Shown here: positions 1 to 64,000 of the stretch, one piece after another
Numbering within the stretch: the first letter of the stretch is position 1
Layout of the letters: every line of letters begins with the position of its first letter
From: Amoebophrya sp. A120
Lineage: Eukaryota > Protista > Dinoflagellata
Length of the DNA stretch: 64,000 bases
Assembly (NCBI GenBank): GCA_905178155.1
Contig: CAJINV010000003.1
Coordinates: 3,317,600 to 3,381,599 of the forward strand
Reading direction: 5' to 3'
Notes under the pieces: generated by a model
The model's database searches: none
Seen by the model: the letters and a program-made list of their open reading frames with translations, nothing else
Told to the model about the DNA's origin: nothing
Made by a program: the position numbers and the translations under genes

Positions 1-699
1 GGCCACGCCGGTGTCGGGCCCTGGCCACGCCGGTGCCCGACCATGCCCGCCCCCCGCCGCCAGATCGCGGCCCCGCCGGCGCCAGCATGCAAGATGACGG
101 CAGCGGGCAACCTGCCCGCCGCGCCGGCCGGCGCCGGATCGATCGCGCCAAAGCCGTTCCGGCGCTTTGAAAATCGCCGGCAGATGGGCCTGCCTGTGCT
201 GAAGCGCCGACAACGATTCTCCACAGAGAGACGCTGAGTGCTACTATTCATCTAGCGGAATACTATTAAGTCTGCAGGTTACTGAACACGGGAAGCGGGA
301 GAAGGCTAGTTGTAGCATGGGATACGTTTAGTATATAAATATTTCTCAGCTATCTTGGTTCATCTCCGTGCCGCATCCGCTCCCTTATGGGAAGAGGAAT
401 TTGAATTTGTTTTGCTTGACTAGAAACCGCCTTGAAATGTGATTTGTACCCCTTGGCTACTAGTGTTCATTTGAAATTCCGAAAACTTTTTTCCGTTACT
501 GTACGACCCAAAATAATACAATTTGAACCTCTGCTGGTGCTAAAATTCGTACAGCAACCGGAAAATAATTCAATCGAAACGGTTAGAGTCTTGGTTAACA
601 GCATCTACTGGGTGCTGCAGGCACACAGATACGCCCCCCAGATTCGCGGCCGATCAGCTGCAGCCACCGCATGGAAAATGTTGACAGATTGATAGATCT

Positions 700-1148
700 T
701 GTAATTCTATCGATAGGGTTGATTTCGTGCAATATTCATCAGAGTGCAGCACACGTGCAGCACACACAGCTCGTTGTCGAAAAAGAAGCTCATATTCTTG
801 CCGCTAGTACTTACAAATTTTCTCAACCACAAAATGACTGTCAGCACGCAGCAAGTGGTCGCTACGGAGATCATTGTGCTGCGATGTGGTCCTGTACACG
901 ACTATTCGGCGAATGCATTCTGTACTTCTTTGCTCTACTGCCTCTACGAAAATCATGAGATGTTGCAAAAATGTTTTTCATATAATTCTCTGGCACGGAT
1001 TTTTTATTGCGCTGACAATGCGGCGAAGAAGAGAAATCTCTTACCTGCCACGTGGAAGATAGATCTAGCATATGCGAAGAGGTTCCGGCTCCTTCCCATT
1101 GAATATTTGTTTTTTTGGTACTGCTTCAACTTCTCTCGAGGTCATTAG
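700..1148 (+). pseudogene. Possible degenerate DDE (Sola2-like) transposase relic
   Basis: Frameshifted pieces read ILSIG/FDFVQY ... IIVLRCGPVHDYSANAFC ... RIFYCADNAAKKRN ... IEYLFFW ... SRGH. The spacing recalls the DF-xE-NY / HD / SDxAxxQxKN / WxFFxxxHGK blocks of eukaryotic DDE transposases. It is the only plausible + strand coding relic; similarity judged by eye. Confidence 0.25.
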
Positions 1149-1538
1149 GAGAGCGTGGCGCGCTCTCGATTTGCGTAAGAAATGACTCACCTGCGTGCCA
1201 ATGCCACAGGCACAGGCTCAGTGCGTAAGACGTAAGAAAAATAAAAAAGACTTGAGAAATATCAATGCCAGGGACAGAGGGTGTCAGCCCTGGTTCGTTG
1301 ATATTTTCAGCAACATCTGGTGGGTGCTAGTTGGCTAGAAAACCTTTTTTGGAAAATCTCTACAGATCTACTGCTGCTGGTAGTAAGTATATTGGAAACA
1401 AAAAAAAGCAGCCAGTAGATCAGCGGCGGGTGCAAGTGGGGCGTTGGACGTTCTCTATTATAATTCTGGTTTAAGTTTTCTTTATTGCATATTCTACTTC
1501 CCCTTCTTGTTGCACCGTGTCCTCCTGTAAAAATCAAT

Positions 1539-4412
1539 TTACGTTGTCGCCGCCGCCATCTTTTTGGTGACTTGGGATTTCAAGTACTTCTTGTACGACT
1601 GAATGTCCCCCTCCCAGGGCTTGACGGTTTTGTTGTCGCAGACCCAGATCGCCTTGGCCACCTGGCCGATGAGGCGGAAGTCGTGACTGACGAGCACCAG
1701 ACCCCCGCTGTAGGCGTTGATCGCCTCGGCCAAGGAGTCGATGCACTGCATGTCCAAGTGGTTGGTCGGTTCGTCCAACAGCAGGATGTGGGGGTTGGTC
1801 AGCGAGATCATCACGAACACCACCCGGGTTCGGTACCCGTGGCTCATCGTCTTCATCTGCCGCGTCTGCGTGTTCCCCGTGATGCCGAACTTGCCCAACG
1901 TGCGGCGCCAGTCGTCCACGTCCTGCTTGACCAGGCCCTTTTCGTTGATGATCCCGTTCGGGTACAACTCCTGGAAGAAGTCGAGGGGCGACTTTTCCAA
2001 GTCCAAAATCTCCTCACTGTGCTGGTTGTACTGACCAATGCGCAGGTGCCCGTGTCGCTTCACGTCACCCTCGCAGGGCTCGAGTTCCTTTCGCATCAGC
2101 TTGAGAAGGGTGGACTTTCCGGCACCGTTCGGCCCGACCAGGGCGATGCGGGAATCCAAGTCGACCCCGAAGTTTAGGCCGTCATACAGGTAGTCCTGGT
2201 TTCGGTTCATGATTCACTTTGATTATTGGCTACATAGTACATACTACCTGTTCAAGCTATCAAGTGATAATTGACGATCTTCCCATGGAAACAAGAACAA
2301 CTCAAATCAAGAACAATTGGTCAAATTGCACGAAGAACAATTGGTCGTCTTCGAGTACAACGACCACAGGCCTTTTCGCCTTCGGCTTAGTAGAATTTCT
2401 AGCCTAAGTATAAGCAAGCAGTTGTTCCGCTAAAAAATACCTGTCGCTTCCCGGAGTATGAGAACGAGACGTCTTCAAACGCCAGGACTGGGGGTGGGAG
2501 TTTTTCCGAATTCGGGAAGCGGAAGACGTACTGCGGGTCTGCAACCGGCTTCTCGGTGAGTCCCGCCTCGGTCATTTTGTCAATGATCTTCTGCTTACTA
2601 TCCGCCTGTTTGCGCAGGTTCGCGTAGGTACCGCAAGACCGAATGAAATCCTGCAAGTGCTTAATGTCGTCCTGCTCCTTCTTGTACTTTGTCATCTGGT
2701 TCTTCTCGAACTCCGTGCGCGTTTTCACGTACATGCTGTAGTTTCCGCCCCACACCTGCGATCATCGTGTTTCATTTTCATTTTTTTCATTAGCAATACA
2801 CGTATATTTCTTGTTACAGCTGGGACCAGATGAATACCGCATCAGCATAAGAATCTTCACCATTACACCAGTATTACTAAAACGGCATAGATATGGTTCG
2901 TAACCGCACGAAAGATGAGCACAAGGACGAGCTAACTCATCACATAGCACATTTCTACCTTAAGCTTGCCGTCGTGTGTAAGTTGCATGATGTTCGTGCA
3001 GACATTGTCCAGGAAATCCTCTGAGTGCGACACAAAAAGGATTGTGTTGGGATAATTTGCCAAGTAGTCTTCCAGCCAGACGCAGGCACCTAAGTTTTTT
3101 TTTTTCGCTTTGTTGATCGATACAGTGGAATGAATTGCAATATCTCTCGTCTTCACACCTTTTTTAGTCGTACAAGTAGCACGTCATGAACATGATCACG
3201 GAGCATCTTCATGATTAAAGGCGGGGCTTTTTTTGTGTTCAATCATCTCCAGAAGCTCATTTTAATACCTAAATCCAAGTGGTTTGTGGGTTCGTCCAAG
3301 ATCAACAGCGTCGGTTCCACGAAAAGTGCCTGTGCCAACGACACGCGCATTCGCCAACCACCAGACATATCCTTTGTGGCGCGGCTCATCATGGATTTCG
3401 TGAATCCCAGACCGTGCAAGAGTTCCGCGGCTTTGCTATCAAAGGTGTGCGGGTCCATCTTATCCAGCTTTTCTCCGATCTGATCCAGAAGGTGCGCGTT
3501 GCCCTCCGGATCCTCTTCCAGGAGCGTCATGGTCAAGGCTTCTAACCTGTGATTTAATATGTCGTATCAAGATGGGTCGTGGAACGCCTGCATCGAGAGA
3601 AACACGAATCCTCAGGAAAAACGTATATAGCAGAATCATATTCATTCCGATTCATGCATCAACAGACTGAATCTCAATTATCGATACAATTCGCAACAAG
3701 CTTCTGATCGGAAAGCGGGGCACGCGAAGATTTACATTTACTAGACGGACACGGACACGGGACACGGCGAAAGCGAAAATAATATATAAAGAACTTGTAC
3801 CTGGCGTGTTCCTTTTTTGCTTTATCTGTCACCGCCTCAATGGCGTTCATGTCGCTTGGGGGTGCCTCGCAGTCGAGAAACCACATATCAATGACATCCG
3901 GAACGGGGACTTCCTTTGCTGCGATCGCAGCTAGGATGGTGGACTTTCCGCTCCCGTTCTGCCCAATTAGACCGTACTTTCGGCCGAAGTTCAACTCCAA
4001 AGTTGTGTCAGCAACCTGTTTATTCAGCAATTTTGATGTTGAGCTACAGGACAGCAACCGTACTCTTTAGCAAGAAGAACAAGTAGATGTTGGCCTATGA
4101 AATTAAAATTCCCTACTTCCGGCCGCCAATAGATATCATGGCCAACAAACACGTCGAAAGCGCCACCTTCAAGATCCTATTGAATTTTTTTACCAGCTGC
4201 TTTCCGAAAGTGGCGACCGAGAATTCGGAAATTTTCAAGTCTCTGCTGTCCGCGCGGGACGCCAGGTTTCCTGTGACGACGGCCTGCTGAAGTACTGCTG
4301 ATTTGAAGTCCTTGGAACTGTCTTCGTTGACGGCGTTTTTCTTTTTCTCCTCCTCCAGTTTGGCCATGCGCTCCTTGGCCTTCTTGGAGAGATTCTTCAC
4401 TTTCGGCGCCAT
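1539..4412 (-). CDS. ABCF2: ABC-F family translation-associated ATPase (ABCF2-like), 6 exons
   Basis: Two NBDs (GQNGSGKST/MSGGWRMR/LILDEPTNHLD and GPNGAGKST/LLLDEPTNHLD/SHD) and no TM domain. Exons 4412-4194, 4015-3801, 3546-3269, 3089-2959, 2755-2441, 2195-1539, joined in frame by five GT-AG introns. Confidence 0.93.
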
Positions 4413-5568
4413 TTTCGAAAAATTATTGGCGACTCGTCTAGATCTACACTTCCCGGAAAATAATGAACAAACTCACTAGCAAATAAAGAACAACCACAGG
4501 CTGCAAACGCTGCAAAGTAGATGTCGATAAATATACGCAAGGAATGCAAGAGAAGTAAATGTGGTGGAATTTCCTATGTATAAATGAATGTAGGCAAAAA
4601 AGCAGATGCAGCAGCGCTGAAAAAGGTTTTTTTTGGGAAGAATTCGATGAATATGTTGGTCGTGGTATTAGGTCAGGAATGCGATATTCACGTTGTTTGT
4701 AATTCACCCTTCTGTGAATCGCGTCAACGGAAGTCAACTCAAACAATTGCTGATCAGCTCCAAAATGACAGAAACATGGGTTGGAATTCCATTCTATTTG
4801 TGCGCAAATTCAATTGTTGCAAAAGAAAATTTTGAGATCAATGTTCGGGGCCTTGCCTAAATTTATGGAACCTTGGCTGTCAAAATGGCTTTGGTTATTC
4901 AAAATTTATTGATCGTGAGCATCAGCATCTCTTGTAATTCTACAACCGTCTATTCTGATTTGAATCTGAACAGCGTGCTCTTGTCTTTGCGCAATCCTTG
5001 AGTCTTGTCGTGTGGAGCCTTTCACTCAACAAGAGTATTCAAATCTGTGACCGAGTGAGCCGTGTCCGTCGTGACACTCCACATCAAGACCATTACTGAT
5101 TCAAAATTTGCAATTCTGTAGACCGTTCCTGGTGCACAAAAACACAAAAAATACTTTGCAGAAAGGAGCACGGATGTCGTAGTATGTATCACTCTTGCAG
5201 CAACTTTTTTCTTTAATGTCACATCAACAGCAACTGAGCAATCAAAAGTGTGCGCTTTCATGCGCTTACAGTGGCAGGCTTTTTTAGCTTACTATTCTTT
5301 TTTACACTACATCAGGAATGCGCATGTGCGGATCTGCGAGCAGGTCAAAGCTTAGTCATGCGAATGTCTGCTCAGAAAGCTGTGAAGCATTCGTGCCGGC
5401 ACTGTAAATTCAAGCTGCAGCTCTGCATTCAAAAAATCAAATTGCAGCCGAAGCGTCGCGGTCCCACTGAGAAATCAATTCCGTCAATGTTCTCGCCGGC
5501 GCCTCAGCTTCGCACTGGATAGTAATACGTGCTGCTAGGTACCGCCACGCAACTGCAATTATACGGAG

Positions 5569-7037
5569 CTATTGCACAGCAGCTACTTGCGCCGGTCTTG
5601 ATACCACGAGTGGCACCCTGCGGGCGTCCCGCGACGGCGCGACTGGATTATCCATTTCTAGGTCGAGCGAGTCTAGGTTATAGCTGCCCGTAGAGTCTGC
5701 GGTCGTCGAGATTGTGGTCTGTTCGGCCTTTTCAAGCGCCGCCTTCTGCTCCATCTCCGCGATTTCTTCCGGTCCCATCAGAGACCGGATTTTTATGGTG
5801 TTGAAGTACAGCATCTGGCCCAACACGATGAACACGAATCCGAAGGGCTGGACCCAGAAGGGCAGCGTATCGTACGCGAACACGCGCCACCCGAACGCAA
5901 GTTCGGCGCCCCAAACGAGAATCGTTCGACTCGAATCCAGGGCCGAGCGGGCCATGGCCGAAATGTTTTTCGTGATTTTCTGCCCGCAAACGTTGAAGAC
6001 CGCGATGGAGCAGGCGAGCAAGACGCAAGCGGAGGCTGCCTGCTTTGAGTGCGTAATGTCGTATATCGCGTCTTTCACATTATCCACGCGGAGCAATTGT
6101 GCGACGGTTAAAATTACGACGCCAAAGGTGATCCCTGAAAAGGTTCTTTTTTGTTTTCGCGATTCATTTATGGGGGTCCATAGGATACGCAGCAGGAGGT
6201 GGGAGGTTCTAGAATGAATAAGTGAAGAAATAACCCGCCACAAATAAAATAGGAGCTGTACCGCATCCCCCCTCTATTCCCACAGCTTGCAGCGGCTCGA
6301 TGTTTTTGATTCGCTTGAAGATAAATTCCTCACTGGTCATGATCCCACTCGCGAACATTTGTGCCGTGATGCAGATGCAGACGCCGACTAGTGGGTTTTT
6401 GCCTTTCCCGGTCGTGGAGCTTCCGCCCTGCAGGATACTGGACAGCGCTACCAGGAAAATACCCACTAAGACACTCCCGACGCCGACGAAGTGGTGGGCG
6501 TAAAGCTTGTTTTTCAAAACGAAAACCGAGATCAGACACACGAAGATGATCAAGCTGCCCCGGAGCATTTGCACGACGGAAGCGGGCAGGTAAGTGTAGG
6601 AAATGTATACCATGGTACTGCTCGCCCAGTCGAAACAACCTGCAGAATGAATTTTTATCTTCCAAATCGGTGCCGGCACGACCGGAGCGCAACCAACAAA
6701 AGATGGCAAGGCAGACAAGAAAAAAATTGTATGTAGTCATGTAGAAGAAAACTTCAGCAAGCTTACATGGTATCGCAAACAGGAGGGTTTCTCGTCGCCA
6801 TGGACTGATCGTGACGCCAGTTCTCCTCGATTTTGTGATCAAATGTTTTAGTGTAAACACCGCCAGACAGCTCGCTTCACCCAAAAACATGACCCAGCAC
6901 TGCACAAACGGATGGTCGAATTTGTTGCCGTCAATTCGTATGCTGTCCATCCATGATGCTATGAGTGTATTCCCCGCCCCGCTCAATAGAAAGAGCAGGA
7001 GGACCGGAAGCAGCGACGCTAGGGATACGCTCGCCAT
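5569..7037 (-). CDS. SLC35F6-like drug/metabolite (nucleotide-sugar) transporter, 3 exons
   Basis: Motifs FDHPFVQCWVMFLGEASCL, ASVVQMLRGSLIIF, EEF..K, PLQAVGIEG, ITKNISAMARSALDSSRTILVW; many TM segments. Two GT-AG introns (~6766-6640 and ~6261-6135). Confidence 0.85.
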
Positions 7038-7887
7038 CCTGCTGCAACCCACTTATCGTGCGAAGGGGCGAGGAAGACGAGGCTTGCAGTACACGGAGTG
7101 AACGAATTAAGTCCGCACCTACACCCAGGCGATTAGAGGCGTATGTGGGGCACCACATGTTGCGCGGCCTTGGCGTCGGTGTCAGGGGCGCAGACCTCCC
7201 CCGCTCCGTGCAGAAGCTTGGACATGCCGGCTAACTATTAAGAAAGTTTATGCTTATGGCTTCAATATTATCGCTATTCTCCTCCAAGAAAAAATTGAGG
7301 ACGTCCATGGGAACCGATGGTAACAAACTGTACGACCGCGGCAAACAAGTCGCGGTCCACGTAAGTAGTTATCTCTCTGGGAAGACTCCGCCTTATCGAT
7401 ATAGTTTTACTTTTACGCGAACGAATGCAACTATGTCACCATATTATTGGGGATCTAGCGTTTTTTCTTGGACTTTCGGGATGAACACAGTACGAGCGAC
7501 ACAAGGAAGGCTACAAAAACCCGCTGGACGGCAGGGCTCTGAGAATTAACATATTCTGCTGCGTCATGTCTTACTACTCTTGGCATGTACTTATGCGTCA
7601 TGAACAAAGTCAACTATGTTCTTTCATTCAAGAGCAGCCTCCACCGCGGCGAGTGGAGCTGTCTTGTTCGCTGCTAGTTTTGATATGGAAAGTTTTACAA
7701 GGAGGCTATTTTGCGCTAGCCATGGCTATTAATTTAGGTTCACTGTTTTCCGTTTTGAGTTTGATATAAGTGGTTTTCTTGCTTCAACAAAAACATGCTT
7801 TTGCTTGCACGGGCCTGAGAAGAAGTTCTCAAGTTTTAATATGAAAAAAAAGAACCGAATAGAGCGAGACTCTGAGGCGCGAAGCGA

Positions 7888-9730
7888 CTAAAAATTGTGG
7901 TCGTTATCGCGCGGAATATCGCTGTCGTCCGACTGCTCCACAATGTCGTCGGATCCAGATATGCTGAGCGGATGGTCACTGCCCCTGTGAAGTTCGAAGC
8001 ATAGCATGCAACCGGGACAGGTATCAAATGCATCCAAATTACGAAATGCACATCCAGCGCAATAAACAGTCAATCACAATGGAATGATGTGGCGTATGGC
8101 AAAAAAGTGAATTGTTGTACTCGCTTTTCCCGACGGAGATGGCTTCGGAGCTGCCATCGTCGCTCTTTGAATCGCTGCTGCCACCTTCTGAAACAGCGAC
8201 CATGCTGCCTACAACTTGGCTCTTCGCTCGCGGCCTCTCCATGGGCCCCTTCAAGTCCCCATCCTCGTCGCCTGAGCAAAGTGGGGTGATATTCTACTTT
8301 GTAGAAGATGCGCATGCGCAGCACTTCAATTTCAAGATCAGCATCACGACCTAAGGAATAGGTGCCGGCGCATTTTCTTCCTTTATCTTTTGAGGAAAAC
8401 AAGACCAGGCAGTCAGAAGAACCTCTGAGCATGCGCCATTCCTCTTCCCGTAGCCTTTTCTGCAGGCGTTTCAGCTCTCGCGCATTCTGCTCCATGCGTT
8501 CCTCTTCTTCCTTATTCAGCTGATCCAGCTCGTATTCCAAGTAATCAAGATTTCGGAATCGGGCCACGTAGCTCTCGTAGACCTGACGAGAAAGAAGGAG
8601 GTTCAAGAAGACGAAAAAAAGTCTTTGACGTTCATTACGACCACCACGACATGCACAAGGACAAAAAATTACCTTTGCGAGCTCCTCTTCTAGTTTCTCG
8701 TACTCGTCCATGAATGCAGGTCGCACGCTCGTGAGCTGTGCGAGACGAGCAGTGCATCGGTCCAGCTCCTGCTTCTTCTTTTTTATTTTCGTTTCCAAAT
8801 TTTTCTCGTCTTTCGCAAGTTCGTCTACCATCTGTTTCCGCTGCTGCAAACTCTCTATGTTCGTATTCAGGAGCGCTGTTACGGACCTTTCCACCACCTC
8901 TTGTTCCGAATTGCTATCCAAATTCCGCGATATCCCGTCGAGAAACCTTTTTTCAGTCAGCATCGGATTGGGATTGCGTGAGTGTCACTAGGTAGACCAC
9001 GAACGAGAGCAAGTAATAGAGGGCACCTGGAGCTTCTGCAGCTGTCATGTCACAAGTAAGTAGGTACCTGAGCGCTTTGTTTATGTCTTCTCGGTTTGTC
9101 TGCTCCTTTTGTAGCAGGTCGTGCAAGGTTGCTCCGGATTCCACTATGGCTGAGCAGAGTGATCTTGTGGACTTCAAATCGTGAAGCTTTGACGATAGTG
9201 AAAACGCTGACGTGTCCATGTCGGCTTCTTTCGCAAGGTTTCCATTCTGCGTTACCGACTTCTGTGCCTCATACAGCATCTGTGCCACCCTGCAGAGAAC
9301 AAAACGGAGATTTTTGCAGCGCTTTTGAAGGTAGGGAAACGGAAGAAAAAAACAGCGTTGGCATGCAGATGAAGAGTAGTCTTCTATTCTAGCAGTACCA
9401 CTTCAATTTCAGCAAGCTGCAATCCAGCAAGTACCTGAGCAGCTCTTTTACAGCGTACCCGTCCGCACCGTAGAGTTTTCTTGGATTGCATTTTATATTT
9501 GCTTTTTCATAAAGTAAGCGACAACACGTGGTCAGAAAGTGTATTCTGCAGGTCTCGGTCGATATATCGTCTGGTATCGACGAACTGGAGTCCACCCTGT
9601 GCAGCAGCCAATCCAGCAGATCCGCGACCAGCTCGAAGTTCGGCGTGCGGAAATTTTCCATGCTGATGGGCCGATGGTAGCCGAGACTACGCATCATCTC
9701 GCAGAAGTTCCGGAGCTCGCGGTACGACAT
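7888..9730 (-). CDS. CLUAP1: Clusterin-associated protein 1 / IFT38 (IFT-B subunit), 6 exons
   Basis: N-terminus MSYRELRNFCEMMRSLGYHRPISMENFRTPNFELVA, KLYGADGYAVKELL, coiled coil with VRPAFMDEYEKLE and RFRNLDYLE, acidic tail. Five GT-AG introns join in frame. Confidence 0.92.
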
Positions 9731-9837
9731 CTTGTTGCGCAGCTCTGCTCCGTGTAGGCGGTGAAAACGATTTAGATCTTATTCAAGAAATGCTCGCATG
9801 GCCAGTCCCAGTCACCTCTCGCAAGCGCTTGGACGGA

Positions 9838-9902
9838 TTGTCCCTTCTAAGAAGGGACAAGGCACAAATAGGTGAAAGAATCTTTCACCTATTTGTGCCT
9901 TG
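9838..9902. repeat. Two overlapping perfect palindromes
   Basis: ttgtcccttct-a-agaagggacaa (9838-9860, 11-bp arms) overlaps caaggcacaaataggtgaaaga-a-tctttcacctatttgtgccttg (9858-9902, 22-bp arms). Confidence 0.9.
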
Positions 9903-10194
9903 CAGCATGCGCTTCCTTGACCAAGAAAATACAATCGCGACAGTTTGTGGCATCTTCGCTCTTTCAACATTGCGTCTTCTCTCAGATGATGAGCATTCTG
10001 CTCAGATTTACCCGGCTTGCCACCACAGGAGCAGCGTTTCCCTCGCACGGCAGACATTCGAAAAGGAAAAGCGAACGTCTCGGCCCGAGCACTATAATGC
10101 ATTTTTCGCAAATTCATGCTCGGGCGCCCTTTCGTCGCTTGTCTTGCCACTCTCCAGTGCCACGGTCAATGATGATGGCGATTTATTAGTTTGA

Positions 10195-12535
10195 GCGGTG
10201 CTCGGCGCAGCTCCCTCCTCCGACGCGCGGCAGGAATAGCCTGCCCTGATACCCTAGGGGTAACGCCGTTGAATAAGGCCGGGCTTTTTTGTCAATAAAA
10301 AATAAAGAAATAGCCACTCAAGTAAATGGAGCCGGCTTTCTTCGGAGCTCTCTAAACTGTAAACGGAACGAACTGAGAGCCGCCCCACCTTGGCGATTCG
10401 CCTTCGCAGCTTGCGGCTTTTTTGTTTTCCCTTTCCCAGTGTTTTGTTTTTTTCGTTCTGCTTGCGTTCTATTCAAGTTTCTTGTTTCATTCTCTTCGTC
10501 ATAAATAAATCGAAAAGTCGCTCCCAAACACTTACTTCTCATCTATGTAATCACGCTGCATTTCTGTTTATGTCCCTGAAAACTTTGAGCCTTATAAGAT
10601 TCTGCAATGCTATCGCTAGATCAAGCTGCTTCTCTTTCTCGCTAACGTTGGTGCTTCTGAACGTGTTTCGCCTGCTCGCAGTGGGGAGTGGATTATATTC
10701 GTTTCATCGAATCCGCCCCAATGGTTAAAGCAAACTGTTTGCGGTCCTAGCGCAGCTCTACTTGATGACGATCTTCTTTTTATGCCTCAGGGGTCCGGCA
10801 ACTTATTGCTACTTTCCTTCGTTGAACACCAAGATTCAGTCTCCTTATTGCTCAAAGCCTCCGACCCCAGCTACCGGCAGCGTAATGGCGAACAGTTTTC
10901 CTATGTAAGCTTGCAGCCCAAGCTCTCGTCGGAAGAGTCGACGTAGTCGTCGTCCCCTTTTACTTGCTCGGTGTCGCCTTCTTCGCCTTCTTCGTGTGGC
11001 CCTAAAAACAGCCGGGTAGCGACTATGGGGGGACAAGAAAGCCATTGGCAATGAGAGCGGCGTTTTTTTTGGGGCCGCATATTTGGGCACTATTTTTGGA
11101 TTGCGTTGTGGCGCTTCGTTGCGGGCGCCAAGACAAAAGGCATGTCTCGGCGTTTCAGGCCGTTTTTGGGCGCCGCTTTATCTTCCAAACCTGACAAAGG
11201 CGCCGCGGCGCTACGCTTGCAACAGAGTGCCCACACGCATGGGAAGCTGCGACACGGGCGAACCTAAGGAGACAAGACGGCTACTGCGCTGCCCCTGAAT
11301 GACAACCCAACCGCGCGGTCGCCCTACACCCGCGCGGTCGCCCTACAGCTGAATTTGGGCTCCCCTTTTCATTTTCCCGAAAATGTCGAATGCGGGAAAA
11401 GATGCACGACTCGCGGACATCACCAGGCATGAGGGTGCGCGCCAGGGCCGGCCCACGAAAGCCTTGCTTGGGAAAATAGCCCACTCGAAGAGAGAGCGAT
11501 GGCGGGCGAGTATTGTTGCACTTTGGGCCGACAGTGCGGCTGCTCCTGGCCAAAAAACCCAACCGACCGACGGCGCCGTGGTTGGCAAGCTCCCAAAAAG
11601 CGCCGCGGCTAGCTTACGAAAGCGCTTGCAAAGACCTTCCCACTCCGGGCTCGAAAGCCGACGCCGAATGCATGGGGGGAGGAATGAAAAACAGACATAG
11701 GGCCAGGTCCTTTTAGTGAATGTGCGGGAGGCTATGGCAAATATGTGGGGTCACACCAGCCCAAATATTCGGAATCAGTGCGGCATACTGAGCATTTGGG
11801 GAGCGGGAGGGGGGGACCCGCATATTCCCTAAAAGGAAAGCAGCGCCGGCGCCAGCAGCCGACGAGCGAAACGAAGCCAACCTGTGGACGGGGCTCACGA
11901 AGCCCGGCTGCTTTCCAAAAAAGCGAGAGTGCCACAAGTATGCTACGCGCGGCGAGCTGCGCGGCCGACGGAGCAAAAACCAGCATCAGGGCAGGGGCTG
12001 TATACGCACGGGCATGACAGGTCGCGCGGCCGCCCTCCTTTTAGCCCCCGGCCAAGCCGACAAAAGCCCGGCGCCCTTTTGTTTTTCGCGCGGGCGCCGC
12101 AAGCCGTAGCCGCCACGACGGAATCGCCCCAGGAGCTAGAGGCGCACGAAGGGCACTCGGCTGTGATTGCAGGTCGCCGCCGGGAAACTGACGGGAGCCA
12201 CGCAGCGCCATGGGCGCTCAGTTCTTTGCACGGGCGTGGAGTGAGAAAGCGGAAAGGCCGGCACCGCAGGAGCCCGCTGCCGACGCCAATAAATATTCTT
12301 CGTGGGCTTGTTATTGTTTGGCAAACCCACTACATTAGCGGCTCCCGGCTTCGGCCGAAACATCCAGAGCCAGCAGTGTTGCGCGTTCATTTCTCAGGGA
12401 GACACATGCCCCTACCTCCAGCGCAAGCAGTAACATTTTGCGTTTTTAGCTTTCACAAATCCGCGAAACCCAAACCCCCCCTCGAATATGTGGGAAGCCC
12501 CTCACCTCGAATATGTGGGCAATAAAAAAAGGCCG
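10195..12535. mobile_element. Degenerate repeat/TE-like or pseudogenised segment
   Basis: No intact ORF. Stop-riddled coding-like relic on minus (GPHEEGEEGDTEQVKGDDDYVDSSDE; KLFAITLPVAG). Short tandem duplications ccgcgcggtcgccc(c)taca x2 (11311-11348) and cctcgaatatgtggg x2 (12480-12519). The adjacent long ORF runs into it. Confidence 0.35.
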
Positions 12536-15293
12536 CTCTCACTGCCGCGGTGCTAGTTTGTCCCCCCATAGACAAACTGGTGACAGCCTCCAAGCCGGTG
12601 GAAGCGAGACTCAGGACATCAAGAAACGGCTTGTCAACCCACTGTCCAATTACCCCATACTCTTCCACTGCTTTTTTTTCACGAGCTAACAACGCGTCCC
12701 CCGCCTTTTCGGGGTTCGCGAGATTAACAATAATGCTCACAACAGAGTCGGCCACCCACGATGCAGCGCCACCTCCGATATCCGAGACTTGGCCCACCGG
12801 GGCCGCGAGGTCCCGCACGTACTCTCCTAGGCCGCTAAAGATAGCCGTTCCAATCTTGCTAGCCGGGATGACTCTGTCCACCAGTTGTGCGAGCACCATC
12901 CCCATGACCCTCTCGAACCACAGGGGGGCGATGATTCCGCTCCCGGGCCCGCTGGACGGGGGCTCTACCGGGATGCACCGCGGCTCGGGTGCGCCATCGT
13001 CGCGATCATCGGTCTGCTGCAGGTCTTGTAGTAAAGTCTTGATGGGTTCCCTCAGGGCCGATCTCGCGACGCAGTCTGCTTGGCGTGAGAGACTCTGCAT
13101 GATAGAAACCCTGTCGCCAAAAAATGCACGGAAAATGGCAGGCAGGGCAGGAATTTGTAGGGATTCCAGCAGGTCGGGAACCTGCGAAATTAGCTGCTCG
13201 ACTTCTAGCGCCACCATGTTGCTGAGCTCCTCGGCGCAAAGTATCCGCTTCGTCCCGCCCAGAGCCTCCTGTCGGAGCTTGTTCTCGAACAAGTAGCGGA
13301 CTGGCCTTCGTATTTTCCTTCCGACCAGTTCCGAAAATATGTTCGGAAGGCGATCCGCTAGCACCATGGGGGCACGGAGAAGTCCTTGCACAAACCCTGT
13401 TATGTCGCCTGCAGTGTTCATCACGTCTTGTGCAATGGCTTCGGCGCTCTTCTTGTCGGTGGTGCTGGTGGCGGAGCTTACAGCGGTCCGCATGATATCG
13501 CCCGCCCTTTTCATCGCGTTCGCCAGCTGTGCGTCGGCCTGGTGTTCACGGCTGCCGCCTTTTTTTCTGGGCAAGAGCTTTCGCCAAACGCTTCTCTCAT
13601 GCGGAAGCCATATCTTGCCGCGTGATGCGCTAGCCCTGGCTTTGCTGTTCTCGGTGTCGCAGCCAAGAAGGTCTTTGATGAATATGAACGCGGGGGCGAC
13701 TTTCTCCTCATACTCGAGCGATCGAATGTACCTCATGCCACGTGCCCGTACGTCTACGTCTGCCAGCCTCTTCTCCTCGTCTGCCTGCTCCTCCTTCTCG
13801 ATGATGAAATCACGACCAAAGAAAACAGGGCGACAATCGCGAGCAGTGCACGTCGACGGAGTGATTTCGTTCTTCTCGTTGTACCGGTGTAAAACTTCCT
13901 CGGAGCATTGCGTTTCTGTGGTCGCGGCCCAACCTGCTGGCGAAAAACCGGCCAGTTGGTCTTGCAGTAGCTTGATGACACCCACATCCCCTTGGCCTTT
14001 TTCACTCCCGTCCTTGTTGGCATCTTGTGCGAGAAGCTTTAGCAAATCGCGGAGCAAATTGGGCCCGCCGGCGCCGTCCTCGTCTAGCAGATTCTCCATG
14101 ACGCTCGCCGCCTTGTTGCGCTCGTCCGGCTTCCGCTTCACCGGGAAGGTCAGCGGCGGCCCACCAAAACGCGTTGGGCCAACTTTCCCCGATGCCACAT
14201 ATGTGAAGTAGAGGAAGACATCCTCCACGGGCACGGCTTTTTGAAGGTGCTCCTCCGGCTGCGGCTTCACCTTGGACTGCTCCAAGATTCTACTCCGGCT
14301 TCTGTCTTTGGCTGGGGGACTCGTCTTGGAGCTCGCCAAGCCAGCGCGCGTAAACCCGACCTTTTCATCCCCGAAGAAGATCTTGCGCGCATGCGCGACG
14401 CCCTCACTACTTAAGTCGGGAGGGAACTTGCACTGCTTTGCTGCGACCTTGAGAAAGTCGCACTGTTGGCAATCCTCTTGCCCCGCAGCATGGTCCCCCT
14501 GGAGTTCCGTTAGCGACACCCGGCTTTGTTCGCGGCCCCCGTGAAGCTCCTTCTGGGCATCCCTTTTGCTGGCGCCGTCGTTAATGGCCCCGCTATTCTT
14601 TACCATTTGCGCTAGTTTCTGCTGCTGTTCATCCAGAGCCTTGCCAGCGGAAGTGCCGGAGCGAAGCCGCACGGTCGAAACACTCGACGCCTTTGCTGTA
14701 GCCGAAGCTCCGCTCCTCCTGTCCAGACTTTCGGTAGCCGGGGATGGTCGTGGTGGCGACGCGTCATCTGCAGTAGTGTCCGACAATTTCTCGTCTGTCC
14801 TCTGTGCCGCGTGATTTTTGGCTGCTGTAGCTGCTGCTCCCAATGCGTTTTCTGCTGCAAAGGCTCTGGCTTCTTCGGTCAATTCATCCTCGGCGGGACG
14901 TTGCCGCCTGCTGGGCTTTGCAGTAGCGGCCGCTGGACGAGCAAAAGCAGCGGTGGAGGTTGTAGACGAATCGTCGCTGTTCGGGTCGTTGGAAAGGGAG
15001 GGCATGTGTCGGGGACCGGCTTGCGAAGTTGCTTCCTCTTGCTGTTTCTTGGGGCGAGCAACGGTCTCGGTCGTAGTTCCCACAGATTCACGCCCACCCG
15101 CTCCGTTATCGCTTTTTCCTTGCGAATCTATCAGCCACGAGAACCACTCGCCGGAGTTCGCAGTCCTGGAGGAAGACGACGAGGAACTGAAACTCATTCC
15201 CCTCTCAAACCCGTAGGCTTCGCCGTTCGCGCGGTTTATGGCAACCACCACAGCCGCACCTCCGAGGATAACGAAGGGACACACTTGGCCCAT
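12453..15293 (-). CDS. Hypothetical intronless protein with signal-peptide-like N-terminus (3' part of the 1917-aa ORF)
   Basis: ATG at 15293 gives MGQVCPFVILGGAAVVVAINRANG, then an S/T/A-rich region and a helical globular region. The C-terminus runs into the repeat block at ~12535. Confidence 0.5.
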   Translation of the reverse strand: MGQVCPFVILGGAAVVVAINRANGEAYGFERGMSFSSSSSSSRTANSGEWFSWLIDSQGKSDNGAGGRESVGTTTETVARPKKQQEEATSQAGPRHMPSLSNDPNSDDSSTTSTAAFARPAAATAKPSRRQRPAEDELTEEARAFAAENALGAAATAAKNHAAQRTDEKLSDTTADDASPPRPSPATESLDRRSGASATAKASSVSTVRLRSGTSAGKALDEQQQKLAQMVKNSGAINDGASKRDAQKELHGGREQSRVSLTELQGDHAAGQEDCQQCDFLKVAAKQCKFPPDLSSEGVAHARKIFFGDEKVGFTRAGLASSKTSPPAKDRSRSRILEQSKVKPQPEEHLQKAVPVEDVFLYFTYVASGKVGPTRFGGPPLTFPVKRKPDERNKAASVMENLLDEDGAGGPNLLRDLLKLLAQDANKDGSEKGQGDVGVIKLLQDQLAGFSPAGWAATTETQCSEEVLHRYNEKNEITPSTCTARDCRPVFFGRDFIIEKEEQADEEKRLADVDVRARGMRYIRSLEYEEKVAPAFIFIKDLLGCDTENSKARASASRGKIWLPHERSVWRKLLPRKKGGSREHQADAQLANAMKRAGDIMRTAVSSATSTTDKKSAEAIAQDVMNTAGDITGFVQGLLRAPMVLADRLPNIFSELVGRKIRRPVRYLFENKLRQEALGGTKRILCAEELSNMVALEVEQLISQVPDLLESLQIPALPAIFRAFFGDRVSIMQSLSRQADCVARSALREPIKTLLQDLQQTDDRDDGAPEPRCIPVEPPSSGPGSGIIAPLWFERVMGMVLAQLVDRVIPASKIGTAIFSGLGEYVRDLAAPVGQVSDIGGGAASWVADSVVSIIVNLANPEKAGDALLAREKKAVEEYGVIGQWVDKPFLDVLSLASTGLEAVTSLSMGGQTSTAAVRAAFFYCPHIRGEGLPTYSRGGLGFADL

Positions 15294-18200
15294 GCGGCAA
15301 ACCCAACTACCTATGTTGGGCTGTGTTTTTGGTAGTCGTTTCGTGCTTGTGAAAAAAATGATCGCGCCCGCAATGAGCAACAGAACTAGCTGAATGCCTG
15401 GCGGGGATGGAGGATGCGCGATCCCAAAGATGGCGAGCGATTTCTCGCCGGCTGTCGACTCGTGGGAGATCAACGGCTTTCTCCCGCCGGCTGTCGACTC
15501 GTGGGAGATCGATCGACCATCCGACGCCTGCCGCAAGAACGGCGTTGTGGGCCGGCTTTCGCCTCCGGAAAGAAGCGCAGCTGCTGCGCCGTTCCTATTC
15601 TCGTTGCCGGAGTCCGCCGTGGAGAACTCGATGTCCTGGATCTTGCACGGAATCTCCACCAAGTCTGCGGATACCTTCTCCACCGGCTGGAAGTGCACTA
15701 CGATCTTTTTCTTCGATCCCGGGGGCACGTGACCGCAGGACGGAACAAACTTCAAATTCGGAGTACTGGAGCTTTCGGCCGCCTCGGCGGACAACGCGAA
15801 CGGCGCAGGTAGTGTCTCGGGAAACTCGAGCTGCGCCGTTTTCTTGCTCCCGTTTTTGAGGTAGATAATCTGCTGCTTGCGGCTACCCACCGGAAGTTGT
15901 CCGATCCCGAGCTCATCCGGGGGCGCGGGTGGCCGCACCCCGGCCTGACGACCGCCGTCTTTCAACGGATATGGTGGGTCAAAGGGTGAAATTTCTGGCG
16001 ACAAATCCAAGTCCAAAAGCTCGTCGTCGCGGCCGGACTGGTTCATTAGGTCCCAACACACCTCTTGCACGTAGCCCTCGCCCTTCAATGCAAGCGTCAA
16101 GTCTTCGAATGGGTTGTGGATTGTGAACACCCGGAACTTCTGCAAGAAGTAGGGGAGCTGTACGCCGTCATCCGGCAGGCTGATGTCACACGGGTGGAAC
16201 TTTGTCGTGAACTGGTAGTGCTTGCCCGGCTCCAGATTTATCGTGCGCGGACAGATCACGGAGAAGGGCGGAATAGTGTCAGTGACTGCGATGCCTTCCT
16301 CGTCCAGGATCTCGCAGCGTGCCGTCGCGGGTATGATCCCGTCATTCTGCTGCAGGCGGAACCGAATTTGATGCTCGCGACCGAGCTGCAGCTTGCCAAA
16401 ATCAAACTGTTCGTCTGTTAAAGCGCGCATCTCGAACGTCAAGTAGTTGCTTCGGTGGTCTGTTCCAGTTCCTTTGGTGAACTTCGCCTCGAATATTACG
16501 TAATACGTCTGCAACTGCGGTGGGGTGAGCGACACGGTGACGTACCAGTGCTCGTGCGGCGGAATGACCAGCTGCGCGGGATGGATTTCAAATGGAAAGT
16601 CCTTTTCGCCTGCCGCGGATCGCGGTTTCACGCTGATATTGACCTCACATGGAATTCCGCGCGGATTCGTGATTCGCAGCCGCTCCTTCTGCGGTTCTGC
16701 CCCGCCGGCGAGACAGGGACCGAAGCTGAAGACCTGATCCTCCTCCGCGTAGCAGCGGATATCCACCCGACCGGCGGTGGCAAAGGCGTCCTCGAGGTTG
16801 CGCGCGACGTACTGCTCTTCGACGAGGGAATCTCGAATCGAAAAATTGTGCTTCGACAGCTTGTACGCCTCGTCGCGGTCGAAATCACGAACGATCTGCG
16901 GCGAATACACAATTTGCCGCATCGAGGGCTGCGGCAGCCTCGGGTCCTCGGGCACGCGTGGTGCGGGCATCATGTCCTCGTGGTCCAGCAGCGCAGCCCG
17001 ACTCTCCTTGTCGTACGGAAGCGGGTACACCGAAACCAGGTGGAAGTGCTGAAACTCCATGTTTAACAACACGGAATGCTGGCTGTGCGTGGGCGAGCTG
17101 CCGTTGCTGGATTCCGCTCCTTGGGACTTGTTCCTAGCCTTCGCGCCCGCTTTCGTGGCGTGCCTCTTCTGCTGCTCGGGCGCCAGCTTCTGGAACTCGG
17201 CGTGCTTCACGGCGTTGACTGGATGGATCGTGTCCGCAATCAGCTGCCTGTGGAAGTCGAAGCACTTGGGATTCGCGGGCACATTGATCTTGTTCTTCAA
17301 AATCTCCAGCTCCGCCTTGCCGGCTTCCAGCCGCTGCTGCAGCACCGCCAGATCGCCTTCGTCCCCGTGATCTTCATCCGCCAAGCTGGTCTGCACTTTC
17401 GTTTCCAGAGCCGTCATTTCGGCCTGCAAACTCTCCGCGTCCTTCTCGATCTCGACCTGCCGCGAGTCTAAAAACGCGTGGAAATCGGTCTCAAACACCT
17501 CAATGTGCTTCGCCTCCTTCGCTTCCTCGTCCAGCTCCTGGTCGGCGACCTTGTTTTGAACATCCGCCCCGCCCGCGGCACCCGCAACATCTCCTGGGTT
17601 GTTGTCTGCTTCGTTTCCCGACATGCCTCCGGTGTCCTGCTTGGGAGAGCGGTGGCTCGGTTCCATCAGGAAAAACCGAACCCGCTCGTCGAGGAGGAAC
17701 ATCACCTGCAAAGCGCTCTCCGGAGTGAGGTATTCGATGGACGCGTCGAAGCAGTCGAGGATGAAGCCGGTGTTGAAGTCGCACAGCGCGAGCCGCTTCT
17801 TGACGATCTCTGCAACCACTTCCGGGTCCAGGTCGTAGATCGGGAGCGCAGCCGCGACGTCGTCGTCGGCGGGGGGTTTGATGTCGTGCGACAGGAGGAT
17901 GCTCTTGTGCGCGATCTGCGCCTGGTACTCCGCTTTCGCCGCGGGATCCGTCTGCCACAGTTGCTCCCGCTCCGTCATCGTGGCCCGCACCTTGTCCACG
18001 AACTCCTCGTCCAGCAGGCCCTTCGCGCTGCTCGACACCGCCCAGTCCACGCACTCGTCGTTGGAGAGAAAGCCCCGCTGGTTGACCGCCGCGCGAATCT
18101 GGTTGGCCCACTTCGTGTATGAGAGTGCACAACTCCTTCTCCCCCTCATTTGCATGGAATGAATAGCAATACAAACACCAGCAGACGTGGAGCCAGTGCA

Positions 18201-19689
18201 TGACAAGTTCCTGACTAGTGTAGTACTGTTTCAGCTTCCGTACTTTGTCAACATGCAAACCGTGCCACAAGGAACCAACTGGAATTGGGATTTTGCATGA
18301 CAAATGAGGAAGAGGGGGAGTTATGCATACTGATATCGTGCGCCCGGAGCGCTGCGGCCCGTGGATCACCACGTTCTCGCGGAACTTCTGCGGCACCCGG
18401 TTCGGGAACTTGTCCTCCTCCAGACCCAGATCCAGCATGGCCGAAACCTTGTAGTCGTGCTCCGTCTTGATCACAGGCTTCTGGCACATCAGCGGCTTGA
18501 TGTTTTTCGGGTCCTCCCAAAGCCACCCCCCCCCCCCACAGCCACAGGTAGTAGTCGTTCTGCTCCTCCATGGTGGAAATTTCGTCCGGGAACCACGCCC
18601 ACGGGAGCTTGTCCGGTTCCTCCTCGAGCTCCTCCGGGTCCAAATTCTCTCCTTCAAGAACAGCCACTCGCTGTGCCAGAATTCCTGCACCTTCGTCAGG
18701 AACTGCTTCTGCAGCTCCGCGATGGCGATCTCCTTCTTGCCGCCCGTCGTGTTCATGGCGTTCGTGTCGTTGTCCTGCTTCTTCTGCAGCAGCTCGTCGT
18801 CGTGCTCCTGCTTCCGGGCCAATCGGGCGTCCTGGTGCTCTTTTCGCTTCTGCTCCTGGTTCCACGTGTCGATCACGTCGGGCCACGTCACCGACATGTC
18901 GGACCGCAACGAAAACTCGGAGTACTTGTAGAGCGGGTCGTGCTCGTAGATCTCCAGCATCTGCTCCTCAAGCCGGTACTGCTTGTCAAAGTCGGTGCTG
19001 TGGACCGTGATGGGGTAATCGTTGGGGTTTTCCAGGTAGATGCCGCGCAAACCTCGCGACGGAGTAACAGGCAAAGTGCATGTGCGAGCGTTGAAACGTC
19101 TGGCGGCCCAGCTGCAAGTGCGGTATAGGTATAGCAGTCGTCTATACGAGTATCGGGCCGACTGTCGGTGCTTCTTCTTCTGCATTTCACGCTTCCGCGC
19201 AACAAGCTTCCACTCGAGGCCACTGAGCGGCACATTGGAAGGAAGGTGGAAATCGTATACATCACCGAGGACGATAGTTCTGCTTCTGTCGCGTACAGCT
19301 TGGTGTTGGCGGGTTGTCGCGACGTCTGGACGCCCCCGGCTGTCTCGCCAAGTGTACGCATCCACACACGCGAAGAGGTCAACGGGATGGTGGTGGACAC
19401 AAGATAGATGTACTGCCAGAGTTGCGATGACGCACCAAAGTGCGGTGTCGCGCTCACGCTTCCACAATTTCGATGCAGACCTTTGACCGGAGAGGGCTGC
19501 ATGGATAGCGCGTCGGGGAGCACGGTAGGAATTTCCCATGCAGAGCCCCCGCCATCTGCAGTGAAGAAAAACCTTGGCCGAGCTCCACCAAGAAAAGAAT
19601 CTCATCGTCATCTGCCAAATCACCCAGCTGCAGGGACGAGGAAGAAGAAAATCCACTTCTGGACCATCTTCGAATTGCAAGGCGGACAC
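15294..19689 (-). CDS. HYDIN: HYDIN-like central-pair protein fragment (P-loop/adenylate-kinase-like region plus ASH/Ig domains), interrupted by an introner
   Basis: ENPNDYPITVHSTDFDKQYRLEEQML, VVIHGPQRSGRTKWA (after introner removal), IVKKRLALCDFNTGFILD, FSFGPCLAG, NPFEDLTLALKGEGY, FVPSCGHVPPGSKKKIVVHF resemble HYDIN blocks. Only part of a full-length HYDIN is present. Confidence 0.7.
15441..15510. repeat. 39-bp-period tandem duplication at the HYDIN/unknown-protein junction
   Basis: cgccggctgtcgactcgtgggagatc occurs twice (ISHESTAG x2). Confidence 0.8.
18118..18335. mobile_element. Introner/MITE family A (218 bp) in HYDIN-like gene
   Basis: TSD tcgtg both sides. TIR tatgagagtgcacaactccttctccccctcatttg ... 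caaatgaggaagagggggagttatgcatactgata. Removal restores GPQRSGRT-KWANQI. Confidence 0.92.
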
Positions 19690-20533
19690 GAAGAGGACCT
19701 CATGGTCTTTCCCCGCCCGTAACTGGCGAGGCGCTGCTGCTTAAGGCAGCAATCAATATGGCTACGGTTGGAAAGCAGCCGTCTGATGATTGGGGTCTTG
19801 TTCTTACTTTCTCACGCTTGTACTTGTAGTAGGAGACGACGGTGGATTGATGATGAATGTTGCTAGGTGGAGGCTGGCAAGCTGCTTGCGGCTTTTCACA
19901 CCTCCTGTTCGCATACAGAAGATGTTGATTTCGGCAGTAGTTTCGGAAACAATGACAAAGCGCTTTTCTTTCGCACACACGACCTCAACCACTCGGTCAC
20001 TTCGCCTGAAGCCCCATGCAGAGACAAGGTGTTTCATAAAATCAGTCGACATCTACGTGCGCTCTTGTTCTCTCCTTTCCACTACAATGCATTGCCAAAT
20101 GACGGAGCAGGCGCAATCCAACTCTCGCATGCCGGAGAACACATTAAGTAACATTGACTCCAGAAATCGTCCTTATTAAAAACACTCAAGCGGAACATGA
20201 GGATGAGAATGAGTTGCTGTCGAAGTGGCATGCTACCTCACCAAGTCTGTTTGGGTTCACACACGCGAGGTATGCCCGGGCAAGTTGGTGGAAGATCACT
20301 TGAACAAGAAGGTCATAAGGGCACAAGTTCAGCACTACGCGCATAATAGACGGTACATTCCCACCTGGGTTCGCAGAAAAATTATATTATCAAAATCAAA
20401 CGATTCCGGATCGTTACATATGAAAACACACAGGTAGCATGGATTGAAACCTAAGAAAGATCGCGATGGCATATGAAGATGTGTAAAGACAAATGTGACA
20501 TTTTAGTTTTACTTCAATCAGTCTTAGATAAAA

Positions 20534-22186
20534 TTATTCCGCGCGAAGGGACGCTCGAGTGCCGGACTGGCAGCCTTCCATGAAGCCAACGCGGATGCTT
20601 TGCACGGCACCAAGAACTTGCTCGGTGGGCACGCTCTCGGCTGCGTGAACCGTCTGTGCCCGAACTTGCGCGAACCTTTCCGGATCGTAGACCTGTGAGA
20701 TGCATTTGTTGTGCTTTTCCATCTCCTGAAACAAATTTTGGGTCAATGCTACGCGAGAGGCAATCGCTCGGCTCTACGATTACGAAAGAGTAACTCATAT
20801 ATATGAAGTGCAGAGAAACTGTGTTGCTAATACCGCCACGCCTGCTGTGCCGACCACCGCTAGGATGATGAGGAAGATGAGCCACCAGATCATCCCGTAC
20901 AGCAGCGGGACAAGGAAGTAGGAACCGAGGATCAACAAAACGACGTCCAAGTGCAGGTGCTTGTCTTCTGGGACACCCATTTGCGAGTACTTATCGCGGC
21001 GCTTGTACATCACCACCGTGTAAGCGTGGCCGAGCATCTGGCCCTGGTTTCGCAACATCGTTTCTGCCATTTTGAGGAATTGGTTTTTTGTGTTTGTGAA
21101 TGCAATGCAGCGAATGATATGATACACGAGGTAATGAGAATGCAGGTATGTTCGACGGTAAGTTCGGTTATCGTTGTACTTATGTCACACAAAAAGAAAC
21201 AAGAGCGACGAGGTTGTGCGTGGAAGGTTTTTCCGACACTGGAACCTGCGCTGAGAATTGGAATTTGGTAGCGACATCGCCGACAATTTTGAGAATCCGG
21301 ATGATGAATGAACTCACCGATTTCAAAATGAATCGCGATGTTTTATTCACCTGCCTAAGTGCCGATGCTGTCATATGTGACATTCACATTTGTCTATAAC
21401 ACTTTTTCACCGATGATGCAGTTATTATGTGTCCTTGACCGACTTAGCTGGCTGGTGACTGTGAGGGATGCGCACCACGAATGGCTTCGGTCACGGACCG
21501 AGAACTATGGACCGATATTGCACGATACATTTCTGATGTATGTACTCCTGCCGAGTAATTGACGTCCGGTACAGCGAACAAGGTACTACATCGCGGTAGA
21601 TTTTTTCCACTCAAAAAATGTCCCAATACTGGCTATTGCTTCAAGTAGACACACACTCTCTTGCAAGTAGCACGGTTCCTACATTTCGATTTTTTTCACG
21701 TCCTTCTTTTCAACAGGTCGAAGAGTGGGATGGAGTGCTTGTCTCGAAATGCCATGTATCGAAAGAAAAAAGTTTGTCGCGATCACTCATGGGCATTTTT
21801 GCAATACAAAAAATGCCTGTCATGCGCAAAAATGCATCACAGCCAAACTTCATAAGGGATTTCCCTTGTGTTTCTGCAATGCAAGGAAAAGCTGTGATGC
21901 TAAAAAAATTTGTAATGCAAAACTTCCAAGGTAGTGACTGTGACAAACTTTTTTCTCTCCATACCATGTACAGGAAGGGCACTATCACCCCTGCACCCAC
22001 TATGAGCACGCCCAGGAGCCATCCTCCGTAGTGAAGCCGCGGCGTCAACAACGCTTTTTCGTAATCCATTTGCTCCGCGACCGTGTGATTGGAGGAAAAA
22101 TCATACGCCGTGCGCCCGTGTGTTGCGTTTAGGCCTCGTCGGCGACATTGATTTTGTTGTAAAAAAAGCAAGAACGCACGACACCT
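20534..22186 (-). CDS. Multi-exon hypothetical membrane protein(s); structure not resolved
   Basis: Coding-like blocks with TM segments (GWLLGVLIVGAGVIVPFLYM; VVLLILGSYFLVPLLYGMIWWLIFLIILAVVG) and a terminal block TQNLFQEMEK...RAE*. Internal exon joins are uncertain. Confidence 0.4.
21757..21963. mobile_element. Introner/MITE (207 bp)
   Basis: TSD ccatg. TIR tatcgaaagaaaaaagtttgtcgcgatcact ... agtgactgtgacaaacttttttctctccata. Removal gives PFLYM-AFRDKHSIPLFDLL. Confidence 0.85.
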
Positions 22187-22669
22187 GTAGGAGACTTCAG
22201 AGTACTATGATGAGTAAGCTAAGATTAGGGTCACTCTCACTTCCAGGTAGACTCACTATCGGAGTTTTCGTGTGATGACCATAGAGACCAAGAAGGATCC
22301 AGATTGGTTTCCTACCATATTGCGCCACCAGTGCAGCCGCCAAGAGCAGAGAAATCGTTCTTCGTTCATACTAACTCCATCTTCGACAATTCTTCTCAAT
22401 ACGCTGAGCTTGTACGTAGCGCGATCGAGTGCATGAGCAAGAACTTACGGACAGAAATATTTTGTAGTTGAACACAAGCGCCTCCGCCGCACTTCGTCTT
22501 GCAATGTGAAGATGCCTCAGTATTGTGATGATTTCCAAGCGGTGGTCCAGCTACCAGCTAAATCTTTCCGTAGTGGAATGATCGTTTCGGAAGTGTCAGG
22601 AAGTTTGTTCAACGAAAACACACAGATTGCGAGTGGCTCGAAATAGCACATCAAGAGCACTTACTTACA

Positions 22670-25600
22670 TCAGTCGCTGTCTATCGGGGGGTGCTTTAAC
22701 CTTATCGCATCATCCTCAGATGATGAACAAAAGTCCATGGGAATGTCGCTATCGTTTTCAGGAATGGGATCGAGGGCCGAACCAGGGCCGCGGATGTCAA
22801 ATAGCGCCCCTGACTGCTGGACGCGCGTCGGCTTTCTGTCCTCGTCAAGGCCGGGATTGGCAACGATCGGCGTTTCTGATGTTGCTGCTTCTTGTCCGAA
22901 AGCGGCCACCACATTGCAGCTGTGCCCCGTCTCTACTTCTTCGTTTTCGTCGGTGATTATCCCTGTCGTGTCGCTCGTGTCGCGCGGTACAGCGGGGCCA
23001 CATTCGATGCGAAATATGTTCGGGTCATCTAGCATCGAAGTGGATGTAGTTGAGTTTAGCATTAGCGCGCCGCTCGGGAGGTCTTCGATTGCAACGCCGG
23101 CTTTCTTTGCCTTTTGCGCCGCCTGGACGCTGCCAGCCTTTTGTTTTCCCTTCTTCGCTTGTTCTAATCCCGCTCCGTGCTCGCTCTGCGCGCCGCCCCT
23201 TCCAAGAAACTCGTGGCGAAACATGACACGCATCTGGGTAGGAGGTACTACTGAAGAGCTACAGCTGCTTCCACTGGGGCCGACTCCGCTTGCCGGAATA
23301 CTTTTTGCCTTTTGTTTCGGTGCCGCAGAGGCCTTGTTCGATTTATTGAAGTTCGTGTTCGGCTTATTCACCGGCTCCGGCTTTTCGGATTGTTTGGACC
23401 GCAGCCACAAGGAAGAGTTGTTACGCCATCCCCCGAGCCCCGGGTGACCGGTGTGTCCGAAGTAGCGCGTACATCCGTGATCAAGGTACAGCTGCGCCAT
23501 CGCGTCGGAGAGGCGCGGGCCGATTCCAAGACCCTGAAACTCGGGCAATATTACCATGCGCGTCTCCCGACAGCACGCCTTGTTGAGACCCCTCCCGCAC
23601 TGCACCGATGCGCCGTAGAAGGCAACGCTCTGGTTGGATGTAGCGTCTCGAACCAGAAAGCTCTGCATTCCCTTCGGGAGACCAGGACGTAGGTAATGGT
23701 GCTTCTCAAAGTGATCTTTCCAAATCTTCTCTACTTTGTCAAATTCTGTCGGAAGCGGCTTGACGACGAAGCTTAGCTTCGGCGCGGCAAACAGCCGCAC
23801 TTGTTCCGGGTCGTGTATGTGTGAAGTTTCTACCTCACCAGACTCATGTCGTGCTTTATTTCCATCGCGAGCGTCACCAGCGAGATCTCCGTTGAGAGTT
23901 ACGTTTACCCCGTCCTCCGGGACTTGTTTGGCCCCAAAGCTAAGTTTTCTGGATTTGCGCGGAGGAGATTGGTGTCCATGATCTTGAGCCACTGGCTTTA
24001 TGATTTCAACGTCTTCATCGGAATTACCAGGCCCAGGGCGCTTCTTGGCGTTGTGCTTTACAACTGCTTTTGCACTTGCGAGATTCTCCCCCGCAAAGAA
24101 TGGATCCTGCAGCACTTCGAAGTCCTTCTCGCGCTTTGCGCGAGATAAATCGGACCGAATAGTTGATGGCGCTTTCTTTTGGCTGCTGCAATAAAAGTCA
24201 AGAGACCTTTGGGTGCCACCTCCGGTCACTTCGCGCACCTTCTGTGCGCTCTTAGTTCTTGCGACTTGTATTTTGTTTGTAGATTTCTTTTCCGAGAAGG
24301 CCCTTGCACTCGCTTCGGCTAGCACAGGATTCTTCCTCTGCGAGTCCGCGCTGGGAACCGAAACGCACCCGCTGTTCGTATGCAGAGCAAAACTGGGCCT
24401 CAGCCAATCGACCACGTCTTCGTGCACACCCACAACCAGCAGGCGCAGTTTACCAAAAAATCCCCCACGAAACCACTGCGCGAGTTGTTTGCAAACATGT
24501 TCTGCGCGGGTCCGACTCAGCAGAGAGGTAAACTCGTCGATCACGAGTAGTGGGGTCGGTTCTCCGTCGCACGCGGGCGTTTCGTCCACTTCTTGCGTCC
24601 GCGGACAGTCACGAACGTGCTGAAAGAGGCACTTGGCCAAACGGATGCACTCGCGATCGGCTGTAGACAAGGACCTTGACGCTACGCTAGACTGCAGTAC
24701 GCGGTCGGAGAGACCCAGAACGGACTGAAGAAACTGTCGCTGGTTCTCCGTGAACCCCCCGTCATCGGTAGGAAAGAAGTCACGGACAAGTTGCCCTCGT
24801 GCTGGGCGGCGGTCCTGTTCAACTTCAGACACTTTATCGTCTTGCAGCTGTTCGCTAGAAGCCGCAGGAGAGATTTTTGCACTGGAAGAAGTGCGCGGAG
24901 AAATAACGGCTGCGCTTTCCTCGACCACCCCCCACACCGCGGCTACGCTCTTCTTTGTGCTCGTTTGGTTTTTGGGATTCTGAAGGTCCTTCAAAAGCTG
25001 GGTGACTGCCGTGGTCTTCCCGGACCCGCTCGGCCCAACAATTGCTGCGATGTCCTTCCACTTGGTCGTCGGTTCCAGCAGCTCGTGACTCACATTGAGG
25101 TACTTCAAGCTCGTGCTGGTTTCACCGTCAAAAGTCAGTTCAAACGCGGACGCAGCTGCGGCCGTAGCGCTGTCCGTGAGCACTTTGTGCTGCAAAGTGG
25201 CGTCTCTGACAGTCGGTTTCCAAAAAACGTCCTTGTAGAACTGCCGACCGTGCGGCTGCATTTTGCCGGCTTTGCGCAAATCTTCTGCGTGGTCAGTCTC
25301 GACTGCGTCCCATCCACCAGGCCCGGTCGCGATCATTCGCTTCATACAGGCTACATCAAACCTGTACTGGGGCTTCTGAATGCTGGAAAAATGTGGATCG
25401 TGTCTGCGAATCACCCGGGCAGCTGCACACGTTATTGTAGCGTCGCCGTCGCTGATCTTCATGGGACTACACAACGGGGTCGCAACTACTTCCACACAGA
25501 AGTCTGGCTGTAGGTACTGTGCGCAACTTTTTCTATCGCAACAAACGACGACGCGCCTCACCTGCAACATAGTAGCCAGCTTCCGTAACCCCGCCGCCAT

Positions 25601-26368
25601 GGCTTTTGCCGTCTGCTCGTCCACGGTTGCCGCAAAACTGGGGATGATGCAGCTGCTGCACAAGCGAGCGGCAAGCTGTGCCCGGCTACGTTCCCCATTG
25701 GACAGGCAGGAAAAGGGCCGCAGCCAGGAGGGAATTCGATTCAAGCCGACAGAAGCGAGCCGCTTTATTGCCTCTGCGTCCTCCGGCTTGGTGTTGGTCG
25801 CGATTCCGCTTGGTGGAGTTTCTTTCTTCTCGACCTTCGGTGGTCGCCCCCGCTTCATCGGCTGCTTCTTTCGCGCCCCGGCAGCTAACAGTGTTTCCGC
25901 ATCAGCAGCTGCGTCGAGAATCTCGGATACGGAATCCTCAAAGTTACTGCTCGCCTCCGCCATGCCGCTCACCTCGTGGACAACAACACTCGCCTCGGGC
26001 CTATGATCAGACGGACGAGGGGGCTTTTCCCTTCGGATTTTGTCGGCCAAGAGAGAAACGATCGCACGCGGGCCGTCAACGTCATTCTCATCGGTGAAGA
26101 AGTCGCTGCTGTTCAGATCCAAAACTTTGAAGGTGGGAAACTGCCACACCGCAAAGGACTTTGCGCCCTCGCCAAAGACGAATGCGAGGTCGAACTCGTC
26201 TGGCGGATCGCCTTCCAAGAGCCGAAACTCGGGCGCTGGAGGAACCTCCTGCGTCATTATTTTCATCTCCTCGCGGCCTTCCTTCGTCGTCGCCATGATA
26301 CGGGCGCTACGAAAGCCGAGACCGTCATTTGTTTTTTTTCGATCGTGGTCGTGCACAATGAATCCCAC
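22670..26368 (-). CDS. Intronless tandem ABC-ATPase + GNAT acetyltransferase fusion (phage/bacterial-type, Mom-like GNAT)
   Basis: 1232-aa ORF. NBD1: IPSWLRPFSCLSNGERSRAQLA ... YLQPDF. NBD2: GPSGSGKTT, LLVIDEFTSLLSR, VVGVHEDVVDWLRPS. GNAT: WKDHFEKHHYL, RETRMVILPEFQGLGIG, YFGHTGHPGLGGWRNNSSLW. Confidence 0.8.
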   Translation of the reverse strand: MGFIVHDHDRKKTNDGLGFRSARIMATTKEGREEMKIMTQEVPPAPEFRLLEGDPPDEFDLAFVFGEGAKSFAVWQFPTFKVLDLNSSDFFTDENDVDGPRAIVSLLADKIRREKPPRPSDHRPEASVVVHEVSGMAEASSNFEDSVSEILDAAADAETLLAAGARKKQPMKRGRPPKVEKKETPPSGIATNTKPEDAEAIKRLASVGLNRIPSWLRPFSCLSNGERSRAQLAARLCSSCIIPSFAATVDEQTAKAMAAGLRKLATMLQVRRVVVCCDRKSCAQYLQPDFCVEVVATPLCSPMKISDGDATITCAAARVIRRHDPHFSSIQKPQYRFDVACMKRMIATGPGGWDAVETDHAEDLRKAGKMQPHGRQFYKDVFWKPTVRDATLQHKVLTDSATAAAASAFELTFDGETSTSLKYLNVSHELLEPTTKWKDIAAIVGPSGSGKTTAVTQLLKDLQNPKNQTSTKKSVAAVWGVVEESAAVISPRTSSSAKISPAASSEQLQDDKVSEVEQDRRPARGQLVRDFFPTDDGGFTENQRQFLQSVLGLSDRVLQSSVASRSLSTADRECIRLAKCLFQHVRDCPRTQEVDETPACDGEPTPLLVIDEFTSLLSRTRAEHVCKQLAQWFRGGFFGKLRLLVVGVHEDVVDWLRPSFALHTNSGCVSVPSADSQRKNPVLAEASARAFSEKKSTNKIQVARTKSAQKVREVTGGGTQRSLDFYCSSQKKAPSTIRSDLSRAKREKDFEVLQDPFFAGENLASAKAVVKHNAKKRPGPGNSDEDVEIIKPVAQDHGHQSPPRKSRKLSFGAKQVPEDGVNVTLNGDLAGDARDGNKARHESGEVETSHIHDPEQVRLFAAPKLSFVVKPLPTEFDKVEKIWKDHFEKHHYLRPGLPKGMQSFLVRDATSNQSVAFYGASVQCGRGLNKACCRETRMVILPEFQGLGIGPRLSDAMAQLYLDHGCTRYFGHTGHPGLGGWRNNSSLWLRSKQSEKPEPVNKPNTNFNKSNKASAAPKQKAKSIPASGVGPSGSSCSSSVVPPTQMRVMFRHEFLGRGGAQSEHGAGLEQAKKGKQKAGSVQAAQKAKKAGVAIEDLPSGALMLNSTTSTSMLDDPNIFRIECGPAVPRDTSDTTGIITDENEEVETGHSCNVVAAFGQEAATSETPIVANPGLDEDRKPTRVQQSGALFDIRGPGSALDPIPENDSDIPMDFCSSSEDDAIRLKHPPIDSD

Positions 26369-26960
26369 AGGGATCGTAGGAGCTGAGCACTTATTTTCCC
26401 ATCTCGACGAGATTTAATACATAGAGAAGCGAAAAAAGAGGTCAACTAGTCGTGTGGTTCATTGTGACGTCAAATACGAGAAGAAATCATTTGGAGCTTA
26501 ATTTCTAAAAATTCCGAAGCTGTTGAAACTGCTCCTGCGCAAAAGGAAAAACCCGGATCACGAAAATAAAACGCCCAACAAGCATCAGATCCCAATCAAG
26601 CAAGGACCACTCGATTCAAACAATAGAATTTTCCCACCACATATTTCGATGCGCACCTTCACGAAGATCACGATTGAGATCACATTTGGATCTTCTTGTA
26701 CTTGATTACCATCGTGTTAAAGATGAATTTTCATCCGAAGGTGACAATTGGTAATACTTTTTCCGCCGGACGACATGCCGTTCAAGTTCGTTTGTCCTGA
26801 ACAGGTACTACTGCTGAGTTACACCGCAACTAGATTCATCCCAGAGCAGCTGAAACTCGGCTCGCGGTTATGTGTTCCCTTTGTCACGACCACGTAAAAA
26901 AGGGCTGAAATAAAATTTAGTCGCCTTCATCATTTATTTCGTCTAACATCATTATCATTT

Positions 26961-29537
26961 TCATTTCGCTGCGCCTGCGGGGAGGTATTTGTCGAGTTTG
27001 CTCTTTAGTGCCTGTGCGATTTCTTTTTCTCTCGGGCCGTCGAGCTGACAGTCGCGCCAGTCCGACCGGTCCATGCAGTCCAGGCCCGTGCAGATGACGT
27101 CGCGCGCGAAGTTCATGGGTATGCGCCCCGGGCCGTAACACACGTAGCGATCGATCTTTTTCCCCTTTGCCGTGTTGTCCCCCGGCAGCTCCAGATAGAG
27201 GTAGGTCATCTGTAGGAGGCTCTGCAAGTTCCTCTCCGGTTCGTTCGCGAAGAAGCGGTTGGCGTTCTGGCTCAACAACTTTGGCAGCGCGGTGCTGGGC
27301 GGCTTCGCGTCGCCGTAGGGGTCGACCACGTGAGTACTAGTGCCATCCTGGTCAGCACCTTCCGGCTGCCGCCCCGTTTCAGGGTCGATGATGACGCTGC
27401 CCAACCGCTCGAACTCGAGCCCGTTCTGTTCCGCGAAAAGGTCCAGCGTGCGGGACCAGTTGACGTACCGCGACCGCGGGATGGGCAGCAACTGCACTTG
27501 CATGTGCGCCATCTTGGTCGGGATCCACCGCTCCCAGACGACCATATCGCAGGGGTCGCGGTTGGTCCGCGGGTCCAGAAACATCTTGCGGATGGCGCTG
27601 ATGTATGCATTGCAAAAGCAAAAGTATCGCACTCGTATAAATGCATTACAAATTCTCTCAGCATGAGAAATAAAATTTGTAATGCAGATTTGCCTTGGGA
27701 ACAAGATTTGTAATGCGAGACTTGCATTTATACGAGTACGATGCTTTTGCACAGGATATGATGTAGGTCTCGATGGAGTCCCGCAGCTGCTCGTACTCGG
27801 TGAAGTTGAAAATGCTGAGGTAGTTGGGCATGTGCTTCACGGGGCAGAGAATCATGTTGCCCTCGTTGATCCCCCCCTTCGCGGTGGCCACGTACAGGTG
27901 CGGGTTCACGGCCACCAGCATGTGGCGCTGGAACTTCGGGTTGGCCAGGCAAAACCAGCAGTCCGCGTGCGGCTCCACGACGATTTTCTTCCCCACCTTT
28001 TTCTTTGCGAGGAGGACCTGCTCCTTCTTCTGCAGATCGTCGTGCTCGCGCTGCCGCTTGTAGCTGATCTTCACCGTGCGGCCCCCGGCCTCCAGCTCCA
28101 GCTCCAGGGCTTTTTCCGCCAGCTCCTTCGACACGACCGTGGCGAACCCAAAGCCCTTACACTCGCCGGTCCTCTCGTTCACCATCACCTTGAGCCGCAG
28201 CAAACTGCCGCCGCCAAGTGCGCGTTCCAAGGCGGAGCGAAGGTTCTGTTGTTAGGGTATTTAAGTATTTTCCTTATTTTCGAAGGAGGAAATTTGCAAG
28301 GCTCTGAGCCGATAAGATGCAAAAGAGTAGCTCGAATGAGTAGAAGATCAATTTTACTAAACATCCTTTATTTGACGACGTGATTGCCGCTGGCCTGCTA
28401 CTAGCTAGCAGCAATGATGGAAAACGAAAATGAAAATCAAGGAACATGAAGCTAAGATACGTTTTCTGACAAACCGGCGGTCAAATTGCTGAGGAACAAC
28501 TCCACCCCCTCGGGCTGGTCGTCCTCGTCTCGCCCTCGTTTTTGCCCCCCGTCGCCGCTGCTCACGTTGTGCTGCAGTCGCTGCAGTCCTTGCAAACTAT
28601 CGCCCGCGAGGTTCTGGAACGGGAACGGCGTCGTGTTGTCTGGCTTTGTTCGCAACTCGTCCGCGGTCATCGCCCGCAGGGGCCGCAACTGCAGGGCGTG
28701 CAGCCACTTTTTGTCCTTGCCCTTGGCCCCCACTTTGCCCAGCGCGATCAGTCTCGATACGTGCTGCGCCTTCAATGTTTGGAAGGGGGGGCGCTGGTAG
28801 AACGTGTTTCCCTTCGCGCAAACGACATAGCGCGGTGCCAGGGCGGCGACCAGGTCCGAGATCGCGGACGACTCGATGTCGCCTTCCCCGACGGGCTCGA
28901 CGTCCTGTAGGTTCGGCACTTGGTCGTACACCTTGTTCTGCCACCCCTTCGGCCACTCGGAACACAAAAGCACATCCACCCCGGTTTGCCCGAACTCGTC
29001 CGCGATTTTGCTCTGCCGCTTCAGCTGCTCGACGGCCAGGCGCGTGTAGCAGGCGCCGTGGAAGGGAACGCTCTCGTCCTCGTAGTACACCGCGTTGTAG
29101 CGACCACTGAGGTACGCGACCCGCAGGCCGCCCTGGATCGTCTTCACCCCGTGGGAGCCGAGAAACACGAGTCGCTTGGTCGCTTGCGGCAGGGAAGAGG
29201 ACGTCGAAGAGGAGCTGGAGGAGGCGGAAGTCCCGGTGGAGGAGGCTGCCGCACCGAACTCCTTGCCGGCGGCGAAGCCCTCGATGAACCGCTCGCTGTC
29301 CGAGTCCACGAAGTAGGTAGGGATGTTGGGCTGCTTCAACCCGAGGAGGTACTGCTGGTTCTCCTCGGTGATATCCTCGCCGAGAAAGGAGCCACAGGCA
29401 AGCAAAAGGTCGAAGTCGCCCACGCGGGCCTGCTGCTTCCCCACCGTGTCGAACAATGTCGTGAAGTTTGCGTTCGCGTCGCCGGCGAGAAGAACTCGCT
29501 TGGTCAGATCCTGGTCCTTCTTGCTTGAGTCTGCCAT
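26961..29537 (-). CDS. CWF19L1: CWF19-like protein 1 / Drn1 (pseudo-metallophosphoesterase + RRM + CwfJ C-terminal domains)
   Basis: VLLAGDANANF, FDLLLACGSFL, PTYFVD, GLRVAYLSG, VDVLLCSEWP, FYQRPPF. RRM: LFLSNL ... KGFGFATV. CwfJ: CWFCLANP, AKGG, PVKH, WER, HMQVQLLP, NFARDVI, DRSDWRDC. Exons 29537-28461 (GT-AG intron follows), 28245-27759 (introner follows), 27598-26961. Confidence 0.9.
27604..27758. mobile_element. Introner/MITE (155 bp) in CWF19L1
   Basis: TSD tgatg. Long TIR (tgcaaaagca...tcgcactcgtataaatgca / tgcatttatacgagtacgatgcttttgca). Removal gives IETYI-SAIRKMF. Confidence 0.92.
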
Positions 29538-30492
29538 TTTTCTTCACGACAAATATTCACTAGTTGTACACGCAAGAACGAAAAGTAGAACAAGGCTCGA
29601 CGTAGTTCCAAGCCCGATTGGGCTCAATTATGTTTATGTCGTGAAACAAAAATAACAATGTATGAATCCTGGCATTCACAATATGGATTCAATACTCTCT
29701 GGCAGTTGGAACTATCGCTGTGGCAATGTGAGGTAAGAAAGACATCAGGGTAAAGAAGATTTTGTGACAGTGACACCACATTGCTGCGTGACAGTGACGC
29801 TGCAGTGAGTAATATGGAACTTCTTACGTGAGGCGGTTTTGCAAAAGGGAAAAGGTGCGATCCTTTGCAAGCCTAAGCCATCGGGGTGATGGGTCGATCG
29901 TATTCGTAATCGTTCGAGTTCGAAAATAAACCAAGATCGTTCTGCGCCGCATGATGCGGCTGCCTCAGGTCAGATCTCCAGCGAGATCTTTGCCATTACG
30001 CCCACAATTTCCATTTGACGTCTGCGAATATTCCCCATTTGCAGCAGGTCATTGCTTGGGCATGATGGCAGAACAAAGAGCGGGGCCTCATTGCTGGACG
30101 GCACTGCAAATGAAATAGGTATTTGAATTCGGTCGAGTATTTCATCATCGCATTCCTGATATTAGAGATGATGAAGTCTTTGCATTTTATCAGACATCAG
30201 AAAAGTTGTAGTACGAAAGAATCAGTTGCGTTTTGCAGACAACAGATTGCAAATATCAACATTTGAGAAAAACTAGCGTCCTTTACATTTTTCAAACAAC
30301 AGAAAAGTATAGTGGTTTCAGCTTCATTTCCATTTGGTACACTTGCAAGATCTACTGCATCTCTTTCAAAATCTTTGATGCGTAAAATGCTTCTGCTCTT
30401 CATTTTTCACGTCTTCGCTAGATTTGATGAATTGGGCCGGGTTCATTAGCTACGGTCGCTACTGCTACCCGTTTCATCACGCCGTCTGTTGT

Positions 30493-33400
30493 TCAGACGA
30501 TGTGGATTTTGGATGCGAGTTGCTGCAGTTCCCATGCGGTCGGTCCAAGCACCTGTTCTCGTAGCAGTCCCCGCAACTGCTTGACGACCCAGCCATCCAG
30601 CGGAAACTGGTGTGTTCCCATCATTTCCGCGCTCAGCTTCGTGATTTCGAACCAGTCGAGCAGGTGGATTTTGCGGTCTTTGATACTAGTTCGCGACTCT
30701 CCACTGCCATCTTCCTTTTGCTGGTAGTCCAGCGCGTTACCGGCCAGCACAAACTCCCAGCTCGCTTCGACGCTCACGCCCGCGAAGTGTTTAAAGAGCG
30801 TCAGGTCGTCGCAGCGGGCTTGCAATTTGAAGGCCAGATGCGGTACGTACTGTGTGTCGATTTTCCGACTCCCGATGGACTGCTGCACGTCCGGGTCAAT
30901 GGCGTCTTCGAACTCGGCGCTATCGGCCGACGTCACGCTCGTAGTGTTCAGGGGATCTGCCTCGAGCAACGCAGTGCGTGCCCGCCGCACGCCCCTGGCC
31001 AGGCGGGTAGAACCAAAGAGAGTTTGTTCATCGTCCTCCGCCTGGAGCAGGTGGTCTCGGTTCTTCACCCCGGCAGCAGCAGTTGACATCATATTTTGCC
31101 CCGCCCCGGTCACCCCATGACCATAGTTGCGTCCGCCGGCGACGCCCGGCCGGGCGCCGCTCGCCTTGTCGCCGTATCCGTTGCCAAAAGCCAACACCAT
31201 CTCGTGTGCGTGCGTCCAGTAGCAGGCGAGATCTAGCTCTTTCAGCAGCAGATTGGTCACTTCTAAAAACCCGGCGACGAATATGACAGTGCACAACCTC
31301 CCCTCCCCCTCATTTGTAGTGCATGAACAGCAATCGAAACACCGGCACACGTGGAGCCAGTGCATGACAAGTTCACTCGCCGTCTGTAGTACTGCTTGGG
31401 CTTCCGGTATTTGTCATGCTTAACAGACTGCGCAACTCAAGCCCGGGGGGGGTGCGGGATTGTGGATTTTGCATGACAAATGAGGGGGAGGGGGAGTTGT
31501 GCACTGTCATAACGAACTGGGGAAAGCCGATCTCGATCGTCATCTTTCGGTTCGTCTTTTCTTTCTTTCCACTGGTTGCTGTGTCTACCTCTAGAACTTG
31601 CAGCTTCATGGGCGGAAGCTTCTCGCGGCAGTCCACGCCTAGAGTGCACTCGTTGCTTTGCAGGGGCCAGTCGCGCAGGTTCCAGGCTACCAGGTGTTCT
31701 TCTTCTACTTGTTCCACCTGTTGGAGATTCGCGTCGTTGTCAGCGACGTGTCTTCTATCCGCCTGGTAAGCGGACGTGAGATCGTCGTCAAAGTGCTCGC
31801 CCTCGTCATCTCCTTCGCTTGACGTTCCACCACGACCCGGTGCGGACATCTTCAAGAGGGCAGCAGCTGTCGTGGCGGCGCCACCGGCCGTTTTCAGCTC
31901 TTTCAGTTTCAAAGTTCTGGCCCGCTCGGCCTCGGCCAGCACGTTCTCGACGGCTTTCTGCTTGCGCTCGTACACCGTCTCGAGCTCGTTCAACGCCGTT
32001 TGCTTCGTCGGCAGCCAGTCGCGCAATTTCGCGCCCCACCGGAGCTCTTTGGTCTGCGGAATTTGTTGCAGGATTATGGAGTGCAGCCCGTTTTTCACAT
32101 TCTCCTTGTAGGCCCCGAGAATCTGTCTGCGGATGCTGGACACCGCGTTTACCACCGCGAGCGACCCGCGCAGGCCCACGTCAAACTCAGAACTGACCGC
32201 TACGTCCGGAAGATGTTGAGGACCACGGGTCGTGCTATGGCCGGAAGTTGCAGCTCCGTGGTGCAAAGCGCGTCCCCTGTGGTCCGCGCTGTGGTGACGC
32301 CTCTTTGCCTTCGAAGCGGTCAGTCCCGCGGTGCAGCAGCCGGATGTTGCACTGCCTCTAGTAGTCGTAGTACTGGGTCTATTCATCGCGGGCGGCAGGC
32401 CCCTGGCGAGGTCCCGTCGTTCTTGCTGTCGAGTGATTCGCTCATCGATGTCAATATCCTCGTCAGCGCCGTGATCTGCAAATTTAGAAATACCAGCCGC
32501 CCCAGCAGGCTTTATTTGCTCCTTCTTCGGGCCGACGACTTTGAGTTTCCAAAACAGATCCACAACGGCGGGCGGCAAACCGCCAACGAGGTTGCATTGG
32601 AGGCCGGCAAAAAGTTCCATCGAGAAGAATTCGTCGTAGTCTGCACTCGCTGCGTAACTGTTGAAGACCACGTTGCGCTGGTTTTTGAAGAAGCAGTCCG
32701 CTTCCCCGAGCGGGATCTTGAACTTGAGACGCACGTCGGAAGAGAGGTGGTCGACGAGCCGGGAGAACGCGTGGCCGAGGATGCGGGTGCGAAGCGGCAC
32801 CTTGTAGTCGTCGATGCCCAGCTGAAAGTGCATCTCCGGGTCGCATATGGATTGCAAAAGTGTCTGGGTCGGAAAGCTTCTAAACTTGTAATGCTGACGC
32901 TAAATTCTAAAAAAATTTGTATTGCATGACCAGCAAGAGGACTCCAGTTTGTGCTACGCGGAGAGGGCATTTCTCATGCGGTAGAGGAGTCACAAAGTCC
33001 TCTCAAAGTATGTGACGCTAGAGCATGCATCACAGACATCATGGGTCATTCAAAATATGCATGACAAACCTGGCAATCTTCCAGACCCAGACATTTTTGC
33101 AGTTGATATCGCACCACTTCAGCAAGACGCGCCCGTCGTGGCCGGCTGCGTACGGCGAGTCGCGGTCAATAATCTCCGGCGTCGCGGCGAGCAGCTCCGA
33201 CGCGTCGGCCTGCTGGTGGTATTTTTCGTGGTCGTGGCTGTTGCGGTACTTTTCGCGCTCCTCGCCCGTGAGCATCTGTGCCGTTTTGTGAAACGGGTAC
33301 GCGATCGCGCGGAAGGGAAACGCCAATACCTTCTTGAGAATTTTTCGCCTCCGCTATGACAGTGCACAACTCCCCCTCCCCCTTATTTGTATAGCATGAA

Positions 33401-34952
33401 CGGCAATACAAGCATCAGCAAGAATGCCGATTTTGCATGACAAATTTACACTGGTGTGGAGTGCTATTTTGACTACCAGAAGTTGTCATGTTGGGAAACT
33501 AAGGGCAGGGCGTCCCTGTGTAAATAGCCTAAAACGGTAACCTCATACCCAGCAAACTCTAGCAGAAATCGACTTGGGCAAAGCGATCACTACCGAGAGA
33601 CAACAGCAAAGAGCTCCTGGGACGGCTGCAGGGTGAGCTTTTGTCGTTATCTAAGTAGGGATAACTTTGTCATGCAAACATTGCCAAGAGGCACAGCTTG
33701 AATTTGGGATTATGCATTACAAATCGAAATGAGGGGGAGGGGGAGTTGTGCACTCTCATATCCGCCCCGCGACCTTTTTTGGGGCAAGCACCCCGGGAGC
33801 GGGTTTGGCCAACCTGCCCAGCGTGTCTTCGTGAAAGGCCTCCCACGCGCCGCGGCGCAGCGCCTGGTAATACGAGCTGGTGTACAGAGCGCGGTCATCG
33901 CCAACCAGTAAGCACTGTTTGTGCTCCGACCCGGCACTGGCCCCCTTACTTCTCGGAGACCTGTTCGCATTGGTCGGAGGGAGCGGTGGTGGCGACGCTC
34001 CTGCCATCAACGTTGGCGAGGTACTTCTACCGTCGGTGCTGGCGTGCAGAAGTTGGTGCTGTTTCATTTGCTGAGGGTCCAGGGAAGTCAGGACGTGCCC
34101 GGGGCGCGCAGAGTGCAGAAACTCACTTGCGTGCGGCAACGGCGGACGCCCAGGCTGCTGTGACATCAGGGCACCATCCAGACTTAGGGACCGGACGTGC
34201 GTTGCACGAGGAGAGTTCTCGACCCGCAGAGTTGGCCGGGGGTCGGAGTCCCGCCGCCGGCGGGGCGTGCGGTCGGCGTCGTGGCCCGCCCCTGGACCGG
34301 CGCTGTTGGTCGTGCCCCCAGGCCCACTCGTTGTGGGGGCGGCGGTCGTCGGCACCAGCCAGCTTTCGGGAGCCGCCGAGCTGGATCCGCCACTGAAAAG
34401 ACCGATGTGCAGCACCTTCAGCAGGGCGTCCTCGCGATACCACCGGGCGATCTTTTTCTGCACGTCCTCGAGCGGTCGGCCCATGCCCTGGGTCGTGAGC
34501 CAGTCGTCGCGCTCACTGCATTTGGCTTCCCAGGTGCTCCGCGTTACCGCTTGCTTGGCCACGGGGTTTAGGATGTCGCCCAGGGGAAACGATTTCCCGT
34601 TGTGCTTGTTGCGGCTGAGCAGGTGAAAAACCGAGGCCAAGTCTACCAGGACGTCGGGCGTTTCTCCCGGGGGCTGCGGGCCGTTTTGGTTCGTGTTGCA
34701 CGTCAAACCTCCCAGACCTAACGAATGCATACCGGAGTCGGTCATGATGTGCATCCGTCTCCCTTCTGCAACGCGCGCATTGATGGTTGCAAGCAGCAGC
34801 AAGAAGTAGGCACCGGCGCTGACAATGATCCCGATGCGCCGCCCACACGATCCAACTTCGAAATTTTTGTGCGCTCGTTGGCTGAGGACCTTGCGCTTGC
34901 CGGTGGTACACGAGCGACTCTTTGTGGTGTAACGACATGATGGCGCGCCCAT
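30493..34952 (-). CDS. Hypothetical ~1180-aa protein with N-terminal hydrophobic segment, split by three introners
   Basis: Four ORF blocks (34952-33761, 33349-33109, 32840-31512, 31276-30493) join in frame after introner removal: VAGR-RRKILKK, LKWC-DPEMH, PQFV-AGFLEV. No canonical introns seen. Confidence 0.7.
31282..31511. mobile_element. Introner/MITE family A (230 bp)
   Basis: TSD acgaa. TIR tatgacagtgcacaacctcccctccccctcatttgt ... acaaatgagggggagggggagttgtgcactgtcata. Interior alignable to the 18118 and 41986 copies. Confidence 0.93.
32846..33108. mobile_element. Introner/MITE family B (263 bp)
   Basis: TSD tcgca. TIR tatggattgcaaaagtgtctgggtcggaa ... ttccagacccagacatttttgcagttgata. 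Confidence 0.92.
33355..33760. mobile_element. Introner/MITE family A, long variant (406 bp)
   Basis: TSD tccgc. TIR tatgacagtgcacaactccccctccccct ... agggggagggggagttgtgcactctcata. Interior differs from the other family A copies. Confidence 0.92.
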
Positions 34953-35774
34953 TGTTCTATTTTCCGAAGAACGCGGATCTCCAAGAACTCTCTCCGTGCT
35001 GCCCTAACTCCGGGGCTTGTGCGACCTCTGGGTCCACCAACGGACTTTGAAAGTCTATAAACATGTGTAAGGAAAACAGACGCAGGTTGTGTTCGGTTCG
35101 TGTTGCACAACGACGCAAAATAAGTCCAAAGCTAAACAAGACCGGAAGCGAAGGGGACGTTCCCATGGCGCCTCAAATAAACCAAAAGCAAGAAAAAAAT
35201 ATCAAGCCCGAATTGAAATGGTGCGAATGACGTCGAACGCAAATAACATGAACCAGGAGAAGGGTGCCACAAGCCCATGAAGGACGACGACCGGCAAACG
35301 GGCCAGGCACGTTCGGATCCACATCCGAAGGTACCAAATAAAAATGGTGTCAATGTATCGTAGAAGACAACTCTTTGGTACAAATTGTATACGGGCTACT
35401 TCTTAAGTTTTTCTTACGCTTGAATCAGATCTCTCGAAGGAGATCGTAATTCAGATGCCGACAACGTTGGAATCGAATCGATTCCTTCTTTGTACAATTA
35501 TTGGATGTCGAAGATGCAGCATCAAATATCGTACACATACAACTTTTCCAAACAAACGCACCAAATACATACTGATTCATTGATACCATCATAAACTAAT
35601 TTTGACATAGTCTCAATTTTAGGTACAAGATTCTTCAACTTCCGGTTGTAGAACTTCCAATAGCAATTGCAATACATTTCCTGCTCAATAATGGTAAATA
35701 TATAAGTACAACTTTCTTGTTCGTAGTCACTGTCACGCTAGAGCGTGGTCCTTTGATCATTTCGGCGTGGTCTT

Positions 35775-37331
35775 CTACCATCGAAACCCAGCTGCGCCGT
35801 TGTTTTCGCCGTGGTCTGCAGGGAAGAGGAGGTGGAGAAAGGAGTATGCTGCCAGCAAGGAGAGAAGCAGGACGCTGCCATTTTGCATTGCAAATCCACT
35901 TCTTGGCACGGAGTCGTTGCACATCACGTCACAGCCTTGTCCTTCGTCGAGCTGTGCTTTTTCGCCGAGGCAGTAGTATCACACAGAAAAAAGCTGGCAG
36001 GGCATATTTGTAATGCAAAAATAAACACACACAACAATTCGTCATGGGTGGCCCCATAGCATGCTGTTTCCGCTATGCAATACAGGTTTTTTCGTGTATT
36101 TATTTTTGCATTACAAATGCGCCCTGCCAGCTTTTTTCTGTGTGATAAGTAGTCCCGCCATTGAACCTCGTGGCACGTCGTGAAGGAGTCTTTTGCGCAA
36201 TAGGCCTTGCCTGTTTTTTTTTCGGAGTTGTAGAGATACACGTATACGAACGTATTTAGTTGCTGGTGTCAACATCCCCTGCTCTGACAAAATGGAAACG
36301 GAAATACCGTGTCGGCATTCAGTAGAAATACAACTAGGATTAAGACTCTTATCCAAAACAAGGAAAATATCAGTACATTTCAATGCGTCGCATTTCTTGA
36401 GGATCTCTGTGATGCCCATCTGCACCGCAGCAATGAGGCGTACGCGATAGTCGGCGGCCGCTCGCTGAAGCCGCCATCTGCCTTTGCCGTACATCGCGCA
36501 GCCGTAAATGCACTCGTAAAATTCGCGGCAATCGTACAGCAAGGGGTGGTTCCACATGGCATCGGTCTCCGCTTGGCGCTGGCAAAACTCATCGAACTGG
36601 AACCTGATATAGATGTGATGTAGATGCTTCGCTTTCAATTCTGGTGTCTTTATTTGTGTGTCGTGTGTGGAGGCACCTTCAGCTTTATCTTGCTATTCCT
36701 GTTCTTGTTTTTGACAGGAATAGGTAGAGGTCGTACTATCATTGACCACGACGAGTTCGCCTTCGCGATAAATTTAAATAATCGTCCGCGGGTTCTTAAA
36801 CTATCAGGGAGATTGATTCCCAATAAGAAAGTCACTTATAATGTTTTGTAGATGTACTACTGGAGATACTATATACCACTGTGGCGCTATCTGCTGGTTG
36901 ATGTTGTTGCAGCTGGTAAAGCACATGCGCTCGTGGTCTCCGCCTTCCGCAGCGCCATCGCAGTAGTAAACGCGTTCGAGCTCTCGGAGCTGGTTGTCCA
37001 AGTTTGGGCTGACTGCGGTGATGGGCGTCTTGAAATCGAATTGCGTATACGGGGAGACCATTGCATGATTTGCAGGCGACGAGGACTGCTCTGCAGCTCC
37101 ATCCGAATGCTCTACCTCCTCACTTTCGGTTTGCTTGGCGTAGGCGTTTACGGTGTTATGGGCTACATTGTCGACTCTCCCTTCGAGGGGTTTTGTCAAA
37201 GAAGGAGCCGCAGTAAGCGCTTCAACATGCACCTGTTCATCGTGCGGCTGTCCTTTTGCGCAGGGAAGAAGGAAGTAAGGCACGATGGGTGGGAAACAGG
37301 TCGTGGCAACGAGCCGTCGCATCTTCATCAT
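35775..37331 (-). CDS. Cys-rich putative secreted/GPI-anchored surface protein, paralog A
   Basis: Exons 37331-36877, 36603-36377, 36210-36148, 35971-35775 (two GT-AG introns and one introner). Signal-like N-terminus; CFTSCN..PQWFQFDEFC..DCREFYECIYGC..KCDALKCKAYCAK..CHEVQWRDYCLG..GCDVMCN; hydrophobic tail. Confidence 0.75.
35977..36147. mobile_element. Introner/MITE (171 bp) with ~50-bp near-perfect TIR
   Basis: TSD agtag. Left end tatcacacagaaaaaagctggcagggcatatttgtaatgcaaaaataaa is mirrored at the right end. Removal gives QWRDY-CLGEK. Confidence 0.94.
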
Positions 37332-38423
37332 ACTCGTTCTTCACAGGACGAGTTGGCAATCAATCAGCATACATCATCTTCGTCCACCGGCAACAGGTTC
37401 TCGTGCCTCCTTTCCGTGCGCTGCATTGATGACTTCAAGAACCGTAGTAATGACGCTGCGGTTTTAGAGTCGTGGTCGGACGGGAAATGACATGCAAGAG
37501 GCCGTTCTTCCCCTTCCGAAAGACTAACCCTTCCGATAATTATGCGCATGCACGACAAAAATGAAAATCACACATTAAGCGCATGCTGCATTCTACAGTA
37601 CAAACTATTTTTACCCTGATCAACAACAGCACCTCACGAAAAAACTTTTACTGCTATCACACACGGAACGACCAGGACGAAGAACCCTGGCGATTACATC
37701 ATTTTCGGCTTGGCGGAAGTAGCTATGGTATTGATAATCATAATCTTCTTACATCGGGTTTGATATAGTAGGTCTAGGTGTGGCAGATCCGCACGAATGT
37801 TACAGCATCCAACCAGGACCTAGTATCAACGACGAGACGGAGAAGATCAGACGGGCACTCTTGCTGCGCCGGTGATAGTAACGATCACGACCACGACCCT
37901 GAAATAAGAACGATGATGTGGAAATAATGGTTCGATGACGATTGGGCGTCTTCTTTCATTTCCTAGTACTTATCTATTGTGTTGCCTACTTACGAAGCTG
38001 CAAGTCGAAAAGAAGTACTTAGCCTTAACACGACATGCACTGAAAAGCCTAGGCGTGAAACGGTGCGTGTCCCAACAAACTACACTGACGAGATCCAACG
38101 ATTTTCAATTCATTCGCATCACTTTGCGTGTTGTGCTGCAATGTTCATACATTATCATCTCATCAACATGTTCATACAGTTATACTCCAAAAGTTTGAGA
38201 GAAGCTCAACCTTGATTTGTTTCAATTTTTTTACAAAGAACGGACGCAAGACTTATGGTACATACGAGTACAATGTGGATTTGAAGTTCTCTAGGTACAG
38301 CCGTTTTCCGTCTTTTGTTGACGGAGGCGAGGTGCTATTTGTCCTTCCCTTTACCAAAAAATCCACTTCAATCTTCCCGGAAAGACAATGTCAATAATTA
38401 CTCCAGCATCGCCGTCGCCGCGT

Positions 38424-39819
38424 TCAGTACAGAAAGAGCGTGAGGCACGTCATGAAGACCGCGACCGCCATGGCGACGGAACTAACTGTCTTGCTAGCAA
38501 TCGCGGAGTTGCAGTCCACTTCGCACTGGCCGCCAAACTTGAGATATCCGGGTCGATTCTTCAGGCCGATGCACTCGTGGTAGAATTGCTGCTCGCGGCA
38601 TCCGGCAAAGATTTTTCGCGCGCAGTAGCTTCGGCACTTCATCGCGTCACACCGCTCATTCTCCCGCAGAAAGGAAATCTGCGCCTTCGAGATCATCTCT
38701 CGCCGCCGCCATTTCCTGTTTTGCAGATAAGACGCAGGTCCATTTGAATTTGTCTTTTTTCATCACAAAAACCCCGACAATCATCAACAGTGATAGTGAT
38801 CCATGTAAGTAGTACTTAGATCTATTCAAAGGAACTACATTTCTTGATGAAAGCATGAACAGAAGTGATACTCCGCATCGAGCATCTTATCGCCATCACC
38901 CCCGTGGACCTCGCACCCAAAGACGCATCCGTAGAAGTCGGGGCACTGAGAGAACCACAGCGAATCCTCGGCGTACTGAATGCAGGCTTGCTCCCACCGA
39001 TACCACTGTGGGACGGCGATTTCTCCAATGACGTTGCACGAGTCCAGACAAAATTTCCGGTACAACGAAGGAAATCGCATATCGACACACATGCTGTTTT
39101 TGTTTTTGTATGATCAAAACATTGAAATAAAATCTAAGGCTCGCACGACGGACTACTTACAGTACTCCTACTTCTTAGATGAATCAACCACACGTTTTCG
39201 TTTTCTTACGATGTAAAAAAATGTGCACTTCTCAAAAACAAAAGCCGCTTAGTATCAAAAAAAAAAACCTCTGGTATCCCAAATTGATCATATCGCGGTT
39301 AAAAACATCCATCGTCGTCGTGGCAGTGACGGTGCTGAACTGCAGCTCTCGGGGCGTGTCAACTCCATGCGCCACTTGGGAGGTCTCTGTGATTGTTGTA
39401 CCCGCGTCGAAAATGTTGTCCGCCTGGTGTTTATTTCCGGGCGTGGCGGCGAGGGGAGCCTTTTCTTCTCCTTTCGGAACTAGAACTTCGTGAAGCACCA
39501 GGTTCGTCCGGGTAGTACTCCGGTCCGCCTGCAGACTTGTTGTGCTAGCCGAAAGCCCGGCGGCGCTACTATACAGGAGCTCTCGTTCTTCGTCTTGATG
39601 TTGTAAATGCAGGGGGTAGAGGTCCGATGAGGTGGAAGCTGTCAACGGAATACGAGCGACGTCTTCACCCTCTCCTGCTGCGTGCGCGACAGGAGCGAGG
39701 CACATGACCATAATATGGAGCTGCACGGCCGCGTAGCTGAGAAAGAGGAGTGCGGAGCGATGATGGAAAACCACACTGCTGCTGAGACGAGTCATGGCGA
39801 AGACAGTGGTCCACCTCAT
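38424..39819 (-). CDS. Cys-rich putative secreted/GPI-anchored surface protein, paralog B
   Basis: Exons 39819-39269, 39093-38872, 38715-38424 (GT-AG). CLDSCN..PQWYRWEQAC..QCPDFYGCVFGC..RCDAMKCRSYCAR..CREQQFYHECIG..QCEVDCNSA plus hydrophobic C-terminus. Confidence 0.75.
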
Positions 39820-40842
39820 CAAGCCTACCGCTGCGGTGCGTCTCAAGCTCCTGTCGTTTTATTCTGGAATGCTCTCTACTACACGGACGTGAAAACTGTT
39901 CAGACGGGAAACGACAAAGCAACTTCGTGGTGTCGGCCACATCCTGCACGACCGTTGACTCCTTTGGTGGACGGTTTCTGGGTGCAACAGAAGATGACCA
40001 GCAATGATGACTTGGACTTCGACTTATCTTTATTATTTTTCCCCGGTTGCGATGTGCCATAGCAATACAATGTGGTCAAAAAAAAACGATCTTGACACAC
40101 AAAATGATATAGATTCAAACACGTTCGTTAATCGCACACTTTGCCGGTGGGCATAGATACTTACCAAATTAAGTTTTACCAAATGCCAAGACTACACTTT
40201 TCCTCATACAACAAGCACGATGCTTTATTAGATACTCCCAAAACGACCGATAATTGTTGTGCTACGTGCGAGATCGAAGGGGAGGACCACAATCACGATT
40301 GCAGAGAAACGAAATCCACCCACGAGTACGAAAAGGCGCGACGATGACCGAGGACAATTCACGAAGCCGAAGGGGATGAGCTTTTGCTTTTCGAGATCAT
40401 ATCGTTAGGTTGTTTGCGTTTCTTCAACATAAATATTTGCATTTCTGTTTTCTTGCACTTGGGAATGCGACTGAAATGTGCCGGCATTGATCACATGAAC
40501 CGATTTGTCAACAATCATGGTACTCTGCATTTCTTTACTTCAACGAGAGCGATATCCATGGTTAATCTTCGGGGTGCACTGAATTGGAGTGTGCGCGGCG
40601 GAATTTGGGTTAATCCTACAGCAAAGAAGAGTTTCTTTCACAAGGGCGAGACATTGCATGCATTCTTGACTCGATCTCAATCGGAAAAAGAAGAATTTGA
40701 CTTCATGTAAAGAAGAATTTGAATTTCAACAGTTGCGCAGGGGAAAGGCGTGCTGACCACTTTGAAGATTCGACGCTAGAGACGCATGAACAAGGGCGTC
40801 CGCATGCATGGGCGCACCGGCAGCACGCATGGGCGTCTACAA

Positions 40843-43329
40843 CTATGTCGGTGGTGGGTCTAAAACCTTGAGCGCTTGCAAGACCATGACTACAGCGCCA
40901 ACACCGTTCAAGGCGCCCATCAGCAACAGAACCACCACGGGCCAGCGGAAGTCCCCCGCGAAAAAGGCGGGCTGGTATTCAAGAAAAAAAGATTGTAGGT
41001 GTAACTTTCTTGGAGGATTAGCATGACAAATATCTCTCGCATGACAGCAAAGCCCTGTTATGGGCAGATAGTATGCGAAAACGCCCTTGAATGGATCCTA
41101 CAATGCAGGCGCAGCATGAAAGGCGCAATCAATTTGCATGTAGTTGCGCATCACATTCACAAATTTACAATAACAACTTCGTTTTTTTCTTGGATAGCAG
41201 GAGAAACATCATCAGTGTTCCGATCGCCGCGGACGTGAGTCCTATCACCTGGGAGGGGTTTTTTACCAAACAGGCCACTGTGGCCGCGGCTACCGTGTAC
41301 AAAATCGCGGATAGTAAGCGGGCCACCGCGAAGTCATGCAGTTTCTTGCGGGGGCGCTCAATGAAGCTCTGCACGCGCTCCAGGCTGGCAACATCGTCTT
41401 CGTTCCCGCGGCTTCCATTACCACCTCGGTCGCGTATCCTGTCGCCCACTGCCAAAAAGGCTCGAAGCGTCGGGTTCAAATTGATCGGAAGCGCAAACTG
41501 TGCGGTATAGTTTTATCAATTGACGACCACCGTGCTGCTACAACTACACTAAATCTGATTTTGACAATGACCGAGTGACACAAAAATCCTCGCGGACGCG
41601 ACCAAGCTGAGAACAACTATACTCATGCAATATAAAAAATGAAGTCTGAGTAAAGCAAACTGCTACAACTGTTTTAGTACTCAAATTTGTCAAGAAAACT
41701 GCTAGAAAACGACCTGTTTCTGTCATTTGTACCAAGAGAGTGACCGCCAATGCGAAGCGGCTGATTATTGCTGCTGGATCGTCAGAGTCATAATTCTTCA
41801 GAATGTCTGACGCCGTCCCTTCGCCAAAGCTGAGGTAGCCGCACACGGCAATGCCGAGGTAGAAAAATATCTGCACGAACGTGGCGGTGTAGGTCACCTT
41901 CGTGATCCGCTGGGAGGTTGGCACTTCCATCTCGGCGGCAACCGGACACACGTTCAGGTGACAGTTGTACGCGAAAACGAAGTTCTATGACAAAGCACCA
42001 CAACTACCCCGCCCCCTCATTTGTAATATTGCATGAACAGCAATACAAACACCAGCACACGTGGAGCCTATGCATGAGAAACTTATGTCCCTATTGTAGT
42101 ACTGTTTGGGCTTCCGGAATTGGTCATGCAAACAGTGCTACACGGCAGCGACTGGATTATGGGGTTGGCATGACAAATGAGGGAGAGGGCCAGTTGTGCA
42201 CTTTCATAAGTTCCCCAGAGCGATGAAAAAGTTCCAATCCAGCCGTACTACGAGGAGCTCATCTTGCAGTTTATTTTTTCATCAGACGACATTTGATTTA
42301 TGTTTTCTTCAGCAGCAAACCAGCATGAGTACGCCATCATCCGTAGTACGTACTAAGCGATGTTGACGCGGAAGTTCATTTCGACAGAACGTATACCGTT
42401 ACAAGGAAGCGCAAAGACAATTTATGTATCGAGACAACAGGTTCTTGGTCTTGCACCAAGTTACAACTGATGGAGCCTACCAGTACTACACACCAAGTGC
42501 TGAAAGGTCTTCAGAAGTTGTACCAAGTATTTGCTGCGTCACTTGTCCCGGTGTGCGTGCTATGATAAGCGCGGAGGTGTAGGCCAGACTCACGGCGCCG
42601 ATTACGCTGCAGTACTTTAGCGCGCTCAGGTTTTTTGGCACGGACAGTGGAATGACAAAAACGAGGATGCCGTAGATAATTACGGCTCGGTCGTGCAGCG
42701 CGGGTATGGTGGGCAGGAAGATTCCGGCGAGTGAGGACATGAAGTCGCCGACAAAGTTGAAATAGGCTACCTGTACGCCGAAGCCGTAAATGGCGAGCAA
42801 GCAGTCGAAGGCCCCACCGCATCCGGCGATTTTCTTCCCGACCAACTCCCCGTACTCCATGCTCCCCGTTTCTGCGGTCTTGAGCATTAGCACCTTGACA
42901 ATAAATGCGGACATCATCAGAATGCATAGCCCTACTCACTGTTTAATACATAGTAGGCACTACACGGTGTATCTGCAGATGCAGGGGTGGCACTACGATG
43001 AATAAAGTCAAAGGAAGTAAGTACTTAACACTAAGACTGTTCAATTATACCTGTATACTGTAGGCGGCAGCGAGCCCGCCAAGTATCAGCAGGAAGGCTC
43101 CAAGGCCCATGCCGGTAAGGCGCATGGCGTAGGGTAGCGTCAGCAACCCACCACCGATCGCTGTGGAGGTGAGCGCCAACACGGACTGCCGTACACCTCC
43201 GGAACGCAGCGGTCGCCCAAAATTGTGTCGGAAGAAATTCGGTCTACGCACCTCCGAATAGGCGAATCCTTGCGCTGCGACAATCGGAGAGACGTCTTCC
43301 ATTTGTGTTGCTGCGGCGGTGGTCGTCAT
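40843..43329 (-). CDS. Amino acid/auxin permease (AAAP, SLC38-like) transporter
   Basis: STAIGGGLLTLPYA, YFNFVGDF, IPLSVPKNLSALKYCS, FVFAYNCHLNVCP, GYLSFG, ILKNY, MFLLPAFF. Three GT-AG introns and two introners. Confidence 0.9.
40976..41196. mobile_element. Introner/MITE (221 bp) in AAAP gene
   Basis: Imperfect TSD gctgg/gcagg. TIR tattcaagaaaaaaa ... tttttttcttggata. Removal gives LMMFLL-PAFFAG. Confidence 0.85.
41986..42208. mobile_element. Introner/MITE family A (223 bp) in AAAP gene
   Basis: TSD agttc; family A TIR and interior. Removal gives IALGN-FVFAYNCH. Confidence 0.93.
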
Positions 43330-44778
43330 GGTTTTGGTCTTGCAGTGAACAAGTTGCTTTTTGTGGTATAAATCTCAATTTCAATCTTTGAAATCAGTCG
43401 ACTGGTCGTGGTGGAAGGACGATCCGCTTGAAGGTTACGATTTGTCGTGCGGTAGGTTGTCCAGCAGTCCAACAGCCTCACCGACGATCCAATGTCTAAG
43501 TGGAAGTGGATTTATTTTTTCGCGTTATAATACTGCGCCGCAGTGCCAGTGGTCGGACACGGTCTTACATAGGTCTCCAGAGGTGGACGAGAAGGCCGTG
43601 GAAGACGAGGAGCAGGACGGCACAAAAGTGAAAGGAGCGGGCAATGTTGACGCAAGAACAGATACTGGAAGTGACGATACGAGGGTCATGATCTTGTGAA
43701 TTGCGAACAACAAAAAACCAAATGAGCCTGTGTTCAGCAACAACGCAACGGGCACGACTGTTCTTTATCTTCGGATTAAGATTATACTCAAAATAACAAA
43801 CTAGTACCTGAGGAACGCAGGAAGGAGGATGATCGAGCAATCAACGGAGTTAACAAGAAAGATCGGCTCCACGTTCCATATCGTTCAAGGGGCTGCATGC
43901 ACTTGCACATGACACCACATCCATAAGTAGAAGCGTAATATTGAGAATGCTACTTGTCCAACAATGTCGACAATCGATTAATATGTTGAAATTGTTCATG
44001 GGTAGTACGGGGGCTCACGAACATGCAGATGCATTTTGTGCCACACAAAACTGTGGAATCTGACGACAAGACGCCAACTTATCTTACCGCGGATGCGCAA
44101 CTTCGGTGAGAACCCAAGGGAACACTCCGATGAAAATTCAGACTTTCTTCCAACATCCCCAAAGGGATTGAGTCCTTCGATACAACACGATCATTTTCTT
44201 AGAACCCTGCTGGTAGTATCGAGCTGATGATCTTTTCATGGAATTCTTGTCATCATTTCGAAAACTTGATGGGGCTTGTTGTCCTTGTGTTTCTACAAAC
44301 TCATACATCGATGAGATGTGATGAAAATCTCAAATTTGACGCCCAATAAAATACAGAAAAAAATCAAATGTATGCGTCGCGGCATCTTCAAAATCAAATT
44401 CAAAACAAAACTAAAATGGGCCACCATCACCATCGATCATCAATTTACTTTTCGCAGCAATTGCTCCTGTGTTCATTCCTTGTCCTTGTCGCGATATTAA
44501 AGCAGAAGAAGAATAAAAGGCGTTGATACGGAAAAGAAAAAAAAGCAGGTCACGGTCCATGTACAAAAATCTAGGCCTCTAGTCATGCCACGATTTGAAA
44601 TCGGATTGGCGCGGCATTAAAACATGAAGTTTGGGAGGAGGCTCGTCATCTTCTAGACCCACTATTGTTCGCACTGAGGTATGCAAGAAAAGGGCTCTGT
44701 ACGTTATTCATTTGAATAAGCTTGATAAGGGCGGCTGCACAGAGTAAACAGCGAACTGAGTCCGTAGGTTGCGGTACG

Positions 44779-47700
44779 CTATTGGTATGCCAGACTGTCC
44801 TGCTTGCTGTTGCTGCTACTCTGCCCTACAAACGAGTTGGAAGCAGTTGTCGTTGTTCTTTCCTCCTCCCAATGGTAAGAACGATCCTTGCCGCGGCCTT
44901 TCCCGCCTTGTCGTTTGGTGTAGTTACCATTGTTGTAGCTGCTTCCGCCCCCACCGCTTCCCCGCTCATTATTGTTCCAGTTGCTTCCGCCATTGTGTGT
45001 ACCGCGCGCACCGGTCGATGCCCACTGTAGAGTAAATTCTCATTCGATTGAATCATGCATCACGAGCACGACCTGTTGCTGGCTAGAACGCAGCAGAAGC
45101 GAAACAGGGTTGATAATGTCCACCGGCATCACAGCGCGGTTGACTTATTGAGCTTGGGACTGTTTTACTTATATCACATACACAATTCAGTATAATTCTT
45201 CGCACAAGAGGAAGAAGAATGGCGATTACCTCATCCCGGCCCGCCATTCTGCGCTCTTCACGGGCCGCGCGCCTTTCTTCGCGGTTCCCATCTTTCCCAT
45301 TCCCTGCTTCGGAGCCATACCTGCGAAAGATTCTCTATCTTCCCATTGATGTTTTTCCTAACACTGGGCGCAGCCAGATTCGCTATTTCTTAGCTTGCAG
45401 ACAGAGACACCAGGCACGGACTCTTGAATTAAAGCTGCGGAGTACAAGAAGAAAAAGTATAGCACAGGTATAAATTCTACCACTGCTACCCAATTTATTG
45501 CTTTGTACCTGCTGTGGTTCGGTGAGGGTCGCTTCCCACCGAAGTTGTCTCCACCTTTGCTTGAGCTGCCGCCCGTGTTTGGCAGACTGGGTGGGGGCAG
45601 TATGTTGCTGTCGGCCTTGTAGGAAGATCCGTCGCCGAAGTTCGAGGAGGTACTGCTGCTCCCGCCATGGTTGTAATCACCGGTCTTCTGCGAGGCCGTG
45701 CTAAAGCTCGACGATGGCGGTAGGCGTGCGCTGTTGGGCGGTGGACTGCCGGTGAGCTGCGAGGATATTGAGTCCATAGGCAAATGGTCCGCCGACAGGC
45801 CGCCGCCAAGGCTGCTGTTGTATTGCGAGGACCCGGACGCAGGTCCTCCCACTCCGCCGCCACGGTTGCTGTCGCGGATATTATTGCCTCCCTCCTTCGA
45901 GAAAGCCCCGAGTTTACTTGTGTTACCGGGGCCGTGGTGTGCCGCTCGTGGGGGCTGGTTATAGCCTTGTTGCTGTACATAATTGTTGTTCATCACACCG
46001 TCACCACCCATGTTTGCGCTCCGCCCATACTTGCTCCCGTCGCGCGGCTGGTCCCCTGGCATGTTGAAGCCATAGTGCTGGTTCCCGTTGTTCCGGCCGA
46101 ACTCATTCTTGTGTTCCTTGTAGTTGTTATAAGACGTCGCATTATTGTTGCTGTTGTAGTTACCGCTCCCATACCCGTTGTCGCTGTTCAACATTTTTAC
46201 ATCGGCATTCCCGGAGTTGTTTTGCATGCCTTTGTATCCTATGCAAAAAACCTCGCATAACTGCTCGTCGACATTGTAATATTACCGCACTACCGGTACT
46301 ACCAATTCGTAAACCAAACTCTCATGCGTTGCCTACTCATTCGCTGCATGCAGGACACATGCCCTTTTTGCTGCCAACATTTCTCCTCGATCAAGTAGTT
46401 GCGATTCGCTTGCATTGGATACTCTGCCATTATTTCCCCCGCCTGGGTTGTTCATCATTTGGCCTCCGTGGTTTGACGGGTTGTTCAGCAGAAACTGGGG
46501 GTGATCCCCTCCGCCATTTCGGTTCGACTGAAAGTTGTTTCTGTTGTTCGGCGGAAAGTTTGGCTCATTCTGTGGTCCTCGCGGGGGCGCATTGTTGTAG
46601 TCGCGGTCATGCTATGCATCTTCGCAAACATGTCAGGGACGGGAAAAGAGCAAACTACATTCAGGTACGCTGCGCTCACTTCGAATACCTACGATGCGTC
46701 AACAGACAGTATCCACCTCGCGGATAGTATCTGCATACTAGCGTCGTAACCTCATACGTATCAATTCCTGCCTTTCATCAAGTATAGACCCAGACATGTG
46801 TAAGTACATTACCAGTGGATACACGCAAACGCTGATGCTCGTTGTATGTCGCCGAGACACCGCCTGGAGCAGGGCCTCCATTCCCTTGATGATAGTCGCC
46901 CTTGTAGGACGCCATGTTCTGCTGGTTTCCGTAGTTCTCGTTTTTGTTGTTCCATCTTGCACCTCCACCACCGCCAAGGTGTTGCCCGGGAGGTTGAAGA
47001 TCCTGATTGTAACTGTTTCCTGCTCCGCCTCCGCCCGGCCCACCTGAGCTCCCGCCCCGGGACAGCATACCGCTGTTGTTGCCGCCGGGGTGCTGATCGT
47101 AACTGTCGTAATTCTCCGCGTGGTTGCCACCTTTGCCCGACCTCTTCATACTATTTGCAGATCCTGCGCCAGAGGACTCGGGGGGGTTCAAGGCCTGTTG
47201 CGCGCGCAGGGTGGCACGCTCGGGGTGGAAGTAGCTCCGTTCGGTTTCAAAGTCGGGCGCGTAGTACAGTTCGGCGGACGGCCCGGAGCCCCACGTGACC
47301 GGCTCGCGGTCCGTCAAAATCGCAAATCGCTCCATGCCGCCCATCACCTCGAACACACGCCCCGCGTTATCAAAAGGGAAAATCCCCCCTCCCCATATCA
47401 AAACGAAGCCTCTGATGCTGGATTTGCGTACACAAATCAGATTTGTCTTTCTAGAGAGGACTGCAGGCCTATGCTGTGCCTGAGTGGGGAGGCTCTGGGC
47501 TAGGCGCTAAGCATGGCAAACGTCTAGTCTGTAGGGCCAACAGCATCACAAACCGCTTGCAGAATGCGGCGGGGCCTGCGGAGTTGCGTTCTTGCAAGAC
47601 AGAGACGATTTGTGGTCACAAATCAGCATTGCAAATTTTCTGAGACGTGCCTTTCCGATATGGGGAGGGGGGACTTTTCCTTTTGATACGCGTCCGGTTC

Positions 47701-50700
47701 CTGCCATCCCTGCTCTTCATTCACAAACGTGACGAGTTGCAGACAGTCCTGCGGTATCAACTGTAAAAGTGTCTGGGTCTGGAAGATTGCCAGGTTTGTC
47801 ATGCAGGTTTTCTATGACTCATGAGGTCTGGAATGCAGCGCCTAGCATGACAAACTCTGTGAGATCTCTAGCATGCCTATCCTGCATGAGAAATTCCCTT
47901 TCAACTTGGTAAAAAACGACGGCTGTTGGTAATCACGCAACACAGATTGCTTGCATGATTCAGATTTAGCATGACAAGTTCCATCCTCCCAGACCCAGAC
48001 ATTTTTGCATTTGATATGCGGCCCGATGTAGAAGGACGCGCCGCCGTCGGTCGGCGGGGATTCATACCGCTCCACCGGGTAGCCCCCCTGCCGCACTATC
48101 GGATAGCCGTACCCATAAAACGATGTGGTGGAGCCGTCTGTTCATCCAGTTTCGTATATTTAATATCGTTGAAAGAAAATACAACTCAAAGGGATGAAAT
48201 ATCACTTCGTATCAAAGGAGAGAACAACAAGGAGATCATGAACATCAAACAGTAGAAGAAGCAGGTGACCACGAGTCGGTGCCTGTGGCGGCCTCGTCCA
48301 GGGTACTACAACTTCAAAATTACAAATACCTGTTTTCTCTTTATCGATGGCAGCTTTGTTGAATTCCCGGTACTTTGTTCGCTCCCAATTTGACCCGAAC
48401 TCCTGCAACACCTCGTTGCGCTTGCGCGGGTACGCGCCGCCCACAAACGAGGCTGGATTGGTGGTCATGTAGATTCGCCCGGTCCGCTCGTACTCTTCCA
48501 CCTGTTGGTCAAAGCCTTGTGGCAGGCTGGTAGGCGGGTAGTACCTGTTGTGTCGGGAAACAAATGGTGCATCTTCGTCGTGCACAGAGATGATCGCTGG
48601 TTTTCCAGATGCGGCACAACAAAAGTAAAAAACCACGGGGACCGTGTTCTCGACACAATCTACCACAAGTCGGCTATCAAAAGCTTCACGACTTCTGCCA
48701 CTTTTGGAATAGCTCCCCTCTGGAGCAAAAGCATGTAGGCAGAGACGAGGACCCTAGCTTGATAAAATCTAGATACATCGAAAAAATACAGTCGCAATTG
48801 CATGTTTCGGCGAGGTATTCACTGCAAATATGTCTCGGTCTGGAAGAATGCAAGATCTGTAGCGCTCAACTCCTGACTATACTCCCAAATTCTCATGTAC
48901 TGCGTGTTCGTGTTGCGGAATAGCGCTGTTTCTGTGTCATGTATAAAAAGGAAAAGCAGTTTAGCCAATGTGCTGCGCACCACAGGACCGCTCAAAACAA
49001 AATGTGTCAACATGATGCTTGGCTTCATGCTCATACTCTGGCCACTTTGTCAGACAACTTTCCAGACCCGCAGATATTCATTTGCAGTAGATAAGAGGGC
49101 TTTTCATGATCTCTGCTAGCTCGTCGTCTTCGTCGGCGCCAAGAATTGTGAGGAAAATTCCCCCCTCCCCATACTCATAAAAATACGATTTGTGATGCGC
49201 GGCTTGCGTACACAAATCGAGCTGTGTTGCTAGAAGGCAACGGGACGCGCTGGCGGCCTGGGTTGCTAGAAGGCTATTCGTCACGCTATTCTGGGCAAGA
49301 CAGTTAGTCTCTGTCGTGTTGAACATGGAGATGGAGCCTGGCTGCACTAGGATCCACAACATCACTTGGCATCTGAAGACGTGACAATTGGACTTGGTTG
49401 TTCGTGTACACAAATTCTCCAGCAACACCAGTCCTCGCCTTTTGAACATGCGGAGGTGGGGGGGAATTTCCCTTACGATACCAAGGTCGGGGAAACTGCT
49501 GGGTTTGGCGCCCCAGGGCACCACGAGCGCGGGCGGGGGGTTGGGGACGGGCCGCTTGGGGCAATTGATCATCGTGTTGGCGGGCATATTGTCCTTTAGG
49601 CCACGAGGATCTGACCCGGAATGAATGCCACCCGCATGCAACCTTAAGGAAAAAAAGAAGAATCATACTTACGCGTGTGCACCTCTTCCTCTTGACAATT
49701 TGAGTCAGATTTAGTTTTAGAATTGCGACGCGCGGAAAGAAATAAACAACGACACCTCGATGGTGCGCTCCTGCTTTTTCTTGTGTCCTACAATCAGTCC
49801 TCCAAGGTGGATGTTGATGACGATATTAGAGCACCGCTGGTGGTCCCTTCTTTCCTACAGAGAATGAGGAGCGTATAAAGAAATTCATTCTGCTTTTTTA
49901 AGAATATGGACTTATTGATGCACGGTACCTCTTGCCACTCTGGTCGAGAAACCCGGATTGGTTTGGGCCCTGAGTTCCGCGGTCCCCGAAAACGGAGCCT
50001 CCGCCGTTTTGCCGTGCGCCGTAATTGTAGTAGCCGTACTCTTCGTCGCGATTCTGGTTGTAGCGATCCTGACGGCTGCCACCTTTTCCATACCCGCCTT
50101 TTTCAAAATTTCGGCGGCCGCCTCCGCCCCCACCCTTCATGTTGTTTTCGTGATATGAGGATCCCTGACCACTACCTCGCATCATGTTGTCGGAGCCGGG
50201 TCCATAGGTACTACTCCCACCACCCGGCGGATTTCTGCCGTCGCCGTGGTGTTGGTGATCTAAGCTAGCGTATGATCCGCCACCGCCATTGCCGGCGTGA
50301 TGGTATTGTGACTCGAGGTTGCTGGTCGCGTTGTACGATCCTCCGCCACCGCCGGCGGTGTTCCCGCCGCCCTGCGGTTTTCCGGAGTTGCGTCCCTTGC
50401 CGGCGTTGCCGAACTGATTGTTTTTCCCCGAATTATTGTTGCCGCCGCCAACATGCTGCTGCTGCTGCTGCGGGGGTGGTGGTGCGCCGCTGGCGGCCCC
50501 GCTGCTCGAGGTCGAGAAAGCATTGCCACCACCTCCCATGCCGTAATGCTGCTGCTGTTGGGCATTGGCATTGCCACTACTTCCACCGCCGTATTGCTGT
50601 GGTTGGCCCGGATTACCGCCGTATGAATTGTGCTGTTGCTGCCCCCCAGGGGCGTTTTGCGCCGTATTCGCGCCCATCTGGAGCTGCGGTCCGCCCGATA

Positions 50701-52797
50701 GGTTAGGCGTGCCGCTATTCGGGCCACCGGCGATGTGTTGCTGGGCACCAGACAGACTATTGTTCAGGTTGTTCCTTGATGTTGGCCCGTTGTTACCACC
50801 TGCTCCTCCGAGGTGCTGGTTACTAAGACCGCCGATGTTGGATGATGCCCCGCCGGAAGTATTATTTCCGCTGCCTCCACCAGGCACGAGCTGCTGCTGC
50901 AAAGTCTGGGGCAGACCCGAATTCTGGAGGTTTTGCAAACCTGCACCTGGAACAAAATTAGGCACGTTCGGTTGCAGTTGCGTCGTTGTACTGGGTTGCG
51001 AGGACGTCATGCCGGCATTGTTCACCTGTTGCTGAAGATTGCTAAGCCCAGTGTTTGCGTTGTTCATGCTGAAGCCGCCGTTGACACCAGCTCCTAGGTT
51101 TTGCAGCTGCCCGCCCATGACTGCTTGCGTTTGGCTTTGCTGTGGCAGGAAGGGGCTCGCATTCTGTTGCAGCATGCTCATGGAGGGGGTACCCGTTGGA
51201 GCACCTCCCGCTCCGCCAGCCATCTGCGGCTGGCCTCCGCTCGTGTTTGTAGCCGCAGCACCACCTCCTCCCAATTGTCCTGGATTGCCTACGGAAAATT
51301 GCATCCCTTGGTTGAGATTCATGAGCTGCTGCTGTTGCTGAGCCAGGCTGTTTGGGTCCATCGGCTGCATTTGAACTGCCCCGGCTTGATTATGGTTCAT
51401 GTTGCCCAATTGGAAATTGTTTGTCTGTTTGCTGCTTTGCTGTGACTGCATGTTCCCGGCGCCTCCTCCGAGGGCGAGCTGCTGTCCCGGTACGACGCCT
51501 TGCTGTTGACCGTTCATGGGCATGTTCATGTTCAACATCCCCTGGCTCACCTGCTGACCATTGGGCGTGGCAATCGTGTTCTGCTGTGGCGCTGCAGTTT
51601 GCTGTTGGAGTTGCTGCACCTGCATCTGCTGCATGTTGCCTCCTCCATTTTGACTCATTCCGGACGTGTTTAGCAGGAGGTTTGTGCCCTGCATCGGCTG
51701 TTGCTGCTGCATCTGCTGCTGTTGCATGTTCGCAACCTGTTGCTGTTGTGCAGATCCGCCCTGCTGCTGTCCCACTCCTCCACCGCCTGCACGCATCATG
51801 TTTCCACCGTTTTGTGCGTTCAGTTGTTGGCCACTGTTTTGGTTGCCAATCTGCGGACTTGGTGGGAGCTGCACCTGGTTGTTAAACAGCATTCCATTCG
51901 CCGCGAGCTGCTGCTTATCAACTGGAACTTTGTGGTCTGGGTCTGGACATTTGTCATGCCTATAAGAGATTGCGCGAGCGCGCTAAGTAGCGCTACCGAG
52001 CCCCCAACTTCTACATCTGTAGTGATTCTTACAGGCGGCGACACCCTGGATACAAATCGAAATCTCGCATCACAGCTCCAGACCCAGCCATATTTTCTGT
52101 AAAAATGCATAGTGCTGGGCGTTCGCATTCGGTTGCGGTGTCATGGAGAGCGCGTTCTGGTTCAGGTTCATCATGGCGCTTTGCTGGTTCATCATCGCCG
52201 CTTGTTGCTGTGGCTGGGGCTGCATTGGCATGTTGGCCGTGGTTTGCTGTTGTTGCTGCATCTGCTGCTGCATCTGTTGCTGCATCTGCATCTGCTGCAT
52301 CTGTTGCTGCTGCATCATCTGCTGCTGGTTTGCGGCCATCAGCATGTTCTGCTCCTTATCCCACAGAAATCCACAACCATAACAGATTCGTGTACTTACA
52401 TTTGTCTGCACATCGCGAAGAGATGCAAAACGCCAAATGGAATGAATGCCTGTTCGCGACCAGGTCGCGGCATCATGGTAACTAAAAACTCATGGCATGA
52501 CAGACTATAGACGTTTATACACATGAAAACGATGCGTGTAGAACAACATTTGCGAGCATGAAGATATGGGTGTGAGTACTACCATTCAATTGTGTACTGC
52601 TGGTTCGACATCGCAGCGCCGCCCATCATCAGACTCTGCTGTTGTTGCTGCTGCATCATCTGTTGCTGCCCGGCTGCCATCCCGGGGTTCGCCGCACCCA
52701 GCTGCTGGCTCCCGGCCCCGGCCATTTGACTGTTCCCAAACTGCCCCGAGCCGGGCATGGGAAACACCCAATTCGTTCCTGACCCATCGAAGTTCAT
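44779..52797 (-). CDS. Large low-complexity Q/N/G-rich (prion-like) protein with a central non-repetitive domain; at least 7 introners
   Basis: Poly-Q/M N-terminal half and G/N/Y-rich C-terminal half. Central block ADEDDELAEIMKSP..VVDCVENTVPVVFYFCC..YPPTSLPQGFD..FYIGPQDCLQLVTF..GRVFEVMGG..ELYYAPDF. Frames join after removing introners and GT-AG introns; the first intron and some central joins are uncertain. Confidence 0.7.
46235..46421. mobile_element. Degenerate introner (187 bp)
   Basis: TSD ctttg/ctctg. IR tatcctatgcaa ... ttgcattggata. Removal gives GNNGR-GMQNNS. Confidence 0.75.
46613..46821. mobile_element. Degenerate introner, family B-related (209 bp)
   Basis: TSD catgc/cacgc. Ends tatgca..acatgtcaggg and agacccagacatgt..gtggata. 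Removal gives HQRLR-DRDYNN. Confidence 0.72.
47368..47688. mobile_element. Introner/MITE family C (321 bp)
   Basis: TSD cgcgt. TIR tatcaaaagggaaaatcccccctccccatatc ... gatatggggaggggggacttttccttttgata. Removal gives WQEPDA-GRVFEV. Confidence 0.92.
47755..48016. mobile_element. Introner/MITE family B (262 bp)
   Basis: TSD tgcgg. TIR tatcaactgtaaaagtgtctgggtctgg ... ccagacccagacatttttgcatttgata. Removal gives FYIGP-QDCLQL. Confidence 0.92.
48816..49093. mobile_element. Introner/MITE family B-related (278 bp)
   Basis: TSD cgagg/agagg. TIR tattcactgcaaatatgtctcggtctggaa ... ttccagacccgcagatattcatttgcagtagata. Removal gives IMKSPL-RNMQLR. Confidence 0.85.
49144..49480. mobile_element. Introner/MITE family C (337 bp), stop-free and in frame
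   Basis: TSD ccaag. TIR aattgtgaggaaaattcccccctcccc ... gggggggaatttcccttacgata. Shares ttgcgtacacaaatc with the 47368 copy. Removal gives FPDLG-ADEDDE. Confidence 0.85.
51916..52111. mobile_element. Introner/MITE family B-related (196 bp)
   Basis: TSD ctgct/gtgct. Ends tatcaactgg..gtctgggtctgga and tccagacccag..aaaaatgcata. Removal gives NANAQH-QLAANGMLF. Confidence 0.85.
52357..52596. mobile_element. Candidate highly degenerate introner (240 bp)
   Basis: Near-TSD ctcct/ctgct; left end tat, right end gta; internal gcatgaca motif. Removal gives MSNQQ-QNML in frame. The TIR is weak. Confidence 0.4.
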
Positions 52798-54336
52798 GCT
52801 TCGATGAAGTAGAGCTGGTCGGCAGACGGCAAGTCGCACGAGCTAGTTTCCTCGGGTCGTGCACAAAGAAATGAGCTCTGTTGAGGAGCTCTAGCTCTAC
52901 TCCTCCGGCGGTACTATGCAAATCGATTCTAGTCGTCGACGCAAGAAACCACCCGGAAGACTTCTTACAGCTGGTCCTCGTGGTTCAGCCCACACAAGAA
53001 GGAAACAAGCACTCTTAACCAAATTCTTAACCAAATTCGGCAGACAGACAAGAGCGCCTGAGTGCAACTCCGCGGCTCGATGCGACCGGCCGCGTGGGAG
53101 TGAACGGCACTTCCATTTGCTTAGCCATGGGCTTAGTCATCATCTTCAATATACGGAAGATTTTTTGGTTGCCGCTCAACTTATCGGCAAAGCGAAAGGG
53201 CGGAAGAAACGAGGACGAGTACGAGTAAGTACATCTTGTTGTGTTGACTCTTCTGGATTTTTATTTGAATTTGTGACCCGCACTACCTGACCTCAACTTG
53301 TTCAACTCAAAGTCTTCGAATACTGCTGTCTTTTTATTTGTTTCGATATCAAAGGCGCTTCCGGAGGCTGTCAAACTCCGGCGGGGTGCAAAAACGAAAG
53401 AAGAAGTAGCGCAGTGTGCTTGATCGAACAAATACAAAGGTAGAGGTAGACCACCTGACCGAGGGAATAATAAGAATAGCGCAGAAAAATGTGGCATCTG
53501 CGTCAACAAGCAATAGACTGATATACTGCAGACATGCTAACTAGAAAGATACAGAAGGCGAGTGTTTTTGTCGTGGAGATAGACAATCAAATCCGAAATG
53601 ATACAACACGGACACCAGCACGGACGCAAACAGACACACAGACTCTCCCCTGGGGCCGAACGGGTAGTAAAGCACGGCCGCTACAGTTTTTCACACCACG
53701 ATCTCATGCAGCAGGCTTGCATTCTAACTCTTACGTGTTTTTGTGTGCTGAGTCGTAGTCTTGTACTTTTTCATGAGCTTTTTTCTGACATCGTTGGACA
53801 TTTTGCAAAATCATGATGTTAAGGACATTCATGGCAGGACGTCTGAGAGGGGGTTCGATGACACGGACTGGCGATGGTGCCATGTTATTCGTATTCTCTA
53901 GTCTGGTGTGTGAAGAGACGAGACAATTTGTTACATATTCTCAAGTTCTTTTTTGAAAGTAAATCAGCAAAAGTACAAGGGTTCAGACTCGAAAACACAA
54001 CCAGCTAGGAAGTTTTTTTGCTGCTCGTCGTCGTCCTATGAAGCTGTTGTACAGGTGTCGGCTTCATCGGACGACGGCAATGGACGTTCTAGTGTTCCAA
54101 CGAGCGTTCTGTGCGTAAGTATCTATAGTTCTCGATGACAGGAGGAGACCGGTGAAATTCCGCTCTCAGTTGCCTAAGTTGTAGGCTAAGTTGTATGTTG
54201 CTTTACTCTTTACGTTTGAAATTGATACGTGAAACTGAAAGTCGATTTGCAGACTAGTTTTGAAGCATTTGTATTTTTGCTCTTTCATTGTCACTGCGCA
54301 GATGTTGCTGTGACAAGTTTTCTTGCTCAACCTCGT

Positions 54337-56970
54337 CTATCCAAGCCGGGGGGCAGAAAAGACGGACTCGTTTTCGCTCTGCTCCGCCCCAGGTTGCTGG
54401 CCACCATCTGGCGGTTTTACGATGCCCAGTGCGCGGTGGTAGTCCCCCGACTGCCCGCCGACCCGCAGGGACGACTGATGCGAATACAGACTTGAGGTAG
54501 GAGATTGCAGACCCGCGCCTGCGGCTTGCTGCGAGGCGTCGGTTTGCGACGTGAAACTTGGTCGTTGTTGCGCAGATGTTGTGGGGGCACCTGCAGCACT
54601 TGTTGCACTACTGGGATAGTTGTGCAACACTGTTCCCGCAACGCTCGGATACTGTGGTTGCGAAGACGATGACGACGAGCTTGGGTGTGGTTGGGACGAT
54701 GCGCTTGCTGTGTGCATGTAATTTGTGATGTTCCGCTTTATTGTACCGCCTTCGCCGGAAGTGTGGAGGTTCACTGCTGGGATGGCGTCGCTATCAGGCG
54801 CTTCTGAATAAAACAACGGTCGATTTGAGTTTCCACGGGGGCGACTACTGGACGAACTGGCGGCCTGGGAAAAAGAGATTGAAAGAGTTTTACGCTTATC
54901 CTTATGCTATGCTGAATCGTTTGTATCGTGAATTGACAAGAAGAAGAAAAGTCAATGAGTATCGTGGTAGTTGCAGAAAAGCATGCGTCGCCTGAAAACT
55001 AGCCACCGATCATCATGTGGGGGGCGTGAAGCAGCCACATGGTGTATCTTTCTGTCTGCCTACGTGTACTAAAACAAAGACTCTGGTACCGCTCCTCCTG
55101 CTGCTGCTGGTGGCTGGTCGTCATCCTTCATTGCCAGCAAGGTCCTCAGGTAGTTGCACGCGTCTTTGATCATCGGTGTGAGCATCTCCCCCTTCTCGTG
55201 CTCCAATAGGAACTCGAGTTCATTCACTTTTTCTACCATCTCGATGTTGCGCAGTGCGGCACTGTCGGGCTGTTCAATAAAAGCGGCGACACTTCTGATA
55301 CTTAATTGTCAGGGCAAGAACGTTTCTGCCACACTGGCTCCCTAGTAAAGAGCTGCTCAACTACACAAGAGGCGGAGGAGTATACGTATTGATTCACACT
55401 GGAAAAAACACACAGAAGGAAGCGAAAGCACCACGGCAATTCCGGCATACGAGTCCAGCACTAGCTACTGACCGGTTCTCTTTGATAGAAGTAAAAATCT
55501 AGCTGGTTTTTGTACCGGTCCCGATCCATGTGCGGCTGTGATGACTGTAGAGCGTACTCCCCCCGAGGACGACATCGCTTTCGCACTGGCTTGCCGTTTC
55601 AATTGGAACTCGAGTTGCTTCACTTGGCGCTGCAGCTCATGATTCCGGTTGGTCACATCTGAGTGATGATTAGTCTGCTATATTCCAAGAACTCCTCATG
55701 CTCATCTAAGTAGGACTGGACCGACTGCACTCTATTAAGTAGACATCAGAACAACTCTTCTAAAGGAAAGCTGACGCTGTCAGGAGCAGCAATCAAAGTG
55801 CACATACCGCTAACTTTCCGCTCTACTTCTTCCACAAGCTTCTTGCGCATTGATTCCTTCGCGTTTTTCAGGTGCATGGTTACCTTGTCAGTAAATTTTT
55901 GGAAATTGGATGCAAGCCTAGAACGGTACTTTGTTTTGCAAATAAAACCACTACTGAAACTTATGTAGGAGATCAAGGAATGCTTGGATTTGATGAGGTA
56001 AGAAAAACAAAAGAGGCAATGAGAACGATCGAGTCAGTGACGTGTACAATGGAAACAGGCTTCTACTTTATCTACCTCGGTTTCGTATTTGTTCCCCCTC
56101 TCCAGTGCTTGGTTGACTTGTGTGCGGTAGACTTTTACTTCTTCCTCCAGGTTGTCCCACTTTTGCCGGCTTAGTTTGAATTGTTGCTCTAGCGGTGCAA
56201 GGTAGGTTTCTAGCAACTCCTGAATGGCATCTGCCTTTTGCGCGAGCAGCACACTCGCTAGCCCAAGCACCTCGGTCAATTTTACCATACCTGTTGAGGT
56301 TGTGTTTTGTTTTAAGTAGGGCTCGCCGTTTCCGTTAAGTATCTTCCTCGCAAACGAAAATGCGACGAAATAATGGCACGGGAATTCTTCATTCGTCGTC
56401 GCACGAACGTAAAATACAGCGAAACACAGAATATTAAAGGCTGCACTCCAGTCTATCTATTAGTCGGTTTTTACCTCCGAGCACCTGCGGGTTAGTAGCG
56501 TAGAAGGCCGCATGCTCGACTATGTTTTGCTGCACCTCGCCGATATTGTCCTGTTCATTTGATACATAGTGATAAGTCGTGTACATATTTTGAAATACGA
56601 AAACTAGAATGCAGTGTACTACAAGCGCTGCAGCAGGGACACATCACGAGGTTCTTCTGCGGTTGCAAACCTCCGCCCACATCAATCACAACTACAAGGA
56701 GCGGCCCACAACGAGTGGTCTTGTAAGAAACAGTAGTACGTCGAAGTGGTCCTGCAAGCGCATCAGTTTGGTCTGGAGGCTCTGTACGGCTTCGTGGCCC
56801 TTGACAGTGTCGAAATGGCCTTCCTTGAGCTCCGCAACCGTTTTATTCATTTTGTCCGTCATGCTCAGCAGGCTGGAGAGCCCACCGCCGAACCGCAGCC
56901 GTGGCGACCGCGTCGGACTAAACACCAAGTCCGCTCCGTCTCCCGCTGGCATCTTACCGATGATGTTCAA
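54337..56970 (-). CDS. Hypothetical coiled-coil protein, at least 7 exons
   Basis: Coiled-coil exons (LQTKLMRLQDHFD; WDNLEEEVKVYRTQV; RKKLVEEVERKV; NHELQRQVKQLEFQL) joined by GT-AG introns, with an S/P-rich tail. 5' end not resolved. Confidence 0.6.
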
Positions 56971-58567
56971 GAAGCAAGACGTTTACAAATCGTACGACTA
57001 CCAGCTGTGTAAGTAAACAATCAGCAACAAAAGTGCTCCTTCTGGTACACGTAACTGCTCGGCGCAAAGATGATTCACACACTTATCTTTTACGCAAGAC
57101 GAGCAGCAATACACCATGGCACGAAAGAACTCGATTGGTCTTTCACTTGGGTGCTCCGTGTTCATCCCTCACGGGTCGTGGTAGGACAGTGCGACACTCT
57201 TCTTTACGTACTCCCCGCTGGTAAAACACGACTTCGCGATGCGACCAAACTCGCTCTAATATGCCTCTCCAATTTTATTTCTTGCTCCGCCGTGGGCGTG
57301 GCGGGCAAAGAAATGATAATCAAATTGATTCTTCTGATTCTCATTCCACCACACGACGATTAGATGTAAATTTCTGCAGAAAAGTTGCACTGACTTACGA
57401 AACTATATCACAACACATTGGCGCTCGCTCGAGTTTTAATCAACCAACGCCATGGGGCGTTGCCGAGCTCGAGCGTTCGCGGCCACTACTTGCACAAATT
57501 GTTCCATGTTATTCTTCAAAATTCACTCTTGACTTTCAATGGCTTTTATCGTTCCACATCTGGGGCAGGCGGGGGATACGACACTACGCTCTTCTACATC
57601 ATCTTGCATGCTCCATACCACCCCGGTCTCACCATTGCCTTTACAACAGGTTTAGGATTTTGTTGCTTGGTCGAGCGAACTACTCCTCAGAATAATTTCT
57701 TCATGACGAAAATAATGATAATCCTACATGTGAAGTAAAATCCAACGCATCTGTACAGTGTGACGCCCCCATAAAAGATTATGCTGGAAGAAACGAAATC
57801 GAAACAAATGTTGCAAAACACAATTATACAAAAAGAAACGATAAAATGTTGAGGTCTTGGAGTTGGAATTGCCCCCTTTGTTCGTGGAGCACACGAAAAC
57901 AAGGAACAAAGGATCTCGATTTCAGAAAAATCGGAGACTAAAATAAAAGTTCTGACTACTTCTCCCTGATAAGCACGCTGAGTATACAAATTTTCTATAC
58001 AGGAGTGGCTTGATCAGTCACCGAACTCCTACTTCATGTCACCACACATGATAGTGGGTGAAAAAGGATGCATCTAAGTCGGACTAAAATTATACATTTG
58101 AATAGATGTGAAACGAAAACGACTGACATAACAAATGACTCAGTGAAAAAAGATTTGATTGTACTGCGGCCGTGGCAAATACCGGCTCGTTATCTGCCGC
58201 CTCAGAAGAGGAACTCCTCCTCTGCTTTTGACTGCAACCTTGGGACTGCAGCAGATCACTGGAAATGACAAAAATAACCAAAACACTAAACTACGAGACC
58301 ACTTTATTTAGTCAACATCGAATACTACTGGCACTCTCTTGAAATTGTGATTATACATATTTAGACTGAATCAACGTATTGTATAAGCAGAGCGTACGGC
58401 TGCGCGTACGCCTCAAGCTGGAATCAATGTGCAAACTGGAACTATTTACTTAACTGCGAATAAGGATAAGACTGATGCAAAAGGGAGTGATGCATACGGA
58501 AACCCGGGTTGATTGTCGTGATTCGGATTGCATTTGAAAATTGTCGGGTGGACAACGACTTTGCTCT

Positions 58568-61500
58568 CTACGATTTTCTGGGGCGGAAGTCGGTCCACTT
58601 TAATTGGTACGCCTCCTCCTCGTAGTTACGGACTAACGGGTGCTCCAACGCTTGTTTCACCGTGAGGCGGCGATGGACGTCAAACACCAGACAGCGCTTG
58701 ATAAAGTCCTTCACCTGTTTGTCGTAGTGGAAGAAGGAGTGCGTCGTGAAATCGATCTTGGCCAACCGGAGTTTTCCTCGAATCTGACGCATCTTGGGGT
58801 GTCCCACGTAGTTCTGCCCGGCCTCGTCGTCGAATATCTCGTCGACGAAAGGAAAAGACCCGGTACACAGCTTGTACAGCATCACACCTGGTGTTTTATT
58901 TCTATTTGACGTGACGAGTTTCAACAAAAAAATAATTTCGGGCTCCATAATTCAAATGCAGCACGAGGATTTTACAACAACCAGAATGTGGCAAGTACAA
59001 CACCATACTGACCCTGCGACTGGAGCAGCAATGCGCGGAAAACAGTAATATTATGTTGCACTCGCGCCGCCGTGTTGGCACAACGGCGCGGCAACTTCTT
59101 CATAATTGAGGGACCATAGAAACATAGACGAGCTGACTCAAAGGCTTGTAGATTTTGCAGCGTCCGTAGATATGTAGTGCATAGAAGTCCTCGAGGATGG
59201 AGCCCGGGAGACTTTCACGCGCTCCGTCCCTGGTCCACATGCGGGCGGTTGCTTGGAAGGATGAAGCAAACAACCGGCCCAAAGAAAACGCAAAGTGACT
59301 ACATTCCATGGGCCCTAGCTTCCGCCGGGGCTACTGACCCAACGCGGCATCAAAAAGCCTCAGTGGCCTAACGAAGACGGGGGGGCAAGTCGGCTGCGCC
59401 GAGTGCCGGGAGCCGGGTCATTTGCGAACGCACCCTGCCAGAGGCATCGCCGTGGCCACGGAGGTAGAAGCAAGCGCACAAGGAAGCGCAAAACTCAAGA
59501 AACGTGGCAGCAGGCGGAGAAGTAGGCGTAGGAGTAGGGGAAGAAGTAGGCGCATTCATAGGCGTAGAAGTAGGCATATAAATAGGCATAGAAGTAGGCG
59601 TGGAAGTAGACGCAGAAGTAGGCGCAGCAGTAGGCGTAGAAGTAGGCGTAGAAGTAGGCGCAGAGGAAGGCGTAGCGGTGGGCGTGGGAGTAGGTGTAGA
59701 AGTAGGCGTGGAAATAGGAGTAGCCGTAGCGGTCGGCGTTCAGGTTGTTGGGGTAGCAGTCGACATAGTCGAAACGGCATCGCGGGGGGCGAGGGGTACA
59801 AGAGCAAAGGCCCTACCAAGTCGCGTAGCCGTAGTGGCGCTGCTAGGGGCGAGCGTGCGAGGGAGCAAGGCCCACCCGTTTTCCTTGCACATGTTCGGCG
59901 GGATGGCGCCGAAGTGACACTGTTGGACGGAGCGCAGGGGCGGCGGCCGCGCGCTTTCGAAGCTAACAACCGTGCCCCGAATCTTGCCCGCCCGCGCGGT
60001 TGCTGACTAGCGCCGAGGAGGCGCGCCACCAAGCAAAACCAGGGAGCGGGGGCGGCGCAATGGTTGGCCGGGGCGGGGGAAAAGTCGGCCTGCCAGGGCG
60101 CTACCTCCCGGCTTGCTTATTTACGAAAGTGCTGCGCCCCACCATTTTTTTCATCCTAGCCGAGACCCTGACCCGGGGCCGCCTCGCCCTCGCTGCTAGC
60201 TTGGCTCGGGCGCTTGGGGCACAGCCACTGACTGGCGCGCTAGCGCTAGCCCCCCCCCAGAGCACGGCGCTTGCCCCCTCGCCCGGCCCCGTGGCCCCCC
60301 CGGTCGGTGGCCTGACCCGCCCTTCTTCCACCCACGCGGGGGAGGGCGACGGCCGTCTTCTTCCAAAAGACTGGCTGCAGGAGTGCGCCGCCGCTGTCAC
60401 CTTGGCGGGCGGCGGACAGCAGCGGGCCTCGACCTAGTCGCCGCAAGGTAGCGACAGCATGCCCCCGATACGTACCTACGGCCGCGATTTATTTTGGCAG
60501 CTACTTGCGCCTGCGTGCCTGTTTATTGCGTGTGGGCGCTTCCTCCACCGCTTTGGCGCAAAGAAGAAAATGGCTGGCGCGGGGGAAAAAAAAAGGGCCC
60601 GTGGACGTTCCCGCGCAGGCGCTAGGGTAGCGGGGCGTAAGGGGCGCAGGCCGGCGGGAACGGATGCGCCGCGAGAGCAACAAGGGGCGGCCCGGGGCCT
60701 GCCGGGGCCGCAGTCACACCCACGACAGGGAACCAGCCTGGGGGCGGCGGGGGTTGTTCGCTAGCTCTCCGAAGGCAGGGCGGGGTGGCTAGGTCTTTGC
60801 CGGCAGGGCGCTAGGGGTTGGCATTGGAAGGCGGGCCCCATATGTGCTACCAGGACCAGGAGCAAGAGGTCCGACCAGGGGCAAGAAGTTCTATCAGGCG
60901 CAAGACTTGCATGTGCCTGCCGAGGCGAGATATAATGTACTGCGATGGAAAAGGGGTGCTAGCACTACAAGGAGCAAGAAGTCCTACCAGGGGCGAGGCG
61001 TATGCGCAGGGGCAAGATGTACTGCGAGGGGCGAGATGTACTGCGAGGGGCAAGATGTACTGCGAGGGGCGAGATGTACTGCGAGGGGCAAGATGTACTG
61101 CGAGGGGCGAGATGTACTGCAAGGGGCAAGATGTATTGCGAGGGGCAAGATGTACTGCGAGGGGCAAGATGTACTGCGGGGGGCAAGATGTACTGCGAGG
61201 GACAAGATGCACCGCGAGAGGCAAGACCTAACGCAGAGGGTAAGTGAGAAACACTGCCAGGGCTAAGGGGCAGGCGCCAGCACGCAGGGGCAAGAGGTTC
61301 CACCAGGAGCAGGGCGCACCGCACGGAGGGCGAGGAGCACTTTCATATTGAAGGGGGCAAGCGGTTCTCTTCTGAGCGAGGGGGCAGGGGCGTCACTGCG
61401 TCTAGGGCTCGGGGTATTTTTGTAGCGCCTAGGGGTTTCTTTGTCGTTCATCGTGCCGAACCCCTACAGCTCAAGCCGTAGAATTTGTCGCAAATATTTA

Positions 61501-63584
61501 CACAGTAGCACGCATGTTAGAAAAAAAAGGGCGCGAATATCTGAAAAGCCCTAGAGCCCGAGCCCCAGAAAGGTCCCAGCTTTTGTCGTAATAGCATGCA
61601 GGTTCAGCACTTCCAAAGTGTCGCGCTTTTTGTGGTTTTTGATCGTTCCCTACGGCTCGACCTCCATCATTTGGGCCGACTGCCGTGCGTATTCGCAAAT
61701 AGGAAAGGAGACCACTTTGAAAAGCCCTAGGGGTTTGCCCCAGGTTTGCTCCAGGTTGAGCCGCAATTTCTAATGCTGTTTAAGGGTCTCAGAGCTTTCC
61801 TCTACAGCCTTTGAGCCAAGTTCGTATTAGTCTATAGTCTATATAACTAAACACGACCATGAGTAATAGTTCGTATCCCAAACAGATTGTATTTGTACCC
61901 AGTGCAAAAATGTCGCTGGCCGTTGTGTAGTAGCCGTAGTAACTTTCGGGTGCGATGTATTGATCGGTTCCCATGACGTCGTACACTCGTGTGTCCTCCC
62001 CATACTCCTCTACTGTGTCGAAGTCGATGACTTTCAGCACGCCGCGCTTCTGAGTGTCCATCAGCACTACGTTTTCCAACTTGATATCTTTGTGTACCAA
62101 AGACAAGGATTCGTAGTCCGATAACGCCCGCATACACTCGTACGCCACCTGACATTGTGATCATGTGTATGTTGACGTGTACTTATTTTGCAGCTGCCGA
62201 TGCTGGGGTAAAAGCAGAAGGTAGAGCTAATATTACCGTGGCCAGAGTTGTATAGTCGTAGAGACAGCAGTTGTTTCATGTCAAAAATGTCAAAAAGTGA
62301 GTACCTTTTTGACAAACAGCAACTTGATCCCTTCATCTTGCATTTTGACGTGGTGGATGAACTCGAAAAGATCCAATCCGTTGACAAGCTCCATTACCAC
62401 GTAGTAAGCCGTCGCATCCTCGAACAGGTCGTAGAGGCCTATGGATATTAAATTTTGATTTTGCATTTATCATCTTCCTTGCTTGTGGCGAAAAGGATGC
62501 ATGTGCAAGAGCGAGGACAACGACTTCGCTTCAGAAAGACTCTTTATTGAGACCGAACATGCAAACAAAAGCACAAGGGCATGATGTTGTAGCCGCTTCA
62601 TCTATCAGATGAATGTGAAGCCGCGGAGCGCTTAGAGATTCAATACTCAAATAGAAGAGACTTTTCAATACCTGCTATGTGTTCTCCAAAGTGGTCTTGC
62701 CAATTCAACAGGTTCTCCATGGACTGCTTCCACGTCGTTATGTCATTGCTATCCTTGAAGCTGACCAATTTCTCCCTTATTTTCACGACGATTTTAACGC
62801 CGTCCTTGAGCCGGGTCCCGAAGTGAACTGCCTGTCCACGATGCGTTGACGGCATTACCTGAGAGTGACAGTAGTTGATGCTGTTGGGGAACCGAAACGG
62901 CCCAATAAACAAAACTGATGAAGGTGATCATAAATTAAATTCAGCTGGAAAGAACCGCATCAAAGAAAAGCTAAAAATGCTGAAGATGTACGACAAACAA
63001 GACAACGAATTTGCACCAGATATGTAAGGTAGTTGTACTTCTAGTACCTCATCCAGTATTCGGTATTCCTTCGATACGTCTCTGAGCCAGCGACATTTTT
63101 TGTTCCCGCTATTGGCCGTGGAACTGGTGGACGCCAGGGACCCGTCTGATTTCTCTTTTTTCAGCTTTTGGCTGCTCATGTTGAAGTCTTCCGCAAACCC
63201 CAGGTCGTCGATGGTCAATTCGATCGGTGAACTGAACTTTATTTCCAGGTCGACGTCCGGACTAGCAGCGTTGTCTTTATTTTCCTTCGTAAAAACAGCG
63301 CAATCTGGAGGCCCTGCAACGAGTTCTGGTGAAGAACTCGACGCCGGGAAAAGATTCAAAGGCCCCCGTTTGAGACCACCGCTGCACTTCTTATTCGCAG
63401 CTGGTGCGAGGGCGGCGCCTGAAGAAGTTGAACTCGAGGTTGAAACTGCTGTGGTCGCGGTGGTGGTCGAGCCCGAGGAAGATTCACGAACGAGCTCCTT
63501 GAGCGACGAAAAAACGTACAAAAACAAGCTAGTGCTGCTGCTACTGCTCGCCGTCGAGAACGAAAACCTGCTTTTGCTGCTCAT
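58568..63584 (-). CDS. Atypical CAMK/CDPK-like Ser/Thr protein kinase, 5 exons
   Basis: [54 protein letters not shown]|VMLYKL, DFIKRCL..RR. GT-AG introns; the last is 3011 bp (61898-58888). Confidence 0.88.
59515..59725 (-). repeat. 12-bp tandem repeat (agtaggcgtaga) encoding a TPTS mucin-like stretch on minus
   Basis: Minus frame reads [44 protein letters not shown]. Confidence 0.8.
61009..61217. repeat. 19-bp minisatellite ggggc(a/g)agatgtactgcga, about 11 copies
   Basis: Head-to-tail units without spacers; more diverged units extend left to ~60858. Confidence 0.92.
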
Positions 63585-64000
63585 TCACCGCCTGGCCACG
63601 CACGATTGTTCCGGGGACTGCTCTCGCTTCAATAGTACTGCAGGTAGTTTCTACAACCACACTTTCGTTGATGTTCTTCAGGCTCCACGGTTTTTCACAA
63701 GCAACATGCAACATACACGCGGTCGATAATGTGTCTGATATCAAACGAGCTGCTTAGAACGGTTCGGAAAAGTATCAGTATCTTCAAGGAGTGCGACTTC
63801 CTTGATCAAAATAAAGCAAGTTGCAGTAACTACCTCTTCTACTGCGACTGCCTCTGTATTATTTTACCTCAGTAATAATTTTTATTTTTAAGTTGGTTTT
63901 GGTCCGTACTTTTCTTCGATGCTATTTGAAATTGAAATCATTACACATTGAACATAAAGAAACAATCGGATTAGTGGTTTTGTCGACACTCGCTTTACTC

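Follow-up and report, generated by a model that had tools for sequence, protein, structure and literature searches.

About 65% of the introns of Amoebophrya sp. A120 are non-canonical (Table S4). According to the accessible part of Farhat et al. 2021, the introner elements of this organism carry an inverted repeat of 8-20 nt composed of TAT, 7 variable nt and As, have a mean length of 240 nt, and are flanked by direct repeats of 3-5 nt, given as 5 bp in the legend of Fig. S19 (PMC7789003). The A120 families of Gozashti et al. 2025 are, in the part of the data available (PMC12130899; 22 of 58 A120 rows), mostly DNA elements with TIRs and of unknown superfamily. A few of them are listed with a 5-bp TSD, and family 38 contains an LTR-integrase-like ORF between its TIRs. 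The true borders of the A120 non-canonical introns are masked by the direct repeat.

Elements of the window and their anatomy

The window, the whole 64,000-nt stretch of DNA analysed here, belongs to the same organism: two exon translations match A120 proteins with 100% identity. The earlier note was thus right to connect the elements with Amoebophrya introners, and the connection becomes stronger, since the DNA is that of A120 itself. All 16 elements reported in that note were recovered on recheck with the same starts and with lengths of 155-406 nt (mean 243 nt), and the proposed TAT...ATA bounds were present at 31 of the 32 ends, the exception being the AAT start of the element at 49144. All are listed on the (-) strand. 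A scan for TAT..ATA with a direct repeat of at most one mismatch and a TIR score of at least 10 gave 13 matches, against a mean of 0.17 (maximum 2) in 30 shuffles. It overlooks 46613 and 51916 because their TIRs are weak, and 49144 because of its AAT end. The remainder of the window yielded no additional family members, the 28 ORFs scanned in it no transposase, a comparison of the family-1 end with viral contigs no match, and Rfam and tRNA searches no matches.

Four elements belong to family 1: 18118..18335 (repeat TCGTG, twice), 31282..31511 (ACGAA, twice), the long copy 33355..33760 (TCCGC, twice) and 41986..42208 (AGTTC, twice). Family 2 is represented by 27604..27758 (TGATG, twice), family 3 by 32846..33108 (TCGCA, twice) and 47755..48016 (TGCGG, twice) in opposite orientations, and family 4 by 47368..47688 (CGCGT, twice). 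The elements 21757..21963 (CCATG, twice), 35977..36147 (AGTAG, twice) and 49144..49480 (CCAAG, twice) also have perfect repeats. The claim of 5-bp direct repeats therefore holds exactly for 11 of the 16 elements, while those of 40976, 46235, 46613, 48816 and 51916 contain one mismatch. Likewise, the TIRs ascribed to all elements are poor in 46613 (9/20 in-register pairs) and 51916 (8/20).

The element ends share a consensus, with A at position 12 in 31/32 and at position 14 in 26/32. The motif GCAT[GT]ACAA is present 22 times within the elements (3.9 kb) and 0 times in 60 kb outside them. The predicted hairpins are strong (MFE z <= -3 for 12/16 elements). Predicted pairing includes TAT in 14/16 hairpins, in 13 of them with P>=0.8 at two or more TAT bases, and TAT/ATA of 46613 and 51916 are predicted to be unpaired (P=0).

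In the window and related loci together the direct repeats are near-random in composition, with 62 distinct sequences among 70 perfect ones, and no palindromic target preference was found at the insertion sites. With the host strand as reference, family 1 occurs either way round (7 versus 6 at a strand margin of at least 8). Host strands at related loci were called by a codon model with the window as its training set; of the 16 calls for the window itself 3 were wrong, all at a margin below 4. For strand-dependent counts the 22 of 97 elements with a margin below 4 were dropped, leaving 75, among which L034_1319 (margin 4.9) is probably miscalled. In the DNA run, the summed depth of element bins reached 137,429 compared to about 45 elsewhere, a value that is not a copy number.

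As in MITEs and TIR DNA transposons, the elements combine TIRs with a fixed-length duplication of variable sequence and have no coding capacity. Orthologous proteins are free of the inserts, and no empty site was seen in DNA. The elements are likely to be copies of non-autonomous DNA transposons with TAT...ATA inverted ends and 5-bp direct repeats.

Skipping of the elements in transcripts

Removal at the RNA level without GT-AG, as proposed in the earlier note, is supported by exact joints in contigs of likely RNA runs. In all eight elements with listed joints (35977, 46235, 46613, 47368, 47755, 48816, 49144 and 51916) these contigs omit exactly the element plus 5 nt. The joints of the elements with perfect repeats are 47362->47689, 47749->48017 and 49138->49481, each present in 4/4 runs, and 35971->36148, which had a depth of 225 in a likely RNA run and 0 in the DNA run. 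The likely RNA runs represent one sample; their RNA nature is a guess, with GT-AG joints and a loose poly-T end in its favor, and contigs lose rare forms. A single contig of 5938 nt spans seven elements and three GT-AG introns. Among the 10 joints listed for 46000-52330, all 7 non-canonical ones correspond to TAT..ATA elements. Each run contained one junction form, with no alternative letters at 10%.

The co-occurrence of canonical introns in the host genes was borne out by the GTAT...AG intron at 48138..48329 (-), located in a transcript shared with the elements, and by further GT-AG introns at 48545-48789, 49643-49928 and 36211-36376. With the cut shifted by 0-5 nt within the repeat, none of the 16 elements acquired GT-AG or GC-AG ends, as had been stated, and if related loci are included one of the 75 elements with a confident strand has GT/GC-AG ends. 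In-frame GT/GC-AG alternatives lie within 30 nt of 15/16 elements and are unused by the eight joints.

Among the 16 cases in which deletion was claimed to restore the reading frame, eight have contig joints that show exact removal, and a deposited A120 protein plus orthologues back it for 27604, 40976 and 41986. Protein P0001 of the CWF19L1-like (CwfJ) gene and two orthologues are unbroken across the site of 27604, as are P0004 and its orthologues at 41986 in the amino-acid transporter gene. For 18118, 31282, 32846 and 33355 the evidence is the long ORF restored by removal; with 18118, in an exon of a CFAP65-like gene, deletion gives an open frame of 1404 nt upstream and 5658 nt downstream. 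The claim finds no support at 21757, where the frame closes soon with or without the element and the upstream protein already ends ahead of it.

The cut within the direct repeat and the route of removal

Since mismatched repeats show which copy is kept, the cut can be located. At repeat position 3 the transcript carries the upstream copy in 3/3 cases. Two are known from joints, both with a slide of 2 and found in 4/4 runs: 46235..46421 (CTTTG/CTCTG; joint 46229->46422) and 46613..46821 (CATGC/CACGC; joint 46607->46822). The third, 40976..41196 in the amino-acid transporter gene (GCTGG/GCAGG; in the transcript CCTGC upstream and CCAGC downstream), is read from protein P0004, in which MMFLLPAFF reveals use of the upstream base (Leu); Leu precedes Pro in 3/3 orthologues. 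At transcript position 5 the downstream copy is kept in 2/2 cases, both with a slide of 4: 48816..49093 (CGAGG/AGAGG; joint 48811->49095, 4/4 runs, shorter side 25 nt) and 51916..52111 (CTGCT/GTGCT; joint 51911->52113, 2/4 runs). If one geometry is assumed, the cut must therefore follow base 3 or 4, and it likely falls after the fourth (or third) repeat base. This position rests on five informative elements, and both bases are retained since none of the five combines a mismatch at position 4 with RNA. A search for a homologue informative on position 4 at the related locus L033 gave no match.

A cut after base 4 would yield the donor N|TAT and a 3' end without AG. Since canonical donors in the window read GTAY in 9/10 cases (two read by eye), TAT would then match donor positions +2 to +4. 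In the position-3 mismatches A occupies the would-be acceptor position -2 in 3/3, and in the position-5 mismatches the base at +1 is not G while the other copy has G in 2/2. With the base-4 cut assumed, +1 is G in 25/75 elements, a terminal AG occurs in 4/75 and both in 0/75, which is no canonical enrichment. A spliceosome-type donor matches the cut position no worse than would the dedicated structure-guided machinery suggested in the earlier note.

The explanation that we favor, to which we give about an even chance, is a relaxed spliceosome for which N|TAT is the donor and AG dispensable, and which is helped by the terminal hairpin. A transposase would make the 5-bp duplications and insert the element in either orientation, and one cut geometry would serve all elements, the intron being N-TAT...ATA-NNNN. 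Whichever way round an element lies, its inverted ends would supply an identical donor-like TAT and an identical 3' end. The 3' cut would be determined either by the paired ends or by a set distance from ATA, with the duplication restoring the original exon, and the chemistry would be performed by a U2-type spliceosome. In the published accounts as far as accessible, A120 keeps 83/89 spliceosomal proteins (PMC7789003) and Fritillaria provides a precedent for a relaxed U2 spliceosome (PMC13326754). Against this explanation, canonical signals are not enriched at the junctions, and a donor at TAT would be hidden by the pairing predicted for most hairpins. A published excess of NT- donors in A120 (Table S4), with T at +2, was set aside as likely aligner bias. 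It is not independent, because the family counts in the accessible part of PMC12130899 resemble the mixture of placements, base-4 and mirror base-1, that would be selected by an aligner. More tentatively, and with less than even confidence, the A120 splicing activity may use no junction dinucleotide at all, reading the symmetric transposon end (TA at +2/+3) and measuring a fixed distance past the hairpin. Such an activity would tolerate any exon position and either orientation, giving transposons a universal licence to become introns, which unrelated-looking families would share by way of one end rule.

A non-spliceosomal or second-spliceosome activity could instead recognize the terminal hairpin, cut outside the stem at fixed, staggered sites and ligate the exons, as proposed for euglenids, whose introns exit as circles without lariats according to the accessible part of a review (PMC11282704). 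The strong hairpins, the lack of sequence demand at either junction, the orientation independence and the report that U1 snRNA was not found in A120 (PMC7789003, seen in part) speak for this route. We nevertheless consider it rather unlikely: 46613 and 51916 are skipped exactly despite their TAT/ATA being predicted unpaired, and it would be a coincidence that TAT resembles the local GTAY donor. Furthermore, RNase III enzymes leave a 2-nt overhang, which differs from a stagger of 1 or 3 nt. RNA-level removal with a cut anywhere in the repeat, chosen element by element, is improbable, as the five mismatch cases agree with one cut and each run has a single junction form.

The joints might also be falsitrons, jumps of reverse transcriptase over a hairpin between direct repeats. 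The data are cDNA-type contigs, and the known anatomy of this artefact combines a hairpin with a short direct repeat (PMC8240250, in the part available). This is very improbable, however, since host frames would run into stops if the element were retained, in most cases within 200 nt, orthologues are free of the insert, and three bins lying wholly within introns or elements had depth 0 in 4/4 likely RNA runs. Moreover, position 3 would be expected to come from the downstream copy after a jump at the base of the stem, the opposite of what was found in 3/3 cases. The remaining alternative is that the elements are excised, IES-like, from the DNA of the transcribing stage; IES-like excision on DNA was raised in the earlier note, and ciliate IESs share the transposon anatomy and TA-containing ends. 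The DNA run keeps the elements, which makes such excision very improbable: at about 43x, contigs 42090-47391 and 48823-52500 pass through four elements without a break, and for 35977 the joined form is absent. The DNA evidence is one run of unspecified life stage, possibly the source of the assembly, in which rare forms are invisible. This group is, moreover, not known to have a separate germline nucleus.

Mismatched repeats are common, occurring in 27/97 elements of the window and related loci, and existing genome and RNA data can therefore place the cut to the base genome-wide. A base-level cut would allow a choice between donor-mimicking spliceosomal and hairpin-guided routes and would correct gene models at element junctions.

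Comparison with known intron systems

Euglenid nonconventional introns resemble the window elements in their TIR-paired ends, TSD-like repeats, absence of GT-AG and probable MITE origin. They differ by conserved CAG/CTG at +4 to +6 and -8 to -6 and by a pyrimidine|purine junction bias, neither of which is seen in the A120 elements, and they have been shown as circles (PMC11282704, as far as accessible). The non-GT/AG introns of Fritillaria borealis likewise derive from transposons, and a modified U2 spliceosome processes them. According to the part of that work available, they prefer AG-AC and AG-AT ends, in contrast to the near-random junction bases of A120 (PMC13326754). Gozashti et al. 2025 took their element boundaries, which are variable, from annotation; the motifs of the window elements had no matches in the accessible supplements of PMC12130899, and the window families were not matched to families of that study.

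The intron class is already known: the elements are the TAT-starting, repeat-flanked non-canonical introners of A120 described by Farhat et al. 2021 (PMC7789003). They lie in the A120 genome, are removed in likely RNA, and have a TAT inverted repeat (weak in two), a 5-bp repeat and families. Singletons and GT-AG neighbors are shared as well. In the accessible part of that paper the repeats vary and the border was left unknown, whereas the repeat is 5 bp throughout the window, a length that the scan required. What the window adds is a cut narrowed to base 3 or 4, orientation independence and a shared subterminal motif, with no difference in kind.

Elements in the window

All 16 TAT...ATA elements of the earlier note were found at the starts it gave (18118-18335, 21757-21963, 27604-27758, 31282-31511, 32846-33108, 33355-33760, 35977-36147, 40976-41196, 41986-42208, 46235-46421, 46613-46821, 47368-47688, 47755-48016, 48816-49093, 49144-49480 and 51916-52111; 3884 nt summed), and in none did sliding the cut produce GT-AG or GC-AG ends. 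The 5-bp direct repeat claimed around each was perfect in 11 and carried one mismatch in the other five. A scan for TAT..ATA with a 5-bp repeat (at most one mismatch) and an inverted-repeat score of at least 10 gave 13 window matches versus a mean of 0.17 in shuffles (n = 30). The host strand was minus wherever determinable, and the hosts were CFAP65-like, CWF19L1-like (CwfJ), amino-acid transporter and unnamed genes.

The elements lie within the middle 34 kb; none was found in 1-18100 or 52200-64000, nor in the ORFs at 12453-18110 (5.6 kb) and 22670-26413 (3.7 kb). The CWF19L1-like gene (CwfJ, RRM; 26961-29537, minus strand), whose family is linked to lariat turnover, is itself split by 27604. 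Tandem arrays at 59512-59723 (12 bp, 17.7 copies) and 60970-61226 (19 bp, 12.5 copies) occupy a region without Pfam matches.

Probable removal from RNA and position of the cut

Contigs of four runs from a single sample (X3-X6), RNA by the tool's guess, behaved like RNA: GT-AG introns were skipped and one contig had a poly-T loose end. The proposed removal from RNA without GT-AG was supported by these likely RNA contigs, in which each of the seven elements in 46000-52330 was missing along with 5 nt of repeat (4/4 runs for six of them, 2/4 for 51916); the ten joints listed there comprised these seven and three canonical introns. Element 35977 was skipped likewise. IES-like excision from DNA, also suggested earlier, is unlikely, since contigs of the DNA run X1 passed unbroken through 46235, 46613, 49144 and 51916 at a flat depth near 45 and the 35977 joint had depth 0, X1 being one run, perhaps the source of the assembly, in whose contigs rare forms are hidden. 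That the joints are reverse-transcription artefacts is unlikely as well; deposited A120 proteins and their orthologues run without a break across the sites of 27604, 40976 and 41986. Exact removal of element plus one repeat, claimed to restore the frame in all 16, was supported by joints for eight elements, by proteins for these three, and by ORFs for four (deletion of 18118, 31282, 32846 or 33355 restores long ORFs that one base more or less breaks), which leaves 21757 without confirmation.

The orthologue protein P0006 of 40846-43329 carries a 16-residue insert three codons away from the position of 41986, which may reflect a short intron left unspliced in the gene model. The canonical GTAT...AG intron 48138-48329, with the 5-nt repeat AACAG at its junction and no recognisable inverted repeat, could be an aged introner.

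Mismatched repeats, numbered in transcript orientation, locate the cut. The joints of 46235 and 46613 slide by only 2 nt and take position 3 from the upstream copy, and those of 48816 and 51916 take position 5 from the downstream copy. At 40976 the upstream copy encodes Leu, as in the A120 protein and 3/3 orthologues, and the downstream copy Gln. If a single geometry holds, the cut falls after repeat base 3 or 4, giving an intron of the form N(N)-TAT...ATA-NNN(N); it is then neither flush with the inverted repeat nor placed as in an acceptor mimic of the mirror form 'ATA-N'. Cutting after base 4 would give the donor N|TAT, comparable to the canonical window donors (GTAY in 9/10). The A at acceptor position -2 in all three position-3 mismatches (40976, 46235, 46613) fits this reading weakly, and the non-G at +1 in both position-5 mismatches (48816, 51916) counts against it. 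T is second in all nine leading A120 site types of the published Table S4; we did not count this as support because the published family counts look as if an aligner had chosen base-4 placements in some cases and base-1 placements in others. In loci outside the window (L001, L017, L018, L027, L034), position-1 mismatches had T upstream and C downstream in 6/6, some strand calls being uncertain.

Mechanism

Our best reading, held with moderate confidence, is that the elements inserted in MITE-like fashion and that a relaxed U2-type spliceosome then removes them from pre-mRNA. The element would duplicate its target on insertion, its symmetric end would supply TAT as donor +2 to +4 in whichever orientation, the 3' cut would be placed by position, and the duplication would let the original exon be restored. 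Such a spliceosome has a precedent in Fritillaria (PMC13326754); for A120, PMC7789003 reports that nearly all spliceosomal proteins are present and that no U1 snRNA was found. Against the spliceosome count the predicted burial of TAT in most hairpins and the lack of preference for G or AG at the junctions. Hairpin-guided, non-spliceosomal RNA removal is a less probable alternative; 46613 and 51916, with poorly paired ends, were nonetheless skipped exactly in the likely RNA contigs, so a perfect terminal stem is unnecessary. Cuts that vary element by element, without the single geometry on which the base-3 or base-4 placement depends, seem less probable still.

Further copies and the published class

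In assembly JACKZZ01, which may not be A120's own, 36 stretches carried a match to the family-1 end and yielded 81 further elements. Among 97 elements, counted by a scan demanding a near-matching repeat, 70 repeats were perfect, 23 had one mismatch and four had two; their composition was close to random. No GT or AG enrichment was found at any placement in the 75 elements with confident strand. Family 1 lay seven times one way and six the other relative to the inferred host strand (margin at least 8), and 32846 and 47755 are of the same family in opposite orientations. Long family members (33355-33760, L016:396-806, L028:1746-2273) are enlarged internally by about 200-370 nt that match no other element.

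A common end consensus across all families, together with 22 occurrences of GCAT[GT]ACAA in the 3.9 kb of window elements against 0 in the remaining 60 kb, suggests a single transposase lineage; no transposase was found in the window. The motif is subterminal in all families, in both orientations and often 40-50 nt from the end, and is a candidate transposase site or branch-point-like signal.

Two window exon translations are 100% identical to deposited Amoebophrya sp. A120 proteins. Farhat et al. 2021 (PMC7789003) describe A120 introner inverted repeats as starting with TAT, seven less-conserved nucleotides and at least three As, with direct repeats 3-5 nt long, the published example having 5 bp, and leave border position and mechanism open. 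No publication that fixes the cut was found in a literature search that covered neither Roy et al. 2023 nor articles behind subscription. The class itself is already known, and the mismatched repeats make the border and mechanism question directly testable with existing data. The link to known Amoebophrya introners drawn in the earlier note holds: since organism, TAT ends, repeats and mean length match what Farhat et al. give, the 16 elements are a local sample of the published class, averaging 243 nt against 240 nt for A120 non-canonical introns.

Follow-up and report, generated by a model that had tools for sequence, protein, structure and literature searches.

Locus and reading frame

The gene described here lies on the reverse strand of the window, which is the whole 64,000-nucleotide stretch of Amoebophrya sp. 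A120 DNA that was analysed. Its reading frame and transcribed region are as follows:

22670-26368, reverse strand: ORF of 1232 codons, opening with GTG, uninterrupted
22670..26296, reverse strand: CDS from the first ATG (codon 25, at 26296), 1208 amino acids; the frame is open upstream to the GTG at 26368
22463..26365, reverse strand (inferred from the ORF): transcribed region, from contigs of runs showing splicing in neighbouring genes

An earlier reading made from the letters alone (the sequence-only reading) had described an ORF intact over 3.7 kb, intron-free and lacking a transmembrane domain. The frame is intact as described, and with a top 19-residue Kyte-Doolittle mean of 1.22 the protein has no transmembrane segment. 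Transcript contigs were drawn from four runs of one sample, the RNA nature of which is presumed (a guess). Introns of the neighbouring genes were removed in these contigs, and the gene itself was covered without a skip over 22504-25575 and 25879-26365, in agreement with an expressed and intron-free gene; no long contig among those listed spans 25576-25878, where an in-frame intron is formally possible. Motif positions in the protein are counted from the GTG. Similarity to the Amoebophrya Ameob2 protein P0003 begins at about residue 55, and the public gene model P0002, which begins at M257, loses the first ABC signature motif.

Domain architecture and ATP sites

Profile matches gave the architecture ABC1–ABC2–GNAT, with the following features:

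25481..26206, reverse strand: ABC domain 1, about aa 55-296; Walker A degenerate (FGEGAKS), Walker B lost (IIPSF), no switch His, PSW+LSNGE signature intact
25835..25855, reverse strand: AT-hook-like basic motif, aa 172-178, within the ABC1 insert; predicted DNA minor-groove binder or nuclear signal
24350..25204, reverse strand: ABC domain 2, about aa 389-673; Walker A GPSGSGKT, Walker B DE (611-612) and His649 intact, signature altered (LSTAD)
23369..23785, reverse strand: GNAT acyltransferase domain, about aa 862-1000; His891-Tyr892, Arg937, CoA loop PEFQGLG, TGHP
23693..23698, reverse strand: His891-Tyr892, predicted catalytic pair, aligned to Mom H58-Y59 and in register with the HY of TmcA/NAT10

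All six motifs quoted in the sequence-only reading are present in the translation. PSWLRP (213) and LSNGE (222) lie in ABC1, DEF (611) and His649 in ABC2, and HHYL (890), R937, PEFQGLG (942) and TGHP (973) in the GNAT domain. The proposed ABC-GNAT fusion is real, but it contains two ABC domains instead of one, and the first two motifs quoted come from different ones. An ABC transporter was considered and rejected, as the protein has no hydrophobic helix and gave only weak Walker A matches, far under NCBIfam cut-offs. A PADLOC search likewise returned matches to Walker A only.

The catalytic Glu is found in 144/144 prokaryotic ABC domains, in 29/90 ABC1 and in 85/91 ABC2 domains of the twin-ABC relatives described below, and the pre-signature Trp in 85/86 ABC1 vs 20/83 ABC2 domains. 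One working ATP site is predicted, with the catalytic motifs of ABC1 lost. The basic motif at residues 172-178, which resembles an AT-hook but is not called as one by a profile match, occurs once in the window protein, three times in P0003 and twice in P0009; such motifs are present in 7/91 twins (10 cores vs 3.3 in shuffled sequences).

Family membership and descent

The window protein matched phrog_11143 in four stretches that take in both ABC and GNAT parts, far beyond chance (E=1.5e-57), and a profile of 144 phage and prokaryote members with E=5.9e-72. Phage homologs were about 33-37% identical over short stretches, the top phage match being Tenacibaculum phage pT24, which PMC7824862 cites for a GNAT+ABC system whose predicted action is acylation of a DNA nucleobase. 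Judged by these matches, the window protein is a member of PHROG 11143, a phage/bacterial ABC+GNAT family of predicted DNA-base acylators, and the sequence-only reading had named the right family. The features of PHROG 11143 kept in the window protein are an ABC whose Walker A, Walker B DE and switch His are all intact (ABC2 only), and HHY, RxVxLPxxQGxG and TxHP in the GNAT domain.

Relatives with twin ABC domains numbered 91, the named ones almost all from dinoflagellates; a second homolog search, made with alignment A1, was dominated by common ABC transporters. The tree used had 70 rows and replaced a 302-row FastTree in which the window protein was 37% filled. Twin-ABC proteins formed one side of it (SH-aLRT 97), the nearest relatives of the window protein were Amoebophrya proteins, in place of the phage, bacterial or giant-virus neighbours that had been expected, and the topology was compatible with descent within dinoflagellates. 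The two cassettes arose by the family's own duplication from a phage-type ABC. No giant virus with the twin form was found: the viral scan with P0114 gave none, the scan with P0010 gave three single-ABC loci, and the scan with A1 covered 6/64 parts.

A recent phage or bacterial transfer into the Amoebophrya parasite, or a contaminant, is largely refuted and keeps only a very slight probability. It would agree with the missing intron and with the identities to phage homologs given above. Intron absence is weak evidence for transfer, because splicing affects only 67-71% of the genes in Amoebophrya (PMC7789003) and introns are present in twin-ABC genes of other eukaryotes. The closest relatives being Amoebophrya proteins also speaks against it, as do AU tests, which rejected grouping of the window protein with phages and bacteria (p=1e-4) and gave p=0.04 against transfer into Amoebophrya only. 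GC3 of the gene is 0.61, inside the 0.51-0.90 range of nine other ORFs in the window. Moreover, the gene is transcribed and linked to a spliced eukaryotic gene, a DNA contig connecting it with the last exon of a CWF19-like neighbour at even depth (44.3 vs 43.3; the run may be the assembly's own source). The horizontal acquisition proposed in the sequence-only reading is therefore not supported as a lineage-specific or recent event. The gene is one copy of an old multi-copy protist family, whose entry into eukaryotes was probably a single event, from a phage or bacterial source and earlier than the Amoebophrya/core dinoflagellate split. Vertically inherited best matches of known function had been named as what would refute that reading; vertical descent is what was found, and no function or biochemistry of any relative was found in the literature searched. 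Nor did that literature, to which Iyer et al. (2013) and a 2020 ABC-ATPase classification do not belong, describe the eukaryotic twin form, and the available parts of PMC4738411 and PMC10853773 hold nothing on the ABC+GNAT family.

Most of the 50 twins scanned have no accessory domain. Single relatives carry a chromodomain or a Strawberry-notch helicase, fusions that hint at a nuclear role, and one relative each carries an RMKL-like RNA methylase domain (P0117, E=8.7e-10), a WWE or a UBA domain. A compact homolog, P0008, comes from Gymnodinium smaydae.

Relation of the GNAT domain to Mom and TmcA/NAT10

The window protein gave no match to PF25680 (E<=0.1) or phrog_1384 (E<=1), Mom profiles on which Mu Mom itself scores E=2.4e-75 and 7.8e-84. 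Our own Mom profile reached a best E=0.01 among the 144 family members, and the family profile against a single Mom sequence gave a probability of 0.1%, so that a Mom profile was needed. When the N-half of the family's GNAT domain was aligned with a 12-sequence Mom profile (hhalign), HY fell on H58-Y59 with a probability of 49-70% and E 4e-5 to 2e-4, a middling probability over only about 45 columns; the RimI control gave 3-9% and E 0.004-0.015. Significant alignment stops before Mom S124, D149, R151, Y159 and the HTH insert, which have no aligned counterpart. The Mom family proper was rejected for want of a PF25680 or phrog_1384 match, and because the PxxQGxG CoA loop is kept. What stands of the relation to Mom is a link that, on these alignments, is real but distant.

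The whole-domain profile match was best to TmcA (probability 93-96%, E 1e-8 to 3e-7; RimI 73-80%). The motif A half matched TmcA significantly and the C-half is TmcA-like, while HY was in register but the HY half alone did not reach significance (E 0.06-0.22). HY is present in 17/17 TmcA rows, 12/12 Mom rows and 0/15 RimI rows; among the 91 twins HY is conserved in 85, the beta4 Arg in 91 and the CoA loop in 90. According to PMC13219725, activity of Mom H58A/Y59A is drastically reduced, and PMC13433802 gives H548/Y549 of NAT10 as essential. No alignment was obtained between the Mom and TmcA profiles themselves (E 0.69). Through the His-Tyr link, Mom, TmcA/NAT10 and PHROG 11143 may perhaps constitute one base-acylating GNAT group. 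Membership of the TmcA/NAT10 family itself was rejected: E. coli TmcA matches PF13718, PF05127 and tRNA-binding families, and the window protein matches none of them.

A second NAT10/TmcA-like writer of tRNA or rRNA, i.e. an ATP-dependent RNA base acetyltransferase with its twin ABC working on ribosomes or RNPs in the manner of ABCE/ABCF, was considered unlikely. TmcA as best GNAT profile match and the methylase fusion of P0117 agree with it, and so do the fold matches of the twin ABC, which are headed by ABCE1, EttA and other ABCFs. That similarity, however, amounts to 11-18% identity and is explained by both having two ABC domains; the TmcA helicase and tRNA-binding families give no match; and the prokaryotic neighbours with a Pfam match are mostly DNA-related, with some loci in the com-mom slot (see below).

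For comparison of folds, a whole-chain model was searched against 48,161 chains and the top 50 were inspected. Common small-molecule and protein GNATs led, with GNA1 at Z 10.6 (rmsd 3.7, 130 aligned) and Naa50 at Z 10.0, and Naa50, NatC, RimI and Hpa2 all fell at Z 9.6-10; the listed values are tied within 1 and show fold only. Both Mom and TmcA were outside the top 50 of this search. Sequence searches of the Protein Data Bank gave no relative for the protein on its own (best E 0.086) and, with profiles, generic ABC and GNAT chains only; the ESM Atlas gave only unnamed viral GNAT clusters. Together with the canonical CoA loop and the chromodomain on one relative, the Naa50, NatC, RimI and Hpa2 matches would suit an enzyme that acetylates lysines or N termini of proteins in chromatin or bound to DNA, while its ABC pair remodels the target complex. 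We regard this as distinctly unlikely, given that the RimI profile falls below TmcA and lacks HY, and that the near-invariant HY and beta4 Arg are common to two base-acylating families.

Gene neighbourhoods of phage and prokaryotic relatives

In the Mu-like phage phiE255, a Com-like ORF (PF10122, E=5.7e-16) lies upstream of the family gene, which thereby occupies the slot filled by mom in Mu. Com-like ORFs are also upstream in loci L078, L053 and L061 (3/153 loci by pattern vs 0/615 control windows). Other neighbours include ParB, C5 methylase, dCMP deaminase, dUTPase, DNA polymerase, helicases and terminases. No Pfam match was obtained for 50/76 neighbours of prokaryotic genes; those with a match fall mainly into DNA replication, nucleotide and packaging functions.

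A formyltransferase gene is directly downstream in 8/163 prokaryotic and viral loci, three of them (L002, L061, L078) also with com upstream. With the Mom-like N-half of the GNAT domain, this raises a small chance that the DNA mark is formyl or aminoacyl, nearer to Mom chemistry. The near-universal CoA loop of the twins argues otherwise, since Mom uses Gly-tRNA as donor and lacks the loop (PMC13219725). In addition, genes flanking the eukaryotic copy in the window gave no formyltransferase match, and the formyltransferase-linked phiE255 branch is far from the eukaryotic one.

Proposed function

Nucleic-acid modification, as the sequence-only reading proposed, is the likeliest role predicted for the protein. 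More specifically, we favour, at a little under an even chance, a soluble nucleobase N-acyltransferase that is driven by ATP, depends on acyl-CoA and probably has DNA as its substrate; the acyl group, probably acetyl, would be moved to the exocyclic amine of the base. The role on DNA is preferred on the strength of the PHROG 11143 prediction, the conservation of HY and beta4 Arg, the Mom and TmcA alignments, and the com slot and DNA-gene neighbours, with the counterpoint that phage and eukaryotic substrates need not be the same.

The phage/bacterial ancestor would have worked as a homodimer of one ABC plus GNAT, and an early eukaryote would have duplicated the ABC to form the ATP sandwich within a single chain. 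The sole active composite site would combine Walker A, Walker B and His of ABC2 with the signature of ABC1, the other site having no Walker motifs. ATP-driven closure could then grip or open the duplex and expose the base, as proposed for the TmcA/NAT10 helicase domain, and His891-Tyr892 and Arg937 would prime the amine of the base (N4 of cytosine or N6 of adenine) to attack acyl-CoA held in the QGLG loop. The basic AT-hook-like tails may hold the enzyme on nuclear DNA.

Dinoflagellates have odd chromatin and virus-derived nuclear proteins. A broader proposal, possible if on balance doubtful, is that they and several other protist lineages keep a phage-type enzyme, now domesticated, that writes an acylated DNA base not described so far (N4-acyl-cytosine or N6-acyl-adenine). 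In its single chain, a twin-ABC motor in which just one ATP site is live would serve a GNAT between Mom and NAT10, and there would be several paralogs per genome. If true, the gene provides a candidate for the enzyme behind a DNA base mark so far undescribed in dinoflagellates, a new eukaryotic DNA modification, and the prediction for the phage ABC+GNAT family becomes testable through H891, Y892, R937, K451 and E612.

Comparison with known systems

The eukaryotic twin-ABC form is a variant of the phage/prokaryotic single-ABC+GNAT family. The two share PSW/LSNGE, DEFTS, H-DxxxWLxP, HHYL, RxVxLPxxQGxG, TxHP, domain order and the absence of a transmembrane domain. The phage/prokaryotic form has one ABC in all 163 loci examined and about 370 amino acids (350-400), whereas the eukaryotic form has two in 1208; one of its ATP sites is dead, its linkers and tails are long and of low complexity, and it has no operon partners. 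ABCE1, ABCF (EttA) and UvrA likewise have two ABC domains per chain, no membrane domain, asymmetric sites and an association with nucleic acids; these proteins, however, have no GNAT, identity to them is only 11-18%, and their cassettes were duplicated separately. Mom shares the GNAT fold and an N-terminal strand-helix-HY-strand-strand segment, the beta4 Arg being placed by eye against R111, whereas the window protein has the acyl-CoA loop and an ATPase and lacks the Mom C-terminal active-site residues and HTH insert. TmcA/NAT10 also joins an ATPase and a GNAT in one chain, with a His-Tyr pair in register before beta2 and RxxV.P..QGxG, but its ATPase is of helicase type and accompanied by a tRNA-binding domain, whereas that of the window protein is of ABC type and stands without one.

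Expression and genomic setting of the gene

The reading frame of the window protein is as follows:

22670–26368, minus strand: open across 1232 codons, first ATG at codon 25

The frame was therefore intact, as the sequence-only reading had stated; all six motifs it quoted were located in the translation, and a transmembrane segment was, as it had also stated, not found in the protein. Contigs were taken from four runs of one sample, presumed to be RNA. In these contigs, introns of neighboring genes were skipped, 22504–25575 and 25879–26365 were continuous, and intergenic bins were uncovered. Transcription of the gene is thereby shown, and introns are absent from almost its whole length; to that extent the earlier description of it as intron-free holds.

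The protein matched phrog_11143, the profile of a phage and bacterial ABC+GNAT family predicted to acylate DNA bases (E = 1.5e-57). Even with such a phage-like match, recent transfer or contamination is a very improbable origin: a DNA contig (22300–27632) joins the gene to the last exon of a CWF19-like gene at a depth of 44.3 (next contig, 43.3), neighboring ORFs are eukaryotic (CWF19-like, hydin/CFAP65-like, and Cluap1), and GC3 (0.61) lies inside the range of the other window ORFs.

The CWF19-like gene (26961–29537, minus strand) has three exons; it encodes CwfJ C-terminal domains and also contains an RRM-like insertion. The first half of a 1917-amino acid ORF (12453–18206, minus strand) is hydin/CFAP65-like and the second half is without a Pfam match; this ORF may represent two genes, or exons read through. 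Introns 27599–27759 and 21752–21964 are non-canonical and high-copy; each has 7-nt repeats at its boundaries and inverted repeats at its ends, and both are spliced in the presumed-RNA contigs. The former is covered very deeply in the DNA run. Both resemble the introners described in PMC7789003. Together with the closest homologs of the window protein, which are Amoebophrya proteins, they point to Amoebophrya or a near relative as the probable host.

Domain architecture and predicted ATP sites

In Pfam, the protein matched ABC_tran (E = 2.8e-7) and gave a weak match to Acetyltransf_1 (E = 0.002). When 144 full-length family members from phages and prokaryotes were made into a profile, it matched four pieces of the protein (amino acids 196–296, 389–475, 605–673, and 880–1015), representing two ABC domains (ABC1 and ABC2) and the GNAT. 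The ABC-ATPase–GNAT fusion proposed earlier was thus correct as to domain types, but the ABC domains number two. The public gene model, P0002 (22670–25600, minus strand, 976 amino acids), begins at Met257 and is missing most of ABC1 and its signature motif; its start was probably mis-called. An AlphaFold model of amino acids 25–1023 (mean pLDDT 63, pTM 0.65) supports a predicted arrangement of three folded domains linked by disordered stretches, and the compact Gymnodinium smaydae homolog P0008 gave a better model (77.6 and 0.74, respectively).

Each ABC ATP site is composite: its Walker motifs come from one domain and its signature from the partner domain. In ABC1, Walker A is degenerate and the Walker B acids and switch His are gone, with the signature kept; ABC2 retains Walker A, DE, and His, and its signature is altered. 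Because the degenerate parts fall in one and the same composite site, one active and one dead ATP site are predicted from these motifs. The same trend, in milder form, was seen across 91 proteins with two ABC domains and a GNAT (hereafter twins), as judged by the catalytic Glu (29/90 ABC1, 85/91 ABC2, and 144/144 prokaryotic domains), the switch His (32/82, 73/90, and 142/142), and the signature Gly (88/89, 71/86, and 144/144).

AT-hook-like motifs occur in the window protein and both Ameob2 paralogs, and in 7 of the 91 twins. When 50 twins were scanned for accessory domains, single relatives carried chromo or Strawberry-notch helicase domains and, among the best five families listed, an RMKL-like methylase, WWE, or UBA. 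These parts lean toward the nucleus, but the picture is mixed. P0066 from Pelagodinium beii (2734 amino acids) combines a twin ABC–GNAT with a full Strawberry-notch helicase-like module.

Distribution and phylogeny

Among 164 proteins examined from homolog searches, 91 had two ABC domains and a GNAT, 67 had one ABC and a GNAT, and 6 were without a detected GNAT. One ABC, in an ORF of 203–538 amino acids, was encoded at every one of the 163 loci from phages, viruses, and prokaryotes (best 80 of each scan). Eukaryote names were returned for 11 of 30 proteins looked up: Amoebophrya Ameob2 (two), Amoebophrya A25, G. smaydae (four), Cladocopium goreaui, P. beii, Polykrikos kofoidii (one ABC detected), and the foraminiferan Nonionella stella. 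The cluster of relative P0010 includes a partial protein, from a 1.2-kb contig, that is labeled as belonging to an archaeal MAG. Intron-like gaps interrupt the close metagenome relatives of P0010 (L304, L313, L314, and L315), and the archaeal label is therefore probably a binning error. P0114 is a twin on a 140-kb contig of eukaryotic or giant-virus origin, with no match to viral contigs, and P0013 (1075 amino acids) carries a single ABC–GNAT unit at the C terminus of a family A DNA polymerase.

For ABC2+GNAT, an unrooted tree (LG+G4) was built from 40 of the 91 twins and 30 of the 144 prokaryotic and viral rows, hand-picked for spread. Every twin fell on one side (SH-aLRT 97). Phage, bacterial, or giant-virus neighbors had been expected; instead, the closest homologs were Amoebophrya proteins, with Ameob2 P0003 as sister (98), and placing the window protein on the prokaryotic side was rejected (p-AU 1e-4). 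A five-row group (90) held these two and all named Amoebophrya rows, and was sister to a group with Gymnodinium and Cladocopium rows (96); its placement on the prokaryotic side was marginally rejected (p-AU 0.04). In a domain tree with an unresolved backbone, ABC1 grouped with ABC1 (98) and ABC2 with ABC2 (96), so that the duplication is older than these lineages. Transfer from phage or prokaryote to eukaryote is inferred from occurrence, which is scattered among eukaryotes and broad among phages, rather than from a rooted tree.

Relation to Mom and TmcA

The window protein matched neither profile of Mom, the DNA-modification GNAT of phage Mu, and the proposed Mom relationship stands only in part. 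Profile–profile comparison of the family GNAT gave a mosaic picture. Its N-terminal half aligned with Mom (probability 49–70%, E down to 4e-5; RimI control, 3–9%), placing the family His-Tyr pair on H58-Y59. For the β4/CoA-loop half, the RNA cytidine acetyltransferase TmcA was best (93–96%; RimI, 73–80%), with its His-Tyr pair in register; the His-Tyr half, aligned alone with TmcA, gave E values of 0.06–0.22, below significance. One mistranslated TmcA row was left out of the final set. The pair matters for Mom activity (PMC13219725) and is essential in NAT10 (PMC13433802). The window protein, although predicted to work like Mom or TmcA, belongs to neither family. RNA acetylation, which the TmcA likeness favors, is an unlikely assignment. 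Protein acetylation is slightly less likely still. Generic GNATs headed the fold search, in ties (Z 9–10.6) too close to discriminate.

Genomic context of phage relatives

In Mu, tail genes are followed by com and then mom. In the Mu-like Burkholderia phage phiE255 (L002), the order is tail genes, an unannotated Com zinc-ribbon ORF (L002:4278–4583; PF10122, E = 5.7e-16), a small gene, the ABC–GNAT gene, and a formyltransferase. The upstream Com pattern was found at 3/153 loci against 0/615 control windows, and a further upstream Com was identified via Pfam at locus L078. At 39 selected loci, 76 flanking ORFs were compared with Pfam and 26 gave matches, mostly to ParB (4), RusA (3), terminase subunits (3), primase, helicase, polymerase, clamp loader, C5 methylase, dCMP deaminase, and dUTPase. 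The com slot and these DNA-related genes favor DNA as the substrate of the phage members, short of proof.

Formyl or aminoacyl chemistry is an improbable alternative. A formyltransferase lies directly downstream at 8 of 163 loci. In Microbacterium phage Pickles13, a Mom-like gene (L212:85–777) has a ParB-like gene and a tRNA-Gly gene as its neighbors; the latter fits Gly-tRNA as the Mom donor.

Proposed function and comparison with known systems

Our tentative proposal, somewhat short of an even chance although ahead of each alternative, is that His891-Tyr892 and Arg937 would carry out N-acylation of a DNA base, powered by ATP and with acyl-CoA as donor. The phage and prokaryotic ABC+GNAT family and its predicted role are already published (PMC7824862); the pT24 member is split into two ORFs in the database record, which may not be the accession used in that paper. 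None of the papers listed in the literature searches describes the twin form found in eukaryotes. To the known family, the window adds expression evidence, dinoflagellate-wide descent, the pattern of one live ATP site, the His-Tyr pair in common, and replacement in the com slot.

Follow-up and report, generated by a model that had tools for sequence, protein, structure and literature searches.

Introners of Amoebophrya sp. A120 occur in both orientations relative to their genes and appear to be removed at a single register

Amoebophrya is a marine parasite of algae. In strain A120, Farhat et al. (2021, PMC7789003) described introners of about 240 nucleotides, found in blocks of co-oriented genes and lacking GT-AG ends, whose inverted repeats open with TAT, about seven variable bases and a run of A, and whose borders carry direct repeats of 3 to 5 nucleotides. 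According to the accessible text of that article, about 65% of the RNA-supported A120 introns are non-canonical, and both their borders and the machinery removing them were left open in 2021; the spliceosome proteins form a near-complete set, U1 snRNA was undetected, and no autonomous partner with a transposase is reported there. The legend of its Fig. 3 presents the position of splice sites with respect to the hairpin as variable and the border as unknown, whereas we propose one register; its text and supplement use 'orientation' of genes only, whereas the orientation of the introners is counted here. The literature that we covered (openly readable text, as distinct from subscription papers and figures) was silent on the orientation and the register of Amoebophrya introners, and what appears to be new here is a proposed single register together with the lack of an orientation bias.

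The introners of Polarella glacialis and Aureococcus anophagefferens, in the accessible account (10.1101/2020.10.14.339549), are likewise transposons with terminal inverted repeats (TIRs) and target site duplications (TSDs) that make introns on either strand, and their splice sites may straddle the boundary between element and duplication, as here. However, they recruit GT, GC or GA donors and AG acceptors with a bias to one orientation, whereas those of A120 show no bias and leave the target nearly unconstrained. The nonconventional introns of euglenids (PMC12501133, PMC11282704), a lineage unrelated to Amoebophrya, share non-canonical ends, paired termini that are offset from the cut sites and have the longer spacer on the 3' side, junctions with direct repeats and a likely MITE origin, and circular products have been reported for them. 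They differ in their CAG/CTG motif, in spacers of 3 and 5-6 nucleotides and in having exons that start with a purine, whereas A120 has TAT/ATA and proposed spacers of 1 and 4 nucleotides; the A120 ends, N-TAT...ATA-N4, thus depart from the euglenid signature N3-CDG...CH'G-N5-6. In Fritillaria borealis (PMC11282704, PMC13326754), introns that are also MITE-derived and non-canonical are removed by a changed U2 spliceosome; the ends preferred there are AG-AC and AG-AT, with a preferred exonic target, whereas only positions +2 to +4 seem to be fixed in A120.

The window analysed here is a stretch of 64,000 nucleotides (64 kb), an exon of which is 100% identical to an A120 protein and 55% identical to that of strain A25. 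Two introners, A and B, are considered with their host genes:

32846-33108, minus strand: element A, family-1 introner of 263 bp with TAT...ATA inverted ends; duplication TGCGA in host sense.
32842-33109, minus strand: proposed intron of A, ends AT...CG; X1 skip from 32840 to 33109.
30496-35003, minus strand: gene that hosts A, without a Pfam match; stop-to-stop frame of 1198 codons once three elements are removed.
31282-31511, minus strand: family-2 introner within the gene that hosts A; X1 skip.
33355-33760, minus strand: family-2 introner within the gene that hosts A; removal deduced solely from the reading frame.
47755-48016, minus strand: element B, family-1 introner, opposite to A relative to transcription; duplication CCGCA.
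47751-48017, minus strand: proposed intron of B, ends AT...GC; skips in X1 and X2.
44900-52800 (approximate limits), minus strand: host gene of B, encoding a Q/G/N-rich low-complexity protein; one transcript has GT-AG introns together with seven TAT-type elements.

A and B are members of the published TAT...ATA introners of A120 (Farhat et al. 2021, PMC7789003). Both start with TAT and end with ATA, their inverted repeats continue with about seven variable bases and a run of A, and they lie between 5-bp repeats, TCGCA for A and TGCGG for B. They belong to a repeated family (123 relatives among the matches listed), and X1 and X2 transcript contigs skip them at non-GT-AG ends. Like MITEs, the elements are short, with TIRs, a target duplication of fixed length and many dispersed copies; the duplication was perfect in 257 of 307 candidates from a scan that required 5-bp repeats and tolerated up to two mismatches. 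The elements are probably non-autonomous DNA transposons with short inverted repeats and a 5-bp duplication, inserted into exons both ways. A transposase search confined to the 64-kb window found none, and Rfam gave no match within it. A and B both carry stops in all three host frames, and the sequence of neither offers a canonical register.

A preliminary description of the window had placed A and B in one family in opposite orientations, on minus-strand hosts, with precise removal of both. The pairwise alignment that it proposed bears out the first point, with exact coordinates: the reverse complement of A matches B in 190 of 264 columns. With 60 nucleotides trimmed off each end, the interiors align in reverse (z = 12.7) and not forward (z = 1.4); with 80 trimmed, the values are 8.9 and -0.8 (300 shuffles each). 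Orientation is thus set by the interiors and not by the inverted ends, since the trimmed alignment is significant only in reverse.

Transcript contigs skip each copy together with one 5-bp duplication, namely 268 nucleotides at A (X1) and 267 at B (X1 and X2), which confirms precise removal. These junctions come from assembled contigs and not from reads, X1 and X2 represent one sample, and their RNA nature is presumed by the tool, consistent with the absence of their GT-AG introns. The raw RNA runs X8-X10 gave 22, 1 and 2 partial reads on the stretch. Both hosts were indeed found on the minus strand. For B, the contig that skips the element also skips introns readable as GT-AG on minus only. 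The contig across A shows no GT-AG intron, and here the call comes from the length of the reading frame once A and its two neighbours are removed (1198 codons for minus, 469 for plus) and from the coding model (29.5 for minus, 6.2 for plus).

The orientation count per family, also proposed beforehand, was run on at least 151 fetched loci of one assembly (JACKZZ01 contigs, a near-identical strain; 80 with long flanks) retrieved with a single family-1 end pattern. We saw no orientation bias: among the matches listed, the junction coding model gave a host-strand call for 52 of 123 copies, and these divide 26:26 relative to host strand. Of 23 pairs within the same matches that share at least 90% identity, 14 are oppositely oriented, and neighbours on one locus, for which a strand call is unnecessary, are 14 same and 12 opposite (n = 26). 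We considered A-like and B-like lineages each locked to one orientation. Two subfamilies did look skewed at a stricter threshold (1:8 and 11:2), but with more calls among the matches listed they came to 9:15 and 17:12, and a tree of the listed copies has 20 changes of orientation label against 22.7 when shuffled; the counts and the tree rule such lineages out. Locus-level and junction calls agree in 81 of 83 cases among the matches listed. The copy closest to B in that set, L025_2307 (253 of 262 positions), is likely in B's orientation, its locus-level call being wrong at a convergent gene pair; the locus-level tally of 32:33 and the tree labels therefore contain at least one error, and we rely on 26:26. 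Pfam, with 3 of 19 ORFs matched, backs the called strand at L015 and L030 only. Seven other families likewise occur in both orientations, and two-way excision is seen not only between A and B but within a single transcript:

47368-47688, minus strand: family-3 introner, X1 skip; orientation opposite to 49144-49480 in the same transcript.
49144-49480, minus strand: family-3 introner whose host-3' end is ATT instead of ATA; skip still exact.

From orientation independence the preliminary description had argued for recognition of a hairpin or of symmetric ends rather than of strand-asymmetric spliceosomal signals. Symmetric ends do explain two-way removal, but this makes no case against the spliceosome, because inverted repeats put identical end sequence on either strand and because introners that are canonical in either orientation are reported in the accessible text on Polarella glacialis and Aureococcus (10.1101/2020.10.14.339549). 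Introns in both orientations are a trait that A120 shares with these two species. Taken alone, the orientation point is modest, since these elements had been described as a class and introners that work both ways were known elsewhere. Moreover, the ends are symmetric but the cut is not: it appears to fall 1 nucleotide before the 5' stem and 4 after the 3' stem, in the direction of the transcript. Excision tracks the direction of transcription, not that of the element.

This register was derived from imperfect duplications, where the number k of upstream repeat bases kept can be bounded:

46235-46421, minus strand: introner, repeat mismatch at position 3; upstream base retained in transcript.
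46613-46821, minus strand: degenerate introner, repeat mismatch at position 3; upstream base retained in transcript.
40976-41196, minus strand: introner hosted by a membrane-protein gene, repeat copies differing at position 3; upstream residue in database protein P0130; orientation opposite to 21757-21963.
48816-49093, minus strand: degenerate introner, arms resembling family 1, repeat copies differing at position 5; downstream base retained in transcript.
51916-52111, minus strand: degenerate introner, arms resembling family 1, repeat copies differing at position 5; downstream base retained in X2 contig.

The host of 40976-41196 is presumably a transporter gene. At least three bases are kept at 46235 and 46613 (X1 contig) and at 40976 (P0130; six homologs have a hydrophobic residue there or are not aligned), and at least four at locus L032, where a Rab5-type Ala stands in the A120 protein and in 91 of 99 homologs, and at L035 (A120 protein only). 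At most four are kept at 48816 (X1 and X2; the short side of this contig junction is 25 nucleotides) and at 51916 (X2). Assuming one rule, all seven imperfect duplications fit a single cut, 1 nucleotide before the 5' TAT and 4 after the 3' ATA; the basis is these seven sites, and the lower bound of k = 4 comes from two cases, both at the protein level and from a strain that differs slightly, of which one is weak. The resulting intron would begin N-U-A-U, resembling the GUAY donors of the genome (GTA in 8 of 9 canonical donors, GTAY in 7 of 9), and its last bases would be arbitrary.

Canonical signals are rare at these borders. Among the matches listed, 111 elements have a strand call; 11 of them offer GT/GC-AG in at least one register and 6 do so at k = 4, 100 have no canonical pair in any register, an AG acceptor at k = 4 occurs in 15, and G is not enriched at +1 (37 against 36.1 expected). 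The elements thus lack U2-type GT/GC-AG ends, matching the donor solely at +2 U and +3 A, as well as the GT/GC/GA donor and AG acceptor of the Polarella/Aureococcus type (the pairs counted jointly being GT/GC-AG). An arm-pair search without a TAT requirement returned TAT at both ends in 140 of 151 of the matches listed, a figure biased by the search pattern; the exceptions were too rare for comparing host ends. No palindromic target preference appeared among the matches listed (30 and 27 of 111 against about 28 and 27), nor did canonical signals rise with arm decay in the loci listed. Repeat position 3, the -2 site, is mildly enriched in A among the matches listed, with 46 where 33.4 were expected (z 2.7, in one cell out of 20); at position-3 mismatches the downstream copy has A in 3 of 3 cases in the 64-kb stretch and in 1 of 5 in the loci listed. 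Under k = 4, phases divide 56:28:27 over the 111 listed elements, an excess of phase 0 that we leave out as evidence because target preference could yield it. In Table S4 of Farhat et al. (PMC7789003), the predominant non-canonical ends start N-T in 9 of 9 cases in A120 and T-T in 9 of 9 in A25, but these ends hinge on the aligner's placement of ambiguous junctions, and CT-AC among them may reflect strand error.

With modest confidence, we favour a relaxed U2-type spliceosome as the agent that removes the elements from pre-mRNA, recognising their ends and not GT-AG. The mirror-image ends likely offer the splicing machinery identical fixed cut points either way without GT-AG. A transposase acting in trans would insert the element either way round, duplicating 5 bp. 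Both arms begin with TAT, so that either orientation gives a transcript of the form TSD-UAU...AUA-TSD with the same predicted stem. Cuts 1 nucleotide before UAU and 4 after AUA would then remove one duplication's worth of sequence and restore the original mRNA. The N-U-A-U donor would retain +2 U and +3 A of GUAY with +1 free, and the acceptor would be fixed by its distance from the element end, since its final bases are whatever the target site held. Catalysis by U2/U6/U5 through a lariat might follow, the stem substituting for U1 and U2AF. Such a spliceosome would have to dispense with both terminal G's, given the rarity of GT/GC-AG and the unenriched +1 G; the standard spliceosome is not known to do so.

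We put forward more tentatively a splicing code without any fixed terminal nucleotide, in which a U1-less spliceosome would accept any N-U-A-U donor and an acceptor four bases past the paired end of the transposon, making insertions exact introns from birth, in either direction and at almost any site. If true, the many non-canonical splice sites of A120 would collapse into that one rule, and a single register would give sharp predictions for branch-point location, key bases and genome re-annotation. The wide spread of the elements would also be explained, because splicing would filter neither direction nor target site.

The main alternative, although less likely, is a separate, non-spliceosomal system in which a structure-guided endonuclease and ligase would use the terminal stem as their point of measurement; such a system has been proposed for the nonconventional introns of Euglena. 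In its favour, both terminal dinucleotides vary, the offset stem with its short 5' and longer 3' overhang recalls N3-CDG...CH'G-N5-6 in the accessible euglenid literature (PMC12501133), U1 snRNA went undetected in the text of PMC7789003, and element 49144 is cut exactly without its terminal A. The terminal stem was predicted in 4 of 4 folds (z -3.4, -4.2, -0.4 and -3.35). However, a strand-specific test gives no sign of selection for RNA pairing: among the matches listed, arm mismatches on the transcribed strand of 140 elements show no G-U excess (100 G-U against 113 A-C, and 395 against 372 in the interior as a control). The cut is in a compatible register even where the arms are poor, as in 46613 (overall z -0.4) and in 51916 (arms that differ by indels), and +2 U is retained in both strains from different arm positions, which would be needless for a purely structural enzyme.

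A hairpin between direct repeats is a known setting for reverse-transcriptase jump artefacts. That the skips are such jumps, over elements left unspliced in the cell, fits this setting and the origin of all junctions in one sample's assembled contigs, and a jump would also retain the downstream base at position-5 mismatches. We consider it very improbable: the elements carry stops and long frames arise only upon their removal, bins within 48816 and 49144 have no X1/X2 contig cover while contigs join across them, identity falls to 2 nucleotides in the position-3 cases, and conserved residues cross the junctions in Rab5 and other proteins. Excision from DNA by a transposase at some life stage, like that of ciliate internal eliminated sequences, would suit the transposon anatomy and the absent strand bias, orientation being irrelevant to it, but is hardly credible, given that a 42x contig of run X5 is unspliced over 48823 to 53000, across three elements and with no B joint, that element-free contigs also lack the GT-AG introns, and that the register is polarised by transcript direction.

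The window holds further elements:

18118-18335, minus strand: family-2 introner in a HYDIN/CFAP65-like gene; removal deduced from a coding model partly trained on that gene.
21757-21963, minus strand: introner; host strand call weak.
27604-27758, minus strand: introner in a CwfJ-domain gene, missing from annotated A120 protein P0001.
35977-36147, minus strand: introner with near-perfect long arms; X1 skip.
41986-42208, minus strand: family-2 introner, missing from database protein P0130.

The end pattern used for the family search also matched two viral contigs (L152, L153).

Two introners of one family, family-1 (hereafter the A/B family), have the same terminal bases:

Element A: 32846-33108, host gene on the minus strand, 263 bp, TAT start, ATA end, between perfect 5-bp repeats
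Element B: 47755-48016, host gene on the minus strand, 262 bp, TAT start, ATA end, between perfect 5-bp repeats

In a pairwise alignment of B with the reverse complement of A, 190 of 264 columns match. The opposite orientation of the two copies, proposed in the preliminary description, is borne out by their interiors: with the arms (terminal inverted repeats) trimmed by 60 nt at each end, the A-B alignment exceeds shuffled sequences in reverse (z 12.7) and not forward (z 1.4). A scan for TAT...ATA ends, paired arms and a 5-bp repeat found 12 elements in the window, named here by their start coordinates; applied to five simulated windows, it returned five elements with at least 12 matched bases and none with at least 15. 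Four degenerate elements (46235, 46613, 49144 and 51916) were added from RNA joints and inspection. A single transcript skips both members of a second opposite-orientation pair, 47368 and 49144. The four window copies of family-2 (18118, 31282, 33355 and 41986) all share one orientation, which could reflect either chance or local hopping; at the metagenome loci described below, this family stands at 2:3.

At both elements, RNA-type contigs of run X1 skip the element together with one repeat copy: 268 nt in the case of A, 267 nt in that of B. The skip at B recurs in contigs of X2, a run of the same sample. These joints are among the 15 of 26 listed for X1 and 15 of 23 listed for X2 that we examined; a skip of 33355 is not among the 15 of X1. 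The RNA-type runs may have the same origin as the annotated proteins and do not count as separate evidence. The B contig also skips introns reading GT-AG on the minus strand, which fixes the host strand of B and marks the contig as cDNA-like. For A, removal of A, 31282 and 33355 leaves a frame of 1198 codons on the minus strand, against 469 on the plus strand, so that both hosts lie on minus, as originally described. Since every other removal length in that phase would open this frame too, the length removed at A is fixed by the contig and not by the frame. A coding model trained in part on the window gives minus-strand signal in 15 of its 16 four-kb chunks and none in the remaining one, and one exon of the window matches an annotated Amoebophrya sp. 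A120 protein at 100% identity. In a further run, X5, a 42x contig is unspliced across 48823-53000, and no B joint was found. That elements in both orientations are removed at the RNA level together with one repeat copy can be held with high confidence. Run X8 contributes raw RNA reads that match B over just 50 nt (window 47929-47981), at 90-95% and between different flanks; they may stem from a related element of another strain.

How general is this two-way arrangement? At least 151 introner loci were fetched with one end pattern from a single metagenome assembly (JACKZZ01 contigs), which represents A120 or a close strain, since its Rab5-type gene fully matches the A120 protein and a second gene does so nearly. 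They contain 305 TAT...ATA elements, 123 of them of the A/B family. The count of orientation against host strand per family, suggested earlier as a check, gave 26 A-like and 26 B-like copies among the 52 of 123 callable with a junction coding model (71 uncalled), and 14:13 and 8:8 at stricter thresholds; these host strands are inferred rather than RNA-derived, and one locus-level call was wrong. Neighbouring A/B-family copies, compared with no strand call, are the same in 14 cases and opposite in 12. Pairs with at least 90% identity, one of them aligned at 95%, are opposite in 14 of 23 cases. The larger clusters stand at 33:29, 4:4, 7:5, 6:6, 7:6, 2:3, 2:1 and 2:1. Two A/B subfamilies are skewed at a stricter threshold (1:8 and 11:2), more mildly with more calls (9:15 and 17:12).

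When the 5-bp repeats are perfect, six registers yield identical mRNA, and it is the imperfect repeats that reveal which copy is kept. We denote by k the number of upstream repeat bases remaining in the exon. The seven sites below are all the mismatched sites with transcript or protein evidence; at least 19 further mismatched sites at the metagenome loci lie outside this set.

Sites with imperfect repeats and the values of k that they allow
46235: repeats differ at position 3, X1 retains the upstream base, k at least 3
46613: repeats differ at position 3, X1 retains the upstream base, k at least 3
40976: repeats differ at position 3, P0130 (database protein matching its membrane-protein host gene) retains the upstream base, k at least 3
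48816: repeats differ at position 5, X1 and X2 retain the downstream base, k at most 4
51916: repeats differ at position 5, X2 retains the downstream base, k at most 4
L032 (metagenome locus): repeats differ at position 4, the protein requires the upstream base (Ala rather than Asp, as in the A120 protein and also in 91 of 99 homologs), k at least 4
L035 (metagenome locus): repeats differ at position 4, the upstream base is required on the evidence of the A120 protein only, k at least 4

Only k = 4 is compatible with all seven, in which case the intron reads N-TAT...ATA-NNNN; a single register at this value is probable. In Table S4 of Farhat et al. 2021 (PMC7789003), each of the nine most frequent non-canonical ends given for A120 starts N-T, and each of the nine given for A25, whose arms start TTA, starts T-T. 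The table agrees with an N-TAT register, subject to aligner placement and possible strand errors. Several family-1 ends (L003, L063, L066 and L145) have TAC instead of TAT with the repeat intact; that of L063 would make a GTAC donor, resembling canonical donors.

Both arms start with TAT, so a transcript sees the same ends in either orientation, and orientation blindness needs nothing more. The part of the preliminary description that invoked symmetric ends therefore stands, but its case against the spliceosome does not follow: introners of Polarella and Aureococcus also occur in either orientation, although theirs have canonical sites and a bias towards one orientation (bioRxiv 10.1101/2020.10.14.339549).

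The inferred cut is polarised, falling 1 nt before the element and 4 nt after it. The resulting donor, N-U-A-U, resembles the canonical donors of the A120 genome (GTA in 8 of 9, GTAY in 7 of 9). The +2 U is common to U2- and U12-type donors and is contacted by U6. Among 111 elements, the +1 base is unconstrained (G 37, A 33, C 25, T 16) and the acceptor almost so (AG in 15). A GUAY-like donor, a free +1 and a near-free acceptor favour a relaxed spliceosome, and we lean towards one that would take N-U-A-U as donor while the element's end positions the acceptor by distance. A non-spliceosomal removal system like that of Euglena is the main rival, though less likely: the Euglena code likewise has an offset stem and a longer 3' spacer (PMC12501133). 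Pairing may or may not matter: all four folds predict a terminal stem and 49144 is cut exactly despite its missing terminal A, but among arm mismatches on the transcribed strand G-U shows no excess over A-C (100 vs 113), and poorly paired elements are still cut. It is very improbable that the skips are template-switch artefacts, and we give equally little credence to excision of the elements from DNA.

The element class itself is already published. Farhat et al. 2021 (PMC7789003) report for A120 inverted repeats starting with TAT, 3-5 nt direct repeats, 1954 introner families and 65% non-canonical introns, and did not detect U1 snRNA; the accessible text and supplement give no border position and apply 'orientation' to genes only. 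The method of Gozashti et al. 2022 (PMC9860276) provides for opposite-orientation copies. The two-way orientation is confirmed here, and the proposed border rule for A120 introners is new and testable: in the freely accessible texts searched, PMC12130899, PMC11453091 and PMC12787238 included, we found neither an unbiased two-way family without canonical ends nor a fixed A120 register.

The motif TGTCATGC (at most one mismatch, either strand) is present in 285 of 287 elements across unrelated families, counted over the window and the fetched loci with 33 elements excluded that have family-1 arms but no family call. Its density is 15-19 per kb in elements against 0.65 per kb outside, frequently 25-45 nt from the element end. 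Its role may be that of a transposase site common to the families or of a signal for splicing; we found no mention of it in the accessible text of PMC7789003.

Elsewhere in the window, a GC-rich stretch of 1.5 kb between two genes (11047-12546) has 37-nt inverted arms (81%) with ends unlike those of the TAT elements. At 59200-61850, about 2.6 kb of GC-rich sequence with tandem repeats (59503-59729 and 60844-61262) is flanked by exons of a gene that we take from its sequence to be kinase-like, and is possibly a large insertion within an intron. Directly upstream of the CLUAP1 gene, the two arms of a perfect 22-bp inverted repeat (9858-9902) are separated by a loop of 1 nt. Finally, the gene at 26961-29543 encodes a CwfJ-domain protein, presumably of the CWF19-like, splicing-related family, and itself carries an introner.
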